This document shows positions 1 through 64,000 of a DNA stretch of 64,000 nt, one piece after another. A program made the position numbers and the translations under genes. The notes below the pieces were generated by a model. That model saw only the letters and a program-made list of their open reading frames with translations. It had not been told where the DNA came from and made no database searches. Within the stretch, counting starts at the first letter, position 1. Each line of letters begins with the position of its first letter. Location: the NCBI GenBank assembly GCA_049287205.1, contig JBAQFJ010000001.1, positions 122,042 to 186,041 on the forward strand, in the 5' to 3' direction. The DNA comes from Microgenomates group bacterium. GTDB taxonomy: Bacteria; Patescibacteriota; Microgenomatia; UBA10105; UBA927.

Positions 1-76
1 ATGAATTATTTAAGACGCTTGACGGAAAATACGATACGTTGGGACTCGCGTTGCAAAACATTCGGTAAATCCGTAG

Positions 77-96
77 CCTCAGGGTCAGACCCTCTC
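77..96. repeat. GAGGGTC-W-GACCCTC palindromic element, copy 1
   Basis: cctcAGGGTCAGACCCTctc, about 45 nt upstream of rpiB. Confidence 0.8.
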
Positions 97-139
97 AAGG
101 AGCATTTGCTTCCTTCCAGATTTGTTTTATACTGGTTAC

Positions 140-592
140 ATGACCGTCTTTCTTGGTGCAGACCACCGTGGATTTCCTCTTAAAGAGTATTTAAAAACGT
201 ATCTCGTGGGAAAAGGATATAGTGTTGTTGATTGTGGAAATACCGTGTTAGACCCTCATGATGATTATCCTGATTTTGCGTTTGCTGTTGCAAAAGCCGT
301 GATGGAACATCCAGAAGATCATCGGGGGATTGTGCTGTGTGGGAATGGCGCAGGTGTATCCATTGCAGTGAACAAAATTGATGGGGTACGCGCAGTGTTA
401 GGAGTGACTCCTGAACAGGTGAAAGATGCACGAAATGACGACGATATTAATATTATTGCCCTTGCTTCAAATTATCTCACAGAGAATCAAGCCTCTGGTA
501 TTGTGGATTCGTTTTTAACAACTTCGTTTGGAGCAAAAGAACGATATATTCGTCGTATTGAAAAGATTACGACACAGGAACAGCAAATATAA
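140..592 (+). CDS. rpiB: ribose-5-phosphate isomerase B (RpiB/LacAB family)
   Basis: ORF 122..592 (TTG); the ATG at 140 gives MTVFLGADHRGFPLKEYL..CGNGAGVSIAVNK, typical of RpiB. Start chosen at the conserved N-terminus. Confidence 0.85.
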   Translation: MTVFLGADHRGFPLKEYLKTYLVGKGYSVVDCGNTVLDPHDDYPDFAFAVAKAVMEHPEDHRGIVLCGNGAGVSIAVNKIDGVRAVLGVTPEQVKDARNDDDINIIALASNYLTENQASGIVDSFLTTSFGAKERYIRRIEKITTQEQQI

Positions 593-594
593 TG

Positions 595-978
595 TCATTT
601 TTTTGGCATCGGAAGTGCGTCAATTGCTCGCGCAAGACCTTGTAAGGGAATATTTGCTGTATCTAAATCAATTTGGGATCCTTCCGGCCATGAATCGCTT
701 GCCATGCCAACGCGGAGTATGTGTGGAAATTTTTCTGCGATTGCTTGATTGATAAGCACTCCGTCTTTGTTTGTTTTGTCTCTACTATCAAAATTTACAT
801 CAAGACCTGCAACAACAACACCCTTTTCGATAAATTGGTTCATAGCTTGCAACGCCTCATCTATATTTGCTGCAGTGAGGACAACTTTATGCCCTCCACG
901 TTCAAGGAAAAATTTTTTTTCTTCCATGCGTTCAGGACGGTCGTCGGCAAGAAATATTGGTATGCTTTCAGGACTCAT
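595..978 (-). CDS. CheY-like receiver-domain protein (single domain), putative
   Basis: 127 aa; IFLADDRPE ... VVAGLDVNF ... GMASDS pattern resembles the acidic pocket, phospho-Asp and Ser/Thr of receiver domains. Weak. Confidence 0.4.
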   Translation of the reverse strand: MSPESIPIFLADDRPERMEEKKFFLERGGHKVVLTAANIDEALQAMNQFIEKGVVVAGLDVNFDSRDKTNKDGVLINQAIAEKFPHILRVGMASDSWPEGSQIDLDTANIPLQGLARAIDALPMPKK

Positions 979-1094
979 ACATGCATATATTGATTTTTTA
1001 TATTGTCATATCGTACTTGAATACCGCATTTCTGCATAGAGGGGAATTTCTCTTCTTGCAGGTTTTTCTTGTTTCCTTAATACTTATATATACT

Positions 1095-1736
1095 ATGGAA
1101 ATCATTCCCGGTATCTTAGAGACAGATGTCAAAGAAATTGAACGGAAAATAACACTTGTTGCGCCGTACGTGGAGACGGTTCAAATTGATATTGGCGACA
1201 ATACGATTTTTCCCTGTGACACGGTACATGATATGGCGATCCTCACGCCAATCATCGAAAAATTTACCAAAACCGGAACGAAATTTGAAGTGCATCTGAT
1301 GGTTGCTGATCCTATTTCGTATTTAAAACCGTTGGCTGATGCAGGCGTATCGCGGATAATTGCGCATGTCGAATGTCATGCTCCACGGGAATTTTTAGCA
1401 GAGGCGCGGACGCACGAAATGGAAGTGGGGCTCGCACTTGATGTGGAGTCGGATTTTGACCTTATTGAACCATACTTAGAAGAAGTGGATTTTGTTTTGG
1501 TTATGACGATTGAAACAGGTGCAAGCGGACAGGAATTTGAATCAAACGCAATGGAAACCATAAAAACAATTCACCGCAATTTGCCGGATTTGCCGATTGA
1601 AGTAGACGGCGGCATGACTCCTGATACGGCAAAAATTGTGCAAGAAGCAGGAGTGACACGGATTGTTACGACAAGCTTTATATTTAAAAGTGAACAGGAT
1701 ATTCCTTCAGCAATAGAATCGCTTCAAAATGCGTAA
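1095..1736 (+). CDS. rpe: ribulose-phosphate 3-epimerase
   Basis: ORF 957..1736; the conserved start MEIIPGILETD is at 1095. HLMVADP and EVDGG motifs of Rpe. Confidence 0.85.
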   Translation: MEIIPGILETDVKEIERKITLVAPYVETVQIDIGDNTIFPCDTVHDMAILTPIIEKFTKTGTKFEVHLMVADPISYLKPLADAGVSRIIAHVECHAPREFLAEARTHEMEVGLALDVESDFDLIEPYLEEVDFVLVMTIETGASGQEFESNAMETIKTIHRNLPDLPIEVDGGMTPDTAKIVQEAGVTRIVTTSFIFKSEQDIPSAIESLQNA

Positions 1737-1770
1737 GAGATAACAGGAAAATTTCTTCTTTGTTATACTT

Positions 1771-3639
1771 ATGATAGTTATGTTAGTTCCTGCTTTAAAA
1801 AAATTATGTACGCGTCTTCGTTATGATATTTTGACGATGACAACGACTGCCGGTAGCGGTCATCCGACCTCATCACTTTCTGCAGTGGAGTTAATGGCGA
1901 CACTGTATTTTAAATATCTCAGGCTTGATACAAAAAACCCAGATGCATATACGAATGACCGTGTTATTTTTTCCAAAGGACACGCATCACCATTGCTCTA
2001 CGCGCTGTTTCATGTTGCAGGATGTATTTCTGACAAAGAACTTGGCAACTATCGTCAATTTGGAAGCACTCTTGAAGGGCATCCTACGCCGCGATTTCTA
2101 TACGCAGACATTGCAACGGGATCACTCGGTCAAGGGCTTTCTGTGGGACTTGGTGAGGCCATAGCTGGTGCACCGCATGTGTTTGTTTTATTGGGTGATG
2201 GGGAATTGTCAGAAGGAGCTGTATGGGAAGCGGTGATGGCGGCAGGATTTCATAAAACGAATAATTTAATCGCACTTGTTGATGTAAATGCGCTCGAACA
2301 ATCGGGAAGTACGATGGAAGCGTGGGATACTGAGGTTTACAGAAAACGGTTTGAAAGCTTTGGGTGGGCAACGCTTGTGGTTGATGGGCATGACCTGAAA
2401 ATTTTGGATACGGCGTATCAAAAGGCGCTCGACTATCGTGGCGGCCCGACGGTAATCTTAGCAAAAACCAAAAAGGGAAATGGTATTTCATTTTTGGAAA
2501 ATAAACACGGATGGCATGGAAAAGTGCTTTCCAAAGAACAATTACATACCGCATTGCTTGAACTTGGGGATATAGATACATCATTTGAAGGCATTATCAA
2601 AAAACCAGATGTTTCTCATGAGCAACAGACATCTGCCTCTATGCGGGTTCAAAAAAATAGTACGTATGAAAAAGCGACGACCACAAGAGAGGGATTTGGG
2701 AAAGCAATAGTGCGGCTTGGAGTGGTAAATAGACAGATAATGGTTCTTGACGGTGATCTGGAAAAATCCACGTATACGCATTTGTTTCATGAAGCACTGC
2801 CACATCAATTTTTTGAAGGTCACATTGCAGAACAACTCATTGCAGGCATTGCATCTGGCATGTCTATTTGCGGGATGTATCCTGTCATTTCTTCGTATGG
2901 AAGTTTTTTAACCCGTGCAATCGATCAATTCAGAATGGCTGCAGTATCAGGAATACCCATGATGGTAAATGGATCGCACGGTGGGGTTTCTGTGGGTGCA
3001 GACGGTGTGTCTCAAATGGGGCTTGAAGATATCGCGTTGTTTCGTGCTCTGCCAAATTCCATTGTTATGAGTCCTGCAGATGCAGTGGCCGCAGAAAAAT
3101 TAACAGAACTCATATATGGTTATTCGGGAATTGCATATATCAGGACAACCCGGCCAAGTGTGCCTATTTTGTATGATGAAACAATGGAATTTATAATAGG
3201 CGGAAGTGTCACACACAAAGAACAGGGCTCCACTACGCCAAAGGCTGCGCGGAGTGAAAAAAAACTTGTGACCATTATTGCAACAGGAGTGACGGTGCAT
3301 GAAGCGCTGAAAGCGCAAAAAGAATTAGAAGACAGCGGCGTTCCAACGCGTGTGATTGATTGCTACAGTATTAAACCTGTTGATGCGACGGCAATTCGAA
3401 ACGCCGCAGCAGTTTCGAAACAATTGATTATTGTTGAAGACCACTATCCTGAAGGAGGGTTAGGCGAGGCAGTATTTACCGCACTTTCAGGCACAAATCT
3501 GGAGAGGGTCATACCCTCTCTTCAGATGAACATTACACATTTGGCGGTATACAAGCCGCCAATGTCAGGATCTGCAGAAGAATTGCTTCGATACGAAGAG
3601 ATTGATGCGACGGCAATAATTAGGACTGCGGTTGTATAA
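1771..3639 (+). CDS. tkt: transketolase (N- and C-terminal halves fused)
   Basis: 622 aa; TPP-binding N-terminus (TAGSGHPTSSLSAVELMATLYF, GDGELSEGAVWEA) plus pyrimidine-binding/C-terminal domains. Confidence 0.9.
   Translation: MIVMLVPALKKLCTRLRYDILTMTTTAGSGHPTSSLSAVELMATLYFKYLRLDTKNPDAYTNDRVIFSKGHASPLLYALFHVAGCISDKELGNYRQFGSTLEGHPTPRFLYADIATGSLGQGLSVGLGEAIAGAPHVFVLLGDGELSEGAVWEAVMAAGFHKTNNLIALVDVNALEQSGSTMEAWDTEVYRKRFESFGWATLVVDGHDLKILDTAYQKALDYRGGPTVILAKTKKGNGISFLENKHGWHGKVLSKEQLHTALLELGDIDTSFEGIIKKPDVSHEQQTSASMRVQKNSTYEKATTTREGFGKAIVRLGVVNRQIMVLDGDLEKSTYTHLFHEALPHQFFEGHIAEQLIAGIASGMSICGMYPVISSYGSFLTRAIDQFRMAAVSGIPMMVNGSHGGVSVGADGVSQMGLEDIALFRALPNSIVMSPADAVAAEKLTELIYGYSGIAYIRTTRPSVPILYDETMEFIIGGSVTHKEQGSTTPKAARSEKKLVTIIATGVTVHEALKAQKELEDSGVPTRVIDCYSIKPVDATAIRNAAAVSKQLIIVEDHYPEGGLGEAVFTALSGTNLERVIPSLQMNITHLAVYKPPMSGSAEELLRYEEIDATAIIRTAVV
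3502..3520. repeat. palindromic element, copy 2 (inside tkt coding sequence)
   Basis: GAGAGGGT-CAT-ACCCTCTC, perfect 8-bp stem; encodes LERVIPSL. Confidence 0.7.
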
Positions 3640-3650
3640 TACGGGTACGT

Positions 3651-3950
3651 ATGAGAAGACCAGAAACAGCTTCTCGACCGTCTTCTTTACCTCTTCAAAG
3701 ACCCGAGGCATTAAATCCATATCAGGAAGTTATGCGATATGTTGGTCAAGGGGGAACAGATATCGCTGAATCTTTGAGTGGAGGAATAACGATTACAGAG
3801 CATAGACCTGATGGGGATATTGTCAGTGTTGTTGGCGAAATTGACGAGAATCTTCCCGTCAAACAATCTGAAGGTGTTTCGTTTAGTTCTTTATCCGAGA
3901 ATGCGCAAAAACTTTACTACCAGTTGAAAAAAGAAGGAAGAATTCCGTAA
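3651..3950 (+). CDS. hypothetical small protein
   Basis: 99 aa ORF between tkt and the PPAT gene; no recognisable motif. Confidence 0.3.
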   Translation: MRRPETASRPSSLPLQRPEALNPYQEVMRYVGQGGTDIAESLSGGITITEHRPDGDIVSVVGEIDENLPVKQSEGVSFSSLSENAQKLYYQLKKEGRIP

Positions 3951-3994
3951 TGATGCTCTTTTCCGGTGTTTCAAAAGGTATATAATGAACGCTT

Positions 3995-4999
3995 ATGTAT
4001 ACTCATGCAGTGTGTGGCGGAACATTCGATCATTTTCATAGCGGCCACGTTGCACTTCTTACAGAGGCGTTTCATATTGCGACGCACGTGACCATTGGAC
4101 TTACTACTGACAAGTATGTTTCACACTATAAATATGATGAGGAAAATATATCCGGAGTTGCATGTGCTTCTTGTTCTTCCACAATTCAATCATATGGCAA
4201 GCGGAAACAACACCTAGAAGCATGGCTTCAGACCCAGGGATTTGCAGGTCGTGTTACCATCGTGCCTATTGATGATGCATATGGGCCGACAGTGAAGAAA
4301 AATACTGCGTCACAAGCAATGGATGTGCTTGTTGCTTCTGATGATACGAATGGTGGCGCAATAATGATTAATGAAAAAAGAAAAGCTGTTGGATTATCTG
4401 TTCTTCCTATTCATACGATTCATATGCTCCTTGCCGAGGATACAAAACCTATTTCTGCAACTCGTATCAGGAATCAGGAAATTGATGAAAAAGGAACACT
4501 TGTGATGCCTCATGCGATGAGAGGGGAACTTGCAGAACCATTTGGAACAGTGTTAAAAGATGGAAATACAGAATCCATTATTCGCGGTGATCATGAGGCG
4601 ATCATTATTTCTGTCGGAGACAAAACGACAAAACGGTTGGTAGAAAATGGTCTCGTACCTACGCTTGTTATTATTGACATGCAAGTAGAGCGTCAGCCGT
4701 ATGTTTGGGAAAAAGAGTTATGGGACAAACTGCCAAAAAAACAGCAGGAATTTGTGAGCGGTCCCGGATATATCAGCGCATCTGTTGTTGACGCGCTTGC
4801 CATATGGGCAAAAAAACCGACTCCTGTGAAGTTTGTGATTGATGGGGAAGAAGATTTGTTGGTCTTACCGGTTATTTGTCAGGCGCCAACCGATGCCGTT
4901 GTTTATTATGGTCAGCCTGGAGTTGGTATGGTGCGGGTTGTGGTGACAGAAGCAACTAAAAAACGCGCCGCCGCATTTTTACGGCAATTTACTTCGTAA
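3995..4999 (+). CDS. fused archaeal-type phosphopantetheine adenylyltransferase / DUF359 (GTP-dependent dephospho-CoA kinase-like) protein
   Basis: N-terminus: CGGTFDHFHSGH (HxGH) and ISATRIR (ISxTxIR) of cytidylyltransferase-like PPAT. C-terminal ~165 aa with VGDKTT..L..G..P.LVIID, EDLLVLPVI, YYGQPGVGMV recalled as DUF359/archaeal DPCK motifs. Confidence 0.6.
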   Translation: MYTHAVCGGTFDHFHSGHVALLTEAFHIATHVTIGLTTDKYVSHYKYDEENISGVACASCSSTIQSYGKRKQHLEAWLQTQGFAGRVTIVPIDDAYGPTVKKNTASQAMDVLVASDDTNGGAIMINEKRKAVGLSVLPIHTIHMLLAEDTKPISATRIRNQEIDEKGTLVMPHAMRGELAEPFGTVLKDGNTESIIRGDHEAIIISVGDKTTKRLVENGLVPTLVIIDMQVERQPYVWEKELWDKLPKKQQEFVSGPGYISASVVDALAIWAKKPTPVKFVIDGEEDLLVLPVICQAPTDAVVYYGQPGVGMVRVVVTEATKKRAAAFLRQFTS

Positions 5000-5023
5000 G
5001 TTTTTCCAGTATATACTAAGAAC

Positions 5024-5875
5024 ATGGCCATGTATGTTCCAGACAGTAAAACGCAGCGTTGGGTGATTATTGCTCCTTCAAGAAGTGACAGACCAACGGT
5101 TGCGCAAAAACCTTCCGCATATCATGTGTGCCCATTTTGCGTAGGGAATGAAAAGGACACACCTCCGGAATTGTATCGTATTGGCACTGGGGAACCGAAT
5201 ACTCCCGGATGGGAAGTGCGTGTTGTCCCTAATAAATATACGATCACTGATATCCATGAAGTCATTATTCATTCTCCCAGTTGCACAGACGATGTGGATA
5301 CGTTGCCGGTTGTACAAGTACAAAAAATATTCACGGCGTATCGAGATCGATATCGTGCGCATGAATCAGACGGGCAAGTGCTTATTTTCTGCAATCACGG
5401 AGTAACAGCTGGCGCTAGTCTCAAACACCCTCATAGTCAGCTTGTTGTTATTCCCAATCAAATAAATCTCGATTCATTGACCATTGAACCATTTAAAAAT
5501 ATTGTTGAGGAGTCTGCGTTATATATCACGTATTGTCCTGATTTTTCTCAATGGCCATTTGAGACATGGATTGCGCCAAAAACAGCAGGGAAAAAATTTA
5601 GTGAAGTAACTGATAGTGAGCTTCCAGAGCTTGCATCTGTTGTGAGTAGAGCCTTACACAAGGCAAGTAGCGTATTAAAAAGTCATGAGCTACGGTTTAA
5701 ACAGGCAAATGAGCCATTCGTGTTTAATTATTATATTTACCATGGAAAAGACTGGTTTATCCGTATTATTCCGCGTTCTATTCACCGGGCGGGTTTTGAA
5801 CTTGGAACCGGATTGAACGTCAATGTCATCGATCCTGTTGATGCAGCAAAGATGTTACAGAAGGCTGTAGTGTAA
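5024..5875 (+). CDS. galactose-1-phosphate uridylyltransferase family (GalT-like HIT) protein
   Basis: 283 aa; CPFCVGNE zinc motif and KHPHSQL (HxHxQ) histidine-triad motif as in GalT. Confidence 0.7.
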   Translation: MAMYVPDSKTQRWVIIAPSRSDRPTVAQKPSAYHVCPFCVGNEKDTPPELYRIGTGEPNTPGWEVRVVPNKYTITDIHEVIIHSPSCTDDVDTLPVVQVQKIFTAYRDRYRAHESDGQVLIFCNHGVTAGASLKHPHSQLVVIPNQINLDSLTIEPFKNIVEESALYITYCPDFSQWPFETWIAPKTAGKKFSEVTDSELPELASVVSRALHKASSVLKSHELRFKQANEPFVFNYYIYHGKDWFIRIIPRSIHRAGFELGTGLNVNVIDPVDAAKMLQKAVV

Positions 5876-5876
5876 G

Positions 5877-6077
5877 TTACACTTGTCCTTTTTGTTGAAG
5901 TCCCAAAAGCCACATGACTGCTTCTTTTTTGTAGCGTCTATCACCTCTGGAGTTAATGCGGATCGCAGGAAGCTTGCCCCGTTTACCCCAACGTTTAATC
6001 GTAAGAGGGGAAACACGCAAAATTTTTGCGACTTCCTTAACAGTTAATAAATCTGGCCATTCATCGCCCATTGCCAT
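5877..6077 (-). CDS. helix-turn-helix DNA-binding protein (excisionase/AlpA-like HTH_17)
   Basis: 66 aa; LTVKEVAKILRVSPLTIKRWGKRGKLPAIRI..RGDRRY is a typical Xis/MerR-type HTH. Confidence 0.6.
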   Translation of the reverse strand: MAMGDEWPDLLTVKEVAKILRVSPLTIKRWGKRGKLPAIRINSRGDRRYKKEAVMWLLGLQQKGQV

Positions 6078-6232
6078 ATGATCTCCTTTTCTTTTCGGGC
6101 AAGAAAAATGTATCGTTAGCAGTCAAACAATATCATGTGATGTCGGACATTGTCAATGGATGAAAATGTTTTGTGGATAAGTTGTGTGATAAAAAACATT
6201 TTACGACGTGAAAAAATAATTTTTTGTTTTTT

Positions 6233-6260
6233 TCAACAAAAATCCCCCTTGCGGGGGAAA
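6233..6260 (-). terminator. intrinsic terminator downstream of rplL
   Basis: Minus strand: tcccccgcaaggggga hairpin (6-bp GC stem, tetraloop) followed by tttttgttg. Confidence 0.7.
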
Positions 6261-6293
6261 TTTGTATTAATACTTTTATTTTAAAAAAAAATA

Positions 6294-6677
6294 TTACTTG
6301 AGCTCGGCTTTTGCACCAGCTGCCTCTAATTTCTTTTTGGCTTCTTCTGCTGCACTCTTTGCAAGTCCGGTAAGGACTTCTTTTGGAGCGGATTCAACGA
6401 GTGTTTTTGCTTCTACAAGTCCCAAAGTAGGAACGAGTTCACGCACTGCTTTAATTGCACCAATTTTGTTGGCGCCAGCTTCTGTGATGATAACATCAAA
6501 CACTGTTTGTTCTTCTTTTGCTTCTCCGGCTTCTGCTGCTGCAGGTCCTGCTGCGACTGCAACTGGAGCTGCTGACACACCGAATTTTTCTTCTAATGCT
6601 TTTACCAAATCGGAAAGTTCAAGAACGGTCATTTCTTCAACTGCCGACAAGATTTCTTCTTTTGTTAGTTTTGCCAT
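6294..6677 (-). CDS. rplL: 50S ribosomal protein L7/L12
   Basis: 127 aa; [10 protein letters not shown]..Ala-rich hinge..KAVREL..GLVEAK... Confidence 0.95.
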
Positions 6678-6741
6678 AATATCTTGTCACCACCTTTCAA
6701 ACAACAATTTGAATTAATAAAAATACAAATTGGAAATTTTT

Positions 6742-7257
6742 TTACGCTGTTTTCTTTGCTTTTACACTGTTGAGTGCCCAAACCAATGTGTTCATGTTCC
6801 ATGATAGGGCATGATGTAGATTCGCGATTGGGCTCTTGAGTTGCCCTGCAAGAGACGCCAGCAATACTTCTTTGCCAGGAATGCTTGCAAGCTTTGAAAC
6901 ATCTTTTTCAGAGAGCACTGTGACACCTAATAGTCCGGCTTTTGTTTTGCCGACATTTGCAGCTTTAAAGAACTTCAGGAGTTCTTTCAAGCCTGAGACT
7001 TCATCTTTATAACTGAAAATTGTGGCTGTTGCTTGCTTTAACACGTCTTTTAACTGTGCTGCATTGTCACCCAATGCACGTTCCATGAGTTTGTTTTTGG
7101 TTACCATGAATTCTGCATCCACTGCTTTCATTTTTTTCCGGAGATCTTCCAGTTGTTTGTGTTTCAGCCCGATGTAGTCAGCAAAAATGATGGATTTTGA
7201 TTTTGCAATCTTATCAGTCATTTCTTGTACGACATCGATCTTTTTTTGTGTTGCCAT
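6742..7257 (-). CDS. rplJ: 50S ribosomal protein L10
   Basis: 171 aa; typical L10 profile, immediately upstream of rplL. Confidence 0.9.
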   Translation of the reverse strand: MATQKKIDVVQEMTDKIAKSKSIIFADYIGLKHKQLEDLRKKMKAVDAEFMVTKNKLMERALGDNAAQLKDVLKQATATIFSYKDEVSGLKELLKFFKAANVGKTKAGLLGVTVLSEKDVSKLASIPGKEVLLASLAGQLKSPIANLHHALSWNMNTLVWALNSVKAKKTA

Positions 7258-7333
7258 AGTATATTCCTTTCACACCCTCCGGGTGTCGTCACTCGTACGT
7301 TTTTTCTCTATGAATCGAAAAAACTACGAATTA

Positions 7334-7361
7334 ACAAAAAAAACTCCCGCTTCAAGCGAGA
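7334..7361 (-). terminator. hairpin + U-run in the rplA-rplJ intergenic leader (attenuator/terminator)
   Basis: Minus strand: ctctcgcttgaagcgggag hairpin followed by a run of 9 T; lies in the L10 leader. Confidence 0.5.
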
Positions 7362-7466
7362 GAATGATGCATCAGCTGTGTGACGCATATGTTTTCCCTC
7401 GGTAGGATTTATGGATTTCTCCGCCTACTGTCTCTAGGACGATGGTTATTTATACCATTTCGAGCG

Positions 7467-8363
7467 TTATAACGCAAGTTTGATTCCTGGTCCCATGGTT
7501 GTTGTGATCGTCACTTTGACGAGTTTGCTTTTTCCCATGGCGGTGAGCACTGCTTCAATGTTTTCTGTTAGTTGTTTTTCTTCAAATGACACTTTTCCGA
7601 CTGCCATGTGAATGATTGGATTGTCCGGTTCGCTCTTGTAATTAACCTGTCCCGTGGACAATTCTTTCACCCGTTTTTCGATATCGGTTGTCACTGTTCC
7701 TGTTTTTGGATTTGGCATCAGGCCTTTTGGTCCCAACACGCGGGCAACTTTGGCAAGTTTTGGCATCATGGATGGGTGAGCAACCAAGATGTCAAAATTG
7801 ATTTTTCCTGCGGTAATCTCTTCAATGACTTTGTCATCAGCAACAACCACGCGAACCTGTTTTCCTGTTCCATGTGGGAGTGTTACGCTACCACGGATAT
7901 CTTTTTTGTCGCCAAGCGTTAATGGATTGATGTTGATATGCATTTCAACCGTGCCGTCAAATTTTGTGATGCTGGTGAGTTTGACGAGTTTGAGTGCTTC
8001 CGGAAGGGAATACGACTTGTTTTTGTCAACCAGTTTTGCCGCTTCCTGATATTTTTTTCCGTGTTGTCGTGGTCCTGACACCTTTTTTTTCTTACTTTCT
8101 TTTGCCCCTTCGCCGTTTTCCACTTTATCCATCATGGCTTTGACTTCTGGTTTGAGTTCATCACCCTCGACCAAAACGGTGCGTTCGCCACCCTTGAGGT
8201 TGACGCCTTCGACTTTGGCTTTTTTGGCTTTTTTGCCTTCACGCCGAGCGTCAGCTTTTCGTTTTTGTTCTTTTTCTGCTTGTTCGTCACCAAGAATAAC
8301 TTTTCGTACTTTTCCCATATGATTACTCCGTTTTAATACCCATGCTTCGTGCAGTGCCTGCAA
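7467..8363 (-). CDS. rplA: 50S ribosomal protein L1 with Lys/Glu-rich N-terminal extension
   Basis: L1 core from [12 protein letters not shown]... to the C-terminus; about 90 aa K/E-rich extension upstream. Alternative start MGKVRK at 8318, 4 nt after the rplK stop. Confidence 0.85.
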
Positions 8364-8748
8364 CGACTTTCATGGCTGCTTCTACGTTGGTTGTGTTAAG
8401 ATCTGGTAATTTGTCTTTTGCAATTTGTTCTACCTGTGCATGGGTAAGCGTTGCAACGATTTCTCGTCCTGCTTTGCCACCGGCTTTATCGATGCCAAGC
8501 ATGCGTTTGATCATGGCTGCAACTGGTGGAAGTTTGGTAACAAAGGTAAATGTGCGGTCTTCAAAGACGGTGATCACTGCTGGAATGATCTGTCCTTTGA
8601 GTTTTGCGGTTCGTTCATTGTAGGCTTTGACGAATTCCATGATAGGAAGTCCATGTTGTCCAAGCGCTGGACCTACCGGTGGGGCTGCGTTTGCTTCGCC
8701 TGCCTTAAGGTTCAATTTAATGAGTGTTTTGACTTTTTTTGCTGCCAT
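8323..8748 (-). CDS. rplK: 50S ribosomal protein L11
   Basis: ORF 8323..8898; conserved start [33 protein letters not shown] is at 8748. Confidence 0.9.
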
Positions 8749-9098
8749 ATATTTTTGGGAAAACGCGGGTTTCGAAGAGAAAAGAGGAGTGCTCTTAGGT
8801 TCAATTCGAAACGGTTTTCGTCTCTTCCTCCATACTCGATGTATAGAAGTGAAAATGATTATATCAAGGAGCGTACCCCTCGTAAAGGGGGAATTCAATA
8901 AAAACCTATAGTTTATTGCGTCAGAGTGGTATAATCCCTCGGTAGTTTAAGAGAAAGGGCCACGGGATAAGACATATAAGGAGGTAAGATCGCACATTAA
9001 TAAATAGATCATGTTTGAATAAGCACACGTTTCGTGTACTTTTGTTTTTTCGCCGGTCGATGATAATCGACTCATCTATGTTTTGCCAAGGAGAAGAA

Positions 9099-9800
9099 AT
9101 GAACACCAAAGGAAAGAATAAATGGAATTTGGCTGGAGCAATTGCCGGGTTGAAAACAGCACAGGACGCTGTCGTCGCGCGACGTGATAGTTTGAACGCC
9201 TATGGCGAGTACGAACGAAGGCTCTATGAAGCAGCCTCTTTCATCAATGATGAGGGTCGGCCTATTGCAAAAGCTGACGCGAATACACTCGCCGGTCTGT
9301 TGATTCTTGATTGCACCAAAGCAATCCAAGCATTCGTCCGACAGATGCGCCGCAACGGGCTGCCTGCCTCTGTGGAAGTTCTACCGGTACAAAGACGGGG
9401 AAACGAGGTTGCAAATCAGATTCGTGCACGAAGCTTTGAGGGTGATGAACGACCGCCGTGTCTATTGACGACATTTGCTAAGGATAATCCGGCGCTTGAA
9501 GACACGCTCAGCTACTTTTTGCTCACTCCATCCGTTGGGTGGTTAATCACTGTCCGCATCGGGGAAGTTAGGAAAAAGTTTACATTGCATGCAACTGTTG
9601 GTTTTCCATTCCCTGAATCGTTAGAGGACGACCTTGTTGCACGAATTCCGCAACATAAAGACAAAAACAGGCGATACCAAGCATTTCCTCGCTCTGTTGT
9701 GTTTTTTTATGGTGATCCTTGGGATCAACATTATGTGGATTCCGTTGATGGGATCGAGCCGTGGTTACAAGGCTGGTTGCGCCAGATAACACCTATCTAA
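9099..9800 (+). CDS. hypothetical protein (GC-richer than its surroundings)
   Basis: ORF 9015..9800; the internal ATG at 9099 has AAGGAG 6 nt upstream. No recognisable domain. Extended -10 (TGGTATAAT) near 8935. Confidence 0.5.
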   Translation: MNTKGKNKWNLAGAIAGLKTAQDAVVARRDSLNAYGEYERRLYEAASFINDEGRPIAKADANTLAGLLILDCTKAIQAFVRQMRRNGLPASVEVLPVQRRGNEVANQIRARSFEGDERPPCLLTTFAKDNPALEDTLSYFLLTPSVGWLITVRIGEVRKKFTLHATVGFPFPESLEDDLVARIPQHKDKNRRYQAFPRSVVFFYGDPWDQHYVDSVDGIEPWLQGWLRQITPI

Positions 9801-9904
9801 GTTTTTGAACATGAATAAACGAAAAAAGAAATCTAAAAGGAATGCATTATGTCTGCATTGTTGTTATTCCTTTGTGATGTTTCTTTTTCTTTCGTCAAGT
9901 TTTG

Positions 9905-9948
9905 ACCCCCGCCAAGGTATTGGTATTTTTGGTGGGGGTTTTGTTTTG
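9905..9948 (+). terminator. intrinsic terminator after the 9099..9800 gene
   Basis: acccccgcc ... ggtgggggt stem (one G.U) followed by tttgtttt. Confidence 0.5.
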
Positions 9949-9961
9949 GAAAAAAGTGGGG

Positions 9962-10009
9962 AAAATAAAAAATTTCTGTCGGTTTTAGCACGTTGGGTTC
10001 AACCGACAG
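9962..10009 (-). terminator. intrinsic terminator after the 10042..10569 gene (convergent)
   Basis: Perfect 9-bp inverted repeat ctgtcggtt/aaccgacag; the minus strand is followed by aaattttttatttt. Confidence 0.5.
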
Positions 10010-10041
10010 ACGGTAATAAAAAAAACGTGGAATTGTTTGAC

Positions 10042-10569
10042 TTAGCGTTCGTCTAAAAGTTTGATGCAGTTGGTATGCAAAGCATCAAGTGGTGAAGCTG
10101 GAGTAGTGATGAACAAATCTGTTAATGCTTGTTGCGCTTCCTCCAACTCTTGACGCGGCCGATCAATAGTAGAATAGATCAGAAATATCTGTAGCTGTTT
10201 GAGCTTTTCTTTCGGTTTTGTTTCAGACTTGATGAAGTTCGGGAGTGTATTCTTAAGAATGTTGGTAACGGCTGCGATATACGATATTTTTTCGGCGCGA
10301 TTGATCGTAACGTTGGACAAGAGCTCTTTGGGTAATTGCTTTCGCGCTTCAGCGACAATCAGGTCTTCCGGTGACAGGAACAGTGTGTCCATCGCAATGA
10401 CAGCGCCGCGTATTGGCAACACTCTGGCGTACAAAAAGAGTTCTCTGATAAGGTAATCATCAACATTTCTTTTCTTGTGTGTGACGTCCCACAACACACA
10501 AGTAAGATATTCATATGTTTGGTTGAGAGTGAATCTCATGCGTGCACCTCCGTAGTTTAATATATTCAT
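10042..10569 (-). CDS. hypothetical protein
   Basis: 175 aa; overlaps the upstream ORF by 29-59 nt in another frame. No recognisable domain. Confidence 0.45.
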   Translation of the reverse strand: MNILNYGGARMRFTLNQTYEYLTCVLWDVTHKKRNVDDYLIRELFLYARVLPIRGAVIAMDTLFLSPEDLIVAEARKQLPKELLSNVTINRAEKISYIAAVTNILKNTLPNFIKSETKPKEKLKQLQIFLIYSTIDRPRQELEEAQQALTDLFITTPASPLDALHTNCIKLLDER

Positions 10570-11215
10570 TGATAAGCGTTTCAGTCTTGTTCAGGTGTTC
10601 TTTTGCTGTTTTTGAACAAATTGATGATCGTGCATTCTGTACGTTATTTAAAATACGTTGCCACAAATCCGTTGATTCTTGCTGAAATGCTGCATTTCTT
10701 TGAATAAACGTCGTGATATGAGACGCTATTGTTTCCTGTTGTTTTCCATTTGCAGTTTTCCATTGAATTTGCAACAACGGTACAATGTTGTGTGCGTTCT
10801 CCACATGTAGAAAACTGTTAATGATCAGTATTTTTTCACAGTCACTTTTACTGATGATGAGCATTTGTTTGATGACCTTAAGATGTTCACGATTACAGGA
10901 AAAAACAAGCTCAATTGCTTGTGTCGCCAGATCAACATGCAGGTGACTTATTGCGAGTCCCATGGTATTGAGAAATGAATCTCTTGCGCGTTTGGATAAC
11001 AGAGTATAAGCAGGAAGTTCCTCGCTGATTAATATGAACATTTTTTGGTAAAAGATTGTTGAGCGACTGAGTAACAATAGATTTTTGGCATACTTCATGA
11101 TCAATTGTTGTTTCATAGGTCTTTCTCCTTTTTTGAAGCAATATGAAATGAGCGCATATGATAGACAGATAGTGCAAATATGGGATACCCATACTGGTAC
11201 ATAACTGTCTACCAA
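10511..11215 (-). CDS. hypothetical protein (C-terminal R-x6-H, HEPN-like motif?)
   Basis: 234 aa (TTG start in the track; internal Met about 33 codons in). C-terminus ...LRRCTHEIHSQPNI. Weak. Confidence 0.45.
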   Translation of the reverse strand: MVDSYVPVWVSHICTICLSYALISYCFKKGERPMKQQLIMKYAKNLLLLSRSTIFYQKMFILISEELPAYTLLSKRARDSFLNTMGLAISHLHVDLATQAIELVFSCNREHLKVIKQMLIISKSDCEKILIINSFLHVENAHNIVPLLQIQWKTANGKQQETIASHITTFIQRNAAFQQESTDLWQRILNNVQNARSSICSKTAKEHLNKTETLINEYIKLRRCTHEIHSQPNI

Positions 11216-11368
11216 TGAAAGAAGAGAAACCTATATCCACGTTTTTGTTAAAGAGCGTCGAAGCCATCTCTATAAAAGTACACAACCGATGCTATATATC
11301 GGCGAGAGGGAATTGACGCCCTTATTATAGTGCAAGAAGCTGAGAAGTCAAAAATAGCCTATAATACT

Positions 11369-11397
11369 TGACAAATGGGATAAAATAGCCTATAATA
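11369..11397 (+). promoter_or_regulatory. consensus sigma-70-type promoter TTGACA-N17-TATAAT
   Basis: TTGACA 11369-11374, 17-nt spacer, TATAAT 11392-11397. Embedded in a 16-bp direct repeat aaaatagcctataata (11352-11367 and 11382-11397). Confidence 0.55.
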
Positions 11398-11435
11398 TGT
11401 TTCTTAGTGTTTTGCCTGCCGGTGAGATGTGAAGA

Positions 11436-11462
11436 AGCGCCGTCAGCGGCGCTTTTTTGTGC
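11436..11462 (+). terminator. intrinsic terminator about 40 nt downstream of the consensus promoter
   Basis: agcgccg-tcag-cggcgct hairpin followed by tttttt. Confidence 0.6.
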
Positions 11463-11626
11463 TCAAGCGCAGGCTGAAACATACCCCGGAGCAATTTGGG
11501 GTGCTCTTTACCAACCAGGTAGACAACTCCTCTTAGAGAATACGCAATACGCCGGTATGTGAATGAACATGGTATTCGTTCTCATTCAGGCGTCTTGCCA
11601 AATTCTTGTTTTTAGAGGAGTAAAAG

Positions 11627-12082
11627 ATGGGAAAGTTATTCGGTTTAGCTTTTTTTGTATTCATCGGTTTTCTAAGCCTTTTCTTTTTTGGAAAACCCGT
11701 CCATTTTGTTGAACAATCAGTGCAAGCTGCAGTGGTTGTTCCCGCACAAGATGATCCTGTTATTGAAGCTCATATTGTTGTAGCTTGTGAGAATACAGTG
11801 TCGTCATACATGGGAGTTTTTGACGACTCTCAGACAGCTGTTGATAGTTGCAAAGAAATATTATTGCAACACTATACCCATCGCGGTATATGGCCAGGCC
11901 CACAGATGGTAACTACTAACTGTTCTGCGGCGCATCTTGCTGCAAAAGAGGTTTCCGAAGCATGGGCAGGTCTGAATTTTTCTTCTGCTAGTATTACATT
12001 TACATATAGAGCAGAAGACGCTCGAGAAATTCTCATGCAATATATGAAACAGGAGCGAGAATTGCTCGAGCAGGGTCTGTGA
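11627..12082 (+). CDS. hypothetical membrane-anchored/secreted protein
   Basis: 151 aa; hydrophobic N-terminal segment; GAGGAG RBS upstream. Confidence 0.5.
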   Translation: MGKLFGLAFFVFIGFLSLFFFGKPVHFVEQSVQAAVVVPAQDDPVIEAHIVVACENTVSSYMGVFDDSQTAVDSCKEILLQHYTHRGIWPGPQMVTTNCSAAHLAAKEVSEAWAGLNFSSASITFTYRAEDAREILMQYMKQERELLEQGL

Positions 12083-12310
12083 TGAGGAGAAAAAGAAAAC
12101 AATTCTATTGAAGAAAGCTAACCGGACTGAGAGATTTTCTCTCTTTTATTTGTTCTACCTGGTTGCTTTCTCTTCCACGTAAAAAGTTACTTTGCACGGA
12201 AAAGAAAGCACCACTTCGCATGAAGCTTCGCGGTGCACAGCAAACTGTTTAGAGTTTTGCAACCTGCAAGAAATTCCCACTCCGCTAAAGCTTCGCGGGA
12301 CACGGCTAGT

Positions 12311-13063
12311 TTACAATTTTGCCACTTGGAGGAAATCCAATTCCACTGGGGTTTCTCGTCCGAAGATGGAAACAAGGACTTTGACTTTGCCTTTTTCTTC
12401 GTCCAAGGAATCGATGGTTCCCAAGAAATCCGAGAACGGTCCGTCGGTAATTTTGACTGCTTCGCCGACAGAGAAACTGGTTTTGTATTTCGGAGCTTCA
12501 AGCGCCATGAATTTCATGATGGCTGCAACTTCTGGTGCAGAAATAGGTGTTGGTTTGTCTCCGGTTCCCACGAACGCAGTCACTCCCTGTGTGGTTCTGA
12601 CGGCAAGCCAAGAGATATCATTGAGAATCATGCGAACCAAAATGTATCCTGGGAATATCTTTTCTTTTTGTTCTTCTTTTTTGCCGTGTTTGACGGTAAC
12701 GATGTTCCTTGTTGGTACGATGATATCAAAGATTTGATCTTTGAGTTTCATGGTATCAATGCGTTGTTTTAAGTTTGTTGCGACTTTGTTTTCATGACCT
12801 GAATAGGTGTGAACGACATACCATTTGGCGTTTTCCGGCACGTCAGTGCGGAGGACGACTTGCGGTTCATCTTTGGTGATATCCAACTTTTTTATAGCAG
12901 CTTTCGTTTTTGGCGGAACTTCTACGACAGGTTTTACCTCTACCTTTTTTTCTTCAGCAACCGGTGCTTCAACAACAGAAGTTTCTTGTACCACCTCATT
13001 GGTACTTATTGGGTTATTGGTATTTATTGAATCATTTGTTATATCGTCCATATTATCTCCCAA
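12311..13063 (-). CDS. nusG: transcription termination/antitermination factor NusG with N-terminal low-complexity extension
   Basis: NGN domain KWYVVHTYSGHENKV and KOW domain GEAVKITDGPFSDFLGTI; about 75 aa T/N/E/K/V-rich N-terminal extension. Confidence 0.9.
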   Translation of the reverse strand: MGDNMDDITNDSINTNNPISTNEVVQETSVVEAPVAEEKKVEVKPVVEVPPKTKAAIKKLDITKDEPQVVLRTDVPENAKWYVVHTYSGHENKVATNLKQRIDTMKLKDQIFDIIVPTRNIVTVKHGKKEEQKEKIFPGYILVRMILNDISWLAVRTTQGVTAFVGTGDKPTPISAPEVAAIMKFMALEAPKYKTSFSVGEAVKITDGPFSDFLGTIDSLDEEKGKVKVLVSIFGRETPVELDFLQVAKL

Positions 13064-13262
13064 AAATAAGAGCGGTTATACGTAAAAATGTGGTGTCCAA
13101 GATGCCGATGAATGCACCGACAATGACAGATATCGCGATAACGACAACCGTCAATTTCAGTGTTTCTTGTCTTGTTGGCCACGTTACTTTTTTTAGTTCG
13201 GCGATTACTTCCTGAACAAAATGTCCCGGTGTTTTTAATTTGGAAACTGCAGGTTTTTCCAT
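13053..13262 (-). CDS. secE: preprotein translocase subunit SecE
   Basis: 69 aa, single C-terminal TM; ...KKVTWPTRQETLKLTVVVI... typical SecE. Overlaps the nusG start. Confidence 0.85.
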   Translation of the reverse strand: MEKPAVSKLKTPGHFVQEVIAELKKVTWPTRQETLKLTVVVIAISVIVGAFIGILDTTFLRITALIFGR

Positions 13263-13361
13263 ATTTTCCCCTAACTAAAGACCCCTCCCGGGGTCGTTAC
13301 AAACAATAATACCAAAAACGACACCCATTGTAAAGATCTTTGTCCGGCATGCTGTGTGTCA

Positions 13362-15128
13362 TTAGTTTGTTTTATAGACATTCCAGACACACGCGTTATG
13401 ACTTGGTTGGGAATAGGGGGTTTGTACTGTGTCACAGGTATCTCCACCAGTCGGACATTGAGACGCAAGTCCGCCGCCTGTGACACAACTGTTGAGTTTT
13501 GTGGCGCAACTTTTGGTTTTTTCATCCCATCCATTGCCAAACTCCCAAAATCTGATAGCTGATTCTACGTTTTCGTCTTTCCACGCGGCACATGTCTGTG
13601 CTGTATCGGCGAGGGTAGAAACGAGTGAAATGCCGAAACATTTCTTTCCCGCAAATGCCGGCGCATATTGAAATCGGTGAACTGTTTTGGCAAGGGAAAA
13701 AATACCGTCGGTGAGATTGCAGGCGTTCAATGTTCTGTTTGGGTCTATAATTTTTACCGCGTCCGCAACATCTACCCAGTCTGATTTGAAGTAGGGAACA
13801 ATGTTATTGATAATGGATGCATTTACATCGCAGTTTGGCAAAGTGCTGCACCCGTCAAGATATTGATCAACGCCTGCAGTTTTAAACACCTTGTTTGGAT
13901 TAAACGCTCCTTCTCCATACATAACACCAAGCATGAGCGATGCGGGGACATTGTATGCGCTTGCTGCTGCCTCGATCGTTTCAATCAGTTTTGCTGAAAG
14001 TCCGAAGGAATTGTTTTTGAGTTTACATTCTGATTTGATGGTCAGTGTTGGAAGTGCGCCTGTGGTGCAGTCGGATGGTGTTGTGACATCTTGTTTACAT
14101 TTGTCGGATAAGCCGTATTTGTTTCTGAGGGCTTTGGGAAGTATTGCGCACTTCATATAGTTGGTTGCATCTTCTATTGCCTTCGTTCCAAGTGTGTGTG
14201 TTTTGATGTTTTGATTATCGCTGAACGCATTATCCTGTTCACCGCTCGTTTCATTTCCTGTGATGGTATGTGATACATGTGCGTATGTTTCTACGACGCC
14301 GCCGCTTTCCTGCACACGTTTTTGTTCTTCCTCACTTTTTAAGTAGGAGAGATCACCGCCTGCTGCGCATCCAGTAATGAGACAGTCCATGCTTTCTGCA
14401 TAGGGGGTAAGCTGTTTGGATGCAAGTGTTGCCTTGATAAGCCCGCCGGTACCAAAGATGCTTTTTAACAATTCCAGAAATCCGCCGGTATTGAAAAAGC
14501 CGCCAGTTGTTTTCACTGTTTTTGTTTCTTGTGTGTCACCTGTATCTGTTTCATCGCACAGCGGCGCATTTGCAATTTCCAACGGTTCGCGGTCTGTATT
14601 GTAATTGTAGTCTCCGTCAACAGGGGAGATGGAATATTTGCTGGTAATTGCAGCAGCAAATCGTGATGCTTGGTCGAGTGTAGAGAGTTCAGGAATGATT
14701 TCCGTTTTATATGCCTGTTTGCTTTCCTGCTCGACAATGGTGTTGTTCTCGTTGGTTTTGCAATACCGGGCGCGCCCTGAAATATACAAATTCTTTTCCT
14801 GATCAATCGTTTTTTCTTTGATGATATACGGAGTAAGAAAATGTACACCGTTTGCAAAAAAATTGGCAATTGTTTCCAGTTTTGGCACCTTAAAGTCTGT
14901 CCCCGTCGTCAAATTCACATCTTTTATGGTTATGGATATGGAAGGTTCTGTTCCACCGATGGAAAAAGGCACAGAGTTATCCAGCAGTACGTTTAGCGCG
15001 CCACCAGTATCGATTTGCCGAACGCTTGGGGAAGTGGGGATCGGAGTTGTTGTTTGTGCACGCACCGTATGTTCTGGTATAGCGCTCAGAGAAACAAGAA
15101 CAACGACAGCACAAAAAAACCGTTTCAT
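13362..15128 (-). CDS. secreted protein with putative lytic-transglycosylase (SLT-like) motif
   Basis: 588 aa; N-terminal signal peptide; Cys-rich C-terminal region; MLGVMYGEGAFNPN resembles the ES-x-FNP motif of SLT domains. Confidence 0.5.
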   Translation of the reverse strand: MKRFFCAVVVLVSLSAIPEHTVRAQTTTPIPTSPSVRQIDTGGALNVLLDNSVPFSIGGTEPSISITIKDVNLTTGTDFKVPKLETIANFFANGVHFLTPYIIKEKTIDQEKNLYISGRARYCKTNENNTIVEQESKQAYKTEIIPELSTLDQASRFAAAITSKYSISPVDGDYNYNTDREPLEIANAPLCDETDTGDTQETKTVKTTGGFFNTGGFLELLKSIFGTGGLIKATLASKQLTPYAESMDCLITGCAAGGDLSYLKSEEEQKRVQESGGVVETYAHVSHTITGNETSGEQDNAFSDNQNIKTHTLGTKAIEDATNYMKCAILPKALRNKYGLSDKCKQDVTTPSDCTTGALPTLTIKSECKLKNNSFGLSAKLIETIEAAASAYNVPASLMLGVMYGEGAFNPNKVFKTAGVDQYLDGCSTLPNCDVNASIINNIVPYFKSDWVDVADAVKIIDPNRTLNACNLTDGIFSLAKTVHRFQYAPAFAGKKCFGISLVSTLADTAQTCAAWKDENVESAIRFWEFGNGWDEKTKSCATKLNSCVTGGGLASQCPTGGDTCDTVQTPYSQPSHNACVWNVYKTN

Positions 15129-15220
15129 AACTGTTGTTTATCATAACAAATTGACATTCTCTTTGCACGGCGGATACAATTGAGGAACGATCGAAATATT
15201 TGTAAGGAGGACAATAGAGT

Positions 15221-16099
15221 ATGGAAATACGAAAACCGATTCGAAAAGCAATTATTCCAGCAGCCGGATTTGGCACACGATTCTTGCCGCAAACCAAAGC
15301 CATGCCTAAGGAAATGTTGCCGATCGTGGACAAACCGGTGATCCAGTATGTTGTTGAAGAATTGGTAGAATCAGGTATTACGGAAATTATCATCGTAACG
15401 GGATGGCATAAACGCGCTATCGAAGACCATTTTGATTATCCAAATGAACTGATCCAGACCTTAAAAGATCAGGGGAAAGAGGAAATGATTGAAGCAGTCA
15501 AACGTCCTGCGGAACTGGCAAACTTCGTGTATATCCGGCAAAAAGGACCGTATGGAAATGGAACACCAGTTTTATGTGCAAAGGATGTGATTGGGGACGA
15601 ACCGTTTGTTGTGATCTGGGGTGATGAATTTATTTACAGTCACCCGCCGCGCGCGAAACAGTGTCTTGATGTATTTGCAAAATATGGTGATCCTGTGATT
15701 TCTGCAATTCGTGTGCCAAAAGAGGATGTGTCCCGCTATGGAATCGTTGAAACAGTGGAGGTGGAAAAAAATGTTGGGCAGATAAAACGGCTGATTGAAA
15801 AACCGTCTGTTGCAGAGGCGCCTTCCAATCTTGCAGCGCATGGTTGCTATGTGTTGACCCCAGATATCTTTCCAATCCTTGAAAATTTGAAACCCGGAAA
15901 AAGCGGAGAAATATGGTTAACTGATGCAATCAGAGAATTGATGAAGCAGCGACCAGTGTATGCATGTGAGATCCAGAACGGGAAATACTATGATACCGGC
16001 AACAAACTGGAATATTTAAAAACTGTTGTTGAATTTGCACTCAACCACAAAGATTTAAATGGCGATTTCCGTGACTATTTGAAATCATTGAAATTATAA
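15221..16099 (+). CDS. galU: UTP--glucose-1-phosphate uridylyltransferase
   Basis: KAIIPAAGFGTRFLPQTKAMPKEMLPIVDKP... canonical GalU N-terminus. Confidence 0.9.
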   Translation: MEIRKPIRKAIIPAAGFGTRFLPQTKAMPKEMLPIVDKPVIQYVVEELVESGITEIIIVTGWHKRAIEDHFDYPNELIQTLKDQGKEEMIEAVKRPAELANFVYIRQKGPYGNGTPVLCAKDVIGDEPFVVIWGDEFIYSHPPRAKQCLDVFAKYGDPVISAIRVPKEDVSRYGIVETVEVEKNVGQIKRLIEKPSVAEAPSNLAAHGCYVLTPDIFPILENLKPGKSGEIWLTDAIRELMKQRPVYACEIQNGKYYDTGNKLEYLKTVVEFALNHKDLNGDFRDYLKSLKL

Positions 16100-16104
16100 C
16101 CCAC

Positions 16105-16638
16105 ATGAAACAATCCATCGCAAAACTAAAAGGATTAGGATATATCATTTGGCATGCCAGGCACATGCTGTATCATTTACTGATCGGTTTAGTGTGGGCG
16201 TGGTTTTTACGGGAAATGTGGGATGTATTCAGTTGGAAAATTACGCTTCTTGCTGTTTTCGGTTCGTTTTTTCCTGATATTGAACATTTGGTATATTTTC
16301 TTATTTCCGGCAGAAAAGACGAATACGCCAAACAGGTAAAAGCATTTTTTAAAGCACGGGAATGGCGGGTACTGACGTCGTTTATTGAAACAGGGCATAA
16401 GTACAATACAAATCTTTCCTATCATAATGTGTATTTTGTTGTGTTCTTACTCGTTCTTGCCATCATCTGTTTTTTGATTGATTGGGAAGCATGGATGGCA
16501 GTACTGGGCGCGATGGTGCTCCATTATTTGTTTGATATTGCAGATGATTACCGTACACTCGGTTATTTAAACGACAATTGGAAACGATGGGGGAACGGAA
16601 AAAAGAAAATTACAGCTTCAAATAAACGAGTGCGATAA
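16105..16638 (+). CDS. hypothetical integral membrane protein
   Basis: 177 aa, multiple hydrophobic segments. Confidence 0.5.
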   Translation: MKQSIAKLKGLGYIIWHARHMLYHLLIGLVWAWFLREMWDVFSWKITLLAVFGSFFPDIEHLVYFLISGRKDEYAKQVKAFFKAREWRVLTSFIETGHKYNTNLSYHNVYFVVFLLVLAIICFLIDWEAWMAVLGAMVLHYLFDIADDYRTLGYLNDNWKRWGNGKKKITASNKRVR

Positions 16639-17101
16639 CGAATAGTACTGCACTTTCTGCAATCATCACCGGATGCGTGAGATAGGTTTTTATAAACACC
16701 TTTTTGTTTTCCAGATGCATATCAGTGACTGAGTGAAGGACGTTGAAAAACTTTTTGTTGAATGGGTAGAGCCATCTGATGCCGCTTCGCATACAGGCTG
16801 TGTCCATGAGAAAATGACTGACAACGCCGATAGTGAGTATATGTATATATGGAAGGATGGTTGGATACAACGTTGCGACCACATACAAACATCCGATGAC
16901 GACCAACCAGAAAAGCGGTGTATGCATTAGGCTTTCCCGGTGATTTTTGGACATGGGAACGTATAATACATCGAAGTCCGGTAGATTTGCCGCAATGATA
17001 CTGAGCGGGTATATTACCTGAGATGCTGCGGGAATCATTCCTGTATCAACGGAAATTTTTGCAAGAACGATGCCGAATACTGTATGTGTAAATGTTGTCA
17101 T
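16610..17101 (-). CDS. membrane-bound metal-dependent hydrolase (YdjM/DUF457-like)
   Basis: 163 aa; MTTFTHTVFGIVLA... N-terminal His motifs and TM profile of YdjM-type hydrolases. Confidence 0.5.
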   Translation of the reverse strand: MTTFTHTVFGIVLAKISVDTGMIPAASQVIYPLSIIAANLPDFDVLYVPMSKNHRESLMHTPLFWLVVIGCLYVVATLYPTILPYIHILTIGVVSHFLMDTACMRSGIRWLYPFNKKFFNVLHSVTDMHLENKKVFIKTYLTHPVMIAESAVLFVIALVYLKL

Positions 17102-17192
17102 AATAGAGTGAAATATTACTATCGGACACTATTTGTACTCTAGAGATAGTTTATGCATAGTACGCGTGTGTTTTCATGTGCAACATCAGTGA

Positions 17193-17789
17193 TTATTTGC
17201 CGGGGGTAAATGTAGACACCATGGTGTCGAAAATCTGTATGCTTTCCGGAGTTGCTTTATTTTTTCCGGAATCATAAATTAATAGATATTGTGTATTCTT
17301 TATAGTAATTGGGCCGACGTGGATAACGGTGCCCGTATTGGAATATCCCATGATTCTATTTGTGAGTTGTCCTGCGACGGTAATTTGTTTGACTACATCT
17401 CCCTTGGTTACAAATTTTATGTTTGGATTCACGTTTTTCGGGTTGGAGACAATAAAAATAGAATATCCTGTATTTGGCGGAGACCATGTATCTAACGTAA
17501 CACTCGTTTTTAATTCAGAACTTTTGGTGTTTAACTCTGCCGGATATTTTGCCGCATAGCCGATTCCTGCAAACCCTTTCCATTCTGCTGTATCAAGAAA
17601 AGTAAGGTCGGGTGATGTGTCTGTCTGTATGATGTTATTTACCCGCGATGGTTGATTCTTTTGTTTCTGTGCGTAATATATCCAGAAACTGAGCGCAATA
17701 GAAAGAAGTACAGCAAGGACAATAATGCTTGTACTTTTTTTTGAGATATTGACCGATGTTTGCTGTGGGTCAATAGAATTGTCTTCCAT
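17193..17789 (-). CDS. hypothetical membrane-anchored protein
   Basis: 198 aa; single N-terminal TM, extracytoplasmic beta-rich domain. Confidence 0.5.
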   Translation of the reverse strand: MEDNSIDPQQTSVNISKKSTSIIVLAVLLSIALSFWIYYAQKQKNQPSRVNNIIQTDTSPDLTFLDTAEWKGFAGIGYAAKYPAELNTKSSELKTSVTLDTWSPPNTGYSIFIVSNPKNVNPNIKFVTKGDVVKQITVAGQLTNRIMGYSNTGTVIHVGPITIKNTQYLLIYDSGKNKATPESIQIFDTMVSTFTPGK

Positions 17790-17832
17790 ATATCAATAAC
17801 TATACCTATTCTTCTGTATTGTGTCTAGTCTG

Positions 17833-17901
17833 CAGGGGCGTCAGGATTCGAACCTGAAAGAGCGGTTTTGGAGACCGCCATGATACCGTTTCATCACGCC
17901 C
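17833..17901 (-). tRNA. tRNA-Trp (anticodon CCA)
   Basis: Minus strand GGGGCGT...GCGGT-CTCCAAA-ACCGC...TCAGG-TTCGAAT-CCTGA-CGCCCC. Anticodon loop has U33-CCA-A37. Short D-stem; no encoded CCA. Confidence 0.6.
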
Positions 17902-17927
17902 CTAATGTGTTTTTATTATATCATCGA

Positions 17928-18428
17928 TTACGGTGTGAGCGTGAGGGAGTTTACGATGGCGTTAAACGAGCTTCCAATGCCTGAAACAAGGACATCCATA
18001 CCTGTTCTTGGATGTTGGAGTATAAGGACATCAATGGGTGTGCCATCTTTTGGCGTTGCTGTGTGATATAGCGTTCCTGAAATGCTGCCGATGCTGATTG
18101 TTTCTGTATTTTTATCTTCGACTGCAATCCCCGGAATATCGTTTTGACAAACAAGAATGACTATGTCATTCGTGGTGGCAAATTTTGCACTGCCTGTTGC
18201 CGGTTCTGTGACGGTCATGGATTTTGGATACGACAGCGAAATTCTGCAGTAGTTGTTTGTATACGGCGTCATGATGACAGGTGATGGTGTCGGCGAAACG
18301 GCAACGATTCCAGTTGGTTGTATGGTAGCTGGTGGTTGCTTTTGCAGTTTGTTCCCGACATTAAATCCGACAAGAAGCGATGCGATAATGGCAAGAAAAA
18401 CAACGAGGATAAAAGTATTTTTATGCAT
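17928..18428 (-). CDS. hypothetical secreted/membrane-anchored protein
   Basis: 166 aa with N-terminal hydrophobic segment. Confidence 0.5.
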   Translation of the reverse strand: MHKNTFILVVFLAIIASLLVGFNVGNKLQKQPPATIQPTGIVAVSPTPSPVIMTPYTNNYCRISLSYPKSMTVTEPATGSAKFATTNDIVILVCQNDIPGIAVEDKNTETISIGSISGTLYHTATPKDGTPIDVLILQHPRTGMDVLVSGIGSSFNAIVNSLTLTP

Positions 18429-18545
18429 ATAAATACGCGCTGTTTGTATTATAGCGAATATTTTTTACACCTGCAGACGTGTTTTATAGAAAAATTTCAC
18501 GAGGAAAAATTTTGATTTGAAGCTAAGGCGAAGCTAGCTTTTCAC

Positions 18546-18560
18546 GAGGGTCTGACCCTG
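18546..18560. repeat. palindromic element, copy 3
   Basis: ttcacGAGGGTCTGACCCTG immediately after the rpmG stop. Confidence 0.8.
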
Positions 18561-18563
18561 CGA

Positions 18564-18737
18564 TTAGTCTAAATGACTGGTTTCTTTGTGTTCCGTGTGT
18601 TTTTTGCAGTGCCTGCAATATTTATTGAGGTGCAATTTTTCCGGAGTATTAATTTTATTCCGTTTGGTTATATAGTTGGTTGCTTTGCACACAGTGCAAA
18701 CAAGTCCAATGAGTAGTCGTTGATCTTTCTTTGCCAT
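18564..18737 (-). CDS. rpmG: 50S ribosomal protein L33
   Basis: Not in the >=60 aa track. Minus strand: MAKKDQRLLIGLVCTVCKATNYITKRNKINTPEKLHLNKYCRHCKKHTEHKETSHLD (57 aa), classic L33 zinc-ribbon pattern. A GAGGGTCTGACCCTG element follows the stop. Confidence 0.8.
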   Translation of the reverse strand: MAKKDQRLLIGLVCTVCKATNYITKRNKINTPEKLHLNKYCRHCKKHTEHKETSHLD

Positions 18738-18781
18738 AATAGAAGGTATTATACCGTATATTGGGTGTTAGTGCCAAGGGG

Positions 18782-19666
18782 TTATTCGAGCAGGTTGTTT
18801 TTGGAGATGGAGTTAGCAATAGCAGATGCCATAAGAGCGCGACCTTTGTCTGAATAGTGGATATGATCGCCGCTGTTAATATACGCGAGATTTCCGTTTC
18901 CATCAGATAAGAGTGACGGGTGATACGCATCGGCAAGCGGTAAGTGTTCACCTTCGGCAAACCGAATGGTATTTTCCAGATATTTTTTGATTGTGGTGAC
19001 CCGTTGCCATTTGTCTATAACGGAAAATGATATCCCCGGAGCGCCGTCGCCAAATTTGTTCGCGTTTGGTGCAATGGTGGCGGCGATAATGATTTTTGCA
19101 TTTGGAAGATTTGCCTTGACCGCGTCTACTGCTTTTGCCAATAAAAGCCAATGTGCATCAATGGTTGGTGCATCATCGCCAAACGGATTGTATCCAAACG
19201 ATTCAATGACAACGATATCAGGATTTGTTGCAACAAGGGATGTATAGGATTTGCCAAGATAGGTATAACTTTCAGTAATGCGTTTGATGCCGTATTGAAT
19301 ACCTGTGCCGCCAACGCCAAAGTTTTTAATGGTAAATTGTGTTTTTGGATATAGTTTTTTGAGTGCAGTTTGGAGTGCTGGTGCAGTCGGACCCAATGTA
19401 TCCATCATGGAATCACCCAGAAGTGCAACGATGACGGAAGATTGTTGTATCGGTTTTGTTGTGGGTGTTGGCAGTATTGTAGGAGTAGTGGAAATCATCA
19501 TCGGTCCGATAAATGTTTCTGCACCGAGCACGGCAGGTGCAGTTGTGGGAATTGGTGTTGCCATCAATGTACCAAACGATGTTTTTGCTGATACGGGGTG
19601 TGGTAGCAGAACAAAAATAATGAGAGTAGTGATGACAAATATAATGGAGTGCATGGCACTTTCCAT
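18782..19666 (-). CDS. secreted SGNH/GDSL-family hydrolase
   Basis: Signal peptide; ALLGDSMMD (GDS block) and GDHIHYS (DxxH block). Confidence 0.7.
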   Translation of the reverse strand: MESAMHSIIFVITTLIIFVLLPHPVSAKTSFGTLMATPIPTTAPAVLGAETFIGPMMISTTPTILPTPTTKPIQQSSVIVALLGDSMMDTLGPTAPALQTALKKLYPKTQFTIKNFGVGGTGIQYGIKRITESYTYLGKSYTSLVATNPDIVVIESFGYNPFGDDAPTIDAHWLLLAKAVDAVKANLPNAKIIIAATIAPNANKFGDGAPGISFSVIDKWQRVTTIKKYLENTIRFAEGEHLPLADAYHPSLLSDGNGNLAYINSGDHIHYSDKGRALMASAIANSISKNNLLE

Positions 19667-19699
19667 GATACACAGGGGATGTGGTGGTACGCAAACTTT

Positions 19700-20086
19700 T
19701 TATGCGCGTTTGGTGAGTTTTGCTTTCACGGTTTTTGCGCCAAAATATGTTTTGCAATATTTTGTGGTGAGTTTTGCATCAAACCATGCGCAGGAAAAAA
19801 TATTTAAATAGATTGCTTTTTTGTATTCTGAAAAATGTGCGGTGACAGAACTTGTTTCAATAAGCTGCACTAATGAATATCCTGAGGTGATTGGATTTTC
19901 ATGACCAAAATGGGGGATGAATGCCTTGCCATATCGTTTCATATGGATGACATTGTCACAGAGATCAATGACAAATTTTCTGATTTTTGTACGGGAGGAA
20001 AGAGTTGCTAAATTACAACCATATAAATTCAGGGTTAATTCCTGACCGAATAATTCGCTATCTTCTTCTCGTGGTGAGTGCAACAT
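19700..20086 (-). CDS. S-adenosylmethionine decarboxylase-like (pyruvoyl-dependent, archaeal/bacterial class 1b) protein
   Basis: 128 aa; FGQELTLNLYGC ... VQLIETSSVTAHFSEY resembles small AdoMetDC proenzymes. Confidence 0.5.
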   Translation of the reverse strand: MLHSPREEDSELFGQELTLNLYGCNLATLSSRTKIRKFVIDLCDNVIHMKRYGKAFIPHFGHENPITSGYSLVQLIETSSVTAHFSEYKKAIYLNIFSCAWFDAKLTTKYCKTYFGAKTVKAKLTKRA

Positions 20087-20210
20087 AATTCTGTAATTTT
20101 AAAAATAAACCAATACAATAAAACGCGAGGACAGTACGTTTATATATTAGTGTCAAGGAAATGAAACATGATGTCAAGAGAGGAAAACAATTTTTTTATA
20201 AAATATACTG

Positions 20211-20282
20211 AGCCCGGGGGGAGAATTGGACTCCCGACCTTTTTCTTACCAAGAAAACGTTCTACCACTGAACTACCCGGGC
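20211..20282 (-). tRNA. tRNA-Thr (anticodon GGT)
   Basis: Minus strand GCCCGGGTAGTTCAGTGGTAGAAC..TTTTC-TTGGTAA-GAAAA..GGGAG-TCCAATT-CTCCC..CCCGGGC. Confidence 0.7.
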
Positions 20283-20411
20283 AACATTGGTTTTCATTTT
20301 ATCAAAATTTCCAGTCTTTGTATTGTTGACTTTTTTTACGAGGAACAATACAGTGAGGGTGCGCATGGTTTTACAAAAGTTTTCGACTAATCATATATCA
20401 GGGGGTACTCT

Positions 20412-21350
20412 ATGAAAAACATTTTGGTCACAGGTGCATTCGGACAAATTGGCAGTGAACTTGTGCCGGCGCTGCAGAAGAAATTTGGTGAGACACATGT
20501 TGTTGCGATAGGACACCACAATATCCCAAAAAATTTCAAAGGGATTGTGGAAATTGCGGAAATTGGCGAGGGAGAAAAATTGGAAGCAATCATCAAAAAA
20601 TATTCTATCGATACGGTCTATCATCTTGTCTCACTGCTTTCCGCCAAAGGGGAAGTGGATCCTTCTTTGACGTGGCAGGTGAATATGGGTGGACTGAAAA
20701 TAATTTTGGATTTGGCGGTGACATATAAATTGCAGGTATTCTGGCCAAGTTCTATTGCTACATTTGGTCCGACTACGCCACGAGTGGAGACTCCACAACG
20801 AACAGTGTTGGAGCCGACAACCATGTACGGTGTTACCAAAGTTGCAGGAGAATTGTTGGTTTCGTATTATCATAAAAAATTTGGACTTGATATTCGGTCT
20901 ATCCGCTATCCGGGACTCATCAGTTGGAAGACGCCGCCTGGGGGTGGAACAACAGATTATGCGGTTGCCATTTTTTACGAAGGATTAAAACAGGGAAAGT
21001 ATGAATGTTTTGTTCGTCCTGATACGACGCTTCCAATGATGTACATGGATGATGCAGTTCGTGGAACAATGGAACTTATGGAGGCAGACCCAACGAAACT
21101 TACTGTGACGACGAGTTACAATTTTTCTGCAATCAGTTTTACAGCGGAAGAGTTAGCAGCAGAAATTAATAAATATATAAAAGTTGATGTAACCTATGCA
21201 CCTGATGCACGTCAGGCAATTGCAGATAGTTGGCCGCAGTCCATTGACGATACGGCAGCGCGGAACGATTGGGGATGGAAACATGAATATACACTTGAAA
21301 AAATGACAACCGTGATGATAGAAGCATTACAAAAGAAAGGAAACCTATGA
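20412..21350 (+). CDS. tdh: L-threonine 3-dehydrogenase (NAD-dependent epimerase/dehydratase family, short-chain type)
   Basis: 312 aa; [15 protein letters not shown] Rossmann N-terminus, YGVTK catalytic YxxxK. Sits next to kbl as in SDR-type Tdh operons. Confidence 0.7.
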
Positions 21351-22558
21351 ACGATCCATTACAACCGTTTTATGATCAGATTGAGACGATGAAAGAGAAG
21401 GGATTGTATACAAATATTCGCACCGTTGAATCATCACAGGGTGCATGGCTCACAGTTGGCGGCAAAAAAGTATTGAATTTTTGTTCCAATAATTATCTTG
21501 GTCTTGCAGGTAATGCAGATCTCGGTAAAGCTGCGATTGCTGCCATTAAAACATATGGTGTTGGGCCGGGAGCGGTTCGTGTGCTTTCCGGAACGAATAT
21601 CTTGCATCTTGAACTGGAAACCCTGATTGCAAAATTTAAACGATGCGAAGCTGCCATCGTTGTACAGAGTGGATTTATCGCCAACATCATTGCGATTCAA
21701 TCCCTCATGGGGAAAGAAGATGTCGTGATTTCTGATGAACTCAATCACGCATCCATCATTGATGCGGTAAAAATTGCACAGATTGGAAATAAATTTATTT
21801 ACAAGCATAATGACATGCAGGATTTGGAACTAAAACTGAAAGAAGTCCAGCAGCTTGCGGAAACCCCACGTACGGATGGGTCGAAACGACTTGTTTTGAT
21901 CGTGACGGACGGTGTGTTTTCGATGGATGGAGACATTGCAAAACTTCCAGAAATTGTGCACCTTGCGAAAAAATATGGTGCAATCACTATGACCGATGAT
22001 GCACATGGCGAAGGGGTACTCGGAAGTCATGGACGGGGAATTGTGGATCATTTTAATCTCCACGGACAAGTAGATATTGAAGTAGGGACGCTTTCAAAGG
22101 CACTTGGCGTGGTTGGTGGAGTGATTACCGGCAAAAAAGAACTGATTGAATGGTATCGGCAAAAAGGACGACCATTCGCATTTTCCACAGGGCTGACTAT
22201 TCCTGATACCGCAGCACTGATTGCTTGTATCACGATGCTTATGAAATCAGATGTCTTAGTCAAAAAAGTGTGGGCAAATGGTGACTATTTAAAAAAGGAA
22301 TTTACAAAGCTTGGATTTAATACGGGCGTGTCAGAAACGCCGATTACACCCGTAATGATCGGTGATGAAAATCTTGCCAAGACGTTCAGCGCTAAGCTTT
22401 TTGAACACAATGTGTTTGCAACACCAATTAAGTTCCCGATGGTGGCACTTGGGAAGGCGCGGATTCGCGTTATGCCATCAGCTAGCCATACAAAAAAAGA
22501 TTTGGATTTCGGAATTGCCGCATTTGAAACAGTTGGGAAAGAACTCGGCATTATCTAG
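21347..22558 (+). CDS. kbl: 2-amino-3-ketobutyrate CoA ligase (glycine C-acetyltransferase)
   Basis: 403 aa PLP enzyme of the AONS family; ATGA overlap with tdh. Confidence 0.8.
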
Positions 22559-22561
22559 CTT

Positions 22562-22580
22562 GGAGAGGGTCAGACCCTCC
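22562..22580. repeat. palindromic element, copy 4
   Basis: GGAGAGGGTCAGACCCTCC between kbl and the hydrolase gene. Confidence 0.8.
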
Positions 22581-22587
22581 TTAAACA

Positions 22588-23592
22588 ATGAAGACAAACG
22601 TATTTCGCATTATTCTCGTGTGTTTGATCATTGGTGTTGGTGGTATCTTCGGATGGCTGGTATTTCCAAAAGAAAACGGAGTACTTATTAGTCCGTTAAG
22701 CATGGTGAAAGAAAAACCATTGGAAAAATATTCCATACTGCGATTGGCGAGTCGTGAATTTATTCCTTCTCCGATTGTGTTAAGTGAACCCACAGCCACA
22801 ACGAGCGCGTATACAGTCTATCCGTTTTCGTTTGTCAGTGATGGGAAAAAAGTAACGGGAATTGCCCATATTCCTATATCAGTAAATCCTGAAAAAACAT
22901 TTCCTGTGGTTGTGCAACTCCGCGGGTATGTCGATCGGGAGATCTATACGCCCGGTATGGGCACAACACATAGTGCCGAAGTCTATGCAAAAAATGGGTA
23001 TATTTCCTTTGCGCCTGATTTTTTGGGATACGGCGGATCTGACGCGCCGTCATTAAGTCCGATTGAAGAGCGACTGGAAACCTATACAACCGCTTTGACA
23101 CTTCTTGCATCTGTTCCAAGGTTTCCACATGCAGACCCAACGCGTATTGGACTATGGGGGCACAGTAACGGCGGACAGATCGCGTTGACACTTTTGACGG
23201 TTCTTGGTGACCGTGCAGTACCCACTGCTGTATGGGCACCGGTGACAAAACCGTTTCCGTATAACATTTTGTATTACACGGATGAATTTGATGATCGGGG
23301 AAAAGCTTTACGAAAAGTGGTGGCAGATTTTGAGGCAGACTATGATGCGGATTTATATTCCATGACGCAGTATCTGGATCGGATTGCCGTTCCTATACAG
23401 CTCTCTCAGGGAACAAACGATGACGCGGTGCCTTTTGCGTGGAGTGATAGTTTTGTGGAACTTTTGGAAGAAAAGAAAACAGATGTTACATATTATATTT
23501 ATTCCGGAGCTGACCATAATTTAGCAGGTGGTGACGCGTGGAACAGTGCGATGGGGCGCGATATGCAGTTTTTTGCTGCTGCATGGAAATAG
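22588..23592 (+). CDS. membrane-anchored alpha/beta-hydrolase (dienelactone hydrolase / S9-like)
   Basis: N-terminal TM; GHSNGG nucleophile elbow; Asp/His later. Bracketed by two copies of the GAGGGTCAGACCCTC element. Confidence 0.65.
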   Translation: MKTNVFRIILVCLIIGVGGIFGWLVFPKENGVLISPLSMVKEKPLEKYSILRLASREFIPSPIVLSEPTATTSAYTVYPFSFVSDGKKVTGIAHIPISVNPEKTFPVVVQLRGYVDREIYTPGMGTTHSAEVYAKNGYISFAPDFLGYGGSDAPSLSPIEERLETYTTALTLLASVPRFPHADPTRIGLWGHSNGGQIALTLLTVLGDRAVPTAVWAPVTKPFPYNILYYTDEFDDRGKALRKVVADFEADYDADLYSMTQYLDRIAVPIQLSQGTNDDAVPFAWSDSFVELLEEKKTDVTYYIYSGADHNLAGGDAWNSAMGRDMQFFAAAWK

Positions 23593-23596
23593 CCGC

Positions 23597-23617
23597 GAGG
23601 CTAGGGTCAGACCCTCC
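23597..23617. repeat. palindromic element, copy 5
   Basis: gaggctAGGGTCAGACCCTCC, 5 nt after the hydrolase stop. Confidence 0.8.
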
Positions 23618-23672
23618 TTAGAAAAAAACACGGGAGATGAATCCCGTGTTTATTTTTTTATATGTGTTTTAT

Positions 23673-24176
23673 TTACGGTAATGTTATCGTGCCTGCTGCA
23701 CACGATGCTGATGCGCCCTGATCATCTGATACCATGGTTTTCATGGTCACTGCAGCGCCTTTGACGAGTTCCACAGCTTTTGTGGTGCATTGATACGTTT
23801 GTCCGCCACGTTCGTCAGCCGATTTTAAGACTGCTTCTGCTTCTGATGTTGCCAACACTTTTCCATCTGCGTTTGCAGTTACTGTAAATGTACAGGTGAC
23901 GCTTTTGGTGGTAAGCAGTGCTGATCCTTCTGCTGACAAGTAGTATTTTGGAAATCCGATCATCGGGTTATACCATTGCTTATCACAGGAAAGCTTTGAA
24001 ATCATGGTTTTTTCTTCAACTACAGGTGTTGTCGTTGTTGTTTCTTGTGTTGTCGCTTTTGGTTTTGGCCAAAGGAGCACTCCAGCAACGATGACGGCGA
24101 CCACGATGATGGCGCCAATGATGTATACGCTTGAGGTTTCACCCTCATGTTGTGTGTTCTGCGTTTCGTTTTCCAT
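23673..24176 (-). CDS. hypothetical membrane-anchored protein
   Basis: 167 aa; single TM then Thr-rich linker and Cys-containing domain. Confidence 0.45.
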   Translation of the reverse strand: MENETQNTQHEGETSSVYIIGAIIVVAVIVAGVLLWPKPKATTQETTTTTPVVEEKTMISKLSCDKQWYNPMIGFPKYYLSAEGSALLTTKSVTCTFTVTANADGKVLATSEAEAVLKSADERGGQTYQCTTKAVELVKGAAVTMKTMVSDDQGASASCAAGTITLP

Positions 24177-24253
24177 ATATAGATACTATATATATAAATG
24201 AAGCAATTTGGCAAGGGGGTGTATGATAATCTGCATGTATAATAGGAAATAGT

Positions 24254-24928
24254 ATGCAAATACAAAAATTGTTTGGGGTTGAACAGGCACGCGATGCAAC
24301 AGGATTTGTTGTGGTTATCGATGTGTTTCGTGCAGCATCAACTGCCGCGTGTGCGCTCGCACAGGGTGCAAAAGAAATTATTCCCGTCGCAACAAAAGAA
24401 GACGCATTTTTGTATAGAGAAACGCATCTGGATACTCTGATTATGGGAGAAGACAAAGGAATAATGATTCCAGGATTCGATTTCGGTAACTCGCCGTATC
24501 TTCTTGCAAAAGAAGATTTGATTGGAAAAACGATGATTCATCGGTCAACGCAGGGAACACAAGGACTTGTTCGTGCTATTCATGCATCACCACTTGTGTT
24601 TGGAAGTTTTGTTATAGCACAGGCAATCGTTTCATATATTCGTGCTGTTGCCCCGTTAACGGTGACATTTGTTGCGCTCGGTGGTGAACAATTCGAAGAT
24701 GGCATATTTGCCACGTATATGGAAGATCTTCTTCAGGGACGTAACCCAACCAAACATTCTGTGGAAAAACAAATTCAAGGAAGTATTCATGCAAAACGAT
24801 TTTTTGATCCAATGAAACCAGATTTTCCGAAAGAAGATTATTATTTTTGTTTGGATATAAACAAATTTCCGTTTGTCGTTGAGGCCGTTCGAACACCATA
24901 TCTTCATCTAGTGAAGAAAACTATTTGA
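24254..24928 (+). CDS. 2-phosphosulfolactate phosphatase (ComB) family protein
   Basis: 224 aa; GFVVVIDVFRAASTAACALAQGAKEIIPV resembles the ComB N-terminal signature. Confidence 0.5.
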   Translation: MQIQKLFGVEQARDATGFVVVIDVFRAASTAACALAQGAKEIIPVATKEDAFLYRETHLDTLIMGEDKGIMIPGFDFGNSPYLLAKEDLIGKTMIHRSTQGTQGLVRAIHASPLVFGSFVIAQAIVSYIRAVAPLTVTFVALGGEQFEDGIFATYMEDLLQGRNPTKHSVEKQIQGSIHAKRFFDPMKPDFPKEDYYFCLDINKFPFVVEAVRTPYLHLVKKTI

Positions 24929-24999
24929 GCCGAGGCGGGGATTCGGACCCCGGACCTACTGTTTACAAAACAGTTGCTCTACCACTGAGCTATCTCGGC
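24928..24999 (-). tRNA. tRNA-Thr (anticodon TGT)
   Basis: Minus strand GCCGAGATAGCTCAGTGGTAGAGCA-ACTGT-TTTGTAA-ACAGT...GGGGTCCGAATCCCC... Confidence 0.7.
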
Positions 25000-25010
25000 A
25001 AGCTTTTGGG

Positions 25011-25095
25011 TGTCAGGACCAGGATTCGAACCTGGGTAGCCCGTTAAGGCGACAGTTTTACAGACTGTTGCGATTGTCCACTCTGCCATCCTGAC
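25011..25095 (-). tRNA. tRNA-Tyr (anticodon GTA)
   Basis: 85 nt with long variable arm; anticodon arm ACAGT-CTGTAAA-ACTGT; T-arm CCAGG-TTCGAAT-CCTGG. Confidence 0.65.
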
Positions 25096-25123
25096 AAAAA
25101 AATATTCAGTTGTTAACGTTGTA

Positions 25124-25190
25124 TTGCGATTGTCCACCCCGCCTGCATACGCTTTGCGTAAGCATAGCGGGCAGGTCTGCCATCCTGACA
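25124..25190 (-). pseudogene. degenerate duplicate of the tRNA-Tyr 5' half interrupted by a 38-nt nested-palindrome insertion
   Basis: tgtcaggatggcaga + [cctgcccgctatgcttacgcaaagcgtatgcaggcgg] + ggtggacaatcgcaa matches the first ~30 nt of tRNA-Tyr, then diverges with no anticodon or T arm. Confidence 0.45.
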
Positions 25191-25529
25191 TCACGCGTAG
25201 TTGTCATTATATCGTAAATAACCGGTGCTTTCCATGACGTTTTTATGCGTGTTGATAAACTTGACAATGCGTTGGATTTATTTTACGCTTACTAGTGCTC
25301 GGAAGGGATATTTGTAAAGCGATTTTTCCTCTACAAATTTCTCATAAATGAGGTTCGCGTTTGTTATATTTATCAAACGCTACAGGACGACACGTATCGA
25401 TTGCCCGTGGGTAATTGATCAGTCCTACCAAGTAGTTTCAGATCGGGGAAAACCTTTACAACCCTTCGAGCGGAATTATTTTTCTTCTTTTGGTTCTTCC
25501 TGTTGTCGTTTTCGTGATACCATAGAACT

Positions 25530-25853
25530 ATGCTTACTGGTGTGAGACTCAAAGAAAAAGCGAGGTGTTTTGAAAAAAAGATGCGAGGACCTGCACATAC
25601 CATCAGGCTTTCCATTATCTATCTTCTTGCACACGGCGAGTTGCCGCTCCATGAGATAGTTTTGGATATTGATAAACCACAAAATCTTGTATCGCATCAT
25701 ATGAAGGTGTTAGAAAAAAGCGGATGGGTGGGAAAACGGACAGAAGGCAGGGAAGTGTATTATCGTCTCATTGACCGTGGGTTTTTTGAGCTTCATCGTA
25801 TGATTGTTGATACGCCATTTTATCACACTACACTGATGAAACGGTTGAAATAA
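25530..25853 (+). CDS. ArsR/SmtB-family transcriptional regulator
   Basis: 107 aa; HTH ...LPLHEIVLDIDKPQNLVSHHMKVLEKSGWV..R.GREVYYRL. Confidence 0.7.
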   Translation: MLTGVRLKEKARCFEKKMRGPAHTIRLSIIYLLAHGELPLHEIVLDIDKPQNLVSHHMKVLEKSGWVGKRTEGREVYYRLIDRGFFELHRMIVDTPFYHTTLMKRLK

Positions 25854-25997
25854 GCGTTTTCCCTCTTGACTGTTATTTGAATTTTCTTCCATACTATAAC
25901 AGTTCGTATTTATTCTGCCCGAAGACAGTGCTATGAAGCTTATATATTTCAATAGTGCATATACGGCAATGCAAATTGCCGGGCATTCTTTTCTCTA

Positions 25998-26021
25998 AAG
26001 ACCCTTATGGGTCTTTTTTTT
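25998..26021 (+). terminator. intrinsic terminator downstream of the ArsR gene
   Basis: aagaccc-ttat-gggtctt hairpin followed by 8 T. Confidence 0.65.
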
Positions 26022-26069
26022 GAGGAAATTTGAACTCTATTGAACAAAATAGCACTATAGGGTACAATT

Positions 26070-28331
26070 ATGGCTATGGCAGAGTTAGCTGGATCACGAT
26101 CAATACTTTTTGGCACATCAAAAGGGTTTGCTCCAGTTCCTCATATGGAATTGGGCAATCGATTTCCTTCTGAGTCTTCTTTATTGCTTGAAGATATTAA
26201 TAAACTTGCAGGAAAAACAGAGTCATTCCACTTAACTACTCTTTTTAGTGAAAATGGACCAAAGAGCGCATGGTCTGGCCTCGTTCTTAGAACAAAATCA
26301 CTTTCATCTGAACTGCGGTCAAATGCAGTTTCATACGAAACTCCTGATCACAAACTTGGCATTGCATTTCCAAAACATGTTGAAGTCGTTAAACCCACAG
26401 GTATTGGTGGAGAGCGTACACAACATCTCGAGATGTGCGGACAACGGATTACTAGCATTATTGAGAGAAGCGAATTAGTCAGGCTGGCTGAGGCATATGT
26501 TTCCAGTGGAAAACAGATAAATGAGCAGTGGTTATGGGATACCTTCAACACAAAATCAGCGAGCGGACTGCATGATATTTTGCATGAATACGGTGATGCC
26601 CTCAAGGTGGTTATGGAAGAAACGTGGAAAGATCTTACATTCGGTAAATTGCCGGCAAAACCAGTCAACACGTCTACAGCACCTGAACACCGGTTTACCG
26701 TCAGCAAGGGAACACCAATTGCTGGTATTTTTCAGGAAATTACCGCGGAGCAGGCTATTGCTCCATCTGTCCGTCTGACGACCATGGATAAGATGAATGT
26801 GGCCGTTGTTCTCACGATTGGTGCTGCAGCAACTTCCGGTTGCAATCCGATCCAGACAGTCACACCCACAGAAGTTATTCAAATTCCACCCGCAAATCAA
26901 ACGCCTGAAATACCAACTGATGTAAAGCCAACGATAACGAGTACTGAGCAAAGTCCTGCAAGTACACCTACCAATCCTGTTGCGGTTGGTCCAGAATCAA
27001 CACCGGAAAGCTCCGTTCCCTATCCAACGGATTTGTATGCAGAAACGGTGAAAAGCCAGCTTACAGCAGGAGAGCCTGCAGTACCGAGCGATATCGCAAA
27101 CAACGAAGGGGTAAAAGCAATTATTGCACGGCATACAGAATGGGCAAAGCAAGCAGGATTAGACTTTGATGCGATGCAAATTCACATGGCGCCTGACGGC
27201 ATTCACTGGTATCTTGTTCCGGAAAAAAATGGCACTATTTCCGGGTGGCTCATGATTGAAGACGCAAGTTCACAGACAGGATGGCGGTACGCAGAGCAGC
27301 CAACCTATGATTCACAATTTGATCCAAGTAAAGACACATTCCAATTCGGTTTGCCGGCACTACATAATACCGCAAATCATTTCGATACAATTTATGCAGG
27401 ATTTCCACTCCTTGTTGAGGTAAGTGCAAAAGGGGAACCGCAATATTGGAATAATATTGCTGCAAAAGAGGTACAAGAAGTGAAAGGAGCAACCATCGAA
27501 AAAGATTATCGCGCTGAATATGAAAAAGTGAAAGCTGATCCTTGGACGGCAACGGAAGCAGAGAAAGCAGGGTATGACACCTATGTCCGTCAGCAACTTG
27601 CGGCAGCAGGCATTGAGAATGCAGAAACATTGCCTGATTATGAACTCTTGGAAGCAGTGATTGAGTATCAGCAACACCTGATTGAAACAGGCGGTTTGGA
27701 AAATCCTGCAGATTATCTTGTAGATCTTCCGTTATCGCTGCATGAATTGATACGGACGGATATGAATAACGTTATTGGAGTTCATTATGATGAGAGTCGA
27801 TCTGCCACGTATGGAATAGGAGGAACTGCTAGGTTAACTCGTGAGGATTTATTGACGGATGTTATTGCATATTATCCAAAATTTTCTGTGTACGGGAAAA
27901 TGTTACAAGTGAATACTAGTGAGTTTCCGATAAATGGTGATTTAGTTTTATTATATAAAACTCCCGGTATGGATCCGAGTGTTGGAATTGGTGCGGTTAT
28001 ACGGATGTATGATGGTAATAAAGTAGCTTATACAGAGGTTCTTATTCCAACTACCAACGCACCAATGAATTCAGGAGATATGTGTTTGAATCAATCGTAT
28101 GGAGAGGCTGCACTGCCAATATCCTGTCCTGTGGGAGCACAAAGAGCAGAGGCATATTTAAAAGATACAAGTTGGGAACCTTTTAATTTGTCAAAAATAT
28201 TAAAAATAATGTCAGAAAGCGATCAGATTTTACAATTGGAGATTACCAGTGATGGGATGACTCAGGTGGGCGTTCCAATGTGGTCAGATGGAGTAGAAAT
28301 AGCAAATAATATAACTATATTAGATAAATAA
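26070..28331 (+). CDS. large hypothetical bitopic protein (cytoplasmic N-domain, TM/lipobox-like segment, Thr/Pro-rich linker, large extracytoplasmic domain)
   Basis: 753 aa; internal MDKMNVAVVLTIGAAATSGC (possible alternative start at 26784); T/P-rich linker; no known domain. TTGAAC-N17-TACAAT lies immediately upstream of the ATG (possible leaderless start). Confidence 0.55.
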   Translation: MAMAELAGSRSILFGTSKGFAPVPHMELGNRFPSESSLLLEDINKLAGKTESFHLTTLFSENGPKSAWSGLVLRTKSLSSELRSNAVSYETPDHKLGIAFPKHVEVVKPTGIGGERTQHLEMCGQRITSIIERSELVRLAEAYVSSGKQINEQWLWDTFNTKSASGLHDILHEYGDALKVVMEETWKDLTFGKLPAKPVNTSTAPEHRFTVSKGTPIAGIFQEITAEQAIAPSVRLTTMDKMNVAVVLTIGAAATSGCNPIQTVTPTEVIQIPPANQTPEIPTDVKPTITSTEQSPASTPTNPVAVGPESTPESSVPYPTDLYAETVKSQLTAGEPAVPSDIANNEGVKAIIARHTEWAKQAGLDFDAMQIHMAPDGIHWYLVPEKNGTISGWLMIEDASSQTGWRYAEQPTYDSQFDPSKDTFQFGLPALHNTANHFDTIYAGFPLLVEVSAKGEPQYWNNIAAKEVQEVKGATIEKDYRAEYEKVKADPWTATEAEKAGYDTYVRQQLAAAGIENAETLPDYELLEAVIEYQQHLIETGGLENPADYLVDLPLSLHELIRTDMNNVIGVHYDESRSATYGIGGTARLTREDLLTDVIAYYPKFSVYGKMLQVNTSEFPINGDLVLLYKTPGMDPSVGIGAVIRMYDGNKVAYTEVLIPTTNAPMNSGDMCLNQSYGEAALPISCPVGAQRAEAYLKDTSWEPFNLSKILKIMSESDQILQLEITSDGMTQVGVPMWSDGVEIANNITILDK

Positions 28332-28377
28332 TCTATCTTCTCTTGATTATTATCTTCATCACTGATACCGTAGAAGT

Positions 28378-30033
28378 ATGACCAAGTTGTCATATGGTAT
28401 TATTGCGATTTTGTTATTACTTTTGACAAGTATTTTGTCGTTTAAACCATCTGTTGTGTATTCACAAACAGTGTATCCGACAAATACACCTGTTCCAACC
28501 CAAGAGCCGGATTCTTGTACTGGATCGTTGGATTGTAGAGATCCAGTAATTGGTGAGGATCCTCCAGCATGCTGTTGTTCCGGATGTACACAAAGTGGTT
28601 CAAAAACAGTGAAAGTTGAATGTAGGCCTTTGACGGGAGGTCCTTATGTAAACTGTACTAAACCTGAGGATAGTTGTCAGCCAAGTACCCTTTGTGGACC
28701 CACACTGACGTGGACTGAGTGTTTAGCGTGTACTGAAGGATCAACCGCCTGGACCTATGTGCCACAGAATGACTGCGGGGGAAGCAGTTGCGGATGCAAT
28801 GAACGGCGGACAGTATCAGTGTGGTGTAATGGATTTCATTGTTACGATACTTGCAACGCTGATGATCAATGCACCAATGAATGTGTATCCACTCCAACTC
28901 CAACTCCGACCACCTATTACCCGCCTGATGCTGATGTCTATTATGGAACATTGCGGGCGAGAGTTGTGACGGCAACTGCAGCTGACACAAGTTGTGGTAC
29001 CATTGCCGCGTCAACAAATTATTTCAGCGGGGTGCTTGTGAACTTTTCTCCCTATATCGGTGAAGAACGGTTGTTTACCGGCAGTACGCTTTCTTGGACA
29101 AATGTCGCAACTTCCGGAATGACAGTCTACGGTATTTCCAGCACGCCGCCAGGGGCATATGCTCTGGCAAACGTGTGTGTATCAACCAATGGTGGTGCAT
29201 ACGCACAAAATAATGCGGGTACATTAACCGCAAATGGTGTTCTTGATTTTGTGATTGCCTATTTGCCGCAAAACGGGTGGGTGCAGACGGTTGGCGGTGA
29301 TGCGTATGCGGCATCTTCCATTGTTTCTTCCATTCCTTCGACCATTACCACGTATTTTAATCTTGCAGGCGCTATGGGTGATGCAGGCATGGTGTCGTAT
29401 GGATCAGACTATGATTTTGCCCTTGATTATGCGGATTTCGGGGAAACTTTGGTATCGGAAAAGCAGTGGCTGGTGCAGCGTACAACGACAAAAACAAATT
29501 ATTATGAACATTTTGCAACACAGATGGATGTTGCAGGCAGCGCCACACCGCTTGAAACACTGGTAAATATAAGCAAGCCGACAACATGCACGTCATCTCC
29601 CTGCGTGTATTATGCAAACGGTGATATGACCACTGATGCAGCTTCTACGTGGGCAATTGGTGCTACGGAACAGACAGTGCTGTTTGTCAACGGAAATGTG
29701 ACTATAAATAACAACATTACCATAGCATCCGGAGGATTTTTTGCGATTGTTGCGAGTGGAAATATAACGCTCGATCCTGCGGTGACGGAGCTTCATGGAA
29801 TATATATTGCGTCCAACGCAACCAATAATGCGGTATTTAGTTCCGGAAACGGATCAACCCAGCTTGTCGTAACCGGATCAGTGATTGCAGACAATTTTGC
29901 GTTGGAACGGGATCTTGTTTCACTCAATGCGACTGCACCGGGAGAGATCTTTATGTTCAATCCGCAATTATTATTTACGATGCCTGACACCATGAAAGAA
30001 ACCCCGTATGTCTGGCAGGAAGTGGCTCCGTAA
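28378..30033 (+). CDS. secreted cysteine-rich hypothetical protein
   Basis: 551 aa; signal peptide; about 30 Cys in the first 170 aa (CCCSGC, CGC motifs), TPTPTPT linker, Gly/Thr/Asn-rich C-terminal domain. Confidence 0.55.
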   Translation: MTKLSYGIIAILLLLLTSILSFKPSVVYSQTVYPTNTPVPTQEPDSCTGSLDCRDPVIGEDPPACCCSGCTQSGSKTVKVECRPLTGGPYVNCTKPEDSCQPSTLCGPTLTWTECLACTEGSTAWTYVPQNDCGGSSCGCNERRTVSVWCNGFHCYDTCNADDQCTNECVSTPTPTPTTYYPPDADVYYGTLRARVVTATAADTSCGTIAASTNYFSGVLVNFSPYIGEERLFTGSTLSWTNVATSGMTVYGISSTPPGAYALANVCVSTNGGAYAQNNAGTLTANGVLDFVIAYLPQNGWVQTVGGDAYAASSIVSSIPSTITTYFNLAGAMGDAGMVSYGSDYDFALDYADFGETLVSEKQWLVQRTTTKTNYYEHFATQMDVAGSATPLETLVNISKPTTCTSSPCVYYANGDMTTDAASTWAIGATEQTVLFVNGNVTINNNITIASGGFFAIVASGNITLDPAVTELHGIYIASNATNNAVFSSGNGSTQLVVTGSVIADNFALERDLVSLNATAPGEIFMFNPQLLFTMPDTMKETPYVWQEVAP

Positions 30034-30080
30034 TCAACAACAATGGAAGAAGCGTGCGGGTTGCAGCAACACGCTTGATA

Positions 30081-30884
30081 TTAGCCGAGAGAAAAATGGA
30101 ACAGCGACTGTGACAGCAACCAGATGCCTTCAGATAAAATCAGGACTGCAATGAGTGTCTGCAGCAATTTTACATTGAGATATTTTGTGAGTGTTGGTCC
30201 AACGATTCCTCCAAAAAATGCTCCGATCGTTAAATTGATCAGGAGGTCGTAGGAAATGACTTTTTTGGATAGAAGATAAATAATAAATCCGGTAATGCAG
30301 ATAGGCACTTCGGAGAGCGTTGTGGAACCGATTGATTTTTTTGCATGGTTGCCGGAAAGCACTTGTCCACCTGTCATAAGCGGGCCAAACCCGCCGCCGG
30401 AAATACCTTTGTTAAATGCAGATATGATGGCAAGTCCGGTTATTTTTTTCCAAGAAAAATTAAACCGGCGTTTTAACAGAAGCACAACTCCTATAATGGT
30501 GACTAATACGCCAATATAGAGTTTTAAGATTTCTTTTGGAAGTTTGACTCCCAGTACCGCTCCGACAACGGTGGCTCCGACCCCCAAGAATCCCACAAGG
30601 AGAGAGATGCGGAGGTCTTTTGAAATAGAGAGATGTTTTTTCCCGTCCTCACCACCAACTACCAGAGATGGAAATAAATCCGCAGTTTTATATTTATTAT
30701 GAAAAAATGCGGCCATGAATCCGCCGACTGCCTGGGAAATTAAAATTGATGGCACCACGAGATTGGAAGAGAATCCAAAAATGATAAGTAGCGGCGAAAG
30801 GATTGTCCCGTATCCCATGCCAAGTCCCGAATCAATGACTTCCATAATGAATGCGAGCACGATAAGAAACAACGCATTTTCCAT
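30081..30884 (-). CDS. TauE/SafE (TSUP, DUF81) family membrane transporter
   Basis: 267 aa, 7-8 TM, Gly-rich repeats typical of sulfite/sulfonate exporter-type TSUP proteins; immediately downstream of sat/cysC. Confidence 0.6.
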   Translation of the reverse strand: MENALFLIVLAFIMEVIDSGLGMGYGTILSPLLIIFGFSSNLVVPSILISQAVGGFMAAFFHNKYKTADLFPSLVVGGEDGKKHLSISKDLRISLLVGFLGVGATVVGAVLGVKLPKEILKLYIGVLVTIIGVVLLLKRRFNFSWKKITGLAIISAFNKGISGGGFGPLMTGGQVLSGNHAKKSIGSTTLSEVPICITGFIIYLLSKKVISYDLLINLTIGAFFGGIVGPTLTKYLNVKLLQTLIAVLILSEGIWLLSQSLFHFSLG

Positions 30885-30888
30885 ATAT

Positions 30889-32694
<1,806 letters not shown>

Positions 32695-32696
32695 TC

Positions 32697-33866
32697 ATGA
32701 ACTATCTTATTATTATTCCTTTTGCACTACCTTGGAACTGGTCTGCTGATTATGAAAAAGAAACAGCGAAACAGTTGGCGAAGAAGCATACTGTCGTTGC
32801 GTTTTTAGTCGGAGAAGGATTTACGCTTTGGCAATATATCCGAGCCCCAAGAGTGCTTATACAGAAGATCAACGCGCATCTGTATGTGTATAAACCGTTG
32901 TATATTTTGCCGTTTCAACGGTTTTTGATTATACGGCATATCAATTTCCGTATAGCAGCATATCTCGTGCGATTATGGATTTGGTGTTCACCCATGAGGA
33001 GAAAGAAAAAAATCTACTGGTCTTTTTCTTTGCAATATGCGGTATTTCCAACGTATTTTGGTCCGCATTATTTTTCTATATATGACTGCGTTGACGCGTT
33101 TGTTACAGAAAATCCGCAGAGGCAGGTATTGTGGAAGCGATATGAGGAACGAATTCTTAAAGAATCGGATTTGGTTCTTGTTAATTCTAAGACACTGTAT
33201 GCGCAAAAAGTCCATAGTCACCCGCATATCGTTCAAACCGGTGAAGGACTGTTCAGCAAGGATATTTTTGACGCTCCGAGGAACAGGCAGGAACCAAGCG
33301 ACATTGCTGTTATTCCACACCCACGCATTACATTTATCGGCACTATTAACAACCGGCTGGATTTTTTTCTTATAAAAAAACTTGTTGCAATCACCCCTTC
33401 CTATTCGTATGTCTTTATCGGAGGAGAGGATCCTTTTTTTGACGGACATACGGAAACGGATTTTTCTAAAGAAATTGCAAAGCTTAAAACAATGCCGAAT
33501 TGTTATTTTCTTGGCAAGAAACAAAAAACAGAAATCCCCGCATATATCGGACAGAGTGACGTAGGGTTTATTCCGTATGACATCTCCCTCTTGTTTAACA
33601 AGTTTTGTTCCCCTATGAAGATTCAAGAGTATTTTTATATGGGAAAACCGGTGTTAAGTACGGCAATACCCGAAGTTACAGTATTTGTTCCACATGTTGC
33701 CTTATTTCATACAGCTCCCGAAGGCAAAAATCAGTTGAAACGATTATTGTCTACATCGTTTACCAAAAAACAAATTTTGCAGTTGCGCCAGATTGCCAGA
33801 AACAATTCTATTGCAAAAAAATGTCGGTATGTAGAAACAGTTTTACAGAAACATTATGTGTCGTAA
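32697..33866 (+). CDS. glycosyltransferase, GT-B fold (GT4-like)
   Basis: 389 aa; C-terminal ...SPMKIQEYFYMGKPVLST... E-x7-E-like motif. Confidence 0.55.
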   Translation: MNYLIIIPFALPWNWSADYEKETAKQLAKKHTVVAFLVGEGFTLWQYIRAPRVLIQKINAHLYVYKPLYILPFQRFLIIRHINFRIAAYLVRLWIWCSPMRRKKKIYWSFSLQYAVFPTYFGPHYFSIYDCVDAFVTENPQRQVLWKRYEERILKESDLVLVNSKTLYAQKVHSHPHIVQTGEGLFSKDIFDAPRNRQEPSDIAVIPHPRITFIGTINNRLDFFLIKKLVAITPSYSYVFIGGEDPFFDGHTETDFSKEIAKLKTMPNCYFLGKKQKTEIPAYIGQSDVGFIPYDISLLFNKFCSPMKIQEYFYMGKPVLSTAIPEVTVFVPHVALFHTAPEGKNQLKRLLSTSFTKKQILQLRQIARNNSIAKKCRYVETVLQKHYVS

Positions 33867-33890
33867 GTTTGATACAATGCATACGTTCAT

Positions 33891-34862
33891 ATGATCATTC
33901 CTCAATCTGCAGTTATCGCTATTACCCTCAACTGTAACGCACGGTGTACTATGTGCAATATTTGGCAAAATCATATTCAAAATGAACTTGCGCCTGATCA
34001 ATATTTAAAACTTCCTGCAACCCTCACCGATATAAATATTACCGGAGGAGAACCGTTTTTAAGGCGAGATATTGTAGAAATAGTGCGCAACATGAAAATT
34101 GCAGCGCCGCGGGCACGTTTAATTTTGAATACCAATGGGTTTATGACACATAAAATTATTGAGGATATGCGGCAGATTATCGTTATTGACCCGCATTTTG
34201 CATTTCGCGTCTCTCTTGATGGAATAGGAAAGGTACACGATACAATCCGGGGAATTCCAGGTGGATATGAAAAGTGTATGGAAACGCTTCGCGCCGTAAG
34301 AGCATTAGGAGTGAAGGATATTGGCATTTCTTTTACCCTGATGCAACAGAATATTGATGAATTGCCCAAAATACAACAATTATGCAAAGAACAGGGGTAT
34401 GAATTTTCTCTTACAGTTGTCACTAATTCGCCGATATATTTTGGCGAGAAGAAAGAGGATTTTCGGCCGAAACGAAATGCAAAACTAGATAGCATTCTAC
34501 AACATGCCGCGGCAACACATTATCAGTCATATAATCCGAAAGAAATTATCCGTGGATGGTTTGTTTCCCGTTTGTTGTCGTATATAAAAACTGGAAAGCG
34601 AGTGCTTCCGTGTTATGCAGGATCCGGATTTTTTTATATGGATTCAGTGGGCAACGTCTATACATGTCATATGAAGCCGTGGATTATGGGGAACATAACA
34701 AAACAATCCTTTCCTACAATACTGGCCAATCAACATTTTGCACCCCGTGTAGCCAGTTGTAATGACTGTTTTATGGTATGTACCGTCAAATCCAGTATGC
34801 GGCATCATTTATTCAAAGTGGCACGTGAAGCGTTAACAGGTGCAATAACTGCGCATATATGA
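33891..34862 (+). CDS. radical SAM / SPASM-domain protein
   Basis: CNARCTMC (Cx3Cx2C), GGEPFL; C-terminal Cys cluster (CYAGSG..C...CNDC..C) consistent with a SPASM/twitch domain. Confidence 0.7.
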   Translation: MIIPQSAVIAITLNCNARCTMCNIWQNHIQNELAPDQYLKLPATLTDINITGGEPFLRRDIVEIVRNMKIAAPRARLILNTNGFMTHKIIEDMRQIIVIDPHFAFRVSLDGIGKVHDTIRGIPGGYEKCMETLRAVRALGVKDIGISFTLMQQNIDELPKIQQLCKEQGYEFSLTVVTNSPIYFGEKKEDFRPKRNAKLDSILQHAAATHYQSYNPKEIIRGWFVSRLLSYIKTGKRVLPCYAGSGFFYMDSVGNVYTCHMKPWIMGNITKQSFPTILANQHFAPRVASCNDCFMVCTVKSSMRHHLFKVAREALTGAITAHI

Positions 34863-36118
34863 ACAGGACCATTAAAAAATATTTTGCCGCAGGCATTGTC
34901 AGCGGCGTTTTGGTGCTTGTTGTCACAAAAGCCTTGCAGCTGGGACTGAAATTGATTGTTGCACGTCTTGGGGTTGAGGAATTCGGTTCCTATTATTATT
35001 TCATTTCTCTATATACGTCTTTCGTAGCTATTGCATCACTTGGAATTCCGATGAGCATTACGCGATTTCTCGCATATTACGGCGGAAAAAAGCAGGAACA
35101 GATGCGTTCGTACATTATCCAATCCGCAATGATCCTCATGGGTATCATTGCTGTTGTTCTTACAGGAAGTCTCATGCTTTGTGTACAACGTTTTGCTGGG
35201 TATCTTGCAGCGGCGGCGTATACCACGAGTCTTTGGCTGCTTGTATGTTCCATACCGTTTTCATTCCTGATTGTTAGCATCAAAGCGGGATTATTAGGAC
35301 AACTCCAAATAAAAAAGAGTTATTTTATTGATGGACTTACGGCACTTATTACATTTAGTTGTATCTCTGTTGGACTTTTTGTTTTTCATGCAGGGGTTGC
35401 AGGAGCATTGTATGCATATGCGCTCTCCATACTCATAACAGCCGTAATCAGTGTGTATCTGTTCCGTTCATACATTCCTTTTTCTTCCTTTTCTTTTCGG
35501 ATTTCAAAGGAATTTGTTCACTATACTTGGCCAGTAAGTGTGTCGGAGATTATGACCGCATCATCTACCATCCTATATGTAACCATTCTGAAATATTATG
35601 GTGGAGACAACGAGGTTGGTCTCTATGGACTTGCTGTTACTATTGCGTCACTTGTAAATATATTTCCGCAGATTATCCTTCCGGTATTTTTTCCCGTAAT
35701 CTCTACACTGTTTAGCCAAGGAGTTTCCATACGCGAGGTGTATAAAAAAACTGTTCTATTATTGATAATTACATCGTTAGTATCTGCTGTTGTATTATTA
35801 TTAGGAAGCCGTTTAGGTACCAGTCTTTTCTTCGGATCTTCCTATTTTGCAGCTCTTCCCATGGTGCCGTATTTTATTGCCGCATATATGATTTACATTC
35901 TATTTGTGTGGTATAACAGACAACTTTTGGATATGGCAGGGCTGACAAAAATAAATTTACTTCTTACTGGTATCCGTATTATCATAACGACATTGGTATT
36001 GTTTTTGTCTGTCCCCGCTATATCTGGTATGCATATGGCGATAGCATTTGGTATCGGATGGCTTATTGAGGGATTACTCTGCCTATCATTAATTCGTCAG
36101 AAGCGGCTACTTATATAA
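34859..36118 (+). CDS. polysaccharide biosynthesis protein / Wzx-like flippase (MOP superfamily)
   Basis: 419 aa, about 12 TM; N-terminus typical of Wzx-like proteins. Confidence 0.55.
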   Translation: MNRTIKKYFAAGIVSGVLVLVVTKALQLGLKLIVARLGVEEFGSYYYFISLYTSFVAIASLGIPMSITRFLAYYGGKKQEQMRSYIIQSAMILMGIIAVVLTGSLMLCVQRFAGYLAAAAYTTSLWLLVCSIPFSFLIVSIKAGLLGQLQIKKSYFIDGLTALITFSCISVGLFVFHAGVAGALYAYALSILITAVISVYLFRSYIPFSSFSFRISKEFVHYTWPVSVSEIMTASSTILYVTILKYYGGDNEVGLYGLAVTIASLVNIFPQIILPVFFPVISTLFSQGVSIREVYKKTVLLLIITSLVSAVVLLLGSRLGTSLFFGSSYFAALPMVPYFIAAYMIYILFVWYNRQLLDMAGLTKINLLLTGIRIIITTLVLFLSVPAISGMHMAIAFGIGWLIEGLLCLSLIRQKRLLI

Positions 36119-36121
36119 TGT

Positions 36122-37231
36122 ATGATGCGTGTTTCTTTATTTTCTGATTATCAAGAAGACGGTTGGAAAAGCATGGATGTCTATACAGATAATCTCGCGT
36201 GGCAGGTAAAGCAGTGTGTTCCGGATGTGGTAGTTACTCGGTATGCGGCGATGCAGCCATTTTCTTCTCTGTTTTCAAAGCCGCATAAATTCATGCGGTA
36301 TTGTTTTCGGTATTGTATTAATCCGCTACTTGCTCCATTTCATCAGGGGGACATCAACCACATTATTGATCAATCAAATGCACATCTTTTGCATATCCTA
36401 GACAGAAAAAAAACAGTCATTACCTGTCATGATTTGATCGTTCCGTTATGGCAAAAAGAGAATCGTGTGTCATTCGTTCCTTGGATACGCCATCAAGTGA
36501 AATTATGGAGAATACGGTCACTACGGCTAGCTGCACATATTATTGCTGTATCTGCCTATACCAAACAGGAATTAATGCAAAAACTATCCATTCCGGAAGC
36601 GAAGATTACGGTTATTCCTGAAGGTGTTGAACGCATATTTTGTCCAACCAGTGCGCGTTTGGTATCCCAAATAAGGAAAAAATATGATTTTCCCAAGACA
36701 TTTTTGTTGCATGTCGGTAGCTGTGCCGAGTATAAAAACATGGAATATTTGGTTCGGTTGTTTGCATCTCTGAGAAAACAATATCCAGCGTTGTATCTGG
36801 TGAAAGTCGGATCAGCGTGGACAAAAGATTTGCAGAACCTGATCGATACCATGCATGTAGGAGACCATATACGAACCATTCCCTATGTACCAAGGGAAGA
36901 CTTGCCGAGGATATATGCGGCCGCTGTTTGTTTGGTACACCCCTCCATTGTGGAAGGATTTGGACTGACCGTACTTGAAGCGATGGCGTGCGGGTGCCCA
37001 GTTGTTGTTTCGGATATTCCGTCACATCGTGAGCTTGTCGGAAATGCGGGTGTGTTTTTTTCGCTTCATACTGTATCCTCAGGGAAAGAAAAAATTATAT
37101 CAGTCATTGAAAACACGGCAAAAAGAAAACAGTTTGTACAAAAGGGGATATCGCGTGCGCGTGTGTTTCGTTGGGAAAGAACAGCGAGATTAACGGCAAA
37201 GGTGTACCTCGGTATACAAAAACACGTATGA
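36122..37231 (+). CDS. glycosyltransferase family 4 (GT-B)
   Basis: ...IVEGFGLTVLEAMACGCPVVVSD... EX7E motif. Confidence 0.8.
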   Translation: MMRVSLFSDYQEDGWKSMDVYTDNLAWQVKQCVPDVVVTRYAAMQPFSSLFSKPHKFMRYCFRYCINPLLAPFHQGDINHIIDQSNAHLLHILDRKKTVITCHDLIVPLWQKENRVSFVPWIRHQVKLWRIRSLRLAAHIIAVSAYTKQELMQKLSIPEAKITVIPEGVERIFCPTSARLVSQIRKKYDFPKTFLLHVGSCAEYKNMEYLVRLFASLRKQYPALYLVKVGSAWTKDLQNLIDTMHVGDHIRTIPYVPREDLPRIYAAAVCLVHPSIVEGFGLTVLEAMACGCPVVVSDIPSHRELVGNAGVFFSLHTVSSGKEKIISVIENTAKRKQFVQKGISRARVFRWERTARLTAKVYLGIQKHV

Positions 37232-38454
37232 ACATTGTCTTAGTATCATCAGCAATTATTCCCAATTCCATTGGGGGAATTGAAGTGTTGACAGTGCTTT
37301 TGGCAAAAGCGTTTGTTTTGCTTGGTCACAGGGTAGTTATTTACACGGGCGGGCAGAACATCGTGCGTATGGAGGAAGGAGTGGAAATACATGAAATTCC
37401 CGAATTGCAGCTTCACCAACAGCTAAAAAGTTTTTTGATGCCGTATTATGCGTATCGTTTGCAAAAACGGCTTGCACAAGAAGCACACATTCAGCATGCC
37501 GATATTATTAACGCTGTGGATTTAGACAGCATCGTCGCGCTTGCACGGTGGGATAGGGTGGCAAGTGTGTTTATTGCGACGGTACAGGATTATGGGTTAA
37601 TCTGCGCAAACGGGCTGCTTCTGTACGGAAATTCCGTGTGTCCGGTTTTTTGCCATCATCAGCAAGGATTTGCGTGTTTGAAAAAACGGAAAATTTCCAT
37701 TGGTCAAAAGTTGTATTTGGAAATTGCATATCGGATACGGAAGCGATATAGAGACAAAACAATACAACATCTTACCGATGTAATTTGTGTGAGCGAATTT
37801 GTAGCAAAACAAATTAAAAAAATTTCTCCAGATATCCACATAGACGTCATCGGCAATTGTCTGCCAAATTCTTGGATATACCAAAAAGCAGCGCCTGATG
37901 TGAAGAAAGATATTGATGTGTTGTATGCCGGACGTCTTGAATCATTCAAAGGAGTGGAAGTGTTTATTCACGCGCTGAAAAAATTACCCGCCAGTCATCC
38001 GCGGGTCGTTTATGCCATTGGCGGCGGGAAAGTGGGGTACTACCAAAAAATTGTTGCATCCATGCATTTACCGCATGAAATTCATTTTCTTCATGCAATA
38101 CCTTTTGAACAGATGAAGCATTATTATCAGCGATCTATCGTTGTGGTTGTCCCTTCCGTGTGGCCGGAGCCGTGCGGCAGGGTAATTATTGAAGGCATGT
38201 TTTGGAAGTGCGTTGTGGTGAGTACCAGTCGTGGAGGAACTCCAGAACTCATAAAACAGCAGAATGGATTCCTTGTATCTCCCGGAAACAGCACAGAACT
38301 TGCTGCAGTGATTCACCGAGTGTTACAGCATCCTGAGATGGCAAAAACGATTGCAATGCGTGCACACCGGCAGGCAAAAAAAATCTATACACAGAAACAT
38401 ATTGCCGAGCAGTATATCAAAGTGTATAGGAGGCGCTTGAAGAAGACCTCATAG
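37228..38454 (+). CDS. glycosyltransferase family 4 (GT-B)
   Basis: ORF 37171..38454; start MNIVLVSS at 37228 (ATGA overlap with the upstream GT). ...VVVPSVWPEPCGRVIIEGMFWKCVVVST... Confidence 0.75.
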   Translation: MNIVLVSSAIIPNSIGGIEVLTVLLAKAFVLLGHRVVIYTGGQNIVRMEEGVEIHEIPELQLHQQLKSFLMPYYAYRLQKRLAQEAHIQHADIINAVDLDSIVALARWDRVASVFIATVQDYGLICANGLLLYGNSVCPVFCHHQQGFACLKKRKISIGQKLYLEIAYRIRKRYRDKTIQHLTDVICVSEFVAKQIKKISPDIHIDVIGNCLPNSWIYQKAAPDVKKDIDVLYAGRLESFKGVEVFIHALKKLPASHPRVVYAIGGGKVGYYQKIVASMHLPHEIHFLHAIPFEQMKHYYQRSIVVVVPSVWPEPCGRVIIEGMFWKCVVVSTSRGGTPELIKQQNGFLVSPGNSTELAAVIHRVLQHPEMAKTIAMRAHRQAKKIYTQKHIAEQYIKVYRRRLKKTS

Positions 38455-38503
38455 TATATTGTTTATATGTTTTTCCTATGATACACTGAGGCCACAAAAT
38501 TTT

Positions 38504-39334
38504 ATGAAAAAATATTTTCTTCCAACAATAGTAAAAAAATATAATAAAATTGCAATCGTCGTACTTCTTGGAATTAGCATTGTGGCACTCGGTATGTTTG
38601 TTCTTTCAAAAGTAGTCACAGACAAATCCGATTTTGTTGTTGTTCGAGTAAAAGGCAGTCCTGGTAATTGGTGGTGGGTGACACCGCGGCCGCCCGATTG
38701 GCTTGTTTCTTCAATTCATGTTGGAGACAAAGAATATAGCTCTTTGAACAAACCAACAGCAGAAGTCTTAGACCTCAATATTTATGATGCAGGCGGTTCA
38801 ACAAAAGATTTGTATATGTATGTCCGGCTTGCTGCCAAAAAAAATAGACAGACAGGAAAATATCGGTATAAGGGTGAAAATCTTGAAATAGGAGGACCGA
38901 TCAATTTAAGCTTAAACAACGTGCTTGTCCCTGGTATGGTTACAGAGATTCATGAAGGGTCTAGTATTCCTCAAAAAACATTCCTTTGGAAAACAGTCAC
39001 CGTCCGCATGTTTGATAAATGGCCGTGGGAATATGATGCAATTACCATTGGAGAAGTTATGACAGATGGGGTAAATACCATTGCTGAGATTGTCGATAAA
39101 ACATTTGTTCCGTCTCCACGCGAGCCATACACGTATACTGGACAATTGCTTGCAGCAGGAAGCCCAATCCAACAAGATTTTATTCTTACTCTCAAGATTC
39201 GCGTTGAACCGCGAGGGTCTGACACTATTTTTCGTGAAGAACAATACGTCAAATTAGGAAACGGGTTATGGATACAATTTCCCAGTTATAACGTAAGCGG
39301 CGGAATCATTACTGCAATCCATGAAATTCTTTGA
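38504..39334 (+). CDS. hypothetical membrane-anchored protein (DUF, beta-rich extracytoplasmic domain)
   Basis: ORF 38459..39334; start MKKYFLP at 38504; single TM; no recognisable catalytic motif. Confidence 0.5.
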   Translation: MKKYFLPTIVKKYNKIAIVVLLGISIVALGMFVLSKVVTDKSDFVVVRVKGSPGNWWWVTPRPPDWLVSSIHVGDKEYSSLNKPTAEVLDLNIYDAGGSTKDLYMYVRLAAKKNRQTGKYRYKGENLEIGGPINLSLNNVLVPGMVTEIHEGSSIPQKTFLWKTVTVRMFDKWPWEYDAITIGEVMTDGVNTIAEIVDKTFVPSPREPYTYTGQLLAAGSPIQQDFILTLKIRVEPRGSDTIFREEQYVKLGNGLWIQFPSYNVSGGIITAIHEIL

Positions 39335-39341
39335 TAAATGA

Positions 39342-40883
39342 ATGAACACACTGGCATATCTTCAGCAGCAGGATCCAAGCGTTATTGAACCGTATACAGC
39401 AGTACAAGGCAATCCGAGCTATGGGTCTGATGTTCCTCAGGATTATCCCTATGATCCCGGAGCAACAAGTTCCTTATATGAATTAGGGTATATACCCGCA
39501 ACGAGCTCACTACTATCTCTTGTGTTTATTGGTGTTTTCAGTCTTGTGATTTTCTTTTTTGTTTTCAGGCAATCACAAAAACACAAAGTGTTGCGCATTC
39601 TCATATTGCTTTCGATTGCATTTGTTTTTCTTGGCCCGTTATCGATTGCGTCCATATCCAGTCATACCACGATCGGTTATGCAAAAATCATCGGGCTGTT
39701 TCTCATTGCGCTTACTGTTGTCAAAATGGTCCGGACGAAGTCAATTGACATTGTACACACCGCCTCTTTTATCCCTATCTGTTTGTACATTATTTCACTG
39801 CTTATTTCCGGTTTTACCATGACCAATACCTATTTTTTTGTGAAAGACATATCGCTCATTATCGGTGGATTGATGTTTTTTTATATCGCGTACTCCTATA
39901 TAGAGGAAGAATCCCTGCAAAAGGACGTTGTGACGCTTCTTTCCTATGCCACCTTGTTTCCATCAGCCATTGTATTATTTATCAATTTTTTCCAGCAGCA
40001 AGGAGTAGCGCTTATTTCCGGTCTGTATCCTCGGTATGAAAACATTGTCTTTAATTTTGATTTGAAGCGGGGGCGCATATTATCCATTATCGATTTGGAA
40101 TTTTTTGTTCCGTTTGTGTTGTATATGCTGATTACCGAGAGAAATAAGCTCATGCCGATTATAAAAATTACACTCCTGTCATTTTCCGTGTATTTGACGA
40201 TGTACCGGTATCGTTTTTTAACATTTGTTGTTGGCACATTTGCCTATTTGTCATCCATATTTTCTCTTGTCAGCAAAAAAATGATCGCATATGCAGCAGG
40301 ATTTTTTATTTTGCTGTTTGGCGTGTATATGATTATTGCGGTGTCTTTGGGAAAAACGACGATTATCGACCGGTTTCTTTTGGAAGATAAAAAGGCGGAT
40401 TACGACAGTATTAGGCGGCGCTTTGTTATGATCGGACAGGCATGGGAATTGTTTACTGAATATCCAATTTTTGGTGTCGGCGTTGGCAATTACAAGGACA
40501 ACGTGCAGGTTACCTATACAACGTTTGGTGGAAGGACGTACGAACCGTATTATAAAGTGCTGCAAAATGTGTATGCGTATCCTCACAACTGGTTTATGCA
40601 GGTGCTCGCGGAAAATGGCATTGTCGGGTTTATCGTTCTCATGTACCTTTTATATACCTTCGGGAGAATTGATTTGCGCCTTATGCAGAAGTTGAAAGGG
40701 AACAGAAAGTTGTTGTTTTTAGCATTCAGCGTTTCTTCATGGCTCTACGTCTTTGCCAACCAATTTACACCGCTCAATAACTCCCAGCCAATGGTTATTT
40801 TCTTTTGGCTGTTCCGGGGAATTATCGAACGGACGTATCAGCAAACAACGTTTTCCTTACCAATCTCGCGTAAAAGAACGTAA
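39342..40883 (+). CDS. O-antigen ligase / polymerase-like membrane protein (Wzy_C family)
   Basis: 513 aa, over 10 TM; FGVGVGNYKD and YPHNWFMQVLAENGIVGF typical of the O-antigen ligase domain. Confidence 0.55.
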   Translation: MNTLAYLQQQDPSVIEPYTAVQGNPSYGSDVPQDYPYDPGATSSLYELGYIPATSSLLSLVFIGVFSLVIFFFVFRQSQKHKVLRILILLSIAFVFLGPLSIASISSHTTIGYAKIIGLFLIALTVVKMVRTKSIDIVHTASFIPICLYIISLLISGFTMTNTYFFVKDISLIIGGLMFFYIAYSYIEEESLQKDVVTLLSYATLFPSAIVLFINFFQQQGVALISGLYPRYENIVFNFDLKRGRILSIIDLEFFVPFVLYMLITERNKLMPIIKITLLSFSVYLTMYRYRFLTFVVGTFAYLSSIFSLVSKKMIAYAAGFFILLFGVYMIIAVSLGKTTIIDRFLLEDKKADYDSIRRRFVMIGQAWELFTEYPIFGVGVGNYKDNVQVTYTTFGGRTYEPYYKVLQNVYAYPHNWFMQVLAENGIVGFIVLMYLLYTFGRIDLRLMQKLKGNRKLLFLAFSVSSWLYVFANQFTPLNNSQPMVIFFWLFRGIIERTYQQTTFSLPISRKRT

Positions 40884-40887
40884 CACT

Positions 40888-41619
40888 ATGGAAAAGAAAG
40901 AATATGAAAAAATGTACAGGTATGAAGATACCTATTGGTGGTATGTTGCAAAGCGGAATTTTATTCAGACATTTCTTGCTTCCATGCGGCGTTTGACACG
41001 TCTTACTATTCTTGATGTCGGGTGCGGAACAGGAAGAAACATGCAACTCCTTGCCAATTATGGAACAGTGACCGGCATTGATGCATCAAAAGATGCAGTG
41101 AGACTTAGCAAAAAAAGACAATTGAAACGGGTATATCTTGGCAATGCAGAACACATTCCTTACAAAGCGACTCGATTTAACCTCGTGACGCTGTTTGATG
41201 TTCTGTACCATCGTCATATCCATTCTGACAACCATGTGCTTCGGGAATGCTACCGAGTCCTGAAACGAGGCGGTTATGTGCTTATAACAGACTGCGCATT
41301 TCAACAATTTTTTGCTCCGCATGATGAGCTGAATCAAACGCGGCATCGCTACACCAAACAGGAATTGGTTGAAAAGACAACCCTAGCAGGATTTACGGTT
41401 CTTCGCAGTTCATATATCTTTTTTTTGTCATTTCCATTATTTTTAGTTGAACGGCTGCTGACGCGGTATCATGTATTATCAACACATGACACAGAAACAG
41501 TGCTGCCTTCTTGGTTGAATGCGTGTTTGATTGGACTGGAAAAATTTGAGAATGTTTTGCTTCGTCATATGGCATTGCCCGTTGGCAGCTCTATACTTAT
41601 CCTTGCCCAGAAAAAATGA
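40888..41619 (+). CDS. class I SAM-dependent methyltransferase
   Basis: ORF 40753..41619; start MEKKEY at 40888; ILDVGCGTGRN SAM-binding motif I. Confidence 0.75.
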   Translation: MEKKEYEKMYRYEDTYWWYVAKRNFIQTFLASMRRLTRLTILDVGCGTGRNMQLLANYGTVTGIDASKDAVRLSKKRQLKRVYLGNAEHIPYKATRFNLVTLFDVLYHRHIHSDNHVLRECYRVLKRGGYVLITDCAFQQFFAPHDELNQTRHRYTKQELVEKTTLAGFTVLRSSYIFFLSFPLFLVERLLTRYHVLSTHDTETVLPSWLNACLIGLEKFENVLLRHMALPVGSSILILAQKK

Positions 41620-43958
41620 ACCATATACACGTTTCTATTATTGTTCCCACGTATAATGAAGCTGAAAATATCGAGCCTCTGATACGGGAAATTTTTTTGG
41701 CGCTTCCCAGACAATCAACAGAAATTATTATTGTTGATGATGATTCTCCGGACGGAACGTGGCGTGTTGCCCGTGCTCTCCACATGAAACAGGTGCGTGT
41801 GTTCCGGCGGATGCGCACGAGGGGTCTCACGAGCGCCATACAATTTGGTATTGACCACGCACGGGGGTTAATTGTCGGGTGGCTTGATGCGGATTTATCC
41901 CACCAGCCAAAATATTTTACCAAGATGCTCCAGATGATGAAAAAATCCGATGTTGTTGTTGCTTCCAGATATGTTCGTGGAGCGCGGGACGATCGAAAGG
42001 AAAAAACTGCCGTGGTAATGAGTAGGATCATCAACTGGATTGCACGAACCTTGCTCTACAGAACTGTGACCGACTATACGAGCGGATTCATTCTCATAAA
42101 AAAACGAATTTTTGAGGACTATCGGTTGCAAGGGGATTACGGCGAATATTTTATCCGACTTCTTTCCTATTGTGTTCGGCACGAATACCCGATCCATGAA
42201 ATTCCGTATGTATTTGTTTCCCGTGTGCATGGTGTATCAAAAACAGCTGTGTCGCTTGGCGATTTTTTCGTGAAAGGGATAAAATATGTGAAAGCGATTA
42301 TGCAAAATACATTCGGCAACATTGTATACAGCATGTCTTTACGTCACGTTTTTGCTCGCCGTAGTATACGTGAATTGCCGTATATCTTAATGGTCTGTAT
42401 TGGCTGTTCTGCTATAGTCATTATTCTTGTTTTGAAGATGCAGCAGTCATTTTATGTGCCCGCGTGGGATCAATCACATCATCTGATTATCGCATATCAA
42501 TTCTATAGTGCAATGAAAGAGGGTGGAGTTGCACAGTTGGTGACTGCTATTTTGCAATCCCAGACCATATATCCTCCGTTGTATCATCTCTTTGTTGCAT
42601 TCGGATATATGATATTTGGTGTGCAGCCGACAATTGGTATATTGATACAGATTCTATTTATATATATATCTGGTTTTTCTCTTTATAAACTTGCGCGGAT
42701 CGTTGTAGGGTCGTTAGAGGCGGCACTCGTTTCCATTCTTTCACTGTGTGTTCCCTGTATTGTTTGGCTTTATAGCGACGCATTAACTGATTTTATGAGT
42801 GTAACGCTTTTTGTTTTGTCGTTTTTGTTTTTATTGAAATCCAATTACTTCCAAAACAGAAAATTCAGTGTTATATTTGGACTGACAGTACTTGCAAATA
42901 TATTGACCCGATGGACATTTGTTATTGCCGCGGTGCCTTTTTTTTGGTATGTCATCGATTCGCTACGTAAGGCAGAAACAAAAAGTAGAGTTATAGAAAA
43001 TGTGCTTCTCGTTTTCTTTATAAGTATACCGTCTTTATTTTGGTATATTCCACATTGGCAGCTGATCCAAGAGTCCTACACTTTTTTTTCCAATCCGGAA
43101 AATATCGCAGTTCGGGCGTGGAATCTTCCTGTTGGATTTACCTGGCGCACGCTGTTGTATTATCCAAAGGCAGCCATTGGATTTACCGGAATAGGCATCG
43201 TTCCGCTTATCTGTTTTGTCATTAGCGCTTTTTACGCGCTTGGCAAACGGTTGAGTAAACCCGTTTACTATATACTGGGAAGCATTGTTTGCGTTCTGGT
43301 TTTTCAGACGATACTTCAGGATAAAACTCCCAAATATATTGCCTATATATATCCTTTTGTACTCGTCTCATTTTTTGCATTTTGTACTGAAATAAAAAAT
43401 GGAAGGATAAAATATTTTTTAATTACTGTATTTTCGGTGTCACTATTGGTTAATTTTGTGTTTGCCTATCTGACATTTCCGGCAAAAAAAACAGTTGATA
43501 TACAGATTAGTTCATACCGCGTACCAATACTCGCGGGCATTGATCACTCTTTTGAACCAGTTCTGTGGCCATCAGAACAGATTATTACTGATAATTTTTC
43601 AAACCTTTCCACTTCCAAAACGCTTTTAGTATTGAGTGATTATAAATATCTGAATCACGTCACGTTTCAATATTATGCGGATAAACATTATATTCCCCTG
43701 ATCGCTGTACAGGCGCTCTATCTGTATGATCCGATGAATCCACAACTAGATTTTGCTGCATTGGAACAGTATGATTTTCAGGGCTCCGGGTTTGATTATG
43801 TTTTTACTAAGTCAGGCGGTGACATGGGTGTGTTAATAGATCATGATACAACCGTGCGTATCAATGAATATCTTCAGACTTTCCGGCCGAATTGGCCCGT
43901 TGTAACATATGACTTACCTGACGACTCAAAAGGAATGCTATATACCATTGTCAAATAA
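41616..43958 (+). CDS. fusion protein: GT2 polyprenol-phosphate sugar synthase-like domain + large GT-C-like integral membrane domain
   Basis: N-terminal 230 aa VSIIVPTYNEAENIEP...IIVDDDSPDGT...WLDADLSH (DPM1/GtrB-like GT2). C-terminal ~550 aa with over 10 TM, resembling ArnT/PMT-type GT-C proteins. Confidence 0.6.
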   Translation: MNHIHVSIIVPTYNEAENIEPLIREIFLALPRQSTEIIIVDDDSPDGTWRVARALHMKQVRVFRRMRTRGLTSAIQFGIDHARGLIVGWLDADLSHQPKYFTKMLQMMKKSDVVVASRYVRGARDDRKEKTAVVMSRIINWIARTLLYRTVTDYTSGFILIKKRIFEDYRLQGDYGEYFIRLLSYCVRHEYPIHEIPYVFVSRVHGVSKTAVSLGDFFVKGIKYVKAIMQNTFGNIVYSMSLRHVFARRSIRELPYILMVCIGCSAIVIILVLKMQQSFYVPAWDQSHHLIIAYQFYSAMKEGGVAQLVTAILQSQTIYPPLYHLFVAFGYMIFGVQPTIGILIQILFIYISGFSLYKLARIVVGSLEAALVSILSLCVPCIVWLYSDALTDFMSVTLFVLSFLFLLKSNYFQNRKFSVIFGLTVLANILTRWTFVIAAVPFFWYVIDSLRKAETKSRVIENVLLVFFISIPSLFWYIPHWQLIQESYTFFSNPENIAVRAWNLPVGFTWRTLLYYPKAAIGFTGIGIVPLICFVISAFYALGKRLSKPVYYILGSIVCVLVFQTILQDKTPKYIAYIYPFVLVSFFAFCTEIKNGRIKYFLITVFSVSLLVNFVFAYLTFPAKKTVDIQISSYRVPILAGIDHSFEPVLWPSEQIITDNFSNLSTSKTLLVLSDYKYLNHVTFQYYADKHYIPLIAVQALYLYDPMNPQLDFAALEQYDFQGSGFDYVFTKSGGDMGVLIDHDTTVRINEYLQTFRPNWPVVTYDLPDDSKGMLYTIVK

Positions 43959-44003
43959 ACCATTACATATACCTGTCATGCATTGACCGGATTCACCGAA
44001 AGA

Positions 44004-45659
44004 TCATGATCTCTTTACAAGAACCCCGTTTAAGAAAGATTTGACGGTAAAGTATAGGAGATACAGTATACACACGAGAGAAACGAGTTCAGAAAAAATT
44101 CGGCTTGGTGTTTTTTTAAAGGCCATGTGTACAACATGATATCCTTGTGGAATATTCACATGCATCAGACCGCCTTGATTATCATATTGTATTGAAATTT
44201 TTTGATTGTCTACGGTTGCTAGCCAACCGGGATAATATACGTGCGTGATTTCGATTTCGCTTGGATTTTCAAGTTCTGTCGCAAATTCTATATGATTATA
44301 TTTCCATTCGACGTTGTCGATATACCCATCTCCCTCTACTATATGTATTTTTTCTTTCTGACTTCCTGTTGGTTTTTCTTTTACCCATATTGGAAGATAC
44401 TCGTCATCCCAGGTGGTTGTTTCATGTTGTGTGTAGTTTTCGTAGTACCCGTTGGGTTTAAAAAATCCTGTGTTTAACGCAATCGTTAGCATACATATAC
44501 TACATATACACAGAAACATACCATATGTTGACACTGTAGTTGTTTTGATCCATTTAGTAAGAAAATATATAAAATAACCGGATAAAATTGATCCGATAAT
44601 GGTGGTGATCATATGAAATCGCCATGGAATTCTTATCAGATGCAGCAGCGGTATTGAAGACCACACAGACGCGCTATATACCGTTTCCATATACGTAAAC
44701 AGGAGAAAAGTTATCGTCCAGAACGCAATTTTGTATTTTTCTGATGATTTGATAAAAACATTCAATATAACAGTCAGTATGGAAAGGACAAGCAGCGTTT
44801 TTCCTACCTGCAAAGACATAGGATCAGCAAACGTTATGCCGCCATATCCCCAATGGGAATGCCATAGTTCATTCAGTTTTAGTAAGAAAATATCTAAGTT
44901 GAACTGCAATAAGTTTCCTATGCGTAGATATTTTGATTCCACAAGTGCCGGAAGCCAATAAAAACAGGAAAGCGATACGGCAATGCCAAGAGACGCACAG
45001 AGCGATTTTATATACTGCATTTTTCCCTGCGGTGTGATGGTAAGAAGAAACATGGTATAGAGAACAAAAAATACGCCATAAATAATTGCTGAGATGTGAT
45101 GAGTTGCAATGAGTATTCCCAACAGTACTCCGTGCATGATGGCCCAACGTGACGTGCTTTGCTGTCGCTGTTTGAAGTTCGCGTACATAATCCACGGTAG
45201 CAAAGAAAATGCGGCAAATTCAGATATATTTCCGCGAACATATGCATCAGTTGCTCTATAGGGGGCAAAAGAGAAGATGACCGCGCTCATAAAAGCGGGA
45301 ACCTTTTTTGTTAGATTTTTCATATATACATATATTCCGATAGGGCCAATGAGGAAAGCGGTGAAGTAGAGCAGTTTGACTGCAAGTGTGGGTGTTAATC
45401 CGATTCTTACAAGCAGGGCGCCTAGTATATATACCATTGGAGAATAAAATGTGAACAACGGGTATCCATACCCTGACAAGAGATTACTGGACCATCGAGC
45501 TGGGAAATCTCCATTGATAAATGAAACATAATATTCCGTGACTCTTTGTATCGCAAAATCGTCTTGGCTGTAATAAAAACCATTGTGGAACAACGGGAGG
45601 ACAAGAGGTATCTGGAGCAGTAACACAATACCAATGAAAAGCAGAGAAGATTTCTTCAT
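44004..45659 (-). CDS. integral membrane protein, putative GT-C-type glycosyltransferase (YfhO/ArnT-like)
   Basis: 551 aa, multi-TM N-terminal region and C-terminal extracytoplasmic domain. Confidence 0.4.
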   Translation of the reverse strand: MKKSSLLFIGIVLLLQIPLVLPLFHNGFYYSQDDFAIQRVTEYYVSFINGDFPARWSSNLLSGYGYPLFTFYSPMVYILGALLVRIGLTPTLAVKLLYFTAFLIGPIGIYVYMKNLTKKVPAFMSAVIFSFAPYRATDAYVRGNISEFAAFSLLPWIMYANFKQRQQSTSRWAIMHGVLLGILIATHHISAIIYGVFFVLYTMFLLTITPQGKMQYIKSLCASLGIAVSLSCFYWLPALVESKYLRIGNLLQFNLDIFLLKLNELWHSHWGYGGITFADPMSLQVGKTLLVLSILTVILNVFIKSSEKYKIAFWTITFLLFTYMETVYSASVWSSIPLLHLIRIPWRFHMITTIIGSILSGYFIYFLTKWIKTTTVSTYGMFLCICSICMLTIALNTGFFKPNGYYENYTQHETTTWDDEYLPIWVKEKPTGSQKEKIHIVEGDGYIDNVEWKYNHIEFATELENPSEIEITHVYYPGWLATVDNQKISIQYDNQGGLMHVNIPQGYHVVHMAFKKTPSRIFSELVSLVCILYLLYFTVKSFLNGVLVKRS

Positions 45660-45720
45660 GTTCTTATCTATTTGGAAAAACCGTATACTGATAGTATATT
45701 GGATTTTTTGGAAAAACTAC

Positions 45721-47532
45721 ATGGAACGTATTTCTAGACTAGTACAACGATGTTTCCCATATTTCTTTTTATTCATTGTTGTTGTTTGTTCTGTTGCCCC
45801 CGTTTTTCCTACTTTTACAACAGCATATATCGGGGACGGCGGTGATAGTGTAGAAATGCTTTCGTATCTTCATTTGGCCAAAGAAAATCTGCAAGATCTG
45901 AAATTTCCTCTTGCCCATACCAATACCTTTCGTTATCCAGATGGTTTTTCTTTTGATTTTGGTTCTGATCAGAGGCTGTTTGTCGTTTTAGGTGCTTTCG
46001 GCAGTTTACTGATAAACAATGATGTTATTGTGTTTAATTCACTTATTGTAGGTATACTTTTAGCAAACTGTATAACAAGCTATGTGTTTTTTACATTACT
46101 GGCAAAATCTCGATTATTGGGACTGCTTGGAGCGGTTATCTATGGATTGTCGTATTATCCCTTAACTAAAATAGCTGGTCATATAAATCTTATGCAGCTC
46201 TACAGCATACCTGTTATAGGTATCGGTATCGTTGGAAGTATTCGTGAGAAACGTATATCGCCAGCGTCATTAGCCAGTATATTACTTGGATTTTTATTGG
46301 CTGCCGTGTCTTCGCTACAAACAGGAGCGATTGTATTTGTCGGTTTTTCCATTATTAGTATTATTGGTATTCTTTTATATCCGCAAGCCGTACGGGAAAT
46401 CTTGCGAAGGACATGGAAAGAGGTACATGGTGTTAAGCTTTTGTGTATTTTTTTTCTGTTTATTTTCTTGTTTATTTTTTTGTTTCCTTCCCACGTTTCC
46501 TATATAGCAAGAGGCGGGGATTGGGCCGGCAATTATCACAAGGAAATAATTGGACGAAGTATTCCACTTTTTTCAGATGTTCTGCCTTCGCTATTTACAA
46601 CATCCTATTTCAGTTCGTTGTTTTATTCAATTGTTCCAGTGTCAACGAACATTAAAGAATCGTTGCAGCATATCGGAGCTGCAACTTTTTGGGGCTATGT
46701 AGAATTACTGCTCTTTATTTTTGCAGTTTTTTTCATCCGTGCAAAAAAAGATCTGGTTGTTTTGTTGAATTTTATCGTATTTTTTTGTTTAACTTTGGGG
46801 CCAGAACATTGGCCATCTATCTTGCGTTCTTTATACTTTCTCTTTCCATTGAAATATATTATGGAAACGGATCGCTATTTTCTTTTGTACTACTTCATGA
46901 GCACCATTATCATTGTGCGATACCTTACCGCCTATTCAACAAAAAAAGTTTTGATCGGATGTATTCTCGCGTTTGTCGTATTTGAACGTTTAACTATTCC
47001 ACAAACCTTTACAGTAAAACAGTATCAGTACGAAGAGGTTGTTGGGCGACTGCCGGGGAAGGCAGTGTTAGATGTGCCGGTATTATTTGAGGATCCTGAT
47101 TATTGGGAAGGTGTGCGATATAATCTCGAGCCGTTCGCGTATAAAAAAAAGATCGTAAGCGGATATTTTCATTGGATGGGTGAAACTGAAGCGTCTTCGG
47201 CATTTATTCGGCAAAATAACTTTGTTACGCTACTTCGGTGTGGGGCGGAAGTTACAAAGATATCCGCTGAAGATTACGTATCAGCAATACAAGAGCTCGT
47301 AGAAAAGGATATACAAGTCATTGTGATTCACAAAGATTATCTCTGGTATAGAGCTAATTGCAAAGAGGCACGGATGAACAGCGTCTCACTATTGCATGAT
47401 ATTTCCATGCAAGAATCCAGACTGAGTGAACAGGACTATGCACAAGCTATATCTGTATCTTATTCGTTTCTTTTTTATATAACGAGGATATACGCTGATG
47501 AAGAGGCGATTGTGTATCTGATTCGTAAGTAA
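45721..47532 (+). CDS. integral membrane protein (possible GT-C-like glycosyltransferase)
   Basis: ORF 45583..47532 overlaps the divergent gene; start MERISR at 45721 preferred. Over 10 TM plus C-terminal soluble domain. Confidence 0.4.
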   Translation: MERISRLVQRCFPYFFLFIVVVCSVAPVFPTFTTAYIGDGGDSVEMLSYLHLAKENLQDLKFPLAHTNTFRYPDGFSFDFGSDQRLFVVLGAFGSLLINNDVIVFNSLIVGILLANCITSYVFFTLLAKSRLLGLLGAVIYGLSYYPLTKIAGHINLMQLYSIPVIGIGIVGSIREKRISPASLASILLGFLLAAVSSLQTGAIVFVGFSIISIIGILLYPQAVREILRRTWKEVHGVKLLCIFFLFIFLFIFLFPSHVSYIARGGDWAGNYHKEIIGRSIPLFSDVLPSLFTTSYFSSLFYSIVPVSTNIKESLQHIGAATFWGYVELLLFIFAVFFIRAKKDLVVLLNFIVFFCLTLGPEHWPSILRSLYFLFPLKYIMETDRYFLLYYFMSTIIIVRYLTAYSTKKVLIGCILAFVVFERLTIPQTFTVKQYQYEEVVGRLPGKAVLDVPVLFEDPDYWEGVRYNLEPFAYKKKIVSGYFHWMGETEASSAFIRQNNFVTLLRCGAEVTKISAEDYVSAIQELVEKDIQVIVIHKDYLWYRANCKEARMNSVSLLHDISMQESRLSEQDYAQAISVSYSFLFYITRIYADEEAIVYLIRK

Positions 47533-47543
47533 TCTAGTGCGGC

Positions 47544-48545
47544 TTATTGTATTTTAGCCTTGAGTTTTTTGAAGAAATCCTGCTTCTCGGCAGTATCAAA
47601 TGTGAAGATGTGCTTCTTGTTGCGGATAGTTTTTTTTAGCTCGTTAGACATTAATACGTATGTGTTGTTGTGCAATTCCTTGATGACAATAGGATCTCCT
47701 TCAACTGCAGAGGGAAGTACAAAAAGACGGCAGTTGGTGAGCAGTTCTTGCTTTTCTTTCCCAAACACGTAGCCGGTAAACAGGATGTTTGTATTATTTT
47801 TTGTCAGTTTTTGGAGGAATGCATAATATTGTTTGGAATTGCTTTCACCTCCTGCAAGTATCAGTTTTACATTTTTTGGTTGAAGCTTGGCATAGGCCTC
47901 TATGAGCCACTCAATGCGTTTCTCAGGCACAAAGCGGCCAAGATAGAGAATGTAGTCGTTGCCGTGCACATCGTATTTTTTTGCGATGATGTCCGGAGTG
48001 ATTTTTTTATATGGTTGGAAAGTGACACGGTCGATGGTTGTTTCTTTTTTGTAGGTTGTACGGAAATAGGTTTTGAGATCTTCAGAGACAACAAACAACG
48101 TATTGGTAAGGTGAGTTACTGTATGTTCTGCCATCCGCAATAAGAGGCGTGCAGTCCATCCCCATTTGTCTCGTTTCCAGTCCAGCGCATGGATGGTGAC
48201 GAATATTTTTTTTCCAAACAGTTTCGGGATTAAGGAGAAAAACGCCGGTCCCGTAGCCTGATACCAGACAGTATCAACAGACGTAAAACAAACATGTATG
48301 GATGAGAGCAGTGAGTGTACAAACGCGTCAAAATGTTTGGTTTTAATGGTCGGAATATGGATAAGCTGTATTCCTTGGTACGTTTTTTTTGCCCTTGGGG
48401 TGGCCCAAGACCGCACATAACAGGTAACGCTAACTCCAAGCCGAACTAAGCGCTTTGCTTTTTGTTCAACGTAGAATTCCACGCCCGATGTGCCGGTAAA
48501 TTCGGCAGGGATTCCTTTTTGACCGATAAAAGCAACGCGTTTCAT
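47544..48545 (-). CDS. glycosyltransferase family 4 (GT-B)
   Basis: ORF 47544..48593; start MKRVAFIGQKGIP at 48545. ...FVLPSAVEGDPIVIKELHNNTYVL... Confidence 0.7.
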   Translation of the reverse strand: MKRVAFIGQKGIPAEFTGTSGVEFYVEQKAKRLVRLGVSVTCYVRSWATPRAKKTYQGIQLIHIPTIKTKHFDAFVHSLLSSIHVCFTSVDTVWYQATGPAFFSLIPKLFGKKIFVTIHALDWKRDKWGWTARLLLRMAEHTVTHLTNTLFVVSEDLKTYFRTTYKKETTIDRVTFQPYKKITPDIIAKKYDVHGNDYILYLGRFVPEKRIEWLIEAYAKLQPKNVKLILAGGESNSKQYYAFLQKLTKNNTNILFTGYVFGKEKQELLTNCRLFVLPSAVEGDPIVIKELHNNTYVLMSNELKKTIRNKKHIFTFDTAEKQDFFKKLKAKIQ

Positions 48546-48552
48546 GTGTTGT

Positions 48553-50679
48553 TTAGGGAAAATTAAGAATGGCCTGTTTGAGTGAGCCAACATCCGGTAT
48601 TCCTTTTTGTTCTACATCAGCGCAGTGTTGAGACGCGGATGTATTTGCTTTGCATTGTATCAGTTCTTGTTTTGCCGCATCAGTGTCATGCAATATGTTT
48701 TTTTTGAGGCTTGCCAGTTCGATGTAATAGTAACTTAATCCGGAATCTAATTGTTTTGCAAGTTCCCAGAACAGTTTTGTTCGGTTGGGAAATGTCGTGA
48801 TGCTTGCAAGGCCTGCAATATAATAAAGCCGTGACATGCGTTTTTCATGATTCATATCGTTATTAATGAGGTCACTTGTCATTGATGTGACCTCCCTGAC
48901 TTCGTTTTCTTCAAGTGGGCCCGCGTGAAGGATGGCATCTCTATACATCGGAGGAAGAAATTGCAGACTATACGCCTCAAATTGCATCCCTGCCTTTTGG
49001 TAGTTTTGTTGAAGAATCAGAAAATCAATGTATTGTACGTGATACTGCTCATTTTTTGGATAGAGTGCAATTAATTTTGTATATATGCTGTGTTTTTCTG
49101 CAACGGACAATGTAGCTCCATTTGTTTTTAGGATTGCGTCAATGATCTGGTGGTCGTTTTTGTGGAAAAAGGACAACATCTGGATTTGATGGTTGGTCAT
49201 GAGCGCCCCGTGTAGTTGTTGTTTTTGGATATAATCCGTGGCTAATTGGGTGTGAAACGGCATAACAGAGAGTGCGGCAGTTTGTTTAGACATAAATTGC
49301 AAGATTAATCCACTGAGTGACAGGCCATAAAACACCAGAAGACACAGAAGTACGACGTGAACGAGGAGCGGCGTATGGTGTGTGTTTTTGGTCTGTTTGT
49401 TTTTTACACCAAGACAGACGCCGAGCACTGCCAAGAACAGTATCCAAATGACAATAAAGTCTAAATTAAATTCATAGATGCTGTATAGTCCTGTTAGTAT
49501 TCCTCCTTCAAGAAGCGGCACTGCATATTTTTTTGTTTCGGTATCTAAAGACTTCAGATTGTGTATGCTTTGGTAAAAGAGCAGGTAGAGGAGAGTGAAG
49601 ATGCCAAATGCACCTAGGATGCCGAACTCAACCAGTGTTTGCAAAGGAAAACTGTGTGCGAATAATGAATAAACCTGCGGAAGTCTCTGTAGTCGTTGGG
49701 ATTGAAGAAAAAAAGTTCCCGGACCACTGCCTGCGATTGGGCGTTCCTGTATGGCAAGCAAAGATTGTTTCCAGTACTCCATACGATTTTGTATCGGGGT
49801 TTCTTTCGTAATAAACTGTTTTACGAGTTGTTTTGTGCTGTCAGTTTTAAATATATTTGGACCGGTGAAATGAAATAAACTGATAAATAACACACAGAAT
49901 ACCATGGCAACTCCTGCAAAGAACAGCTTGTGCTTTTTTAGGAGAAGTTTTCTTTGGGCTATCGCTATATACACACTATATCCTGCAATGAGTACCCATG
50001 CGCCTCTCGCAAACGTGGCTACCAGTACGATCATGGTGCAAAAAAAGACTGCGTAACTTTGCCATTTCTTTTGACGTATAGCGTTGTGCAACACGATGGG
50101 GATCAGAAAAATTAGGAGATGGGCAAGATAATTATGTCCGTAATGCGGAAACAGCATATTCATATCCGGAAGCAACGAGCTAAACTGCGGAAACAGGTTT
50201 ACAACGAGTGATGCGCATACAGAAGCTGTAGCCAAAAAAATAATTCCGTAATAACAATAGGCAAGTATTTTTTTATTCGCTATTGCGTAAAAGAAATAAA
50301 ATATAAAAAATCCTATGATGTATCTGTTTGTCGCATAGATGGAATAGGCGACACTGTCAGAAAAGAGAGACCTGATCAGTGCATATATGATAATGCCCCA
50401 CCACATCCATAAGAGAGGTTTTGGCAGTGTGTTTTGTTTGTGTTCGGTGAGGAAGCACCAGTACACACCGAGAAACAGTACATATCCCGATATGTAGACA
50501 TCAACAGTCTGTTGTTTCCCGTCTCCTAAGAAGACAGTAAAAAAAAGAAGCGCGAATAGTATAACCACTATTTTTTCTTCATTGGATACGGAACGAATTT
50601 TTGTATCTATTCGTTGAATAGCTGCTGCCAGATGTTTTCTCATACAAAAATGAGCGTGCTTTTTCTTGCGTTGCCACAT
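48553..50679 (-). CDS. O-antigen ligase-like membrane protein with C-terminal TPR-like soluble domain
   Basis: 708 aa; over 10 TM in the N-terminal 420 aa; alpha-helical repeat C-terminus. Confidence 0.5.
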   Translation of the reverse strand: MWQRKKKHAHFCMRKHLAAAIQRIDTKIRSVSNEEKIVVILFALLFFTVFLGDGKQQTVDVYISGYVLFLGVYWCFLTEHKQNTLPKPLLWMWWGIIIYALIRSLFSDSVAYSIYATNRYIIGFFIFYFFYAIANKKILAYCYYGIIFLATASVCASLVVNLFPQFSSLLPDMNMLFPHYGHNYLAHLLIFLIPIVLHNAIRQKKWQSYAVFFCTMIVLVATFARGAWVLIAGYSVYIAIAQRKLLLKKHKLFFAGVAMVFCVLFISLFHFTGPNIFKTDSTKQLVKQFITKETPIQNRMEYWKQSLLAIQERPIAGSGPGTFFLQSQRLQRLPQVYSLFAHSFPLQTLVEFGILGAFGIFTLLYLLFYQSIHNLKSLDTETKKYAVPLLEGGILTGLYSIYEFNLDFIVIWILFLAVLGVCLGVKNKQTKNTHHTPLLVHVVLLCLLVFYGLSLSGLILQFMSKQTAALSVMPFHTQLATDYIQKQQLHGALMTNHQIQMLSFFHKNDHQIIDAILKTNGATLSVAEKHSIYTKLIALYPKNEQYHVQYIDFLILQQNYQKAGMQFEAYSLQFLPPMYRDAILHAGPLEENEVREVTSMTSDLINNDMNHEKRMSRLYYIAGLASITTFPNRTKLFWELAKQLDSGLSYYYIELASLKKNILHDTDAAKQELIQCKANTSASQHCADVEQKGIPDVGSLKQAILNFP

Positions 50680-50721
50680 GTATCATACTTCATTTGCTTT
50701 GCTCGGGGAAGGTATGTGGAG

Positions 50722-50895
50722 CTATTTTAATACAAGCATTTCAATGAGGGTGAGTACGCAGAGTGTATACGTGATAATCATAATCCACGCCAGTTTGCCG
50801 TCCAGCGGCGTTTTGTTCCATGCGTGCGGCAATAATTCCGTCCAGAATCGACGGTTTGTTTTCCACAACGTATAAAGAAAATTTTTCCCTTTCAT
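50722..50895 (-). CDS. small hypothetical membrane protein (57 aa, not in ORF track)
   Basis: Minus strand MKGKNFLYTLWKTNRRFWTELLPHAWNKTPLDGKLAWIMIITYTLCVLTLIEMLVLK; directly upstream of the O-antigen-ligase-like gene. Confidence 0.25.
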   Translation of the reverse strand: MKGKNFLYTLWKTNRRFWTELLPHAWNKTPLDGKLAWIMIITYTLCVLTLIEMLVLK

Positions 50896-51022
50896 GAAAC
50901 GAGTATACAGATGAGGCGCCGGATCGTCACTGCATCACGGATATGCATCAGCGAGGCTATTTTTCGTTTTCTTGCGTTTCCGTGTCTGTTTGTGTTTAAA
51001 TGTTGTACAGAGTACAACGACT

Positions 51023-51721
51023 ATGGCACACGAGAATACATTTGTCATCTCACTGGGCGGCGCGCTGGTAATACCAAATGAGCGGATTGATACACAGTTT
51101 TTATCCGCGTTTAACGCGTTTATCCGAAAACAAGTCTCCGAAAAAAATCGGAGATTTTTTATAACAGTCGGAGGCGGGGCAGTCATGCGACAATACCGCG
51201 ACGTGGCTAAAGAGGTGCACGGAAATATAACGGAAGCTGATCTTGATTGGTTGGGTATTCATGCGACGAGACTGAATGCGCAGCTGGTTCGAGCAATATT
51301 TAAAGATATTGCTAACCCTCGGCTTATCAAGCATTACGAAATTATTCTAAAAACCACGCAGTCTGTTACGATTGCATCTGGTTGGAAACCAGGCTGGAGC
51401 ATAGATTATTGCGCAGTCACGTTGTGTCAGGACTACGGTATAAAACATATAATCAATATGACAACTAGTGATATGGTATATACGAAAGATTCGAAAACAG
51501 GTACAGATGCAAAACCAACGGATACCATGACGTGGAAAAACTATTGTGCGCTTGCAGGAGACACATGGACGCCAGGACTCACCTTACCGTTTGATCCGAT
51601 TGCAGCGCGACTTGCGGGTGAGATGGATTTGACTGTAAAAATTCTTAATGGAAAAGACTTGGATAATTTGGAGCGGGCGCTTGATAACAAGTCGTTTGTA
51701 GGAACGACGATTGTGAATTGA
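51023..51721 (+). CDS. pyrH: amino-acid-kinase family protein, archaeal-type UMP kinase-like
   Basis: ORF 50972..51721; start MAHENTFVISLGGALV at 51023. AAK-fold N-terminus ISLGG. Confidence 0.5.
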   Translation: MAHENTFVISLGGALVIPNERIDTQFLSAFNAFIRKQVSEKNRRFFITVGGGAVMRQYRDVAKEVHGNITEADLDWLGIHATRLNAQLVRAIFKDIANPRLIKHYEIILKTTQSVTIASGWKPGWSIDYCAVTLCQDYGIKHIINMTTSDMVYTKDSKTGTDAKPTDTMTWKNYCALAGDTWTPGLTLPFDPIAARLAGEMDLTVKILNGKDLDNLERALDNKSFVGTTIVN

Positions 51722-51722
51722 T

Positions 51723-52280
51723 TTACTTCTCTTTTCGCATATCCTGCATGATGAGATAGCGAAGATATACCGATTTTGGTACTTTATTTTTCTTTGCCTG
51801 TTTTGCCAAAAATGAGGCTATTTTTGAGGTGATGAAAAACGTGAATCTTATATCGCTTTCCCCGCGGAAATAATTGATGAAATCGCGGATTGTTTCCGGT
51901 AAATTTTCTTTTGTGTATTTTTCGACGATAAGTTTTTCTTCTTCATTGTTGATGATGAGTGATGGAGGATCTCCTTCGCTGTAGAGGACTAACACGGGTT
52001 TACCTCGGTGGATGGCAAGAGCGATTTCATAGCCTACGGAAATGCTTGGGAACGACGCTTCAACGACGACAAAATCCGCTTCATTAATCCAATCTTCGAA
52101 TTTTTTCTGCATTTTGAGCCGTTCGTCTCGGGTTTCGAAATGGATTTGTTCTTCTGTGGTGTCGAGAATATGGTCTGCTGCCACTTCCACACCATTTTCG
52201 CGGAAGAGTTCAATGATGCGTTTGTAGTGTGCAAGATGATATTTTTTCCCGACGATGGATGCGGTGAAGTAGGCTTTCAT
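51723..52280 (-). CDS. nucleoside 2-deoxyribosyltransferase-like (Rcl/DNPH1-type Rossmann) protein
   Basis: 185 aa; ...ADFVVVEASFPSISVGYEIALAIHRGKPVLVL... resembles the EVGYA catalytic region of the NDT/Rcl family. Confidence 0.45.
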   Translation of the reverse strand: MKAYFTASIVGKKYHLAHYKRIIELFRENGVEVAADHILDTTEEQIHFETRDERLKMQKKFEDWINEADFVVVEASFPSISVGYEIALAIHRGKPVLVLYSEGDPPSLIINNEEEKLIVEKYTKENLPETIRDFINYFRGESDIRFTFFITSKIASFLAKQAKKNKVPKSVYLRYLIMQDMRKEK

Positions 52281-52307
52281 GAGGCGAGTATAGCAAATGA
52301 TGCGCTA

Positions 52308-52961
52308 TTATGGAAGCAGAAAAGTGATGATACTTGTGACGATGGGACTGATGAACCGCAGTACCGGTGACGTCCCGCCAAAGAGAGGGAAGACAAAAAG
52401 GATAATCATGAAGATGCCTAAACCTTGGAGTGATGCCCATTGTTTGCTTTCCCGTTCCGGCAGAATGCCTTCTACAATTTTAAATCCGTCTAAGGGGTGA
52501 ATAGGAATCAGATTAAAAATGGCGAGGTTCACATTGAGGATAACAAACATCATAAGTACGGTAACAAGAAATGTGACAATCCCTTCCAGCATCAGGGAAG
52601 ACGATGTTGGAATAAGAAGAAACAATCGTAACAGTATTGCACTTATGCTAGCGCCAAGGAGATTGGCAACCGGACCTGCGAGTGAGATGAGCATGGTGTC
52701 GCGGCGCGGATTTTTGAGATTAAACGGATCAAAGGGGACTGGCTTTGCCCAACCAAATGATGCAAATAAAATCATGAGGGTTCCTATCGGATCAAGATGT
52801 GCTTTTGGATTGAGTGTGAGTCTTCCCATAAGGCGTGCGGTTGGATCGCCTAAACGGTCAGAAACCCATGCGTGGGCAAACTCATGGATAGTCAGCGCAA
52901 ACACGAATGCAATGATGATACCAAGGAATTCTGTTAGGTTATTGAAGTGGGATAGCAGCAT
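52308..52961 (-). CDS. site-2 protease family zinc metalloprotease (peptidase M50)
   Basis: ORF 52308..53102; start MLLSHFNN at 52961. HEFAHAW (HExxH in a TM helix) and LAGPVANL (LDG-like) motifs. Confidence 0.75.
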   Translation of the reverse strand: MLLSHFNNLTEFLGIIIAFVFALTIHEFAHAWVSDRLGDPTARLMGRLTLNPKAHLDPIGTLMILFASFGWAKPVPFDPFNLKNPRRDTMLISLAGPVANLLGASISAILLRLFLLIPTSSSLMLEGIVTFLVTVLMMFVILNVNLAIFNLIPIHPLDGFKIVEGILPERESKQWASLQGLGIFMIILFVFPLFGGTSPVLRFISPIVTSIITFLLP

Positions 52962-53000
52962 GTGGTATAGTATAACGCATTGTTTGAGAGGTTCCAAATT

Positions 53001-53249
53001 ATGGCATACACATGTGATCTTTGCGAGAAAAAAACACACGCCGGACGGCAACATACCCATCATACTGGTGTGGCCGGAGGTCAGTGGAAGAAACGTGCAC
53101 AAACAACCCTTCGTTCATTTGCGCCAAATTTACATGTCGTTACCATTTCTATTGACGGTGTTATGAAACAGGTTCGTGCATGTACAAAATGCATCAAACG
53201 ATCCAAGTTTGATGAAAAGAAACGGCTTGAAAAGACGGCTTCTAAGTAA
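53001..53249 (+). CDS. rpmB: 50S ribosomal protein L28
   Basis: ORF 52980..53249; start MAYTCDLCEKKTHAGRQHTHHTGVAGGQWKKRAQTT.R.F.PNLH at 53001. Confidence 0.75.
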   Translation: MAYTCDLCEKKTHAGRQHTHHTGVAGGQWKKRAQTTLRSFAPNLHVVTISIDGVMKQVRACTKCIKRSKFDEKKRLEKTASK

Positions 53250-53250
53250 G

Positions 53251-53277
53251 GTGGGTAGGGTCTGACCCACATTTTTC
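53251..53277 (+). terminator. intrinsic terminator after rpmB (stem built partly from a GGGTCTGACCC repeat copy)
   Basis: gtgggt-agggtctg-acccac hairpin followed by atttttcg. Confidence 0.6.
53257..53268. repeat. palindromic element, copy 6 (within rpmB terminator)
   Basis: AGGGTCTGACCC. Confidence 0.6.
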
Positions 53278-53337
53278 GTAAACTCCATATTGACAGGTAT
53301 ATGAAAACTCCGTACTCTGGTTGTAAGGAGATTTCAT

Positions 53338-53616
53338 ATGGCAAAAAAAACACGTCGAACAGTAACAAACAAACCTCAGAAAAAAATGTTTGACCTTTCG
53401 TCGTGGAATTTTATTTTATTTTTGACACTCGCGTTTATTCTCCTTGTTGTTGTACTTACTCAAATGAATAAAGTTAGTTTTGATCTTCGAAGCAAAGCAG
53501 GGTTAACCTGTCCTACACTTACTACGCCGAGAGCAGAGGATTGCGCAGGCGGCTGGACGTTCAAACGGGATACAAATGGCTGTCTTGCGTTTTTTTGTGA
53601 AGCAAAACAAGAATAG
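53338..53616 (+). CDS. small hypothetical membrane-anchored protein
   Basis: 92 aa; basic N-terminus, one TM, Cys-containing C-terminus. Confidence 0.45.
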   Translation: MAKKTRRTVTNKPQKKMFDLSSWNFILFLTLAFILLVVVLTQMNKVSFDLRSKAGLTCPTLTTPRAEDCAGGWTFKRDTNGCLAFFCEAKQE

Positions 53617-53778
53617 TAATTCTGTTTATTTTTAGTTTTTGATTTTTATTCCTCTTCGTTACTATTTCACGGTGACTACGTATAGTTTACCTTATTAAGG
53701 TAGCGTTTTGATTTTGTTTGGATTGTTAATACTTTCTAAAAACTAATTATTGTGATTAAACAAGCGTGAAATCCGTTT

Positions 53779-53809
53779 GAGGGTCAGACCCTGACAGGGT
53801 CAGACCCTG
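53779..53809. repeat. two tandem copies of the palindromic element (copies 7a/7b)
   Basis: GAGGGTCAGACCCTGA + CAGGGTCAGACCCTG; the second overlaps the last codons and stop of fmt. Confidence 0.8.
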
Positions 53810-54753
53810 TGGAGGTAGGCGGTTTGGAAAGTTTCCCAGTCAACGGGATTTTTTCCTTCCAGTTGAACAGTTTTGATGGAAAGTTTTCCATCTCGGACTG
53901 CATAGTCTAATAATTTAAGCCGCTTTTCTTGATTGTCGACGATTACTGTTGTCCAAATGCCCGGCCAAGGAGAAAGAGCCCTGAGAAGGCGAAGCAGAGC
54001 CTCTGGGAGTGGTTCTGTAATTTCTTGCAGTACTGTGCCAAGCCGTTTTTCACGGGTTGCGTCGGTGCCTGCAATTGCAATTGTTATAAGTGGAAATGGA
54101 ACAAATCCATCAGTCCTCGTCAATTTTCGTGCAACAAGGACGTCTTCTTTTTTTTGCAGGATAAGTTCACTGTTTCCTTTGAAATAGGTAGGTAGCGTTT
54201 CAAGCAGAAGTTGCGCACCAATGGTAAATAATTTGGTTCTGAGCGGATCAGGCAGATCATGTTCTGTTATAGGGATTTTTTTTTGCGCGACAATGTCGCC
54301 GCTGTCAAAGCTATCGGTAATGATGGAAATGGTGACTCCTGTCTGGGCATCTCCCGCAATGATCGTCCATGGAACAGGATCTGCACCGCGCCATCTTGGA
54401 AGCAGGGAAGGGTGTAAATTGATACTTCCATGTTTCGGCAGCTTGAGCGCTGCACTTGGCAGTTTTTGTCCGTAACAGGCGGTGACAAACAGATCCGGCT
54501 TAAATGTTGCAAGACTATTCGTGACATCATCGTCATTTTTATATTTCCATCCTTGTTCTTCATCCGCCACAAATGTGAGGCATGGCAATTTTTGTTCTAT
54601 TGCCCAGAGTGCGAGCGGTGTTTTTGTGATTATTTTGTCGCGCCCCACCGGTTTTTCCGGTTGTGTAACCACAGCAGAAAGCGGATATTTTCCATGGAGT
54701 GTACGTGCGACAATGACAGAATCTTCCGTAGAGCCGAAAAAAATGATGTTCAT
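53800..54753 (-). CDS. fmt: methionyl-tRNA formyltransferase
   Basis: 317 aa; NIIFFGST N-terminus and INLHPSLLPRWRGADPVPW formyltransferase motif. The stop TGA lies inside a GGGTCTGACCC repeat copy. Confidence 0.9.
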   Translation of the reverse strand: MNIIFFGSTEDSVIVARTLHGKYPLSAVVTQPEKPVGRDKIITKTPLALWAIEQKLPCLTFVADEEQGWKYKNDDDVTNSLATFKPDLFVTACYGQKLPSAALKLPKHGSINLHPSLLPRWRGADPVPWTIIAGDAQTGVTISIITDSFDSGDIVAQKKIPITEHDLPDPLRTKLFTIGAQLLLETLPTYFKGNSELILQKKEDVLVARKLTRTDGFVPFPLITIAIAGTDATREKRLGTVLQEITEPLPEALLRLLRALSPWPGIWTTVIVDNQEKRLKLLDYAVRDGKLSIKTVQLEGKNPVDWETFQTAYLHRV

Positions 54754-55286
54754 ATGCTGATTTCTTCTAATATCTCTTTCCCGTTTTCGTCTTTGGCATT
54801 TTGATACAGCTTATTTTTTTGCTCGAGTACCCGCTGGGTGAAGAGGACTCCTTGTATATGATCATATTCATGCTGAATGATCACTGCGGGAAATCCGGTG
54901 ATTGTTTCTTCATGATGCTTGCCTTCTTCATCCTGATATTTAATGGTGAGTGACGGAGCACGTTTAACGTCTCCCCAAATGTTTGGAATCGAAAGACATC
55001 CTTCCAGATGTTCTGATTTTTTTGTTGTTTCGGCAAGCGGCTCTTTGTGTATAATTTCTGGATTAATAAACACAGTAATCGGGTCTTTTACTGACGGATG
55101 GATAAGAAACAGTTGTAGACCGAGTCCTACCTGTGGAGCGGCGAGTCCGACACCCTTGGGGTTTCTGGCAGAAAGGAGCGTTTTCTTCATGTCACTCACA
55201 ATTGCCTGCAGTTTTTTGTCAAAGACTGTTATTTTTTTGGCAGGTCTTGACAGGACGGGTTGTGGTATATGAACAATTGGTCGCAT
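54750..55286 (-). CDS. def: peptide deformylase
   Basis: GVGLAAPQVG, EGCLSIP, HEYDHIQG motifs; overlaps the fmt start. Confidence 0.9.
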   Translation of the reverse strand: MRPIVHIPQPVLSRPAKKITVFDKKLQAIVSDMKKTLLSARNPKGVGLAAPQVGLGLQLFLIHPSVKDPITVFINPEIIHKEPLAETTKKSEHLEGCLSIPNIWGDVKRAPSLTIKYQDEEGKHHEETITGFPAVIIQHEYDHIQGVLFTQRVLEQKNKLYQNAKDENGKEILEEISI

Positions 55287-55290
55287 AGCG

Positions 55291-57405
55291 TTATTCTACC
55301 AGTTTTTTGAATTCCTCGTCTTGGCTGTCAACGGTGGTGAGATACGTAGTGATGGTTGTACGCGCCAGATCGGTTTGTTTGGTTTCCGTATAAAAAATAA
55401 ACAGCGCGTAGTAGGCATCCCGGTAATTGGGTTTTAAATCAATTGCGTGTTTCAGATAGTGTATAGCTTTGTCTGCATCGTTGGTGCGTCCGGAAAGAAT
55501 AGCAAGATTGTATGCAATTTTTGGATCCGCAGGGGATAAGCGTTCAGCTTTTGTCAGTGCCTGTATGGCTGCAGTGACAAGCGTTTCATCAAAAGCGGTG
55601 AGTGCATAGTAGATTTTCGTTTGTGATTTCCAATAATTAACATTATTCGGCGAAATGGCGATAGCTGCGTTATTTTCAGCAAGGGCATATGCTGCAAGCG
55701 TGGATGCAAGTGTTGCATCCTGATTATCCATTGCCGCAACAGAAAGAGATGCCAACACACTCGCATATTCATCGTGGTAAAGCGGTTCGTTTGGATTTAA
55801 CGCTATGGCTGTTTGGAGCGGACGATACGAGGACGCATATTGTCCTTGATGTGCAAGTCTGTAGCCGGTTGCAAATGTTTTATCCGCAATCCATGTCAGG
55901 ACGAGAAATCCGATGATGGCAGTCGCGGCAATACTCACTGTGCCGAGAAAGACCCGTTGCAAGGGGTCGGTAAGCGTTAATTTTTGTTCCCGCATATGCA
56001 TATCTTTTTTTATTGTTACAAACAACGCTCCCGGCATAAGGAACAATAAGAGTTGTGTGACAACAACAGAAAATCCGAAAAAGTTTGTGATGAGGATAGA
56101 CAGCCAGCCGAGCAGTATGCCCCAAACAAGGAGCGTTTGGTCTTTGTGTTTCCGTATTTGGTTGAGACTCCAGATGAGTACTGTCATGAGAAATGAAAGA
56201 TATGCGCCAAGTCCAAATATTCCAGTGGTTGCAAGATAATTGAGATATTCGTTGTGTGCTTTGTTATATAAAAAATCCCATTCACTGGTCAGGTTATGTC
56301 CGACGGGTTTGTTTTGGTAAAAGGCAAATGCGAATGTTTCCGTTCCGGTGCCGATGAGTTGAGTTTTTCGCGAGCTGTTCCACGCATTGATAGCCCCTTG
56401 CCAAACATATTTTCGAATAACTCCAGATTCTGTACCGCCAGTTTCAAGGACTGGGCCTATTGGTATGGTTTCCGCTACTATTGCAGTATCTGTGGCATGC
56501 GAAGCCGCGTTTGACGCGGTGAGTTGTTGTTGTATCCCAGCAAATGTTGTATATCTGTCGATGGTCGGATTATTTGTTCCGGTAAAGAAGAAAAATATGC
56601 CGAGTATAAGATGAAATGCCAGTATCGGTGCAATACGTTGTTTCATTGTGATTTTTTTCTCTTCCTGTGTTTGTCGGAACAGGAAATAGGAACCCATCCA
56701 AAACAGCAGATCAATGACAAGGAATGCGATCAATCCCGAGCGTGACCTTGTATATAACAGGGTGATGAAATAGAGGAGTGTGACTGCAATCGGTACGATC
56801 GTATTCGGCCAATGGGACTTCCTGGCATACGCGATGCTGAGTGTGATGGGGATCAGTGCCACGACATAGGCTGCAAGCCAATTTGGTTGACCAAGTGTGG
56901 AAAATATGCGTGCCTGCACATCCTGCACCCACAGATGTTTATCAATACCAAAATGCTCTAGGACGCCGTAGAGTGAGACAACAACTGCAGTGCTGAAAAG
57001 AAATTTGCCCAGTTTTGGGAGGGCAGTTTTTTCGACATTTGAGGTAAAGGCATAAAAGAGCAGTGTATAACAGAAAATAGACAGCATGCCACCATTAAAC
57101 CGTGAATAATAGCCGAACCAGGAAACGTGCGGGTCTATGGAAAACAGGGTACTCACAAGTTGTGAAAGAACGAATAAAATGATTGGAATATCAAACGGTG
57201 TTTTCGTTATAAAAATGCGTTTCTGAACAATCATTTTACTCACCCACGCACCAACGATTACTGCAGTTATTCCGTACACCGCCATCATCTTATTGTATTC
57301 AAAAAGTTCATAGTTGACTGGGGTAAGGAGAAGCGGGACTAAAAGTGCAAGGAGCGCGTAGCCGATATGGATACATTTGTCGGTGATAGTACTGATTTTT
57401 TGCAT
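55291..57405 (-). CDS. O-antigen ligase-like membrane protein with C-terminal TPR domain
   Basis: 704 aa; over 10 TM N-terminal region; C-terminal TPR repeats. Confidence 0.55.
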   Translation of the reverse strand: MQKISTITDKCIHIGYALLALLVPLLLTPVNYELFEYNKMMAVYGITAVIVGAWVSKMIVQKRIFITKTPFDIPIILFVLSQLVSTLFSIDPHVSWFGYYSRFNGGMLSIFCYTLLFYAFTSNVEKTALPKLGKFLFSTAVVVSLYGVLEHFGIDKHLWVQDVQARIFSTLGQPNWLAAYVVALIPITLSIAYARKSHWPNTIVPIAVTLLYFITLLYTRSRSGLIAFLVIDLLFWMGSYFLFRQTQEEKKITMKQRIAPILAFHLILGIFFFFTGTNNPTIDRYTTFAGIQQQLTASNAASHATDTAIVAETIPIGPVLETGGTESGVIRKYVWQGAINAWNSSRKTQLIGTGTETFAFAFYQNKPVGHNLTSEWDFLYNKAHNEYLNYLATTGIFGLGAYLSFLMTVLIWSLNQIRKHKDQTLLVWGILLGWLSILITNFFGFSVVVTQLLLFLMPGALFVTIKKDMHMREQKLTLTDPLQRVFLGTVSIAATAIIGFLVLTWIADKTFATGYRLAHQGQYASSYRPLQTAIALNPNEPLYHDEYASVLASLSVAAMDNQDATLASTLAAYALAENNAAIAISPNNVNYWKSQTKIYYALTAFDETLVTAAIQALTKAERLSPADPKIAYNLAILSGRTNDADKAIHYLKHAIDLKPNYRDAYYALFIFYTETKQTDLARTTITTYLTTVDSQDEEFKKLVE

Positions 57406-57636
57406 ACGGATTTTAGTATATCATAGGCAACAAGTACGTTGACTTAGGAGGCTAAATGTTATAGGATATTGGTCTGAAGCGGGTTTACCCGTTTTTAGGG
57501 TGTTTTTTGGTTCATTACGACCGAAAAATCCAAAGATGGAGCAAGTCTCATCTTTGTTAATGACTACGTTATTTGCGGATCGTGGAAATGTTCATGATTT
57601 GACGAATAGCCTAGTTTTTAGATCTTTTACAAGTGA

Positions 57637-57843
57637 ATGAAGAATATTATTCGTAGAGGAGCAGACGAGATGGATAATCCATTGGCAAATGTTGTACCAG
57701 AGTTAGGTGTTATGGCAAAAACACTGAGAGAAGTGCTTGAGAAATCAAGTTCTGAATTTTTAGGTGTTAAACCGCAACGTCCTGAAATAACTGAGCAAGA
57801 TTCCCATAAAATAGACGATGAGAACGATGACAAGGAGAACTAA
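57637..57843 (+). CDS. small acidic hypothetical protein
   Basis: 68 aa; GAGGAG RBS upstream; no motif. Confidence 0.3.
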   Translation: MKNIIRRGADEMDNPLANVVPELGVMAKTLREVLEKSSSEFLGVKPQRPEITEQDSHKIDDENDDKEN

Positions 57844-58065
57844 ATGAAAGCCAACTCTAGCTCGAAAGTAACAACTGTATTTGATGCGCTTCAAGCTGCA
57901 ATTCAAGGAGTTTTTCAAAATAAATCTGGAAAAGGGGGCCAAAATACGGCTGTTGTCATCACGAATTCAGTGTCGGTTCAAGACCCATTTGGAGGTTCTG
58001 CGAAAGGTGAAAGTAGAGTTACTATCAGCAAAGAAGTTCACCCGCAGGAACAACAACGCCATTAA
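57844..58065 (+). CDS. small hypothetical protein
   Basis: 73 aa, start abuts the upstream ORF stop. Confidence 0.3.
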   Translation: MKANSSSKVTTVFDALQAAIQGVFQNKSGKGGQNTAVVITNSVSVQDPFGGSAKGESRVTISKEVHPQEQQRH

Positions 58066-58076
58066 TTTGTGTCACC

Positions 58077-58859
58077 TTGAGGAGAAGAGAAATGGAACAA
58101 AAATCGTTCAACGAAAAGAACGCGTGGTTTCTCAAAATTTTGTGGTTGTGTTTCTTTTTTGTTCTGACGGCATTTGGAAGCTATTGGGTGAATAAACAAT
58201 TACCAAAACTTCATCCATGGGCAATCGAATCTTTCGTTTGGTGGTTGGTGACGCTTGTAGCGCTCACGCGTGTAAAGCCGGAAAATAAAGAAGGCTTTTG
58301 GAAAAAAAGTGCCGCGTACGCGGAAAGAGTGCTGCTTAGCCTGTTTAATCTGGCGCTTTTGTCTTTTGCAACCATTACGGAGTTAATTTACTTAGGTAAA
58401 TCGTCGTGGTTTGCCCTTGTGCCGGCGGTGTTATGGATTGTTATCCTAACGCTTATTGTTTTTAGCAATCATCGCCGAGATCATCCGAAAGAAGAATCTG
58501 AATCTTTTGAGGAAGAACAATCTATGCCTTCCGGCTTGGAGAATCTGTCGGTAAAGCATGAATTGTTGGCGGAATTCGGACTTCCTGTTCGATCCGGAGC
58601 ATATCTCAATTTGGCTGATTTTCAAAATGCATTGGCGGATTTGGCGCATGCAAAAATAACCACAGCAAAAGCAGAATTTCTTCAAAGTATTGTTGCCGCG
58701 CAAAATAAAAATGCGATTTCCGCAGAAGAAGCGGCGCAACAGATTAGAAACGAGTTAGGTATCCGAGATACAAATAACGAAACACCAATTGAAGAGACAC
58801 AAAGACTAGTCGTTCCAATTCAATCAACAACAAGAAGTCGGAAAGGTTGGCGTCCATGA
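58077..58859 (+). CDS. hypothetical membrane protein
   Basis: 260 aa; 4 TM in the N-terminal half, helical C-terminus. Confidence 0.5.
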   Translation: MRRREMEQKSFNEKNAWFLKILWLCFFFVLTAFGSYWVNKQLPKLHPWAIESFVWWLVTLVALTRVKPENKEGFWKKSAAYAERVLLSLFNLALLSFATITELIYLGKSSWFALVPAVLWIVILTLIVFSNHRRDHPKEESESFEEEQSMPSGLENLSVKHELLAEFGLPVRSGAYLNLADFQNALADLAHAKITTAKAEFLQSIVAAQNKNAISAEEAAQQIRNELGIRDTNNETPIEETQRLVVPIQSTTRSRKGWRP

Positions 58860-59635
58860 TCACTTATATCTTATGTGGTATACCATTGTTGTATCTTTTT
58901 GCTCTGGTATATCCAAAAAACTGGTTTTCTGTCAATGCGACAGAGCGAGGCGGCATTTTTCGTTTCGGGAAGCTTATCCGAATTGTAGAGCCGGGTTTTC
59001 ATCATATTTGGCCTTGGGAAGAATACAGGGTTGATGATACTCGTGTACAGGAAGCGAAAATTCCGATAACAGATATGGCGGTCATCGGTATTACGAATAT
59101 GTTGTTTCGTATCGACCTCCAGATCTTCTTTCAGATTTTAGATCCGATCGCATTGTATTTGAAATATAAAGGAAACATCATCGATGCGCTAATTTCATTG
59201 GCTGAAGGTGCTTTAACACAGGCGTTGAATCAAATGAAAGACATTAATCCTTTTGATTCAACTGATGGTAAAAATCAGCTGTACGAATTGAGTGAACGGA
59301 TTTTAAGGCAAGATGCGGCGGATTTGGGAATCGTCATCGAGAAATATGTATTTCAGCGGGTGTATCCTCCAAAATCTGTTTTGGCAAAAAGTGAACAGAT
59401 TATGGATGCAGAAGGTACTGCTGCATCGTTGAAAATCCTCAGTGATGCGCAAGCTGCTCAAGCTGAAGCACTTGGGAATAACTTTCTGCCATTGCAGGCA
59501 ATCAAGGCAGTACAGGAAGCTATCGAAAAAGGTTCAGCAAATGGGGCATTCAAAACATTTGTGTTGGGCGAAGGATCTGTGTCTAGTTTGCTCCAGCTGA
59601 TTGATCAGGAAGGAAAGGATAAAAACGATGGATAA
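58847..59635 (+). CDS. SPFH/band-7 (stomatin/prohibitin-like) domain protein
   Basis: 262 aa; N-terminal TM; ...ERGGIFRFGKLIRIVEPGFHHIWPW... typical SPFH core. Confidence 0.55.
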   Translation: MASMITYILCGIPLLYLFALVYPKNWFSVNATERGGIFRFGKLIRIVEPGFHHIWPWEEYRVDDTRVQEAKIPITDMAVIGITNMLFRIDLQIFFQILDPIALYLKYKGNIIDALISLAEGALTQALNQMKDINPFDSTDGKNQLYELSERILRQDAADLGIVIEKYVFQRVYPPKSVLAKSEQIMDAEGTAASLKILSDAQAAQAEALGNNFLPLQAIKAVQEAIEKGSANGAFKTFVLGEGSVSSLLQLIDQEGKDKNDG

Positions 59636-60131
59636 TTTCATTGTTCTTTTGGTTTTTCAAGGATGGGAATTTGTCAAAACGTTACGAAAGTATTTGCCTG
59701 GGGGACTCTATCTTGTCCTTTGCCTGCTTGTTGCTTTTTGGTATAAAGCACCAATCCTCCCGATTTTTCGATCAATGTCCGATGCAACCTATACCTATGG
59801 AATTCTTACGATTTCCTTTGTTGCTTGGACAATCGCGTATTGGGCTTTTGTCCTGACGAGGAAAGAGTATGAAATTCCACCAAAAACAGAAAAGCAGAAA
59901 GCTACGATACAGGTCGGAAACAGAAATTTGGTTTCCGTGCTATTCGGTGTCGTAGCAGTTCTAATTTTTTGGTTGTTGGGAATTTCAAGATTAGCATTGA
60001 TCATCATCGGCGTTATCCAGTTTTCGGCGTTTGTGTTTGGAGATAAATTTCAACAACAGGCGGAGTATATCCTGCCGAAGTTTGTTAATTTTTCTCTCTT
60101 GCTTTTGGGTGCATGGATTGTCGGTGCTTAG
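59628..60131 (+). CDS. hypothetical integral membrane protein
   Basis: ORF 59601..60131; start MDNFIV at 59628 overlaps the SPFH gene stop. Confidence 0.45.
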   Translation: MDNFIVLLVFQGWEFVKTLRKYLPGGLYLVLCLLVAFWYKAPILPIFRSMSDATYTYGILTISFVAWTIAYWAFVLTRKEYEIPPKTEKQKATIQVGNRNLVSVLFGVVAVLIFWLLGISRLALIIIGVIQFSAFVFGDKFQQQAEYILPKFVNFSLLLLGAWIVGA

Positions 60132-60307
60132 TTTCTTCATTCACAACCTGTATAAAAACAGGATGCCTGAAAGGTAAAAAAATTGCGACTGTCTATCTGA
60201 CGGTTTCGATTTTTCTTTCCGGTTCGAGCTGGTGTAGTGAAATTTGATTGACCAATCTATCGGTCTTCTTATTTCACTGCACCTGCTCTTTTTCCTTCCT
60301 ACAATGT

Positions 60308-60326
60308 GGAGAGGGTCAGACCCTCG
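60308..60326. repeat. palindromic element, copy 8
   Basis: GGAGAGGGTCAGACCCTCG. Confidence 0.8.
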
Positions 60327-60368
60327 CTCGTTGTAGGCAGAGAAGAGAGTATTTCACAATATAAATTT

Positions 60369-60386
60369 CACGAGGGTCAGACCCTG
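60369..60386. repeat. palindromic element, copy 9
   Basis: ttcacGAGGGTCAGACCCTG; shares a 20-nt extended context with copy 3. Confidence 0.8.
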
Positions 60387-60394
60387 TAAACAAT

Positions 60395-61201
60395 ATGAGC
60401 ATTGAACGCGGTGGTTTCAGTTTTAAAAATAATATCAATTATTCTCCGGTGAAAATAATTCCGGAGGGTTGGGGAAACGTATTTGTTCACTACGAGCCAA
60501 ATAATTGGCAACGTACAACGCCGGTTATCGATTCGGGCATACCGGATCATGGCGCACAGGGAGCTATTACCCTTCAAATAGGAAAAGAAAAACCGACAAC
60601 TATACCTAAAGGAGAAGTTACAGTCCCTGACGGGGCGACCGTTACCTGTACCTATTTTACGAAAAACGATCCAAAAGGCATGCAACCGATAACTATAGAA
60701 CTATACAGGAACGGGTCTTCACCAACAGTTTTTGATCCAAATAAAAATACTACGGAAGAAAAGAAATTTTCTCTTGAGAGTCAGTCTGTGTTAACTGGTG
60801 AAGAATTTCCCAATCCACTAGAGCCAAAAATGAAAGTGTGGGAAGAAAAAAATCCAACATATATAACACAATCTCAGGTTGAGGAAATTTTAGGTTTTAA
60901 TGTTTCTATGCTGATCAAAAAAGGATTTATTCATCCACGATATCATGATCACAAAGGCACGATTAAAGAGTTTACGATGCATGATGTTTTACGCGCCTTT
61001 CTTATAAAAACGGTAAAGACGGAAAATCATCTGGTATTTTGGAGTCAAATCCGATCTTCGACTGTGACACCGTTTACCGAAAAGAATGTTCAATATCTTC
61101 GAGAGCAATCAGATTGGCCGGAGTTAGTGAAACGCGGGAAAACGTTTGGAATAGATGTAGAGCAATATGCAGATAGTCTTTTGAAGAATATGTCGCGATA
61201 A
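60395..61201 (+). CDS. hypothetical protein
   Basis: 268 aa, no recognisable domain; bracketed by GAGGGTCAGACCCT copies. Confidence 0.5.
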   Translation: MSIERGGFSFKNNINYSPVKIIPEGWGNVFVHYEPNNWQRTTPVIDSGIPDHGAQGAITLQIGKEKPTTIPKGEVTVPDGATVTCTYFTKNDPKGMQPITIELYRNGSSPTVFDPNKNTTEEKKFSLESQSVLTGEEFPNPLEPKMKVWEEKNPTYITQSQVEEILGFNVSMLIKKGFIHPRYHDHKGTIKEFTMHDVLRAFLIKTVKTENHLVFWSQIRSSTVTPFTEKNVQYLREQSDWPELVKRGKTFGIDVEQYADSLLKNMSR

Positions 61202-61228
61202 TATATCTCTATATGTGAGTATTCCATA

Positions 61229-61247
61229 GCGAGGGTCAGACCCTCTC
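61229..61247. repeat. palindromic element, copy 10
   Basis: gcGAGGGTCAGACCCTCTC, upstream of mreB. Confidence 0.8.
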
Positions 61248-61293
61248 ATCACGTAGTTTGCTCTGATCATTTTGTGATAGAATGCATGGTACG

Positions 61294-62349
61294 ATGTTCG
61301 ACTTCTTTTTTGGACTACTTTCGCATGATTTAGGTATCGATTTAGGTACCGCAAATACACTCGTGTATGTAAAAGGAAAAGGCATTCTTATCCGTGAACC
61401 ATCGGTTGTCGCCAGACAAAAACGTTCTAAACAGGTTGTCGCCATTGGCAAAGAAGCAAAGAAGATGCTTGGAAAAACACCCGGAACAATTGAAGCTCTT
61501 CGCCCCCTCAAAGATGGGGTAATAGCTGATTTTGACGCGACAGCTGCAATGCTGAAATATTATATCGGCATCGTGCATGAACACCCAAAAACCCGATTAT
61601 TACCGAACATTCCCCGCCCCAAAGTGGTGATTGGTATTCCTTCCGGAGTAACAGAAGTGGAACGCCGCGCCGTGCAAGAGGCCGCACTTATGGCGGGTGC
61701 TAGAGAAGCATATTTAATTGAAGAACCAATGGCTGCAGCAATCGGATCGAAATTGCCGATTCAGGATTCCGCGGGTAGTTTTATTTGCGATATCGGTGGC
61801 GGAACAACAGAAATTGCCGTGTTATCGCTCGGTGGTATTGTAGTCAATCGAAGCATCAGGACTGCAGGAGACGAAATGGATGAAGCAATTCAGACATTTG
61901 TCAGGGTTAAATACGGTATGCTTATCGGCGACCAAACTGCTGAAGCTGTAAAAATTGCTGTTGGCAGTGCGTATCCGGTCGGAAAAAGCGACAGGCAAGC
62001 AGTTGTCCGCGGCCGTGATATTGAAACAGGATTACCCCGGTCAATCCGTGTGAGTGAGTCAGAAGTTAGAGAAGCACTTTCGCCTGTTATTCAGGAAATT
62101 GTTGAGGCAATTGGGGAAACCATGGAAGAAACGCCTCCTGAGCTCGTTGGAGACATTCTGGAACATGGGATTGTACTTGCAGGTGGAGGGTCACTCATTC
62201 GTGGCATTGATAAACTGATTGCAACAGAAACAAAAATGCCGGTATGGATTACGGAAGATCCGCAAACTGCAGTTGTACGCGGGTGTGGTATATTACTTGA
62301 TGATGCGGCACTCCTTTCTCATGTGAAAGTTGCACAGAGAAAAGGGTAA
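61294..62349 (+). CDS. mreB: rod shape-determining protein MreB
   Basis: ORF 61282..62349; start MFDFFFGLLSHDLGIDLGTANTLVYV at 61294; actin-fold phosphate-binding motifs. Confidence 0.9.
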   Translation: MFDFFFGLLSHDLGIDLGTANTLVYVKGKGILIREPSVVARQKRSKQVVAIGKEAKKMLGKTPGTIEALRPLKDGVIADFDATAAMLKYYIGIVHEHPKTRLLPNIPRPKVVIGIPSGVTEVERRAVQEAALMAGAREAYLIEEPMAAAIGSKLPIQDSAGSFICDIGGGTTEIAVLSLGGIVVNRSIRTAGDEMDEAIQTFVRVKYGMLIGDQTAEAVKIAVGSAYPVGKSDRQAVVRGRDIETGLPRSIRVSESEVREALSPVIQEIVEAIGETMEETPPELVGDILEHGIVLAGGGSLIRGIDKLIATETKMPVWITEDPQTAVVRGCGILLDDAALLSHVKVAQRKG

Positions 62350-62374
62350 CGCGCGGCATGTTTTTACCATCACT

Positions 62375-62956
62375 ATGTCATTTGCTTTAGTTATCTCTCG
62401 AGTTTTTGAACCGCTTGTTTTGTTTATTTTTATCCTTGTGATGGTATTTGTGCGGGCCAAACTTCCTCTTGCTACGGCGTTGTGGCAAGGCGGTATTATT
62501 CTTTTTGTAATCATTTTGCCACCAATACTGTTACTTATTCGAGCCCTAAAGCAAAAGAAAATTTCCAATTGGGATATGAGTGACAGGAAACAGCGGGTTG
62601 GGGCGCTCGTTGTTTTCCTCGGGTTTTTTGCTTTTGGTATTTTTTTGCTTTCATTATTTCGAGAGCCCGTTATTACCAATTTTTTCCTGTATATGTTTGG
62701 TGTGTTTTTACTATTTTTTTTGGTAACGCTTCGATATAAAATGTCAGGACATCTTACAGGAGCTGCTATTTGGGTTTTTTCGGTTTCATCATGGTTTGGA
62801 TGGTATACCACTCTTTTATTTATGATTTTGCCACTGCTTGCTTGGTCTCGTGTGACACTTAAACGTCATACCTTAGGACAAGTGCTTCTGGGAACAGTTT
62901 TTGGATGTGTGTGCGGATATATCGGTATTCGATTTGGATATATTCCACACTACTAG
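62375..62956 (+). CDS. multi-TM membrane protein (degenerate PAP2-like motifs; MreD-like position)
   Basis: ORF 62330..62956; start at 62375 after the mreB stop. KMSGH ... SRVTLKRH resemble PAP2 motifs 2 and 3. Sits between mreB and mrdA. Confidence 0.3.
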   Translation: MSFALVISRVFEPLVLFIFILVMVFVRAKLPLATALWQGGIILFVIILPPILLLIRALKQKKISNWDMSDRKQRVGALVVFLGFFAFGIFLLSLFREPVITNFFLYMFGVFLLFFLVTLRYKMSGHLTGAAIWVFSVSSWFGWYTTLLFMILPLLAWSRVTLKRHTLGQVLLGTVFGCVCGYIGIRFGYIPHY

Positions 62957-62957
62957 T

Positions 62958-64000
62958 ATGAAACTTGGGGAGGCATTTTCAGATAACGTAACAGGTGGCG
63001 GGTCGCGGGACAAACGATTGTTTCGGGAGAAGGCGGAGTCCTGGTGGAGCGGTTCAGGGAGATTTTTATTATTTACTTCCTTTTTGTATCTAGCACTTTT
63101 TGTCCTTGTATGGCGGTTGTTTGACCTTACAGTTGTGCAAGGGCATCAATATCGCAATTTAGCTGACGGAAACAGAACGCGGGCACTTGTCCGTCATGCG
63201 CCGCGTGGACTTTTACTTGACAGGACGGGAAAACCGCTCGTTGCCAATATTCCCGAATACCGGTTGATTCGTCCGTGTGAAGGGGAAAATACAGCCTCTG
63301 AATGTACGATGCGTATTTCAGAGGAAGAAGGAAACAGATTGCAAAACACAGGGCTTCCCCTTGGAAGTTTTTTGGAAGTTGATTATAAACGGGTGTATTT
63401 GTACCCGGAAGCAATGGCGCATGTCTTGGGATATATCAATGAATTGACGGATGCGGAAGTGCATGACGATTATTATGCATTACGGGGATATGGCTCAGGA
63501 GACAGGCTTGGAAGAACCGGTGCTGAAGAAGTATTTGAAGAACGGCTGCGCGGAAAAAACGGAAAGGAATTAGTCGAGGTTGATTCCACGGGGAAAATTC
63601 TTCGGGTGTTGGGATCTGACCCTGCGATTCCCGGAGAAAATATAACACTGTCTATTGATATTGGTTTAGCTCTTGCCGCACAAACAGCATTTCCAGAAGG
63701 TCAAAAAGGTGCGGTTGTTGTGACCAAGCCCTCAACCGGGGAAATCCTTGCGTTGTATTCCAGTCCTTCCTATAACCCGAATTTATTTACGTCCGGCATG
63801 TCCAGCGACGAATACAACGCGCTTGTAAATAATCCGGATTTGCCTATGTTTAACAGATCTATCGGCGGTGTCTATCCGCCCGGTTCCACATTTAAAATTG
63901 TCACAGCACTTGCGGCCTTAGAAGAAAAAGCGATTGATAAAGATACAATTGTTGAGGATACCGGCGTCATTACCATCGGCCCGTACAAATTCCCCAATTG
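62958..64000 (+). CDS. mrdA: penicillin-binding protein 2 (peptidoglycan D,D-transpeptidase MrdA), 5' part, continues beyond window
   Basis: Open frame from ATG 62958 to the window end; N-terminal TM, ...LLDRTGKPLVAN..., GSTFK (SxxK). Absent from the ORF track because no stop in window. Confidence 0.8.
   Translation, partial: MKLGEAFSDNVTGGGSRDKRLFREKAESWWSGSGRFLLFTSFLYLALFVLVWRLFDLTVVQGHQYRNLADGNRTRALVRHAPRGLLLDRTGKPLVANIPEYRLIRPCEGENTASECTMRISEEEGNRLQNTGLPLGSFLEVDYKRVYLYPEAMAHVLGYINELTDAEVHDDYYALRGYGSGDRLGRTGAEEVFEERLRGKNGKELVEVDSTGKILRVLGSDPAIPGENITLSIDIGLALAAQTAFPEGQKGAVVVTKPSTGEILALYSSPSYNPNLFTSGMSSDEYNALVNNPDLPMFNRSIGGVYPPGSTFKIVTALAALEEKAIDKDTIVEDTGVITIGPYKFPN

Follow-up and report, generated by a model that had tools for sequence, protein, structure and literature searches.

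A short palindrome dispersed in a Microgenomates genome, probably a REP-like family spread by a RAYT-type Y1 transposase

RESULTS

Twelve copies of a palindrome, mostly between genes

The 64-kb stretch of DNA analyzed here (the window) comes from a Microgenomates (CPR) MAG, and copy counts for this lineage refer to it and to short pieces of related genomes. It carries rpiB, a transketolase gene, rpmG, a kbl/bioF-like gene, a hydrolase gene, a DUF4330-like ORF, the gene for L28, fmt, a gene for an O-antigen-ligase-like protein, a conserved structured non-coding block, mreB, and a PBP gene. Dispersed among these is the near-palindrome GAGGGTCWGACCCTC. With up to two mismatches allowed, 12 sites were found, starting at positions 80, 3504, 18546, 22565, 23602, 39213, 53256, 53779, 53795, 60311, 60372, and 61231, against 0.06 expected from dinucleotide shuffles; none of 100 shuffles reached 12. 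An earlier note, made by reading the sequence, had described the repeat as far above chance in 40% GC DNA. The excess is confirmed and its coordinates were right within 1 to 2 bases, but the GC content was measured at 42%. The exact 13-mer AGGGTCWGACCCT occurs in nine of the 12 sites and with one mismatch in the other three, and no other 11- or 13-mer of the whole window comes close to the repeat core in over-representation. The core reads AGGGTC-N-GACCCT, in this lineage often extended to TGGAG-core-CTCC or CG-core-CG, and five of its six reading frames are open.

Of the 12 copies, nine are intergenic and two are in-frame parts of genes; the remaining one overlaps the stop codon of fmt. The position bias relative to genes that the earlier note had proposed to check is strong, with about 10 of the 12 copies in the roughly 10% of the window that is non-coding (binomial estimate, ~1e-8). 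Seven intergenic sites are at most 30 nt from a stop codon, most intergenic copies lie 3 to 30 nt past one, and copies 22565, 60372, 61231, and 80 are 8 to 40 nt upstream of start codons.

The copies are described below without strand, except where they are read in frame. Copy CAGGGTCAGACCCTC (80 to 94) lies upstream of rpiB and 11 nt past the stop codon of a gene that is cut by the window start (PF05635-like in relatives); in relatives L126, L127, and L129, the same spacer holds a doublet with a 33-nt period. Copy GAGGGTCTGACCCTG (18546 to 18560) is 3 nt downstream of the stop codon of rpmG (18564 to 18737, minus strand), and the sequence to its left, TGAAGCTA..TTTTCAC, is similar to the spacer of the doublets in relatives. 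The 29-nt spacer from the kbl/bioF-like gene to the hydrolase gene contains the extended copy GGAGAGGGTCAGACCCTCC (22562 to 22580). Nine nucleotides past the hydrolase stop codon is copy TAGGGTCAGACCCTC (23602 to 23616), followed by a separate canonical terminator made of a hairpin and a T-run. The degenerate copy TAGGGTCTGACCCAC (53256 to 53270) lies 6 nt past the stop codon of the L28 gene (called rpmB in the earlier note) and directly upstream of a conserved promoter-like site, TTGACA-17-TACTCT. A tandem pair with a 16-nt period has its first unit (53779 to 53793) between the convergent 92-aa ORF and fmt; its second unit (53795 to 53809) holds the fmt stop codon TGA (53800 to 53802, minus strand) within its core, as is also the case in L122. 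The only other close pair in the window has its copies 61 nt apart. Copy GGAGAGGGTCAGACCCTC (60308 to 60325) occupies the apical loop of the last hairpin of the conserved structured block (60132 to 60345), copy GAGGGTCAGACCCTG (60372 to 60386) is 8 nt upstream of the ATG of ORF 60395-61201, and copy GAGGGTCAGACCCTCTC (61231 to 61247) separates that ORF from mreB. Gene context thus bears out the earlier placement of copies just after the stop codons of rpmG, rpmB, the hydrolase gene, and fmt (overlapping in the last case) and upstream of rpiB, mreB, and ORF 60395.

Copies 3504 and 39213 are not intergenic but inside ORFs and in frame, both on the plus strand. The transketolase copy (3502 to 3519) reads GAG AGG GTC ATA CCC TCT, encoding E-R-V-I-P-S, and has one core mismatch. 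The degenerate copy GAGGGTCTGACACTA (39213 to 39227) encodes G-S-D-T within the DUF4330-like ORF (38459 to 39334). It had been noted as a partial half-site along with 63611, which is probably a chance match: it falls on a conserved G-S-D-P in the PBP gene, and the DNA of relatives lacks the core there.

Several copies share extended flanks, as had been claimed, although the copy numbering was off by one. ttcacGAGGGTC..CCCTG is common to 18546 and 60372, (T)GGAGAGGGTC is common to 3504, 22565, and 60311, and the right flank ATTTTTCG is common to 39213 and 53256. Since no flank in the window is shared beyond ~21 bp, the copies are not parts of one longer duplicated segment, a possibility that the earlier note had raised, and a longer MITE-like unit is ruled out. 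On the plus strand, nine window copies have A as their central base and three have T, a bias short of significance, and the base flips between orthologous copies. The word GTGAAAT/ATTTCAC, present near several copies, is not enriched (12 found versus 17 expected). A search of Rfam gave no family over the repeat or over the block at 60132-60345.

As single-stranded DNA or RNA, the unit folds into a hairpin with a 6-bp stem and a 3-nt loop. Its predicted energy is -4.2 kcal/mol as DNA and -7.4 kcal/mol as RNA; for the extended 21-mer, the values are -8.6 and -15.2 kcal/mol, respectively. The earlier note had argued that the repeat is no classical terminator, and the fold agrees with this, as does the separate terminator after copy 23602: an intrinsic terminator has a G+C-rich hairpin directly followed by a U-run, and only two of the 12 copies (53256 and 39213) are followed by a T-run. 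Copies a few nucleotides past stop codons may act, in a secondary role, as 3' mRNA hairpins.

Copy number varies between syntenic relatives

The window was compared with relatives L122/L126, L123/L127, and L129. The O-antigen-ligase-like protein (55291 to 57405) has 73 to 75% identity to its counterparts in L122 and L123. As the earlier note had suggested looking for, the motif is present at orthologous intergenic sites, with zero, one, or two copies per spacer: counts for the window, L122, and L123 were 1/2/0, 2/1/0, and 1/1/0. L123 has no copy at four orthologous gene ends or spacers of the region. Copy 53256 is found in L122 and is missing from L123; the locus of the tandem pair 53779/53795 has a single copy in L122 and neither copy nor spacer in L123; and copy 60372 has an ortholog in L122, with the central base flipped, and none in L123. 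At copy 61231, the left flank matches unit B and the right flank unit A of a doublet in L122, which suggests that a doublet collapsed to one unit, or the reverse. Copies are kept at the same spacers despite only ~75% protein identity, and the reason could be that they serve the host and are selected for, not that they are still mobile.

Copy 60311 occupies its hairpin loop in the window only. Because L122 and L123 have a short loop instead, this copy is, as judged from the aligned sequences, a lineage-specific insertion. Coding DNA also received a copy. In the transketolases of close relatives, ERVRPS corresponds to a perfect core, and the segment that contains it is missing from more distant CPR transketolases and from human TKT. 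Two relatives have this copy duplicated, each time at a 16-nt period: the extra unit lies to the 3' side in L126 and to the 5' side in L238. Other in-frame copies were seen in genes for IleRS and a translation GTPase, in a 302-aa ORF of L098, and in the transposase gene itself (see below). Doublets with similar spacers (..TGAAGCTA..) occur at two unrelated loci.

The same core brackets Y1 transposase genes in other genomes

A metagenome scan for doublets of the core returned at least 120 contigs with at least 300 cores and, among the matches listed, GC contents of 0.30 to 0.74. The commonest ORF family among the matches listed was PF01797 (Y1_Tnp), at 12 or more loci. Twelve such loci were inspected among the matches listed, two of which were not assessable; in all 10 with both flanks checkable, the Y1_Tnp gene was bracketed by cores. 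The bracketing copies are inverted and sometimes overlap the 5' or 3' end of the gene. Core-bracketed Y1_Tnp genes were also found in two Patescibacteria genomes, and Lentibacillus salicampi has this layout with a near-core on one flank. Doublets had opposite central bases in 105 of 141 cases (74%), which is REPIN-like. A scan of a genome collection with the 15-mer gave, among the matches listed, mostly single ones in unrelated, mainly GC-rich genomes, for which ~1100 matches are expected by chance (an estimate), and at least 12 loci with two or more 11-mer cores (GGGTC-W-GACCC). The ~13-bp core was recorded in CPR, Bacillota, Omnitrophota, Leptospirales, Chloroflexota, Actinomycetota, and Betaproteobacteria (GC 0.30 to 0.74 among the matches listed).

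The transposases score above the Pfam gathering threshold for Y1_Tnp, the only Pfam domain found on them, even in the 325- to 330-aa proteins of L224 and L244; most are 208 to 257 aa long, and the CPR members are shorter than those two. Their best NCBIfam match is the REP-associated tyrosine transposase (NF047646), below its cut-off, with E-values of ~1e-21 for this RAYT model and ~1e-3 for the IS200 model. Their sole PDB match is E. coli TnpA-REP (4ER8). An alignment of 12 transposases shows (M)(P/S)NH[FYV]H and Y[IV](H/E)xNP, with the catalytic HuH and Y...NP motifs present. For the CPR-type transposase, the closest homologs among the matches listed are from Levybacteria, Curtissbacteria, and Patescibacteria. 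No tnpB was seen beside the Y1_Tnp genes.

TnpAY1 subclass 2.1 has the signature NHVH or NH[YF]H, W[EQ] or FQ, YIELNP or Y[IV]HLNP, and an SS tail, with a median length of ~238 aa (PMC6006769). The motifs found here, NH[FYV]H, FQ/WE, Y[IV]HLNP or YIE.NP, and SS, match it (Table 1 of PMC6006769). A further trait of the group is a C-terminal, helix-turn-helix-like extension, and here Pfam gave Y1_Tnp alone. This subclass (Quentin et al. 2018, PMC6006769) is the same as Group 1 RAYT (Bertels et al. 2017, PMC5581495) and TIRYT (PMC3733652). The inverted repeats that flank TIRYT genes have GGGGWSAS in common (Di Nocera et al. 2013, PMC3733652); aGGGTCAG agrees with it at seven of eight positions in most loci, and GGGGTCAG, found in L224, L244, and L149, at all eight. 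In 285 distinct copies, base frequencies over the 15 positions to either side showed no conserved GTAG/GTGG or CGTC tag at the hairpin foot.

Neither the window nor ~100 kb of close relatives (L121 to L129) gave a Y1 transposase gene by tblastn: no match had an E-value below 5e-4, and the few weak ones were not at Y1 genes.

DISCUSSION

A probable REP-like mobile hairpin

We conclude, with a probability of about 0.78, that the repeat is a REP-like non-autonomous palindromic family (REP/TIR type) spread by an IS200-like Y1 transposase of the RAYT/TIRYT type. This reading rests on the copy-number polymorphism, the insertions in a hairpin loop and in coding DNA, and the core that brackets RAYT-like Y1 genes elsewhere, and it favors the REP/MITE-like element among the candidate roles listed in the earlier note. 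Going by the biochemistry of the family, a RAYT/TIRYT-type HUH Y1 transposase would recognize the folded hairpin on single-stranded DNA, cut it, and rejoin it. Units would be copied to new sites, often right beside existing ones, which would explain the 16- to 33-nt doublets. Copies would survive where they do little harm: just past stop codons, in short spacers, in RNA hairpin loops, and in frame in protein surface loops.

The family may instead be a fossil, laid down by an ancestral RAYT-type enzyme whose gene has since been lost, with later changes due to slippage or recombination between palindromes and with copies kept as 3' mRNA hairpins. We consider this unlikely. The lack of a transposase gene in the window and ~100 kb of relatives is in its favor, but absence from ~6% of a 1.02-Mb genome says little. 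The many copies at orthologous spacers in the window and L122, the seven intergenic sites within 30 nt of a stop codon, and the appearance of copy 61231 as a collapsed doublet also agree with it. On the other side, the confinement of copy 60311 to the window lineage and at least two independent tandem duplications in transketolase point to fairly recent activity. A mobile element could also have taken on termination as a secondary role. As the origin of the repeat, evolution in place as the lineage's normal hairpin-only terminator or mRNA 3'-end stabilizer is highly improbable: copies concentrate 3 to 30 nt past stop codons and form RNA hairpins of -7.4 to -15.2 kcal/mol, but 10 of 12 lack a U-run, copy 23602 precedes a canonical terminator, others lie inside genes or directly before start codons in 29-nt co-directional spacers, and L123 does without copies at four orthologous gene ends or spacers.

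The remaining candidates of the earlier note, a regulator or nucleoid-protein site, an uptake sequence, and a restriction/modification word, found no support and fit poorly with the in-frame copies and the spread across phyla. An operator for a dimeric global regulator or nucleoid-associated protein, with sites arisen by selection at promoters and gene ends, would suit the perfect 7-1-7 palindrome, the copies 8 to 40 nt upstream of start codons, and the one directly upstream of a conserved -35 box. Such an operator would hardly be expected in frame in transketolase, IleRS, a translation GTPase, and the 302-aa ORF of L098, inserted within an RNA hairpin loop, varying in copy number at one spacer, or bracketing transposase genes in genomes of GC 0.30 to 0.74 (among the matches listed), and we regard it as very unlikely. 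Known uptake sequences are asymmetric 9- to 12-mers found about once per kb, in naturally competent lineages and commonly in coding DNA in any frame, and genomes normally avoid restriction sites rather than accumulate them. The strong over-representation would suit an uptake or restriction word, and genes for competence-type proteins are present in CPR (DprA is encoded near the syntenic region, and L251 has a pilin cluster). This word, however, is palindromic, occurs about once per 5 kb, is mostly intergenic, and is common to unrelated phyla and tied to a transposase; its enrichment also runs contrary to the usual avoidance of restriction sites. An uptake or restriction origin is almost certainly wrong.

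Relation to known repeat families and implications

Within the preferred reading of a REP-like family, we tentatively propose, at somewhat less than even odds, that the largest RAYT group, which is also the most widespread (Group 1/subclass 2.1/TIRYT), may have the hairpin AGGGTC-N-GACCCT as its cognate DNA substrate, with a ~13-bp core kept across many phyla (a constancy partly built into the search pattern) and as a routine component of reduced CPR genomes. Quentin et al. reported no REP-like sequences beside subclass 2.1 genes (PMC6006769). If the proposal is true, this RAYT group gains a cognate hairpin, and the repeat supplies stop codons, 3' hairpins, and in-frame inserts (GSDP, RVRPS, and GQTL) to essential proteins in reduced CPR genomes. 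A defined short hairpin is now linked to Group 1/subclass 2.1 RAYT-like transposases, for which the main survey had not settled the DNA partner (PMC6006769).

TIRtrons with their TIRYT genes are the closest in kind. The two systems share the subclass 2.1 protein signature, a gene bracketed by inverted copies, a GGGGWSAS-type repeat, moderately abundant repeat families present as singles, doublets, and clusters, and a very broad taxonomic range. They differ in that the unit here is very short and pairs completely with itself around one central base, reaches a density of about one per 5 kb in a CPR genome of ~1 Mb, and is also found in frame within coding genes. Classical REP/BIME/REPIN sequences with RAYT (TnpA-REP) of Escherichia, Pseudomonas, and Stenotrophomonas (PMC3333891, PMC3116915, and PMC8266576) are likewise short, mainly extragenic palindromes at gene 3' ends between co-directional or convergent genes, with mostly inverted doublets and a cognate Y1 HUH gene flanked by repeats (seen here in other genomes with the identical core). 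Unlike them, the present repeat has no GTAG/GTGG, is a perfect palindrome of 13 to 21 bp rather than an imperfect or bulged 20- to 40-bp unit, and goes with a protein of a different RAYT group; its core is common to many phyla, against the usual view of REPs as species-specific (PMC6006769).

REPs within genes were already known (PMC3733652). Rickettsia palindromic elements (RPE), as cited in PMC3733652, are also palindromes tolerated in frame in protein genes and in non-coding RNA. RPE are ~100 to 150 bp long with a CGTC tag and no known transposase, whereas the repeat here is 15 to 21 bp and tied to the Y1 family. The subterminal hairpins of IS200/IS605, small DNA hairpins recognized on single-stranded DNA by a Y1 HUH enzyme, are the model for the mechanism proposed here. 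The IS TnpA, however, has Y...Q, is multi-copy, and moves with its own hairpins or ends, often with tnpB, while here the protein motif is Y...NP and there are far more hairpins than copies of any gene. We found no account of such a repeat from Patescibacteria in the literature, and a literature search by core sequence gave unrelated papers only.

About one copy per 5 kb (perhaps ~200 copies by extrapolation) is unexpected in CPR/Patescibacteria genomes, which are ~1 Mb and tightly packed. The in-frame copies in transketolase, IleRS, the translation GTPase, and the transposase gene are natural experiments on the tolerance of proteins to inserts. Annotators who recognize the element will not misread it as a terminator or as the site of a regulator. 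In L251, the palindrome that flanks a related transposase gene is another one, CAGGTTWAACCTG. Repeats of this kind break short-read assemblies, and contig L121 ends at one.

Results

The earlier note had claimed at least 11 copies of a near-palindrome (core AGGGTC-N-GACCCT) at a frequency far above chance, and both claims held. Searching the whole 64-kb window with GAGGGTCWGACCCTC at up to two mismatches returned 12 sites, at positions 80, 3504, 18546, 22565, 23602, 39213, 53256, 53779, 53795, 60311, 60372, and 61231, against a mean of 0.06 in dinucleotide-preserving shuffles of the window, none of 100 of which reached 12. The exact 13-mer AGGGTCWGACCCT was present at nine sites, the other three differed by a single base, and the core ranked first for over-representation among window 11-mers and 13-mers. 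The longest sequence common to copies in a repeat search was ~21 bp; because nothing was shared past this length, the copies are not fragments of one longer duplicated segment, the case that the note had set against a dispersed family. Of two reported partial half-sites, the one at 39213 is a copy within two mismatches, in frame inside a DUF4330-like ORF, whereas the one at 63611 was treated as chance since relatives have no core match there; it falls within a PBP gene, where it codes for a conserved G-S-D-P. The window has a G+C content of 42% and a positive GC skew along its entire length.

Gene-context mapping bore out the reported positions beside the stop codons of rpmG, L28, the hydrolase gene, and fmt and upstream of rpiB, mreB, and the gene at 60395. 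Copy 18546 lies 3 nt past the stop of rpmG (minus strand), copy 53256 lies 6 nt past the L28 stop, and copy 23602 lies 9 nt past the hydrolase stop, followed by a separate canonical terminator. The 29-nt spacer from a kbl/bioF-like gene to the hydrolase gene is filled by copy 22565. Copy 80 is 11 nt past a stop codon, upstream of rpiB; copy 60372 is 8 nt ahead of the ATG at 60395; and copy 61231 sits between the gene starting there and mreB. Copies 53779 and 53795 are arranged in tandem, with the fmt stop codon inside the second. The window start truncates a gene (1-68) that in relatives encodes a PF05635 (23S_rRNA_IVP / four-helix-bundle) protein (L126 7948-8292, L127 7930-8271, and L129 1073-1414).

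Syntenic DNA was obtained from GCA_964609895.1 (pieces L122 and L126), a JGI contig (L123 and L127), an ENA contig (L129), and a second JGI contig (L238). The window's 704-aa O-antigen-ligase-like protein is identical to one from a Microgenomates group bacterium MAG and has homologues in Gottesmanbacteria and other Patescibacteria. In L122, too, the repeat motif ranks first among 11/13-mers, and L123 has zero copies across 22 kb, even with three mismatches to the 15-mer. The comparison of orthologous intergenic sites that the note had proposed showed copy numbers varying from 0 to 2 at four spacers. The window, L122, and L123 carry, respectively, one, two, and zero copies upstream of mreB; two, one, and zero at the fmt end; and one, one, and zero both after L28 and upstream of a 268-aa gene. 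The fmt stop TGA falls within the repeat core in both the window (53800-53802, minus strand) and L122 (about 13610), and the insertion therefore replaced the native gene end; in L123, without the repeat, fmt directly abuts the next gene. In relatives, the spacer from the PF05635-like gene to rpiB contains a doublet of GGAGAGGGTCWGACCCTCTC, an ~18-nt spacer, and GAGGGTCTGACCCTC, and L122 has a doublet with a similar spacer upstream of mreB. Each of these sites has just one unit in the window, and the flanks of copy 61231 match the outer flanks of the L122 doublet. A promoter-like TTGACA-17 nt-TACTCT site (window 53275-53337), upstream of a 92-aa ORF (53338-53616), is kept in the window, L122, and L123, and two of these genomes have the repeat just ahead of it.

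Copy 60311 was inserted in the window lineage alone: it occupies the apical loop of the final hairpin in a non-coding block, a loop of 4-5 nt in L122 and L123. This block, which separates ORF 59601-60131 from ORF 60395-61201 and measures ~215-225 nt, is almost unchanged across the three genomes (window 60132-60345, plus strand; L122 6925-7150 and L123 7600-7810, minus strand). Its fold has a closing stem and four hairpins, with 70 predicted pairs, six of which show compensatory changes among only three sequences. Block 60132-60345 has no match in Rfam and is a candidate for a new Microgenomates structured RNA or leader.

Copies also lie inside coding sequence. Copy 3504 is in frame in the transketolase ORF, where the window reads GAG AGG GTC ATA CCC TCT (ERVIPS). 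Seven close homologues carry (E/D)RVRPS, the peptide that a perfect core would encode, and such a core is present in the DNA of L126, L127, L129, and L238. The ~9-residue repeat segment is absent from human TKT and more distant CPR transketolases. An additional in-frame copy lies 16 nt downstream in L126 (QGQT) and 16 nt upstream in L238 (GSDPD; protein length unchanged), so at least two independent duplications of the transketolase copy took place. Further in-frame copies or doublets occur in IleRS and the transposase gene itself of Curtissbacteria, in a translation GTPase (EF-G family) of low-GC contigs, and in a 302-aa ORF of a Saccharibacteria MAG (L098). Doublets within long ORFs of contigs L165 (3093-3123), L189 (4900-4930), L193 (5249-5279), and L098 (2574-2612) encode GSDP and GQTL-type peptides in frame. 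Only one of the six core reading frames contains a stop (TGA, with T as central base), and this is the stop that fmt uses. The 36 nt directly 5' of the transketolase repeat (GGCGAGGCAGTATTTACCGCACTTTCAGGCACAAAT; window about 3466-3501), including 12 synonymous positions, are invariant in the window, L126, L127, and L129; L238 differs there. This is the longest invariant run of the gene, transketolase genes being 75-82% identical overall, and gene conversion or a nucleotide-level function are possible explanations.

Metagenome contigs were scanned for two cores 3-33 nt apart, yielding at least 120 contigs (784 kb, 300 cores) with a GC content of 0.30 to 0.74 among those listed. In the listed contigs, core flanks differ by lineage and lengthen the palindrome by at least three bases in 22% of copies, and no GTAG or CGTC tag was present at copies. 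Central bases were opposite in 105 of the 141 doublets among the matches listed, which means that the two units are inverted relative to each other, like those of REPINs. Among the matches listed, named genomes with at least two 11-mer cores (GGGTC-W-GACCC) in a stretch of 8 kb included Bacillus methanolicus PB1, Lentibacillus salicampi (which also has the gene), and MAGs of Leptospirales, Casimicrobiaceae, Omnitrophota, Saccharibacteria, and Chloroflexota.

All-against-all comparison of ORFs from the listed core-doublet contigs identified a Pfam Y1_Tnp protein as the most recurrent family (at least 12 loci, GC 0.33-0.65). These proteins are mostly 231-257 aa, with two of 325-330 aa and one truncated. 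At all 10 loci with both flanks checkable, cores immediately precede the start of the gene and recur at its 3' end or overlapping it. The top NCBIfam model was 'REP-associated tyrosine transposase' (E down to 4e-21, below the curated cut-off), and the sole PDB match was E. coli TnpA-REP (4ER8). The motifs NH[FYV]H, FQ/WE, Y[IV]HLNP or YIE.NP, and SS agree with those of subclass 2.1 (PMC6006769, Table 1), which Quentin et al. equate with the Group 1 RAYTs of Bertels and the TIRYTs of Di Nocera et al. (PMC6006769). Inverted repeats flanking TIRYTs have GGGGWSAS in common and occur as singles, doublets, and clusters in families of moderate abundance (PMC3733652); the core aGGGTCAG fits this motif. 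Among >7800 homologues scored, those nearest to the CPR-type transposase are in Levybacteria, Curtissbacteria, and other Patescibacteria. Two Patescibacteria genomes also have the gene bracketed by cores, with C or G as central base, so that base is free. The Patescibacteria contig L251 carries two RAYT-like genes (9885-10965 and 16530-17460) flanked by different palindrome families, CAGGTTWAACCTG and AGGTGTCCTACCTAGACCACCT, and has no AGGGTCNGACCCT. Repeat cores appear to co-vary with transposase subfamily, and the L251 pairs are consistent with co-evolution of enzyme and repeat. Patescibacteria contigs L250 (10159, 10429) and L252 (10151, 10418) each have two in-frame cores at equivalent positions inside the RAYT-like gene, resembling the REP-in-tnpA feature described for another subclass.

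Discussion

The repeat behaves as an insertion, and identical cores bracket RAYT-like genes in other genomes; both facts favor the REP/MITE-like role, one of several that the earlier note had listed. The other readings, a regulator site, an uptake sequence, a restriction-related word, or a hairpin serving only as a terminator, fail to explain the in-frame copies, the insertion in an RNA hairpin loop, the differing copy numbers at one and the same spacer, and the cross-phylum link to a transposase. Copies a few nucleotides past stop codons may nevertheless act as 3' mRNA hairpins. A search of the window and of ~100 kb from close relatives found no Y1 gene; kinship with the REP/TIR-RAYT kind, into which the element fits, therefore rests on its behavior and on the association in other genomes. 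The family could also be a fossil whose transposase has since been lost.

A single unit forms a hairpin of 6 bp with a 3-nt loop (-4.2 kcal/mol as DNA, -7.4 as RNA), and the 21-mer reaches -8.6 and -15.2 kcal/mol, respectively. By analogy with TnpA-REP and IS200/IS605 enzymes (PMC3333891, PMC8266576, PMC6006769), the substrate of the transposase would be the hairpin folded in single-stranded DNA, which the enzyme would cut and rejoin. New units recur 16-33 nt from old ones, suggesting a preference for existing units as targets.

REPs, RAYTs, TIRYTs, and intragenic REPs are already known. What is new is a very short, untagged, perfect palindrome that is dense in a CPR genome, of which our literature search found no report, and a core common to several phyla. 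The core also offers a concrete DNA partner for transposase subclass 2.1, for which the main survey gave no REP-like sequences (PMC6006769).

The repeats seem to fragment assemblies. Contigs with RAYT-like homologues are mostly only 1-3 kb, and a short-read Logan contig from the same organism (SRR28062503_69519, 5095 bp; L121) ends exactly at the fmt-end repeat pair.

Follow-up and report, generated by a model that had tools for sequence, protein, structure and literature searches.

Proteins in which pantetheine-phosphate adenylyltransferase (PPAT) is fused to a domain of the arCOG04076 (DUF359) group are known from uncultured MGII/III Euryarchaeota, e.g. AIF21550.1 (Shimosaka, Makarova, Koonin & Atomi 2019, PMC6650551). 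This archaeal fusion, with PPAT at the N-terminus and the dephospho-CoA kinase (DPCK) at the C-terminus, was the clue from which the DPCK function was predicted; biochemical and genetic proof for TK1697 followed (PMC6650551). In Thermococcus kodakarensis, the D48A and D67A substitutions of TK1697 severely impaired growth, and D125A impaired it partly (PMC6650551). DUF359 proteins and thiamine pyrophosphokinases are distant relatives, and PSI-BLAST in the discovery paper retrieved only members of arCOG04076, an archaeal group (PMC6650551). Our literature search found no description of the fusion in bacteria, nor relevant work on CoA synthesis in CPR/Patescibacteria beyond a general statement on Saccharibacteria, another CPR lineage, in which the CoA and pantothenate modules are missing in KEGG-module surveys (PMC11659515). 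In this study, we found that a CPR bacterium of the Microgenomates group encodes an archaeal/eukaryotic-type PPAT fused to a DUF359/archaeal DPCK domain at 3995-4999 of the window, i.e. the whole 64-kb stretch of DNA that was analysed. This reading is supported alike by the family models, the catalytic residues and the fold prediction.

Domains, motifs and predicted fold

The ORF and its elements are as follows.

3995..4999, + strand: ORF of 334 aa plus stop with ATG start, putative bifunctional PPAT-DPCK, identical to GenBank MFZ2024736.1
3995..4504, + strand: N-terminal PPAT domain (residues 1-170), cytidylyltransferase-like fold (PF01467, NF001985, PDB 3do8, Foldseek)
4016..4048, + strand: GGTFDHFHSGH (residues 8-18), (H/T)xGH nucleotide-binding signature of the nucleotidyltransferase superfamily (motif and alignment)
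4136..4177, + strand: lineage-variable insertion in the PPAT domain (residues 48-61), predicted disordered (pLDDT <50; gapped, variable columns)
4451..4471, + strand: ISATRIR (residues 153-159), second conserved nucleotidyltransferase motif of the ISSTRIR type (motif and alignment)
4505..4996, + strand: C-terminal DUF359/arCOG04076 dephospho-CoA kinase domain (residues 171-334; PF04019, NF041125, 8jvc, Foldseek)
4619..4621, + strand: Asp209, equivalent of TK1697 Asp48 (alignment mapping; invariant in 23 fused homologues)
4676..4678, + strand: Asp228, equivalent of TK1697 Asp67 (alignment mapping; invariant in 23 fused homologues)
4853..4855, + strand: Asp287 of the GEED motif, equivalent of TK1697 Asp125 (alignment mapping; invariant in 23 fused homologues)

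An earlier note on this DNA had read the ORF as a single polypeptide joining an archaeal-type PPAT to DUF359, and this is borne out by PF01467, PF04019, NF001985, the catalytic residues and the fold. In the Pfam scan both domains scored above cut-off, PF01467 on residues 6-160 (40.7 bits against 21, E=3.3e-10) and PF04019/DUF359 on residues 211-332 (94.8 bits against 25, E=3.8e-27, positions 1-125 of the 126 of the model), so that the C-terminal half does match DUF359/DPCK models, as the earlier note had expected. NF001985, the NCBIfam model of archaeal-type PPAT, aligned with residues 3-170 over positions 5-153 of 157, and NF041125 with residues 171-331 over positions 5-168 of 176. The best PDB sequence matches divide in the same way: 3do8, a PPAT of A. 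fulgidus, covers residues 6-169 (E=1.1e-12) and 8jvc, a GTP-dependent DPCK, residues 173-330 (E=1e-14). The junction between PPAT and DUF359 has a gap of 0 and no linker. The Thermococcales equivalog models NF041125 and NF041124, which are clade-specific, scored 66.7 and 66.9 bits and missed their cut-offs of 300 and 290, so the PPAT-DUF359 protein is to be regarded as a family member and not as a Thermococcales equivalog. The ORF also falls short of the CoaD equivalog TIGR01510 (19.4 bits against 103.3), and the P-loop CoaE domain PF01121 had no match in it at E<=1 in the Pfam scan.

All the motifs quoted in the earlier note (GGTFDxxHxGH, ISxTxIR, VGD..T, EDLLVLP and YGQPGVG) are present, those of the DUF359 half as VGDKTT (residues 207-212), GEEDLLVLP (284-292) and YGQPGVG (305-311). 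Across 23 diverse fused homologues, G9, T10, F11, D12, H15, G17 and H18 as well as the GEED and YGQP blocks are invariant, and S154, R157 and R159 are nearly so (at least 90% conserved).

The AlphaFold model of the fusion has a mean pLDDT of 87.2, and its pTM of 0.62 leaves the mutual orientation of the PPAT and DPCK domains uncertain. With Foldseek, the top PDB matches of the model were the DPCK structures 8jvc and 8jvg (TM 0.77-0.79, with 0.78 for 8jvc; E=1e-12, 171 aligned columns). PPAT 3do8 (TM 0.77-0.84, E=2e-8, 22-23% identity in the fold alignment) ranked above every bacterial CoaD structure, for which TM was roughly 0.5-0.66.

Gene neighbourhood and spread in CPR bacteria

The fusion lies in a run of genes of one direction, and a CoA-consuming enzyme is encoded further along the window.

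957..5875, + strand: co-directional gene run from Rpe to the GalT/HIT-like gene, fusion included
957-1736, + strand: Rpe
1771-3639, + strand: transketolase
3651-3950, + strand: ORF of 99 aa, no family
5024-5875, + strand: GalT/HIT-like gene
21347..22558, + strand: glycine C-acetyltransferase Kbl, CoA-consuming (NF005394, 481 bits against a cut-off of 460)

The last four genes of the run (transketolase, 99-aa ORF, fusion and GalT/HIT-like gene) are separated by gaps of 11-44 nt, and the order of Rpe, fusion and GalT-like gene is preserved in two relatives, L001 and L003. The counts from a scan for promoters and terminators did not exceed those of shuffled sequence, and we therefore make no regulatory claim. 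In four Levyibacteriota loci (L002, L004, L008 and L053) a Kbl homologue adjoins the fusion. Among the 20 CPR-type loci searched, no conserved transporter or upstream CoA enzyme was found beside it. The neighbours that do recur look like housekeeping genes, namely aminoacyl-tRNA-synthetase-like and GreA-like ORFs (both identified by eye), a Ham1-family protein, VanW and Kbl. The same goes for a solute-binding protein of the SBP_bac_1 family, which recurs near the fusion in Levyibacteriota only.

The fusion occurs widely among Microgenomates, Levyibacteriota, Roizmanbacteria, Gottesmanbacteria and other Patescibacteria. The PPAT-DUF359 architecture is under long-term selection: at E<=1e-30 the protein is matched by representatives of 359 clusters at 50% identity, the 150 best of these cover both halves almost without exception, and mean identity of the fusion among CPR is only 34-37%. 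The claim of the earlier note that such a module would be unusual in a bacterial genome thus holds for bacteria generally but not for the CPR lineage. The loci of relatives were obtained by a contig search with the alignment as query. Some fused loci carry the bacterial labels 'Gammaproteobacteria' and 'Vitreimonas'; as a sign of spread beyond CPR, such labels were rejected for L001 and L003, which are syntenic with the window, and are doubtful for L016 (GC 43.5%). In some CPR relatives, an archaeal-type NMNAT-like module is found on the same chain as PPAT-DPCK, forming an NMNAT-like-PPAT-DPCK triple fusion, e.g. the L005 gene.

Full-length matches also include fused genes of Poseidoniales and Thalassarchaeaceae (L018, L028, L030, L033 and L036). 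A single origin of the CPR and MGII fusions is possible but unsupported by the sequence trees: a clade of all fusions appeared in 0% (PPAT half) and 10% (DPCK half) of 200 NJ bootstraps, figures that come from short domains, NJ only and sparse sampling of standalone DPCKs. The MGII fusions alone form a clade in 98.5% (PPAT) and 96.5% (DPCK) of bootstraps. L005 and L032, which are truncated or triple-domain, were left out of the PPAT-half tree, which they had distorted, and its deep nodes are poorly supported. Standalone TACK/Asgard PPATs and Thaumarchaeota DPCKs give higher scores with the CPR halves than do the fused halves of MGII. The archaeal flavour that had been noticed in several other enzymes of the window holds in part, as for the PyrH-like protein at 50972-51721, which scores 156.4 bits with the archaeal-type UMP kinase model and 34.8 with the bacterial type.

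Proposed role in CoA synthesis

The gene probably encodes a bifunctional CoA synthase of archaeal-type parts that converts 4'-phosphopantetheine to dephospho-CoA and dephospho-CoA to CoA. By homology, the PPAT domain would bind ATP via its HxGH and ISxTRIR motifs and move AMP onto 4'-phosphopantetheine, yielding dephospho-CoA and pyrophosphate. The DUF359 domain, which has a predicted thiamine-pyrophosphokinase-like fold and not a P-loop, would then use the acidic residues D209, D228 and D287 to transfer a phosphate from a nucleoside triphosphate to the 3'-OH of dephospho-CoA, giving CoA. The fusion would set PPAT and DPCK at 1:1 and place consecutive active sites on one chain. That the host needs CoA is shown by Kbl, and the NMNAT-like module added in some relatives fits a role of the fusion in the last steps of cofactor assembly. 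Furthermore, the fusion may be the CoA route of the host, possibly the only one, and may be fed by scavenged 4'-phosphopantetheine or pantetheine instead of de novo synthesis. These sole-route and salvage proposals draw on the 64-kb window, i.e. 6% of a genome of ~1.02 Mb, and on general knowledge of CPR bacteria. Among the ~58 ORFs of the window, the CoaD, CoaE, CoaBC and PanK families were not found.

Tentatively, the proposal can be widened, although we put it somewhat below an even chance. In Microgenomates and allied CPR, the fusion might be the sole CoA-forming enzyme, replacing CoaD and CoaE and fed by scavenged 4'-phosphopantetheine or pantetheine; it might have arisen independently of the MGII fusion and, in some lineages, have later been extended with the NMNAT-like module to a three-domain cofactor-finishing enzyme. 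If so, a major bacterial radiation would finish CoA by means of a kinase that has no P-loop, may depend on GTP and has hitherto been treated as archaea-specific. If the upstream CoA genes as well as CoaD and CoaE proved absent genome-wide, the fusion would mark the exact point of dependence of these ultra-small bacteria on others for CoA, phosphopantetheine or pantetheine, and these compounds would suggest themselves as supplements of cultivation media.

Alternatively, the protein may be a working PPAT-DPCK that is only a redundant or specialised accessory gained by lateral transfer, with canonical CoaD and CoaE, perhaps even the full pathway, encoded outside the window. The inspected DNA is a small part of the genome, and near the fusion in several Levyibacteriota loci lies another small ORF, cytidylyltransferase-like and at first look CoaD-like. 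However, this ORF was rejected as a canonical CoaD because it is RfaE-domain-II-like (105.8 bits with TIGR02199, and no CoaD model among the matches). Considering also that the CoaD, CoaE, CoaBC and PanK families are absent from the window, and that the fusion is kept across deeply diverged CPR lineages as is typical of core genes rather than of accessory genes with a sporadic occurrence, we regard such redundancy as unlikely. Far less probable is that the DUF359 domain, though unchanged in fold, phosphorylates a different small molecule, for example as a thiamine-pyrophosphokinase-like enzyme, in which case the protein would be no CoA synthase. The distant relationship to thiamine pyrophosphokinases (PMC6650551) would allow this, as would the fact that only one DUF359 member has been characterised, to which identity is about 31%. 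Against it, the obligatory fusion to a PPAT-type domain over hundreds of clusters points to consecutive steps of one pathway, the DPCK model aligns end to end with the three tested Asp residues, GEED and YGQP invariant, and DPCK itself is the best fold match.

It is about as improbable, or slightly more so, that the N-terminal domain is another nucleotidyltransferase of the superfamily, for example an NMNAT, an FAD synthetase or a cytidylyltransferase for sugar phosphates or glycerol phosphate. PF01467 is indeed a broad superfamily, and weak matches to rfaE-II, TagD, NadD/NadM and RibF models were seen. Yet the PPAT-subfamily model NF001985 is the only model to pass its cut-off (136 bits against 104), the next full-length non-PPAT models reach at most 24 bits, and identity to standalone archaeal PPAT orthologues is 37-41% across the whole PPAT domain; in the triple-fusion relatives, moreover, the NMNAT-like module is separate and added to the PPAT domain, which it does not replace. 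Wrong binning or chimeric assembly of an archaeal gene into a bacterial MAG could account for the archaeal affinities of both halves, and some public MAG labels around the family are unreliable. The gene, however, shares its contig with bacterial pentose-phosphate genes on one side and, on the other, a bacterial L7/L12-L10-L1-L11/NusG cluster that has an Rfam L10 leader, and GC is even across the window. Independent assemblies of two sequencing runs gave identical versions of the gene and agree on the gene order, which is also syntenic in L001 and L003. Archaeal DNA contamination was rejected on synteny, composition and the independent assemblies, and such an artefact is hardly credible.

Comparison with known systems

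The PPAT-DUF359 architecture is not new, being known from archaea (PMC6650551) and common in CPR. What is modestly new is the fusion in bacteria, of which our literature search found no description, and a DPCK half missed by public annotation: the PGAP name of MFZ2024736.1 and of its CPR relatives is 'pantetheine-phosphate adenylyltransferase' only, with the DPCK half unnamed. Metabolic reconstructions of CPR will consequently count the last step to CoA as absent, although it is probably encoded on the same chain. Both the enzyme family and the fusion, each known before, are hereby extended to another lineage, and the DUF359 dephospho-CoA kinase appears broadly established in one bacterial radiation. 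The practical value is an annotation upgrade and not a discovery, and current understanding is not overturned.

Bacterial CoaD and CoaE carry out the same two reactions as proposed here, and CoaD shares the nucleotidyltransferase superfold; in typical bacteria, however, they are encoded by separate genes, in contrast to the one chain of the fusion. The bifunctional PPAT/NTP phosphatase of the Thermoplasmata type (NF002250) aligns in its PPAT part (98.7 bits, residues 5-170; cut-off of 489 missed), but in these proteins the archaeal-type PPAT is partnered with an NTP phosphatase instead of DUF359. Eukaryotic COASY, which consists of PPAT and DPCK, likewise has the last two CoA steps in one chain, and its PPAT domain belongs to the archaeal/eukaryotic-type class. 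Its kinase domain, however, is of the P-loop CoaE type and unrelated to DUF359 (PMC6650551 and established knowledge), so the second step is analogous and not homologous.

In T. kodakarensis, TK2128 (PPAT) and TK1697 (DPCK; 8jvc, 8jvf, 8jvg) are homologous to the respective halves but are two separate genes. TK1697 shares about 31% identity with the fusion over 151 aligned residues, and its Asp48, Asp67 and Asp125 have their conserved counterparts in D209, D228 and D287; GTP as phosphate donor is a feature of TK1697, i.e. of the one characterised homologue. The MGII/III fusions agree with the CPR fusion in their two domains, in the order of these and in the conserved motifs. Unlike the latter, they occur in archaeal hosts, are only 25-28% identical to it, and, in MGII, carry a specific 'PW...' linker which the CPR fusion lacks.

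Domain architecture of the fused protein

3995..4999 (+): fusion ORF, ATG to stop, 334 aa

As the earlier note had proposed, this ORF joins an archaeal-type phosphopantetheine adenylyltransferase (PPAT) to a DUF359 domain, the family of the GTP-dependent dephospho-CoA kinase (DPCK), on a single chain. Identification and interpretation were both correct. In a Pfam search PF01467 (cytidylyltransferase-like) scores 40.7 bits (cut-off 21) across residues 6-160, PF04019 (DUF359) reaches 94.8 bits with E=3.8e-27 (cut-off 25) across residues 211-332, and all the motifs quoted for the two halves were located at their claimed places. Among NCBIfam models, NF001985 (archaeal-type pantetheine-phosphate adenylyltransferase) covers residues 3-170 at 136 bits (cut-off 104), and residues 171-331 correspond to positions 5-168 of the 176-position model NF041125 (Thermococcales GTP-dependent DPCK), with no linker between the PPAT end and the DPCK start. 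The protein scored below the clade-specific NF041125 equivalog cut-off (66.7 vs 300 bits) and below that of bacterial CoaD (19.4 vs 103.3 bits), and a P-loop CoaE domain was absent in the domain-model search. Against PDB sequences, residues 6-169 match A. fulgidus PPAT (3do8, E=1.1e-12) and residues 173-330 match the GTP-dependent DPCK of T. kodakarensis (8jvc, E=1e-14). GenBank has an identical protein, MFZ2024736.1, under the name [quoted passage not shown], and its 1,020,031-bp contig comes from a CPR/Patescibacteria host with a small genome; that this public annotation is incomplete, naming the PPAT half only, is a modestly new point.

In an alignment of 23 fused homologues (33-66% identity to the query), the (H/T)xGH nucleotide-binding signature (G9, T10, F11, D12, H15, G17, H18) is invariant, as are D209, D228, G284, E285, D287, and Y305-G-Q-P308. 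The ISATRIR residues S154, R157, and R159 show at least 90% conservation. In TK1697, the T. kodakarensis DPCK, the D48A and D67A substitutions cause a strong growth defect in the organism and D125A a partial one (Shimosaka et al., PMC6650551); by pairwise alignment these three residues correspond exactly to D209, D228, and D287. The AlphaFold2 model built from the 23-homologue alignment has a mean pLDDT of 87.2, and its disorder is confined to a lineage-variable insertion at residues 48-61; with a pTM of 0.62, the inter-domain orientation is uncertain. In a Foldseek search of the PDB, the DPCK structures 8jvc and 8jvg ranked top (target-normalised TM 0.77-0.79) and archaeal PPAT 3do8 second (0.77-0.84), with bacterial CoaD structures below them (~0.5-0.66).

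Judged from its sequence, the fusion protein is most likely a single-chain CoA synthase. By homology, the N-terminal domain would adenylylate 4'-phosphopantetheine to dephospho-CoA, and the C-terminal domain would phosphorylate the 3'-OH of dephospho-CoA to yield CoA. The phosphate donor of the T. kodakarensis DPCK is GTP.

Coenzyme A supply and alternative explanations

20412-21350 (+): SDR/epimerase-like gene, directly upstream of the Kbl gene
21347-22558 (+): Kbl (glycine C-acetyltransferase), equivalog NF005394, 481 bits vs cut-off 460

The window's Kbl, a CoA-consuming enzyme, shows that the host uses CoA. The tdh-kbl pairing is well known, and by analogy the SDR gene is probably the threonine dehydrogenase partner of Kbl; the pair (20412-22558) probably makes acetyl-CoA and glycine. 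A Kbl homologue (59-63% identity) adjoins the fusion in four Levyibacteriota loci (L002:8635-9831, L004:3826-5013, L008:4762-5982, and L053:8324-9520).

No match to CoaD, CoaE, CoaBC, or pantothenate kinase was found among the ~58 ORFs of the window, which is ~6% of the genome. From this ~6%, the fusion may be the sole CoA route, supplied by scavenged phosphopantetheine, consistent with the CoA and pantothenate modules reported missing in another CPR lineage (PMC11659515). That canonical coaD and coaE lie elsewhere in the genome and render the fusion redundant seems to us rather improbable. A small cytidylyltransferase ORF near the fusion in Levyibacteriota was considered as a CoaD and rejected as RfaE-domain-II-like.

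L002, L009, L010, L015, and L053, ~4-5 kb upstream of the fusion (-): RfaE-domain-II-like cytidylyltransferase, ~160 aa, TIGR02199 106 bits, below cut-off

This gene, itself conserved and with a partial copy at the end of L004, belongs to a block, conserved in Levyibacteriota, that also includes VanW-like, SBP_bac_1, and GreA-like genes. It is likewise unlikely that the DUF359 domain acts on another substrate or that the N-terminal domain is not a PPAT, given that the family matches run end to end, the catalytic residues are conserved, and the pairing of the two domains is obligatory. Contamination of a bacterial MAG by archaeal DNA is excluded: an Rfam L10 leader (7328-7455) beside L7/L12, L10, L1, and L11 genes and a NusG gene marks the window as bacterial, GC is even (38-45%), the order transketolase, 99-aa ORF, fusion, GalT-like gene recurs in two independent read-set assemblies, and there is synteny with L001 and L003. 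This synteny comprises Rpe, the fusion, the GalT-like gene (58-60% identity), and L10 (59%), and the 'Gammaproteobacteria' label of both loci was rejected as unreliable, since they are syntenic with a CPR window. Doubtful NCBI labels ('Gammaproteobacteria', 'Pseudomonadales', 'Vitreimonas', 'Eisenbacteria') are carried by L001, L003, L014, L016, L032, and L079; the 'Vitreimonas' label of L016 (GC 43.5%) is doubtful, and in the NJ tree the L079 PPAT pairs with L072, a sequence from Thermoplasmata.

Neighbouring genes and other features of the window

Selected features of the window
3651-3950 (+): 99-aa ORF between transketolase and fusion (gaps 11 nt and 44 nt)
5024-5875 (+): GalT/HIT-like (DUF4921/DUF4931-like) nucleotidyltransferase-type gene, directly downstream of the fusion
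7467-8363 (-): ribosomal protein L1 ORF, 298 aa
24254-24928 (+): ComB-like 2-phosphosulfolactate phosphatase family gene, ~5 kb from the sulfurylase/exporter pair
30081-32631 (-): ATP sulfurylase/APS kinase fusion (PUA_2 + ATP-sulfurylase + APS_kinase, 580 aa), beside a TauE/SafE sulfite exporter
32697-57405: large cell-envelope glycosylation region
50972-51721 (+): PyrH-like gene

Neither Pfam nor NCBIfam gave a match for the 99-aa ORF, which both independent assemblies (L081, L082) contain. The GalT/HIT-like gene, whose every Pfam and NCBIfam match is weak, holds the same position at 58-60% identity in the closest relatives (L001:7017-7892; L003:1807-2688). A perfect TATAAT hexamer lies in 3970-3994, ending 9 nt before the fusion ATG, and no Shine-Dalgarno sequence is obvious to the eye there; the starts at 1771 and 5024 have similar TATACT boxes ahead of them. 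Site counts from a promoter consensus scan did not exceed those of shuffled sequence.

The archaeal flavour ascribed to several enzymes here is supported by the PyrH-like (UMP-kinase-like) gene, which is of the archaeal type and scores 156.4 bits with TIGR02076 pyrH_arch (cut-off 158.05) vs 34.8 with the bacterial type. The sulfur-activation and sulfonate gene set (30081-32631, 24254-24928) is unexpected for a CPR genome. The Pfam match of L1 falls in two stretches; an insertion could be the reason, or a TTG start that is over-extended. The glycosylation region contains several GT1/GT2/GT4 glycosyltransferases, a Wzx-like flippase, a radical-SAM/SPASM protein, and three large Wzy_C (O-antigen ligase-like) membrane proteins of 513, 708, and 704 aa, the last with TPR repeats.

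Distribution and origin of the fusion

The fusion had been called unusual in a bacterium, which overstates its rarity for this lineage: it is abundant in CPR, and the architecture is already published for archaea (PMC6650551). That paper makes no mention of bacteria and states that its PSI-BLAST retrieved arCOG04076 members only. In the literature searched, no account of a CPR fusion was found. Both Pfam domains occur together in more than 100 clusters (90% identity), whose source names, where given, include Gottesmanbacteria, Levyibacteriota, and Patescibacteria. When 1.84 billion representatives were searched exhaustively with HMMER, 3,324 matched at E<=1e-3 (359 at E<=1e-30), and nearly all of the best 150 of these cover both halves. 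In GTDB species genomes, full-length matches occur in Levyibacteriota, Roizmanbacteria, Microgenomates, and Patescibacteria and, among archaea, in Poseidoniales/Thalassarchaeaceae; most other archaea match one half only, implying separate PPAT and DPCK genes there. The breadth of archaeal-type DPCK across a bacterial radiation is modestly new.

Some relatives carry a third domain.

L005:5494-6981: triple-domain gene, Roizmanbacteria MAG JANLIS010000055.1

Another such relative is protein P0221 (530 aa), and L032:5506-7175 resembles a split copy. The extra N-terminal module has GRFQPFHKGH, and its best match is archaeal-type NMN adenylyltransferase (NF002243 ~110 bits vs cut-off 127; TIGR01527 ~100 bits); with an NMNAT-like module, PPAT, and DUF359 following one another on one chain, a NAD-plus-CoA finishing enzyme is possible.

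The CPR halves are no closer to the fused halves of marine group II archaea (MGII) than to standalone archaeal genes. A CPR-built PPAT profile gave standalone Bathyarchaeia, Thorarchaeota, and Asgard PPATs 168-189 bits vs 92-114 for MGII fused halves, and the CPR DPCK profile gave standalone Thaumarchaeota 120-126 vs 77-95. Trees of both halves had been envisaged in the earlier note; in 200 NJ bootstraps on short domains with few standalone DPCKs, the MGII fusions formed a clade in 98.5% and 96.5%, and a clade of all fusions appeared in 0% (PPAT) and 10% (DPCK). These comparisons weakly favour CPR and MGII fusions that arose independently, or else a very old, fast-diverging history; the hint of independent fusions is modestly new. 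At the junction, ~11 residues are added in Levyibacteriota and a 'PW' linker is peculiar to MGII, whereas the window, L001, and L003 join the two domains without any linker.

Follow-up and report, generated by a model that had tools for sequence, protein, structure and literature searches.

In hok mRNA, the fbi and tac elements give a fold-back of the 3' end onto the 5' end. Invertons and shufflons are DNA inversion switches that vary surface proteins, and Oliveira et al. 2017 is said to be a comparative-genomics study of chromosomal gene-turnover hotspots flanked by core genes. Pairing between the 5' and 3' untranslated regions of one mRNA is also known for icaR of Staphylococcus aureus (PMC3868564) and hbs of Bacillus subtilis (PMC5737220), and the rplK-nusG cassette is among the most conserved gene clusters in bacteria (PMC9514032).

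We analysed a stretch of 64,000 nucleotides (the window) in which this cassette is taken apart. The flanking genes, the gene order and the L10 leader are those of the canonical secE-nusG-rplKAJL cluster, with secE preceding nusG, and with rplK followed by rplA, the L10 leader (Rfam RF00557 at 7328-7455), rplJ and rplL. Here, however, nusG and rplK are uncoupled, rplK has a promoter-like site and a leader of its own, and the intervening genes are partly antisense to the cluster. A first-pass annotation made from the DNA letters had placed four genes between nusG and rplK, and this is borne out: the distance is 3.5 kb, Pfam confirms both flanks, and four coding genes lie between them.

As in icaR, hbs and hok, a 3' segment of the mRNA is complementary to its own 5' leader near the ribosome-binding site, spanning the coding region. 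In icaR the 3' segment pairs with the Shine-Dalgarno sequence (SD) itself, whereas the partner predicted here from the sequence is a motif next to a distinct anti-SD strand; the scaffold is, moreover, reused for unrelated cargo, in two divergent units, in many lineages and at one locus. As in the turnover hotspots, a fixed interval between core genes gains different accessory genes without mobility genes of its own, but this interval lies inside one of the most conserved bacterial clusters, and a regulatory scaffold outlives its genes. The likeness to invertons and shufflons is that short inverted repeats bracket a segment linked to the expression of variable surface proteins.

Four coding genes in three transcription units

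The four ORFs are all real coding genes; each has a diverged homologue against which dN/dS is 0.21-0.26 (orf1 0.26, orf3 0.21, orf4 0.21), compared with 0.07-0.22 for the neighbouring core genes. Products of 233, 165, 201 and 151 aa also appear in public gene calls on independent assemblies. While the existence of the four genes was called correctly at first pass, the starts of orf2 and orf3 were not; the better ones are 10539 (RBS GGAGGTG) instead of 10569 and 11116 (RBS AAGGAGAAAG) instead of 11215, and with these the two genes overlap by 29 nt. Among 5.8 billion and 1.8 billion sequences each ORF has only one to three homologues: three for orf1 (71-72% identity), one for orf3 (63%, directly upstream of an orf2 homologue in locus L085) and one for orf4 (60%, at the same position in loci L081/L082). 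None of the four proteins matches a family in Pfam, PHROGs, PADLOC, NCBIfam or the PDB sequences, and the membrane anchor of orf4 is confirmed, both as the annotation had it. Products of orf1, orf2 and orf3 are cytoplasmic, confined to the lineage and subject to purifying selection; the AF2 model of orf1 (pLDDT 50) is too low for use. Next to rplK, L082 and L087 have proteins of 205 and 209 aa that are probably distant orf1 paralogues, judging from profile and sequence alignment (hhalign P = 0.02, BLASTP E = 9e-5). The observation that orf1 is GC-richer than its surroundings is upheld by computation (48.8% against 42.1 +/- 2.3% for the 52 other window ORFs, z = +2.9, the GC-richest of the window). 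The AT-rich ORF is orf3 (z = -2.4), and it is orf1 (z = -2.3) and orf2 (z = -3.0) that fit the codon usage of the window most poorly.

The block consists of three self-contained transcription units, orf1 (unit C), orf3-orf2 (unit B) and orf4 (unit A), whose features are collected in Table 1.

Table 1. Features of the nusG-rplK interval and its flanks, in window coordinates
Feature	Position	Strand	Evidence or remarks
rplK (ribosomal protein L11)	8323..8748	-	Pfam Ribosomal_L11_N and Ribosomal_L11; lower flank of the block
rplK promoter-like site and ~100-nt structured leader	8749..8886	-	promoter scan, folding, DNA conservation
Unit C promoter and orf1 leader	8927..9098	+	read from sequence; hairpins 9025-9037 and 9055-9072
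orf1	9099..9800	+	233 aa; RBS GGAGAAG; cytoplasmic alpha+beta protein
orf1 intrinsic terminator	about 9904..9948	+	hairpin ACCCCCGCCAAGG/UUUUUGGUGGGGGU, then U-rich UUUUGUUUU
orf3-orf2 operon terminator	9976..10009	-	hairpin CUGUCGGUU...AACCGACAG, then AAAUUUUUUAUUUU; -14.8 kcal/mol
M3', unit B 3' element UCCACGUUUUUUUUA	10017..10031	-	complement of unit B leader motif
orf2	10042..10539	-	165 aa; all-helical protein
orf3	10511..11116	-	201 aa; helical protein; first gene of unit B
Unit B leader	11117..11317	-	5' hairpin, motif M3, anti-SD/anti-start strand, inner long hairpin
Motif M3 GCUCUUUAACAAAAACGUGGA	11256-11236	-	within unit B leader
Unit B promoter	11324..11351	-	TTGACT-16-TATAAT; 11/12 match
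Unit A promoter	11351..11397	+	TTGACA 11368-11373, TATAAT 11391-11396; spacing 17; 12/12 match
Unit A leader RNA	11403..11626	+	P1, P2, motif M, anti-SD, P4, SD
Unit A P1	11407-11482	+	apical hairpin 11431-11458 plus U-run
Unit A P2	11483-11502	+	leader helix
Motif M GCUCUUUACCAACCAGGUAGA	11503..11523	+	core 11512-11523; predicted to pair with M'
Unit A anti-SD	11526-11533	+	leader element
Unit A P4	11536-11607	+	leader element
Unit A SD	11614-11621	+	leader element
orf4	11627..12082	+	151 aa; N-terminal hydrophobic membrane anchor, Cys-containing extracytoplasmic domain
Small hairpin GAGAGAUUUUCUCUC, then UUUUAUUUGUU	12129..12143	+	terminator scan; candidate weak orf4 terminator
M' UCUACCUGGUUG	12154..12165	+	exact complement of M core; 12-nt 100% inverted repeat I20
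Strong hairpin between convergent orf4 and nusG	12164..12210		inverted repeat I4; 20-nt arms, 80% complementary
Relic nusG 3' end (...FLQVAKL*) and ~32 nt downstream sequence	12222..12286	-	direct repeat D7, spacing 65
nusG	12311..13063	-	Pfam NusG and KOW; upper flank of the block

Next to the block, rplK has a promoter-like site found by promoter scan (TTTACG-17-TATAAT with TG, 8886-8858); its leader folds with z = -3.6, and the DNA is kept in L001, L003 and L004 up to ~8867-8890. Unit C has an extended -10, TGGTATAAT, at 8927-8935, and its terminator folds at -25.5 kcal/mol (z = -4.4). It faces the terminator of unit B, which is kept in L085 and L087. That the block holds back-to-back terminators of convergent units (9905-10009) agrees with our folding, in which both hairpins fold well, each followed by a U-tract. 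The consensus promoter called at 11369-11397 is also there, at 11368-11396.

Units A and B diverge from one 80-bp promoter region and share an order of elements: a sigma-70-type promoter, a structured leader of ~200 nt with a conserved single-stranded motif (GCUCUUUAMC plus core), an anti-SD helix masking the ribosome-binding site, a long hairpin, the cargo, a 3' element of 10-14 nt that is the exact complement of the leader motif, and right behind it the terminal hairpin. This promoter-and-leader frame is previously undescribed. A duplicated box, AAAATAGCCTATAATA, flanks the unit A promoter as an exact 16-nt direct repeat (D11; 11351-11366 and 11382-11397), and the arrangement CCTATAAT...TTGACAAA...CCTATAAT is kept in L087, L082, L085, L022/L090, L092 and L018. 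Both hexamers of the unit B promoter are kept in L087 and L085 and are missing in L082, which is without unit B.

The unit A leader folds at -95.3 kcal/mol (z = -7.7). Compensatory changes, which fall in P2 and P4, affect 11 of its 60 pairs among four relatives (RNAalifold) and 7 of the 19 P4 pairs among seven lineages. In four relatives the promoter, the next 22 nt and the hairpins are nearly invariant, with cargo at most 60% identical or unrelated, and in all 11 readable cassettes the ORF after the leader encodes an unrelated lipoprotein or membrane protein. A covariance model of the leader (R1), run over 1.1 Mb, matched nusG-rplK gaps only, and antisense to nusG only; unit B leaders are matched weakly (window 11158-11256, minus strand; L085 379-474, plus strand). 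A 51-aa ORF that overlaps the leader is disrupted by indels in relatives. The unit B leader folds at -55.1 kcal/mol (z = -3.6); in this fold SD and AUG (~11134-11114) are both paired, with the anti-SD/anti-start strand (~11235-11217) opposite them. Its DNA is 75% identical to that of L001; L001/L087 lack orf3, and there this leader directly adjoins the orf2 homologue.

Complementary elements at the two ends of units A and B

In unit A, M and M' are exact partners of 10-14 nt, 420-650 nt apart, in the window/L082, L087, L091, L020 (twice), L014, L012 and L073, and their co-variation extends over eight sequence variants of this orf4-type unit. In the first seven cassettes 11 of 17 M:M' pairs have changed on both sides, a value reached by none of 500 shuffles, and in slid registers the paired fraction drops to 36-49%, although the search for M' sites was itself a search for the complement, so that these pairing statistics are inflated. 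The steady position of M', past the stop codon and before a hairpin, argues against chance. In L018 and L022/L090 the leader is present and M' was not detected. In unit B, M3 and M3' form inverted repeat I7 (14 of 15 positions complementary); the window and L085 share an exact 11-mer pair, AAAAACGUGGA / UCCACGUUUUU, for which L087 has the co-varying AAAACGUAGA / UCUACGUUUU, giving two sequence variants with partners 650-1225 nt apart. Unit C may have a counterpart, in that a segment of the orf1 leader, CAUGUUUGAA (9012-9021), has a complement, counting G-U pairs, in UUUGAACAUG immediately past the orf1 stop, with CAUGUUCGAAA / UUUUGAACAUG in L087; this is the weaker case, TTCGAA being a palindrome. 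Such complementarity is not a genome-wide habit: among the ~58 window ORFs that reach 100 aa, just two, orf4 and one more, show a 5'/3' complement of at least 12 nt.

The reading we favour, at roughly even confidence, is that of an old, lineage-wide variable locus in Candidatus Gottesmanbacteria (CPR), built of three autonomous units, of which A and B would have mRNAs closed from 5' to 3'. In the finished mRNA the 3' element would pair with the leader motif, and the transcript would thereby form a closed loop, stacked on both the anti-SD:SD helix and the hairpin at its end. Folding of full-length transcripts is consistent with this, with M:M' at P = 0.84 and 0.83 (0.84 for the window M') and anti-SD:SD at P = 0.98 and 0.66. 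The SD is masked in the predicted full-length fold with or without M', so a regulatory effect of closure is not evident from thermodynamics. If the hairpin at 12129-12143, which folds weakly (z = 0.5), terminates efficiently, the orf4 mRNA would end 4-10 nt short of M', which would count against closure. The stronger hairpin beyond it forms in the MFE fold of 12150-12250 on the minus strand (-31.8 kcal/mol, z = -2.5); its arm CTTTCTCTTCC is kept in L082, L087 and L091, and a U-tract after it is absent on both strands.

Duplexes of the complementary elements are equally stable on the opposite strand, so co-variation cannot separate pairing in RNA from inverted repeats in DNA. It is conceivable, if unlikely, that the elements act in DNA, for site-specific inversion (phase variation) or cassette exchange. 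They bracket genes as inverted repeats of 10-14 bp and co-vary as repeats kept identical by recombination would; envelope proteins are the usual targets of phase variation; and the brackets persist as the cargo is exchanged between lineages, with two tandem cassettes in L020. Yet there is no recombinase gene in or beside the gap, and all cassettes, from more than 12 lineages and assemblies, have one orientation relative to the promoter. What the repeats bracket is the ORF with part of the leader, not the promoter, and their positions, adjacent to the anti-SD strand and immediately ahead of the terminator hairpin, are meaningful in RNA. A length of 10-14 bp is also short compared with known invertase sites.

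Gene turnover between nusG and rplK

Closure of the mRNA is one part of the favoured reading; the other is the age and variability of the locus. The first-pass annotation took nusG and rplK to be normally tightly paired, and in 14 of 33 other Microgenomates loci (median gap 250 bp) the gap is indeed at most 160 bp. In the close set, 37 loci that each contain both genes and are mostly from Gottesmanbacteria, non-adjacency is instead the rule, with gaps of at least 400 bp in 34 (0.4-5.3 kb, median 1924 bp). The 139 gap ORFs comprise a few recurrent families, namely a TM-anchored Ig-like protein (17 loci), an MFS transporter (8) and a TAT-signal lipoprotein (6), and 80 singletons. L022 has an IS200-like gene separating its cassette from nusG. 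Relatives hold subsets of the four genes in different combinations (orf1 and orf2 in L001/L087, orf4 in L082, orf3 and orf2 in L085), which points to an old, locus-specific site of gene turnover among relatives rather than an insertion from outside.

The annotation had proposed a discrete, horizontally acquired island, that is, a foreign 3.5-kb segment inserted once between nusG and rplK. The interruption of the pair and the uncharacterised genes stand, as do the two composition outliers (orf1 and orf2, also in codon usage) and a gene content unlike that of the nearest relatives, whereas a recent foreign insertion is not supported. A recombination or duplication event at one border is marked by a 65-nt tandem duplication of the nusG 3' end, of which the relic is ~96% identical to the nusG end of L001 and the working copy (12287-12345) differs at synonymous sites, and IS200-like genes are present in this gap in L016 and L022. 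Against an island, the split recurs in nearly all close loci, and neither an integrase nor a transposase in this genome's gap, nor an attachment-site-like repeat pair at the two ends of the block, nor anything related among viral contigs was found. Homologues occur only in sister lineages: those of orf1, orf2 and orf4 map to this very locus on every contig that extends into a flanking gene, and that of orf3, on a short contig, lies beside an orf2 homologue and the same leader. The block is moreover a mosaic of three units with differing conservation patterns, and its promoter-and-leader scaffold, common to distant Microgenomates, is kept at this locus in 10 or more distinct lineages. The island is largely refuted as a single recent event, and we consider it quite improbable.

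Leader, cargo and the ribosomal operon

Slightly less probable still is that the leader acts as a riboswitch or as a protein-binding translational operator, with a downstream complement that is incidental, as it would be if it belonged to a bidirectional terminator. Such a role would suit a long leader of several helices with conserved unpaired nucleotides and an anti-SD:SD expression platform, strictly tied to envelope-protein genes next to secE. Eight changes of sequence, however, are not expected of a fixed ligand or protein site, and the conserved single-stranded motif is exactly the part with a co-varying partner; P1 and P2 sequences are conserved in close relatives only, and the leader has no Rfam match at E <= 5. 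That unit A is a hok/sok-like type I toxin-antitoxin system, its small membrane protein silenced by fold-back pairing of the mRNA ends, is very improbable: a fold-back with masked SD as in the fbi/tac pairing of hok, small and N-terminally hydrophobic cargos (only 66 aa in L087) and convergent nusG transcription that could supply antisense RNA would fit, but most cargos are lipoproteins of 84-151 aa with lipoboxes and extracytoplasmic domains, not pore-forming peptides of ~50 aa, unit B has the same design for cytoplasmic helical proteins, a dedicated antisense promoter was not identified, and PADLOC gave no match.

What the data show is the gene block, its spread through the lineage, the turnover of its genes, the conserved leader and the co-variation of the two elements; for a variable locus with closed transcripts we infer, in addition, pairing in the RNA, an effect on translation or stability, and a route of cargo exchange. 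Until a factor, a processing step or a physical cue opened the loop, the cargo would be masked from translation and/or shielded from nucleases. It is replaced while the scaffold stays, most likely through recombination among relatives inside the scaffold and the core genes on either side, and in unit A it is always a small envelope protein, here the membrane-anchored orf4. With a promoter-like site and a leader in front of rplK, rplKAJL need not rely on read-through from nusG.

The nusG-rplK gap and its genes

The minus strand of the window carries, in order, rplL, rplJ, the L10 leader, rplA, rplK, a 3.5-kb gap (the block), nusG and secE. The four ORFs that the first-pass annotation had named in the gap are all present, with orf1 and orf4 on the plus strand and the overlapping orf3-orf2 pair on the minus strand. 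The starts of that pair had been set too far upstream, and shorter versions, which overlap by 29 nt, are favoured. The consensus promoter of orf4 (12/12 match) and the convergent terminators after orf1 and orf2 proved real, and orf1 is indeed GC-richer than its surroundings (48.8%, z = +2.9, the highest GC among window ORFs). Local codon usage is fitted worst by orf1 and orf2 (codon-fit z = -3.0 for orf2), while orf3 is AT-rich (GC z = -2.4) and orf4 is typical in composition. A spurious-ORF reading is ruled out by dN/dS, which is 0.21-0.26 for all four ORFs (each against its nearest homologue) and marks them as genuine genes. No sizeable further ORF was found in 8749-12310. An additional small ORF, gene-called in a public assembly (L094, 868-1113), overlaps the two terminator hairpins and is likely to be spurious.

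Features of the nusG-rplK gap and neighbouring genes, in window positions
Feature	Position	Strand	Remarks
L10 leader	7328-7455	-	Rfam
rplA	7467-8318	-	L1, 283 aa
rplK	8323-8748	-	lower flank of gap
CCTATAG/CCTATAAT box	8905-8911		upstream of orf1
orf1		+	unit C
Small ORF	9805-10056	+	81-83 aa; probably spurious
orf2	10042-10539	-	165 aa; RBS, homologue alignment, independent public gene calls
orf3	10511-11116	-	201 aa; RBS, homologue alignment, independent public gene calls
orf3-orf2 promoter	11351-11324		divergent
16-nt direct repeat	11351-11366; 11382-11397		AAAATAGCCTATAATA, exact; flanks -35 box of orf4 promoter
orf4 promoter	11368-11396		consensus
Unit A leader	11403-11626	+	
First 57 nt of leader	11403-11459	+	nested in hairpin P1
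51-aa ORF in leader	11407-11562		rejected as gene
Unit A motif core (M)	11512-11523		CAACCAGGUAGA
orf4		+	unit A
Complement of core (M')	12154-12165		before large hairpin
Tandem duplication	12222-12345		65-nt period
Outer nusG-end copy	12222-12286		non-functional
nusG	12311-13063	-	upper flank of gap
588-aa protein gene	13362-15128	-	between secE and sugar-nucleotidyltransferase gene
Gene with 12-nt complement	32697-33866	+	GATAACTGCAGA

The view that none of the four proteins belongs to a recognisable family was borne out, as Pfam, PHROGs, PADLOC, NCBIfam and PDB sequence profiles gave no match. In searches of 5.8 billion proteins and an exhaustive search of 1.84 billion representatives, each had one to three relatives at 40-76% identity, all from closely related Microgenomates/Gottesmanbacteria genomes, and because these close relatives were so few, profile building reached no further. 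Homologues of orf1, orf2 and orf4 lie in the nusG-rplK interval wherever the contig extends to a flanking gene; that of orf3, on a 2.9-kb contig, has an orf2 homologue beside it, together with the same leader. Genes of 205 and 209 aa beside rplK in two relatives (L082 and L087) are probably distant orf1 paralogues, and paralogy between orf2 and orf3 was rejected (BLASTP E = 1.9). The orf4 protein combines an N-terminal membrane anchor with conserved cysteines. For the orf2 protein an all-helical fold is predicted (pLDDT 71), whose structural neighbours are just generic ARM/HEAT-like ones, and the AF2 model of orf1 (pLDDT 50) was unfit for a fold search.

Two genes outside the gap also drew our attention. 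The extra length of the unusually long L1 is a Lys/Glu-rich low-complexity stretch in the N-terminal region, ahead of the usual L1 fold. The 588-aa protein encoded beside secE carries a signal-like segment at its N-terminus, lacks a Pfam match, and is kept at the same position in relatives (562-588 aa, 48-67% identity, dN/dS ~0.22).

Gene turnover between nusG and rplK

Judged by its NusG relatives, the window falls within Candidatus Gottesmanbacteria. Across the 37 close loci having both nusG and rplK, the two genes lie a median of 1924 bp apart, with at least 400 bp in 34 and tight spacing in L011, L019 and L043 only; in the more distant Microgenomates loci (n = 33) the median is 250 bp, and 14 have 160 bp or less. 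A TM-anchored Cys-rich Ig-like protein occupies the gap in 17 loci, an MFS transporter in eight and a TAT-signal lipoprotein in six, together with occasional IS200-like and PaaX-like genes and 80 singletons. Gene content in the window differs even from that of the closest relatives, where we found a 209-aa gene, orf1, orf2 and a 66-aa membrane peptide (L001/L087), a 205-aa gene and orf4 (L082), or orf3, orf2 and an unrelated 269-aa gene (L085). The nusG-rplK locus is therefore a hotspot of gene replacement among these relatives. Few conserved gene cassettes of bacteria are as frequent as the rplK-nusG pair (PMC9514032), and its systematic disruption across a CPR class is notable for that reason.

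IS200-like Y1 transposase genes occur in the gap of two relatives, L022 and L016 (1179-1862 in L016). In L022, with features at 8709-9356 (+) and 9990-10979 (-), the transposase gene lies between nusG and a leader-driven lipoprotein ORF of merely 84 aa, for which no 3' complement of the leader motif was found; an apparent RpoD-like sigma factor gene, recognised by eye, sits just upstream of the leader's promoter.

The block had been suggested to be a horizontally acquired foreign island, a view that is only in part supported. Composition outliers and a content unlike that of the nearest relatives speak for acquisition, but the reading as a single acquired island fails, because integrase, recombinase and transposase are absent from its four proteins (searched against Pfam, NCBIfam and PHROG), att-like direct repeats are not found at both borders, and viral contigs hold no relatives of the leader pattern or of the orf1 and orf2 profiles. 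The last result also led us to reject a phage or plasmid origin. Composition is heterogeneous within the block, orf1-orf3 being outliers and orf4 typical, which argues against a single origin, and instead of the empty site expected in close relatives the gap is occupied in 34/37 loci. Integron gene cassettes are promoterless, carry an attC site and have an intI integrase nearby. Here there is no integrase, the unit has its own promoter in the window and several relatives, and the repeats lie at the two unit ends rather than in a local attC palindrome, so this identity was rejected.

At the nusG border a 65-nt-period tandem duplication, without a match at the rplK border, covers the last nusG codons and ~32 nt downstream, spanning the stop codon. 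Its outer, non-functional copy (...FLQVAKL*) is ~96% identical to relatives' nusG ends, and the working copy codes for identical residues but differs at synonymous sites. The duplication is the footprint of a duplication or recombination end-point, and is consistent with exchange by recombination within conserved flanks.

The leader and its cargos

Between orf3 and orf4, comparison with L087, L082 and L085 revealed near-invariant DNA from the promoter through a leader of ~200 nt, while the flanking proteins are at most 60% identical or unrelated; conservation of the regulatory RNA frame exceeds that of the proteins expressed from it. The leader of unit A (orf4 with its promoter, leader and 3' end) has a predicted fold (z = -7.7) in which P1 is a long 5' hairpin, P2 is a second hairpin that shows compensatory changes, the motif GCUCUUUACCAACCAGGUAGA stays mostly single-stranded, an anti-Shine-Dalgarno (anti-SD) strand is predicted to pair with the orf4 ribosome-binding site, and P4 is a further long hairpin, in which 7/19 pairs are compensatory across seven lineages. 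The leader of unit B, the orf3-orf2 operon, repeats this plan: its 5' hairpin is accompanied by the motif GCUCUUUAACAAAAACGUGGA, by an anti-SD/anti-start strand and the SD, and by a long hairpin inside.

Over 8700-12400, Rfam 15 at E ≤5 returned only chance-level microRNA and viral models, and the leader had no match at gathering score. SRP RNA, 6S RNA, RNase P RNA, tmRNA and a mimic that binds L11 or L1 were discarded on sequence misfit, and were unreported by Rfam/ARAGORN; a small protein gene was discarded too, as the 51-aa ORF is broken by non-triplet indels in relatives. Unexpectedly, the conserved scaffold appears to be an undescribed RNA/DNA element with strong co-variation.

We extended the leader family with an nhmmer profile, a metagenome pattern scan, which contributed L091 and L092, and a covariance model built on the unit A leader (R1). 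On the expected strand R1 clearly matched the window, L001, L085, L022, L091, L092 and L018, and more weakly L014, L012, L020 and L073; it also weakly matched the unit B leader in the window and L085. L082 and duplicate contigs, outside the sources searched with R1, carry the same leader. In the 1.1 Mb searched, all expected-strand matches with flanking genes on the contig fall within the nusG-rplK gap, antisense to nusG. An envelope protein directly follows the leader in 11/11 readable cassettes (leader and downstream ORF, the cargo). These cargos, mutually unrelated by BLASTP, are lipoproteins with lipoboxes (L091, L092, L090, L020 twice, L018 and L014), single-anchor or signal-bearing proteins (orf4 and its homologue, L073 and the 66-aa L087 peptide) and a multipass membrane protein (L012).

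The promoter region has further features. The 16-nt direct repeat, or the CCTATAG box that recurs at relatives' promoters, could be a second promoter or operator. The first 57 nt of the leader comprise an invariant 22-mer followed by a GCGCCG/CGGCGC hairpin with a U-run, and resemble a small RNA that is complete from promoter to terminator, or else an attenuator; the equivalent hairpin in L091 is without the U-run.

Co-varying ends and their possible function

The core of the unit A motif (M) has an exact complement (M', 12/12 nt) after orf4, directly before a large hairpin. A lone 12-nt match within 3.9 kb is about what chance would give. The relation recurs, however, at the same relative position with different sequences in other lineages, amounting to eight unit A variants: CAACCAGGUAGA in the window and L082, CAACCAGGUGA in L087, CCAGGUAGGAA in L091, AACCAGGCAGAAGU and, in a second tandem cassette, AACCCAGGCAG in L020, CCAGGUAGUG in L014, UGACAACCACAUGC in L012 and AACCAGGUAGGAA in L073. 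In a register-anchored alignment, based on seven unit A cassettes whose partners had been located by searching for complements, 84% of cells pair and 11/17 pairs are altered on both sides; this co-variation was reached by 0/500 shuffles, and slid registers were 36-49% paired. Unit B shows a complementarity of 14/15 nt in the window. Its pair, across 650-1225 nt, has two variants, namely AAAAACGUGGA/UCCACGUUUUU, shared by the window and L085, and AAAACGUAGA/UCUACGUUUU in L087. In orf1-type units the complement is weaker and has a TTCGAA palindrome at its centre.

Such complementarity is no general habit of the genome, as among ~58 window ORFs of at least 100 aa a 12-nt 5'/3' complement was found only in orf4 and one other. 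That other gene, in which the 250 nt upstream were compared with the 160 nt downstream, may have arisen by chance, as ~0.5 such cases are expected per window, or may be a further unit with paired 5' and 3' ends. A looser motif scan gave mostly chance matches, with a downstream complement of at least 10 nt in ~10% of them inside and outside gaps alike, and contributed solely L073 and the second L020 cassette. In L020 (10650-11780, -) two leader-plus-lipoprotein cassettes stand in tandem, each with its own co-varying pair; the cassette can therefore be arrayed.

Folding of full-length transcripts predicted both long-range helices (P = 0.84 and 0.83), with the SD masked as well. The simplest and most likely reading is that the units work by mRNA closure. 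Each unit would be a self-contained cassette whose mRNA closes upon itself, the 3' element pairing with the leader motif beside the anti-SD:SD helix and stacking on the terminal hairpin, so that the closed transcript would be compact, translationally masked and probably nuclease-resistant. Pairing between 5' and 3' ends of an mRNA is known from hok. Further precedents, with pairing of the two UTRs, are icaR (PMC3868564) and hbs (PMC5737220). As in these, units A and B have complementary segments in the 5' leader and 3' end of one transcription unit; in units A and B the two segments co-vary. The block falls within known kinds, a turnover hotspot flanked by core genes and mRNAs with predicted 5'-3' UTR pairing. 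A connection between closure and envelope or secretion status, prompted by the strict envelope-protein link next to secE, is speculation.

In the main rival reading the repeats have their role in DNA, where they would serve inversion or cassette exchange. This rival accounts equally well for co-variation and cargo swapping, inverted repeats do bracket the segment, and duplex energies compared on both strands showed no strand bias, with which it is compatible. Yet the gap has no recombinase, the cassette has one orientation in every lineage and, at assembly level, in same-species repeat assemblies, and the repeats occupy RNA-functional positions. A riboswitch or protein operator fits less well than mRNA closure. 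So does a type I toxin-antitoxin system; hok/sok-like toxins are single TM helices of ~60 aa or less opposed by an antisense RNA gene, whereas orf4 has 151 aa, most cargos are lipoproteins of 84-117 aa, PADLOC gave no match and no antisense promoter was found.

CPR/Patescibacteria are largely uncultured, little is known about their gene regulation or cell-surface variation, and their surface presumably serves host interaction. In these bacteria one of the most conserved gene junctions has become a dedicated turnover site in a whole class, occupied mostly by envelope-protein genes and orphans. Rfam lacks the regulatory frame, whose co-variation suffices to justify a new RNA family. If the pairing were merely a structural quirk, the finding would be no more than an ordinary islet of orphan genes in a variable intergenic region. 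The co-evolving 5'/3' pairing offers a testable hypothesis of post-transcriptional control or cassette exchange in experimentally hard organisms. We tentatively raise the possibility of a nusG-rplK 'plug-in' system in Microgenomates, in which a conserved promoter-leader-terminator frame, its ends matching via a co-evolving 10-14 nt pairing, would receive unrelated, exchangeable cargos, mostly surface lipoproteins; the pairing would either gate translation so that only complete transcripts are translated (RNA closure) or mark borders for recombinase-independent cassette exchange or inversion. By either route such a system, if true, would give ultra-small symbiotic bacteria a new means of cell-surface variation.
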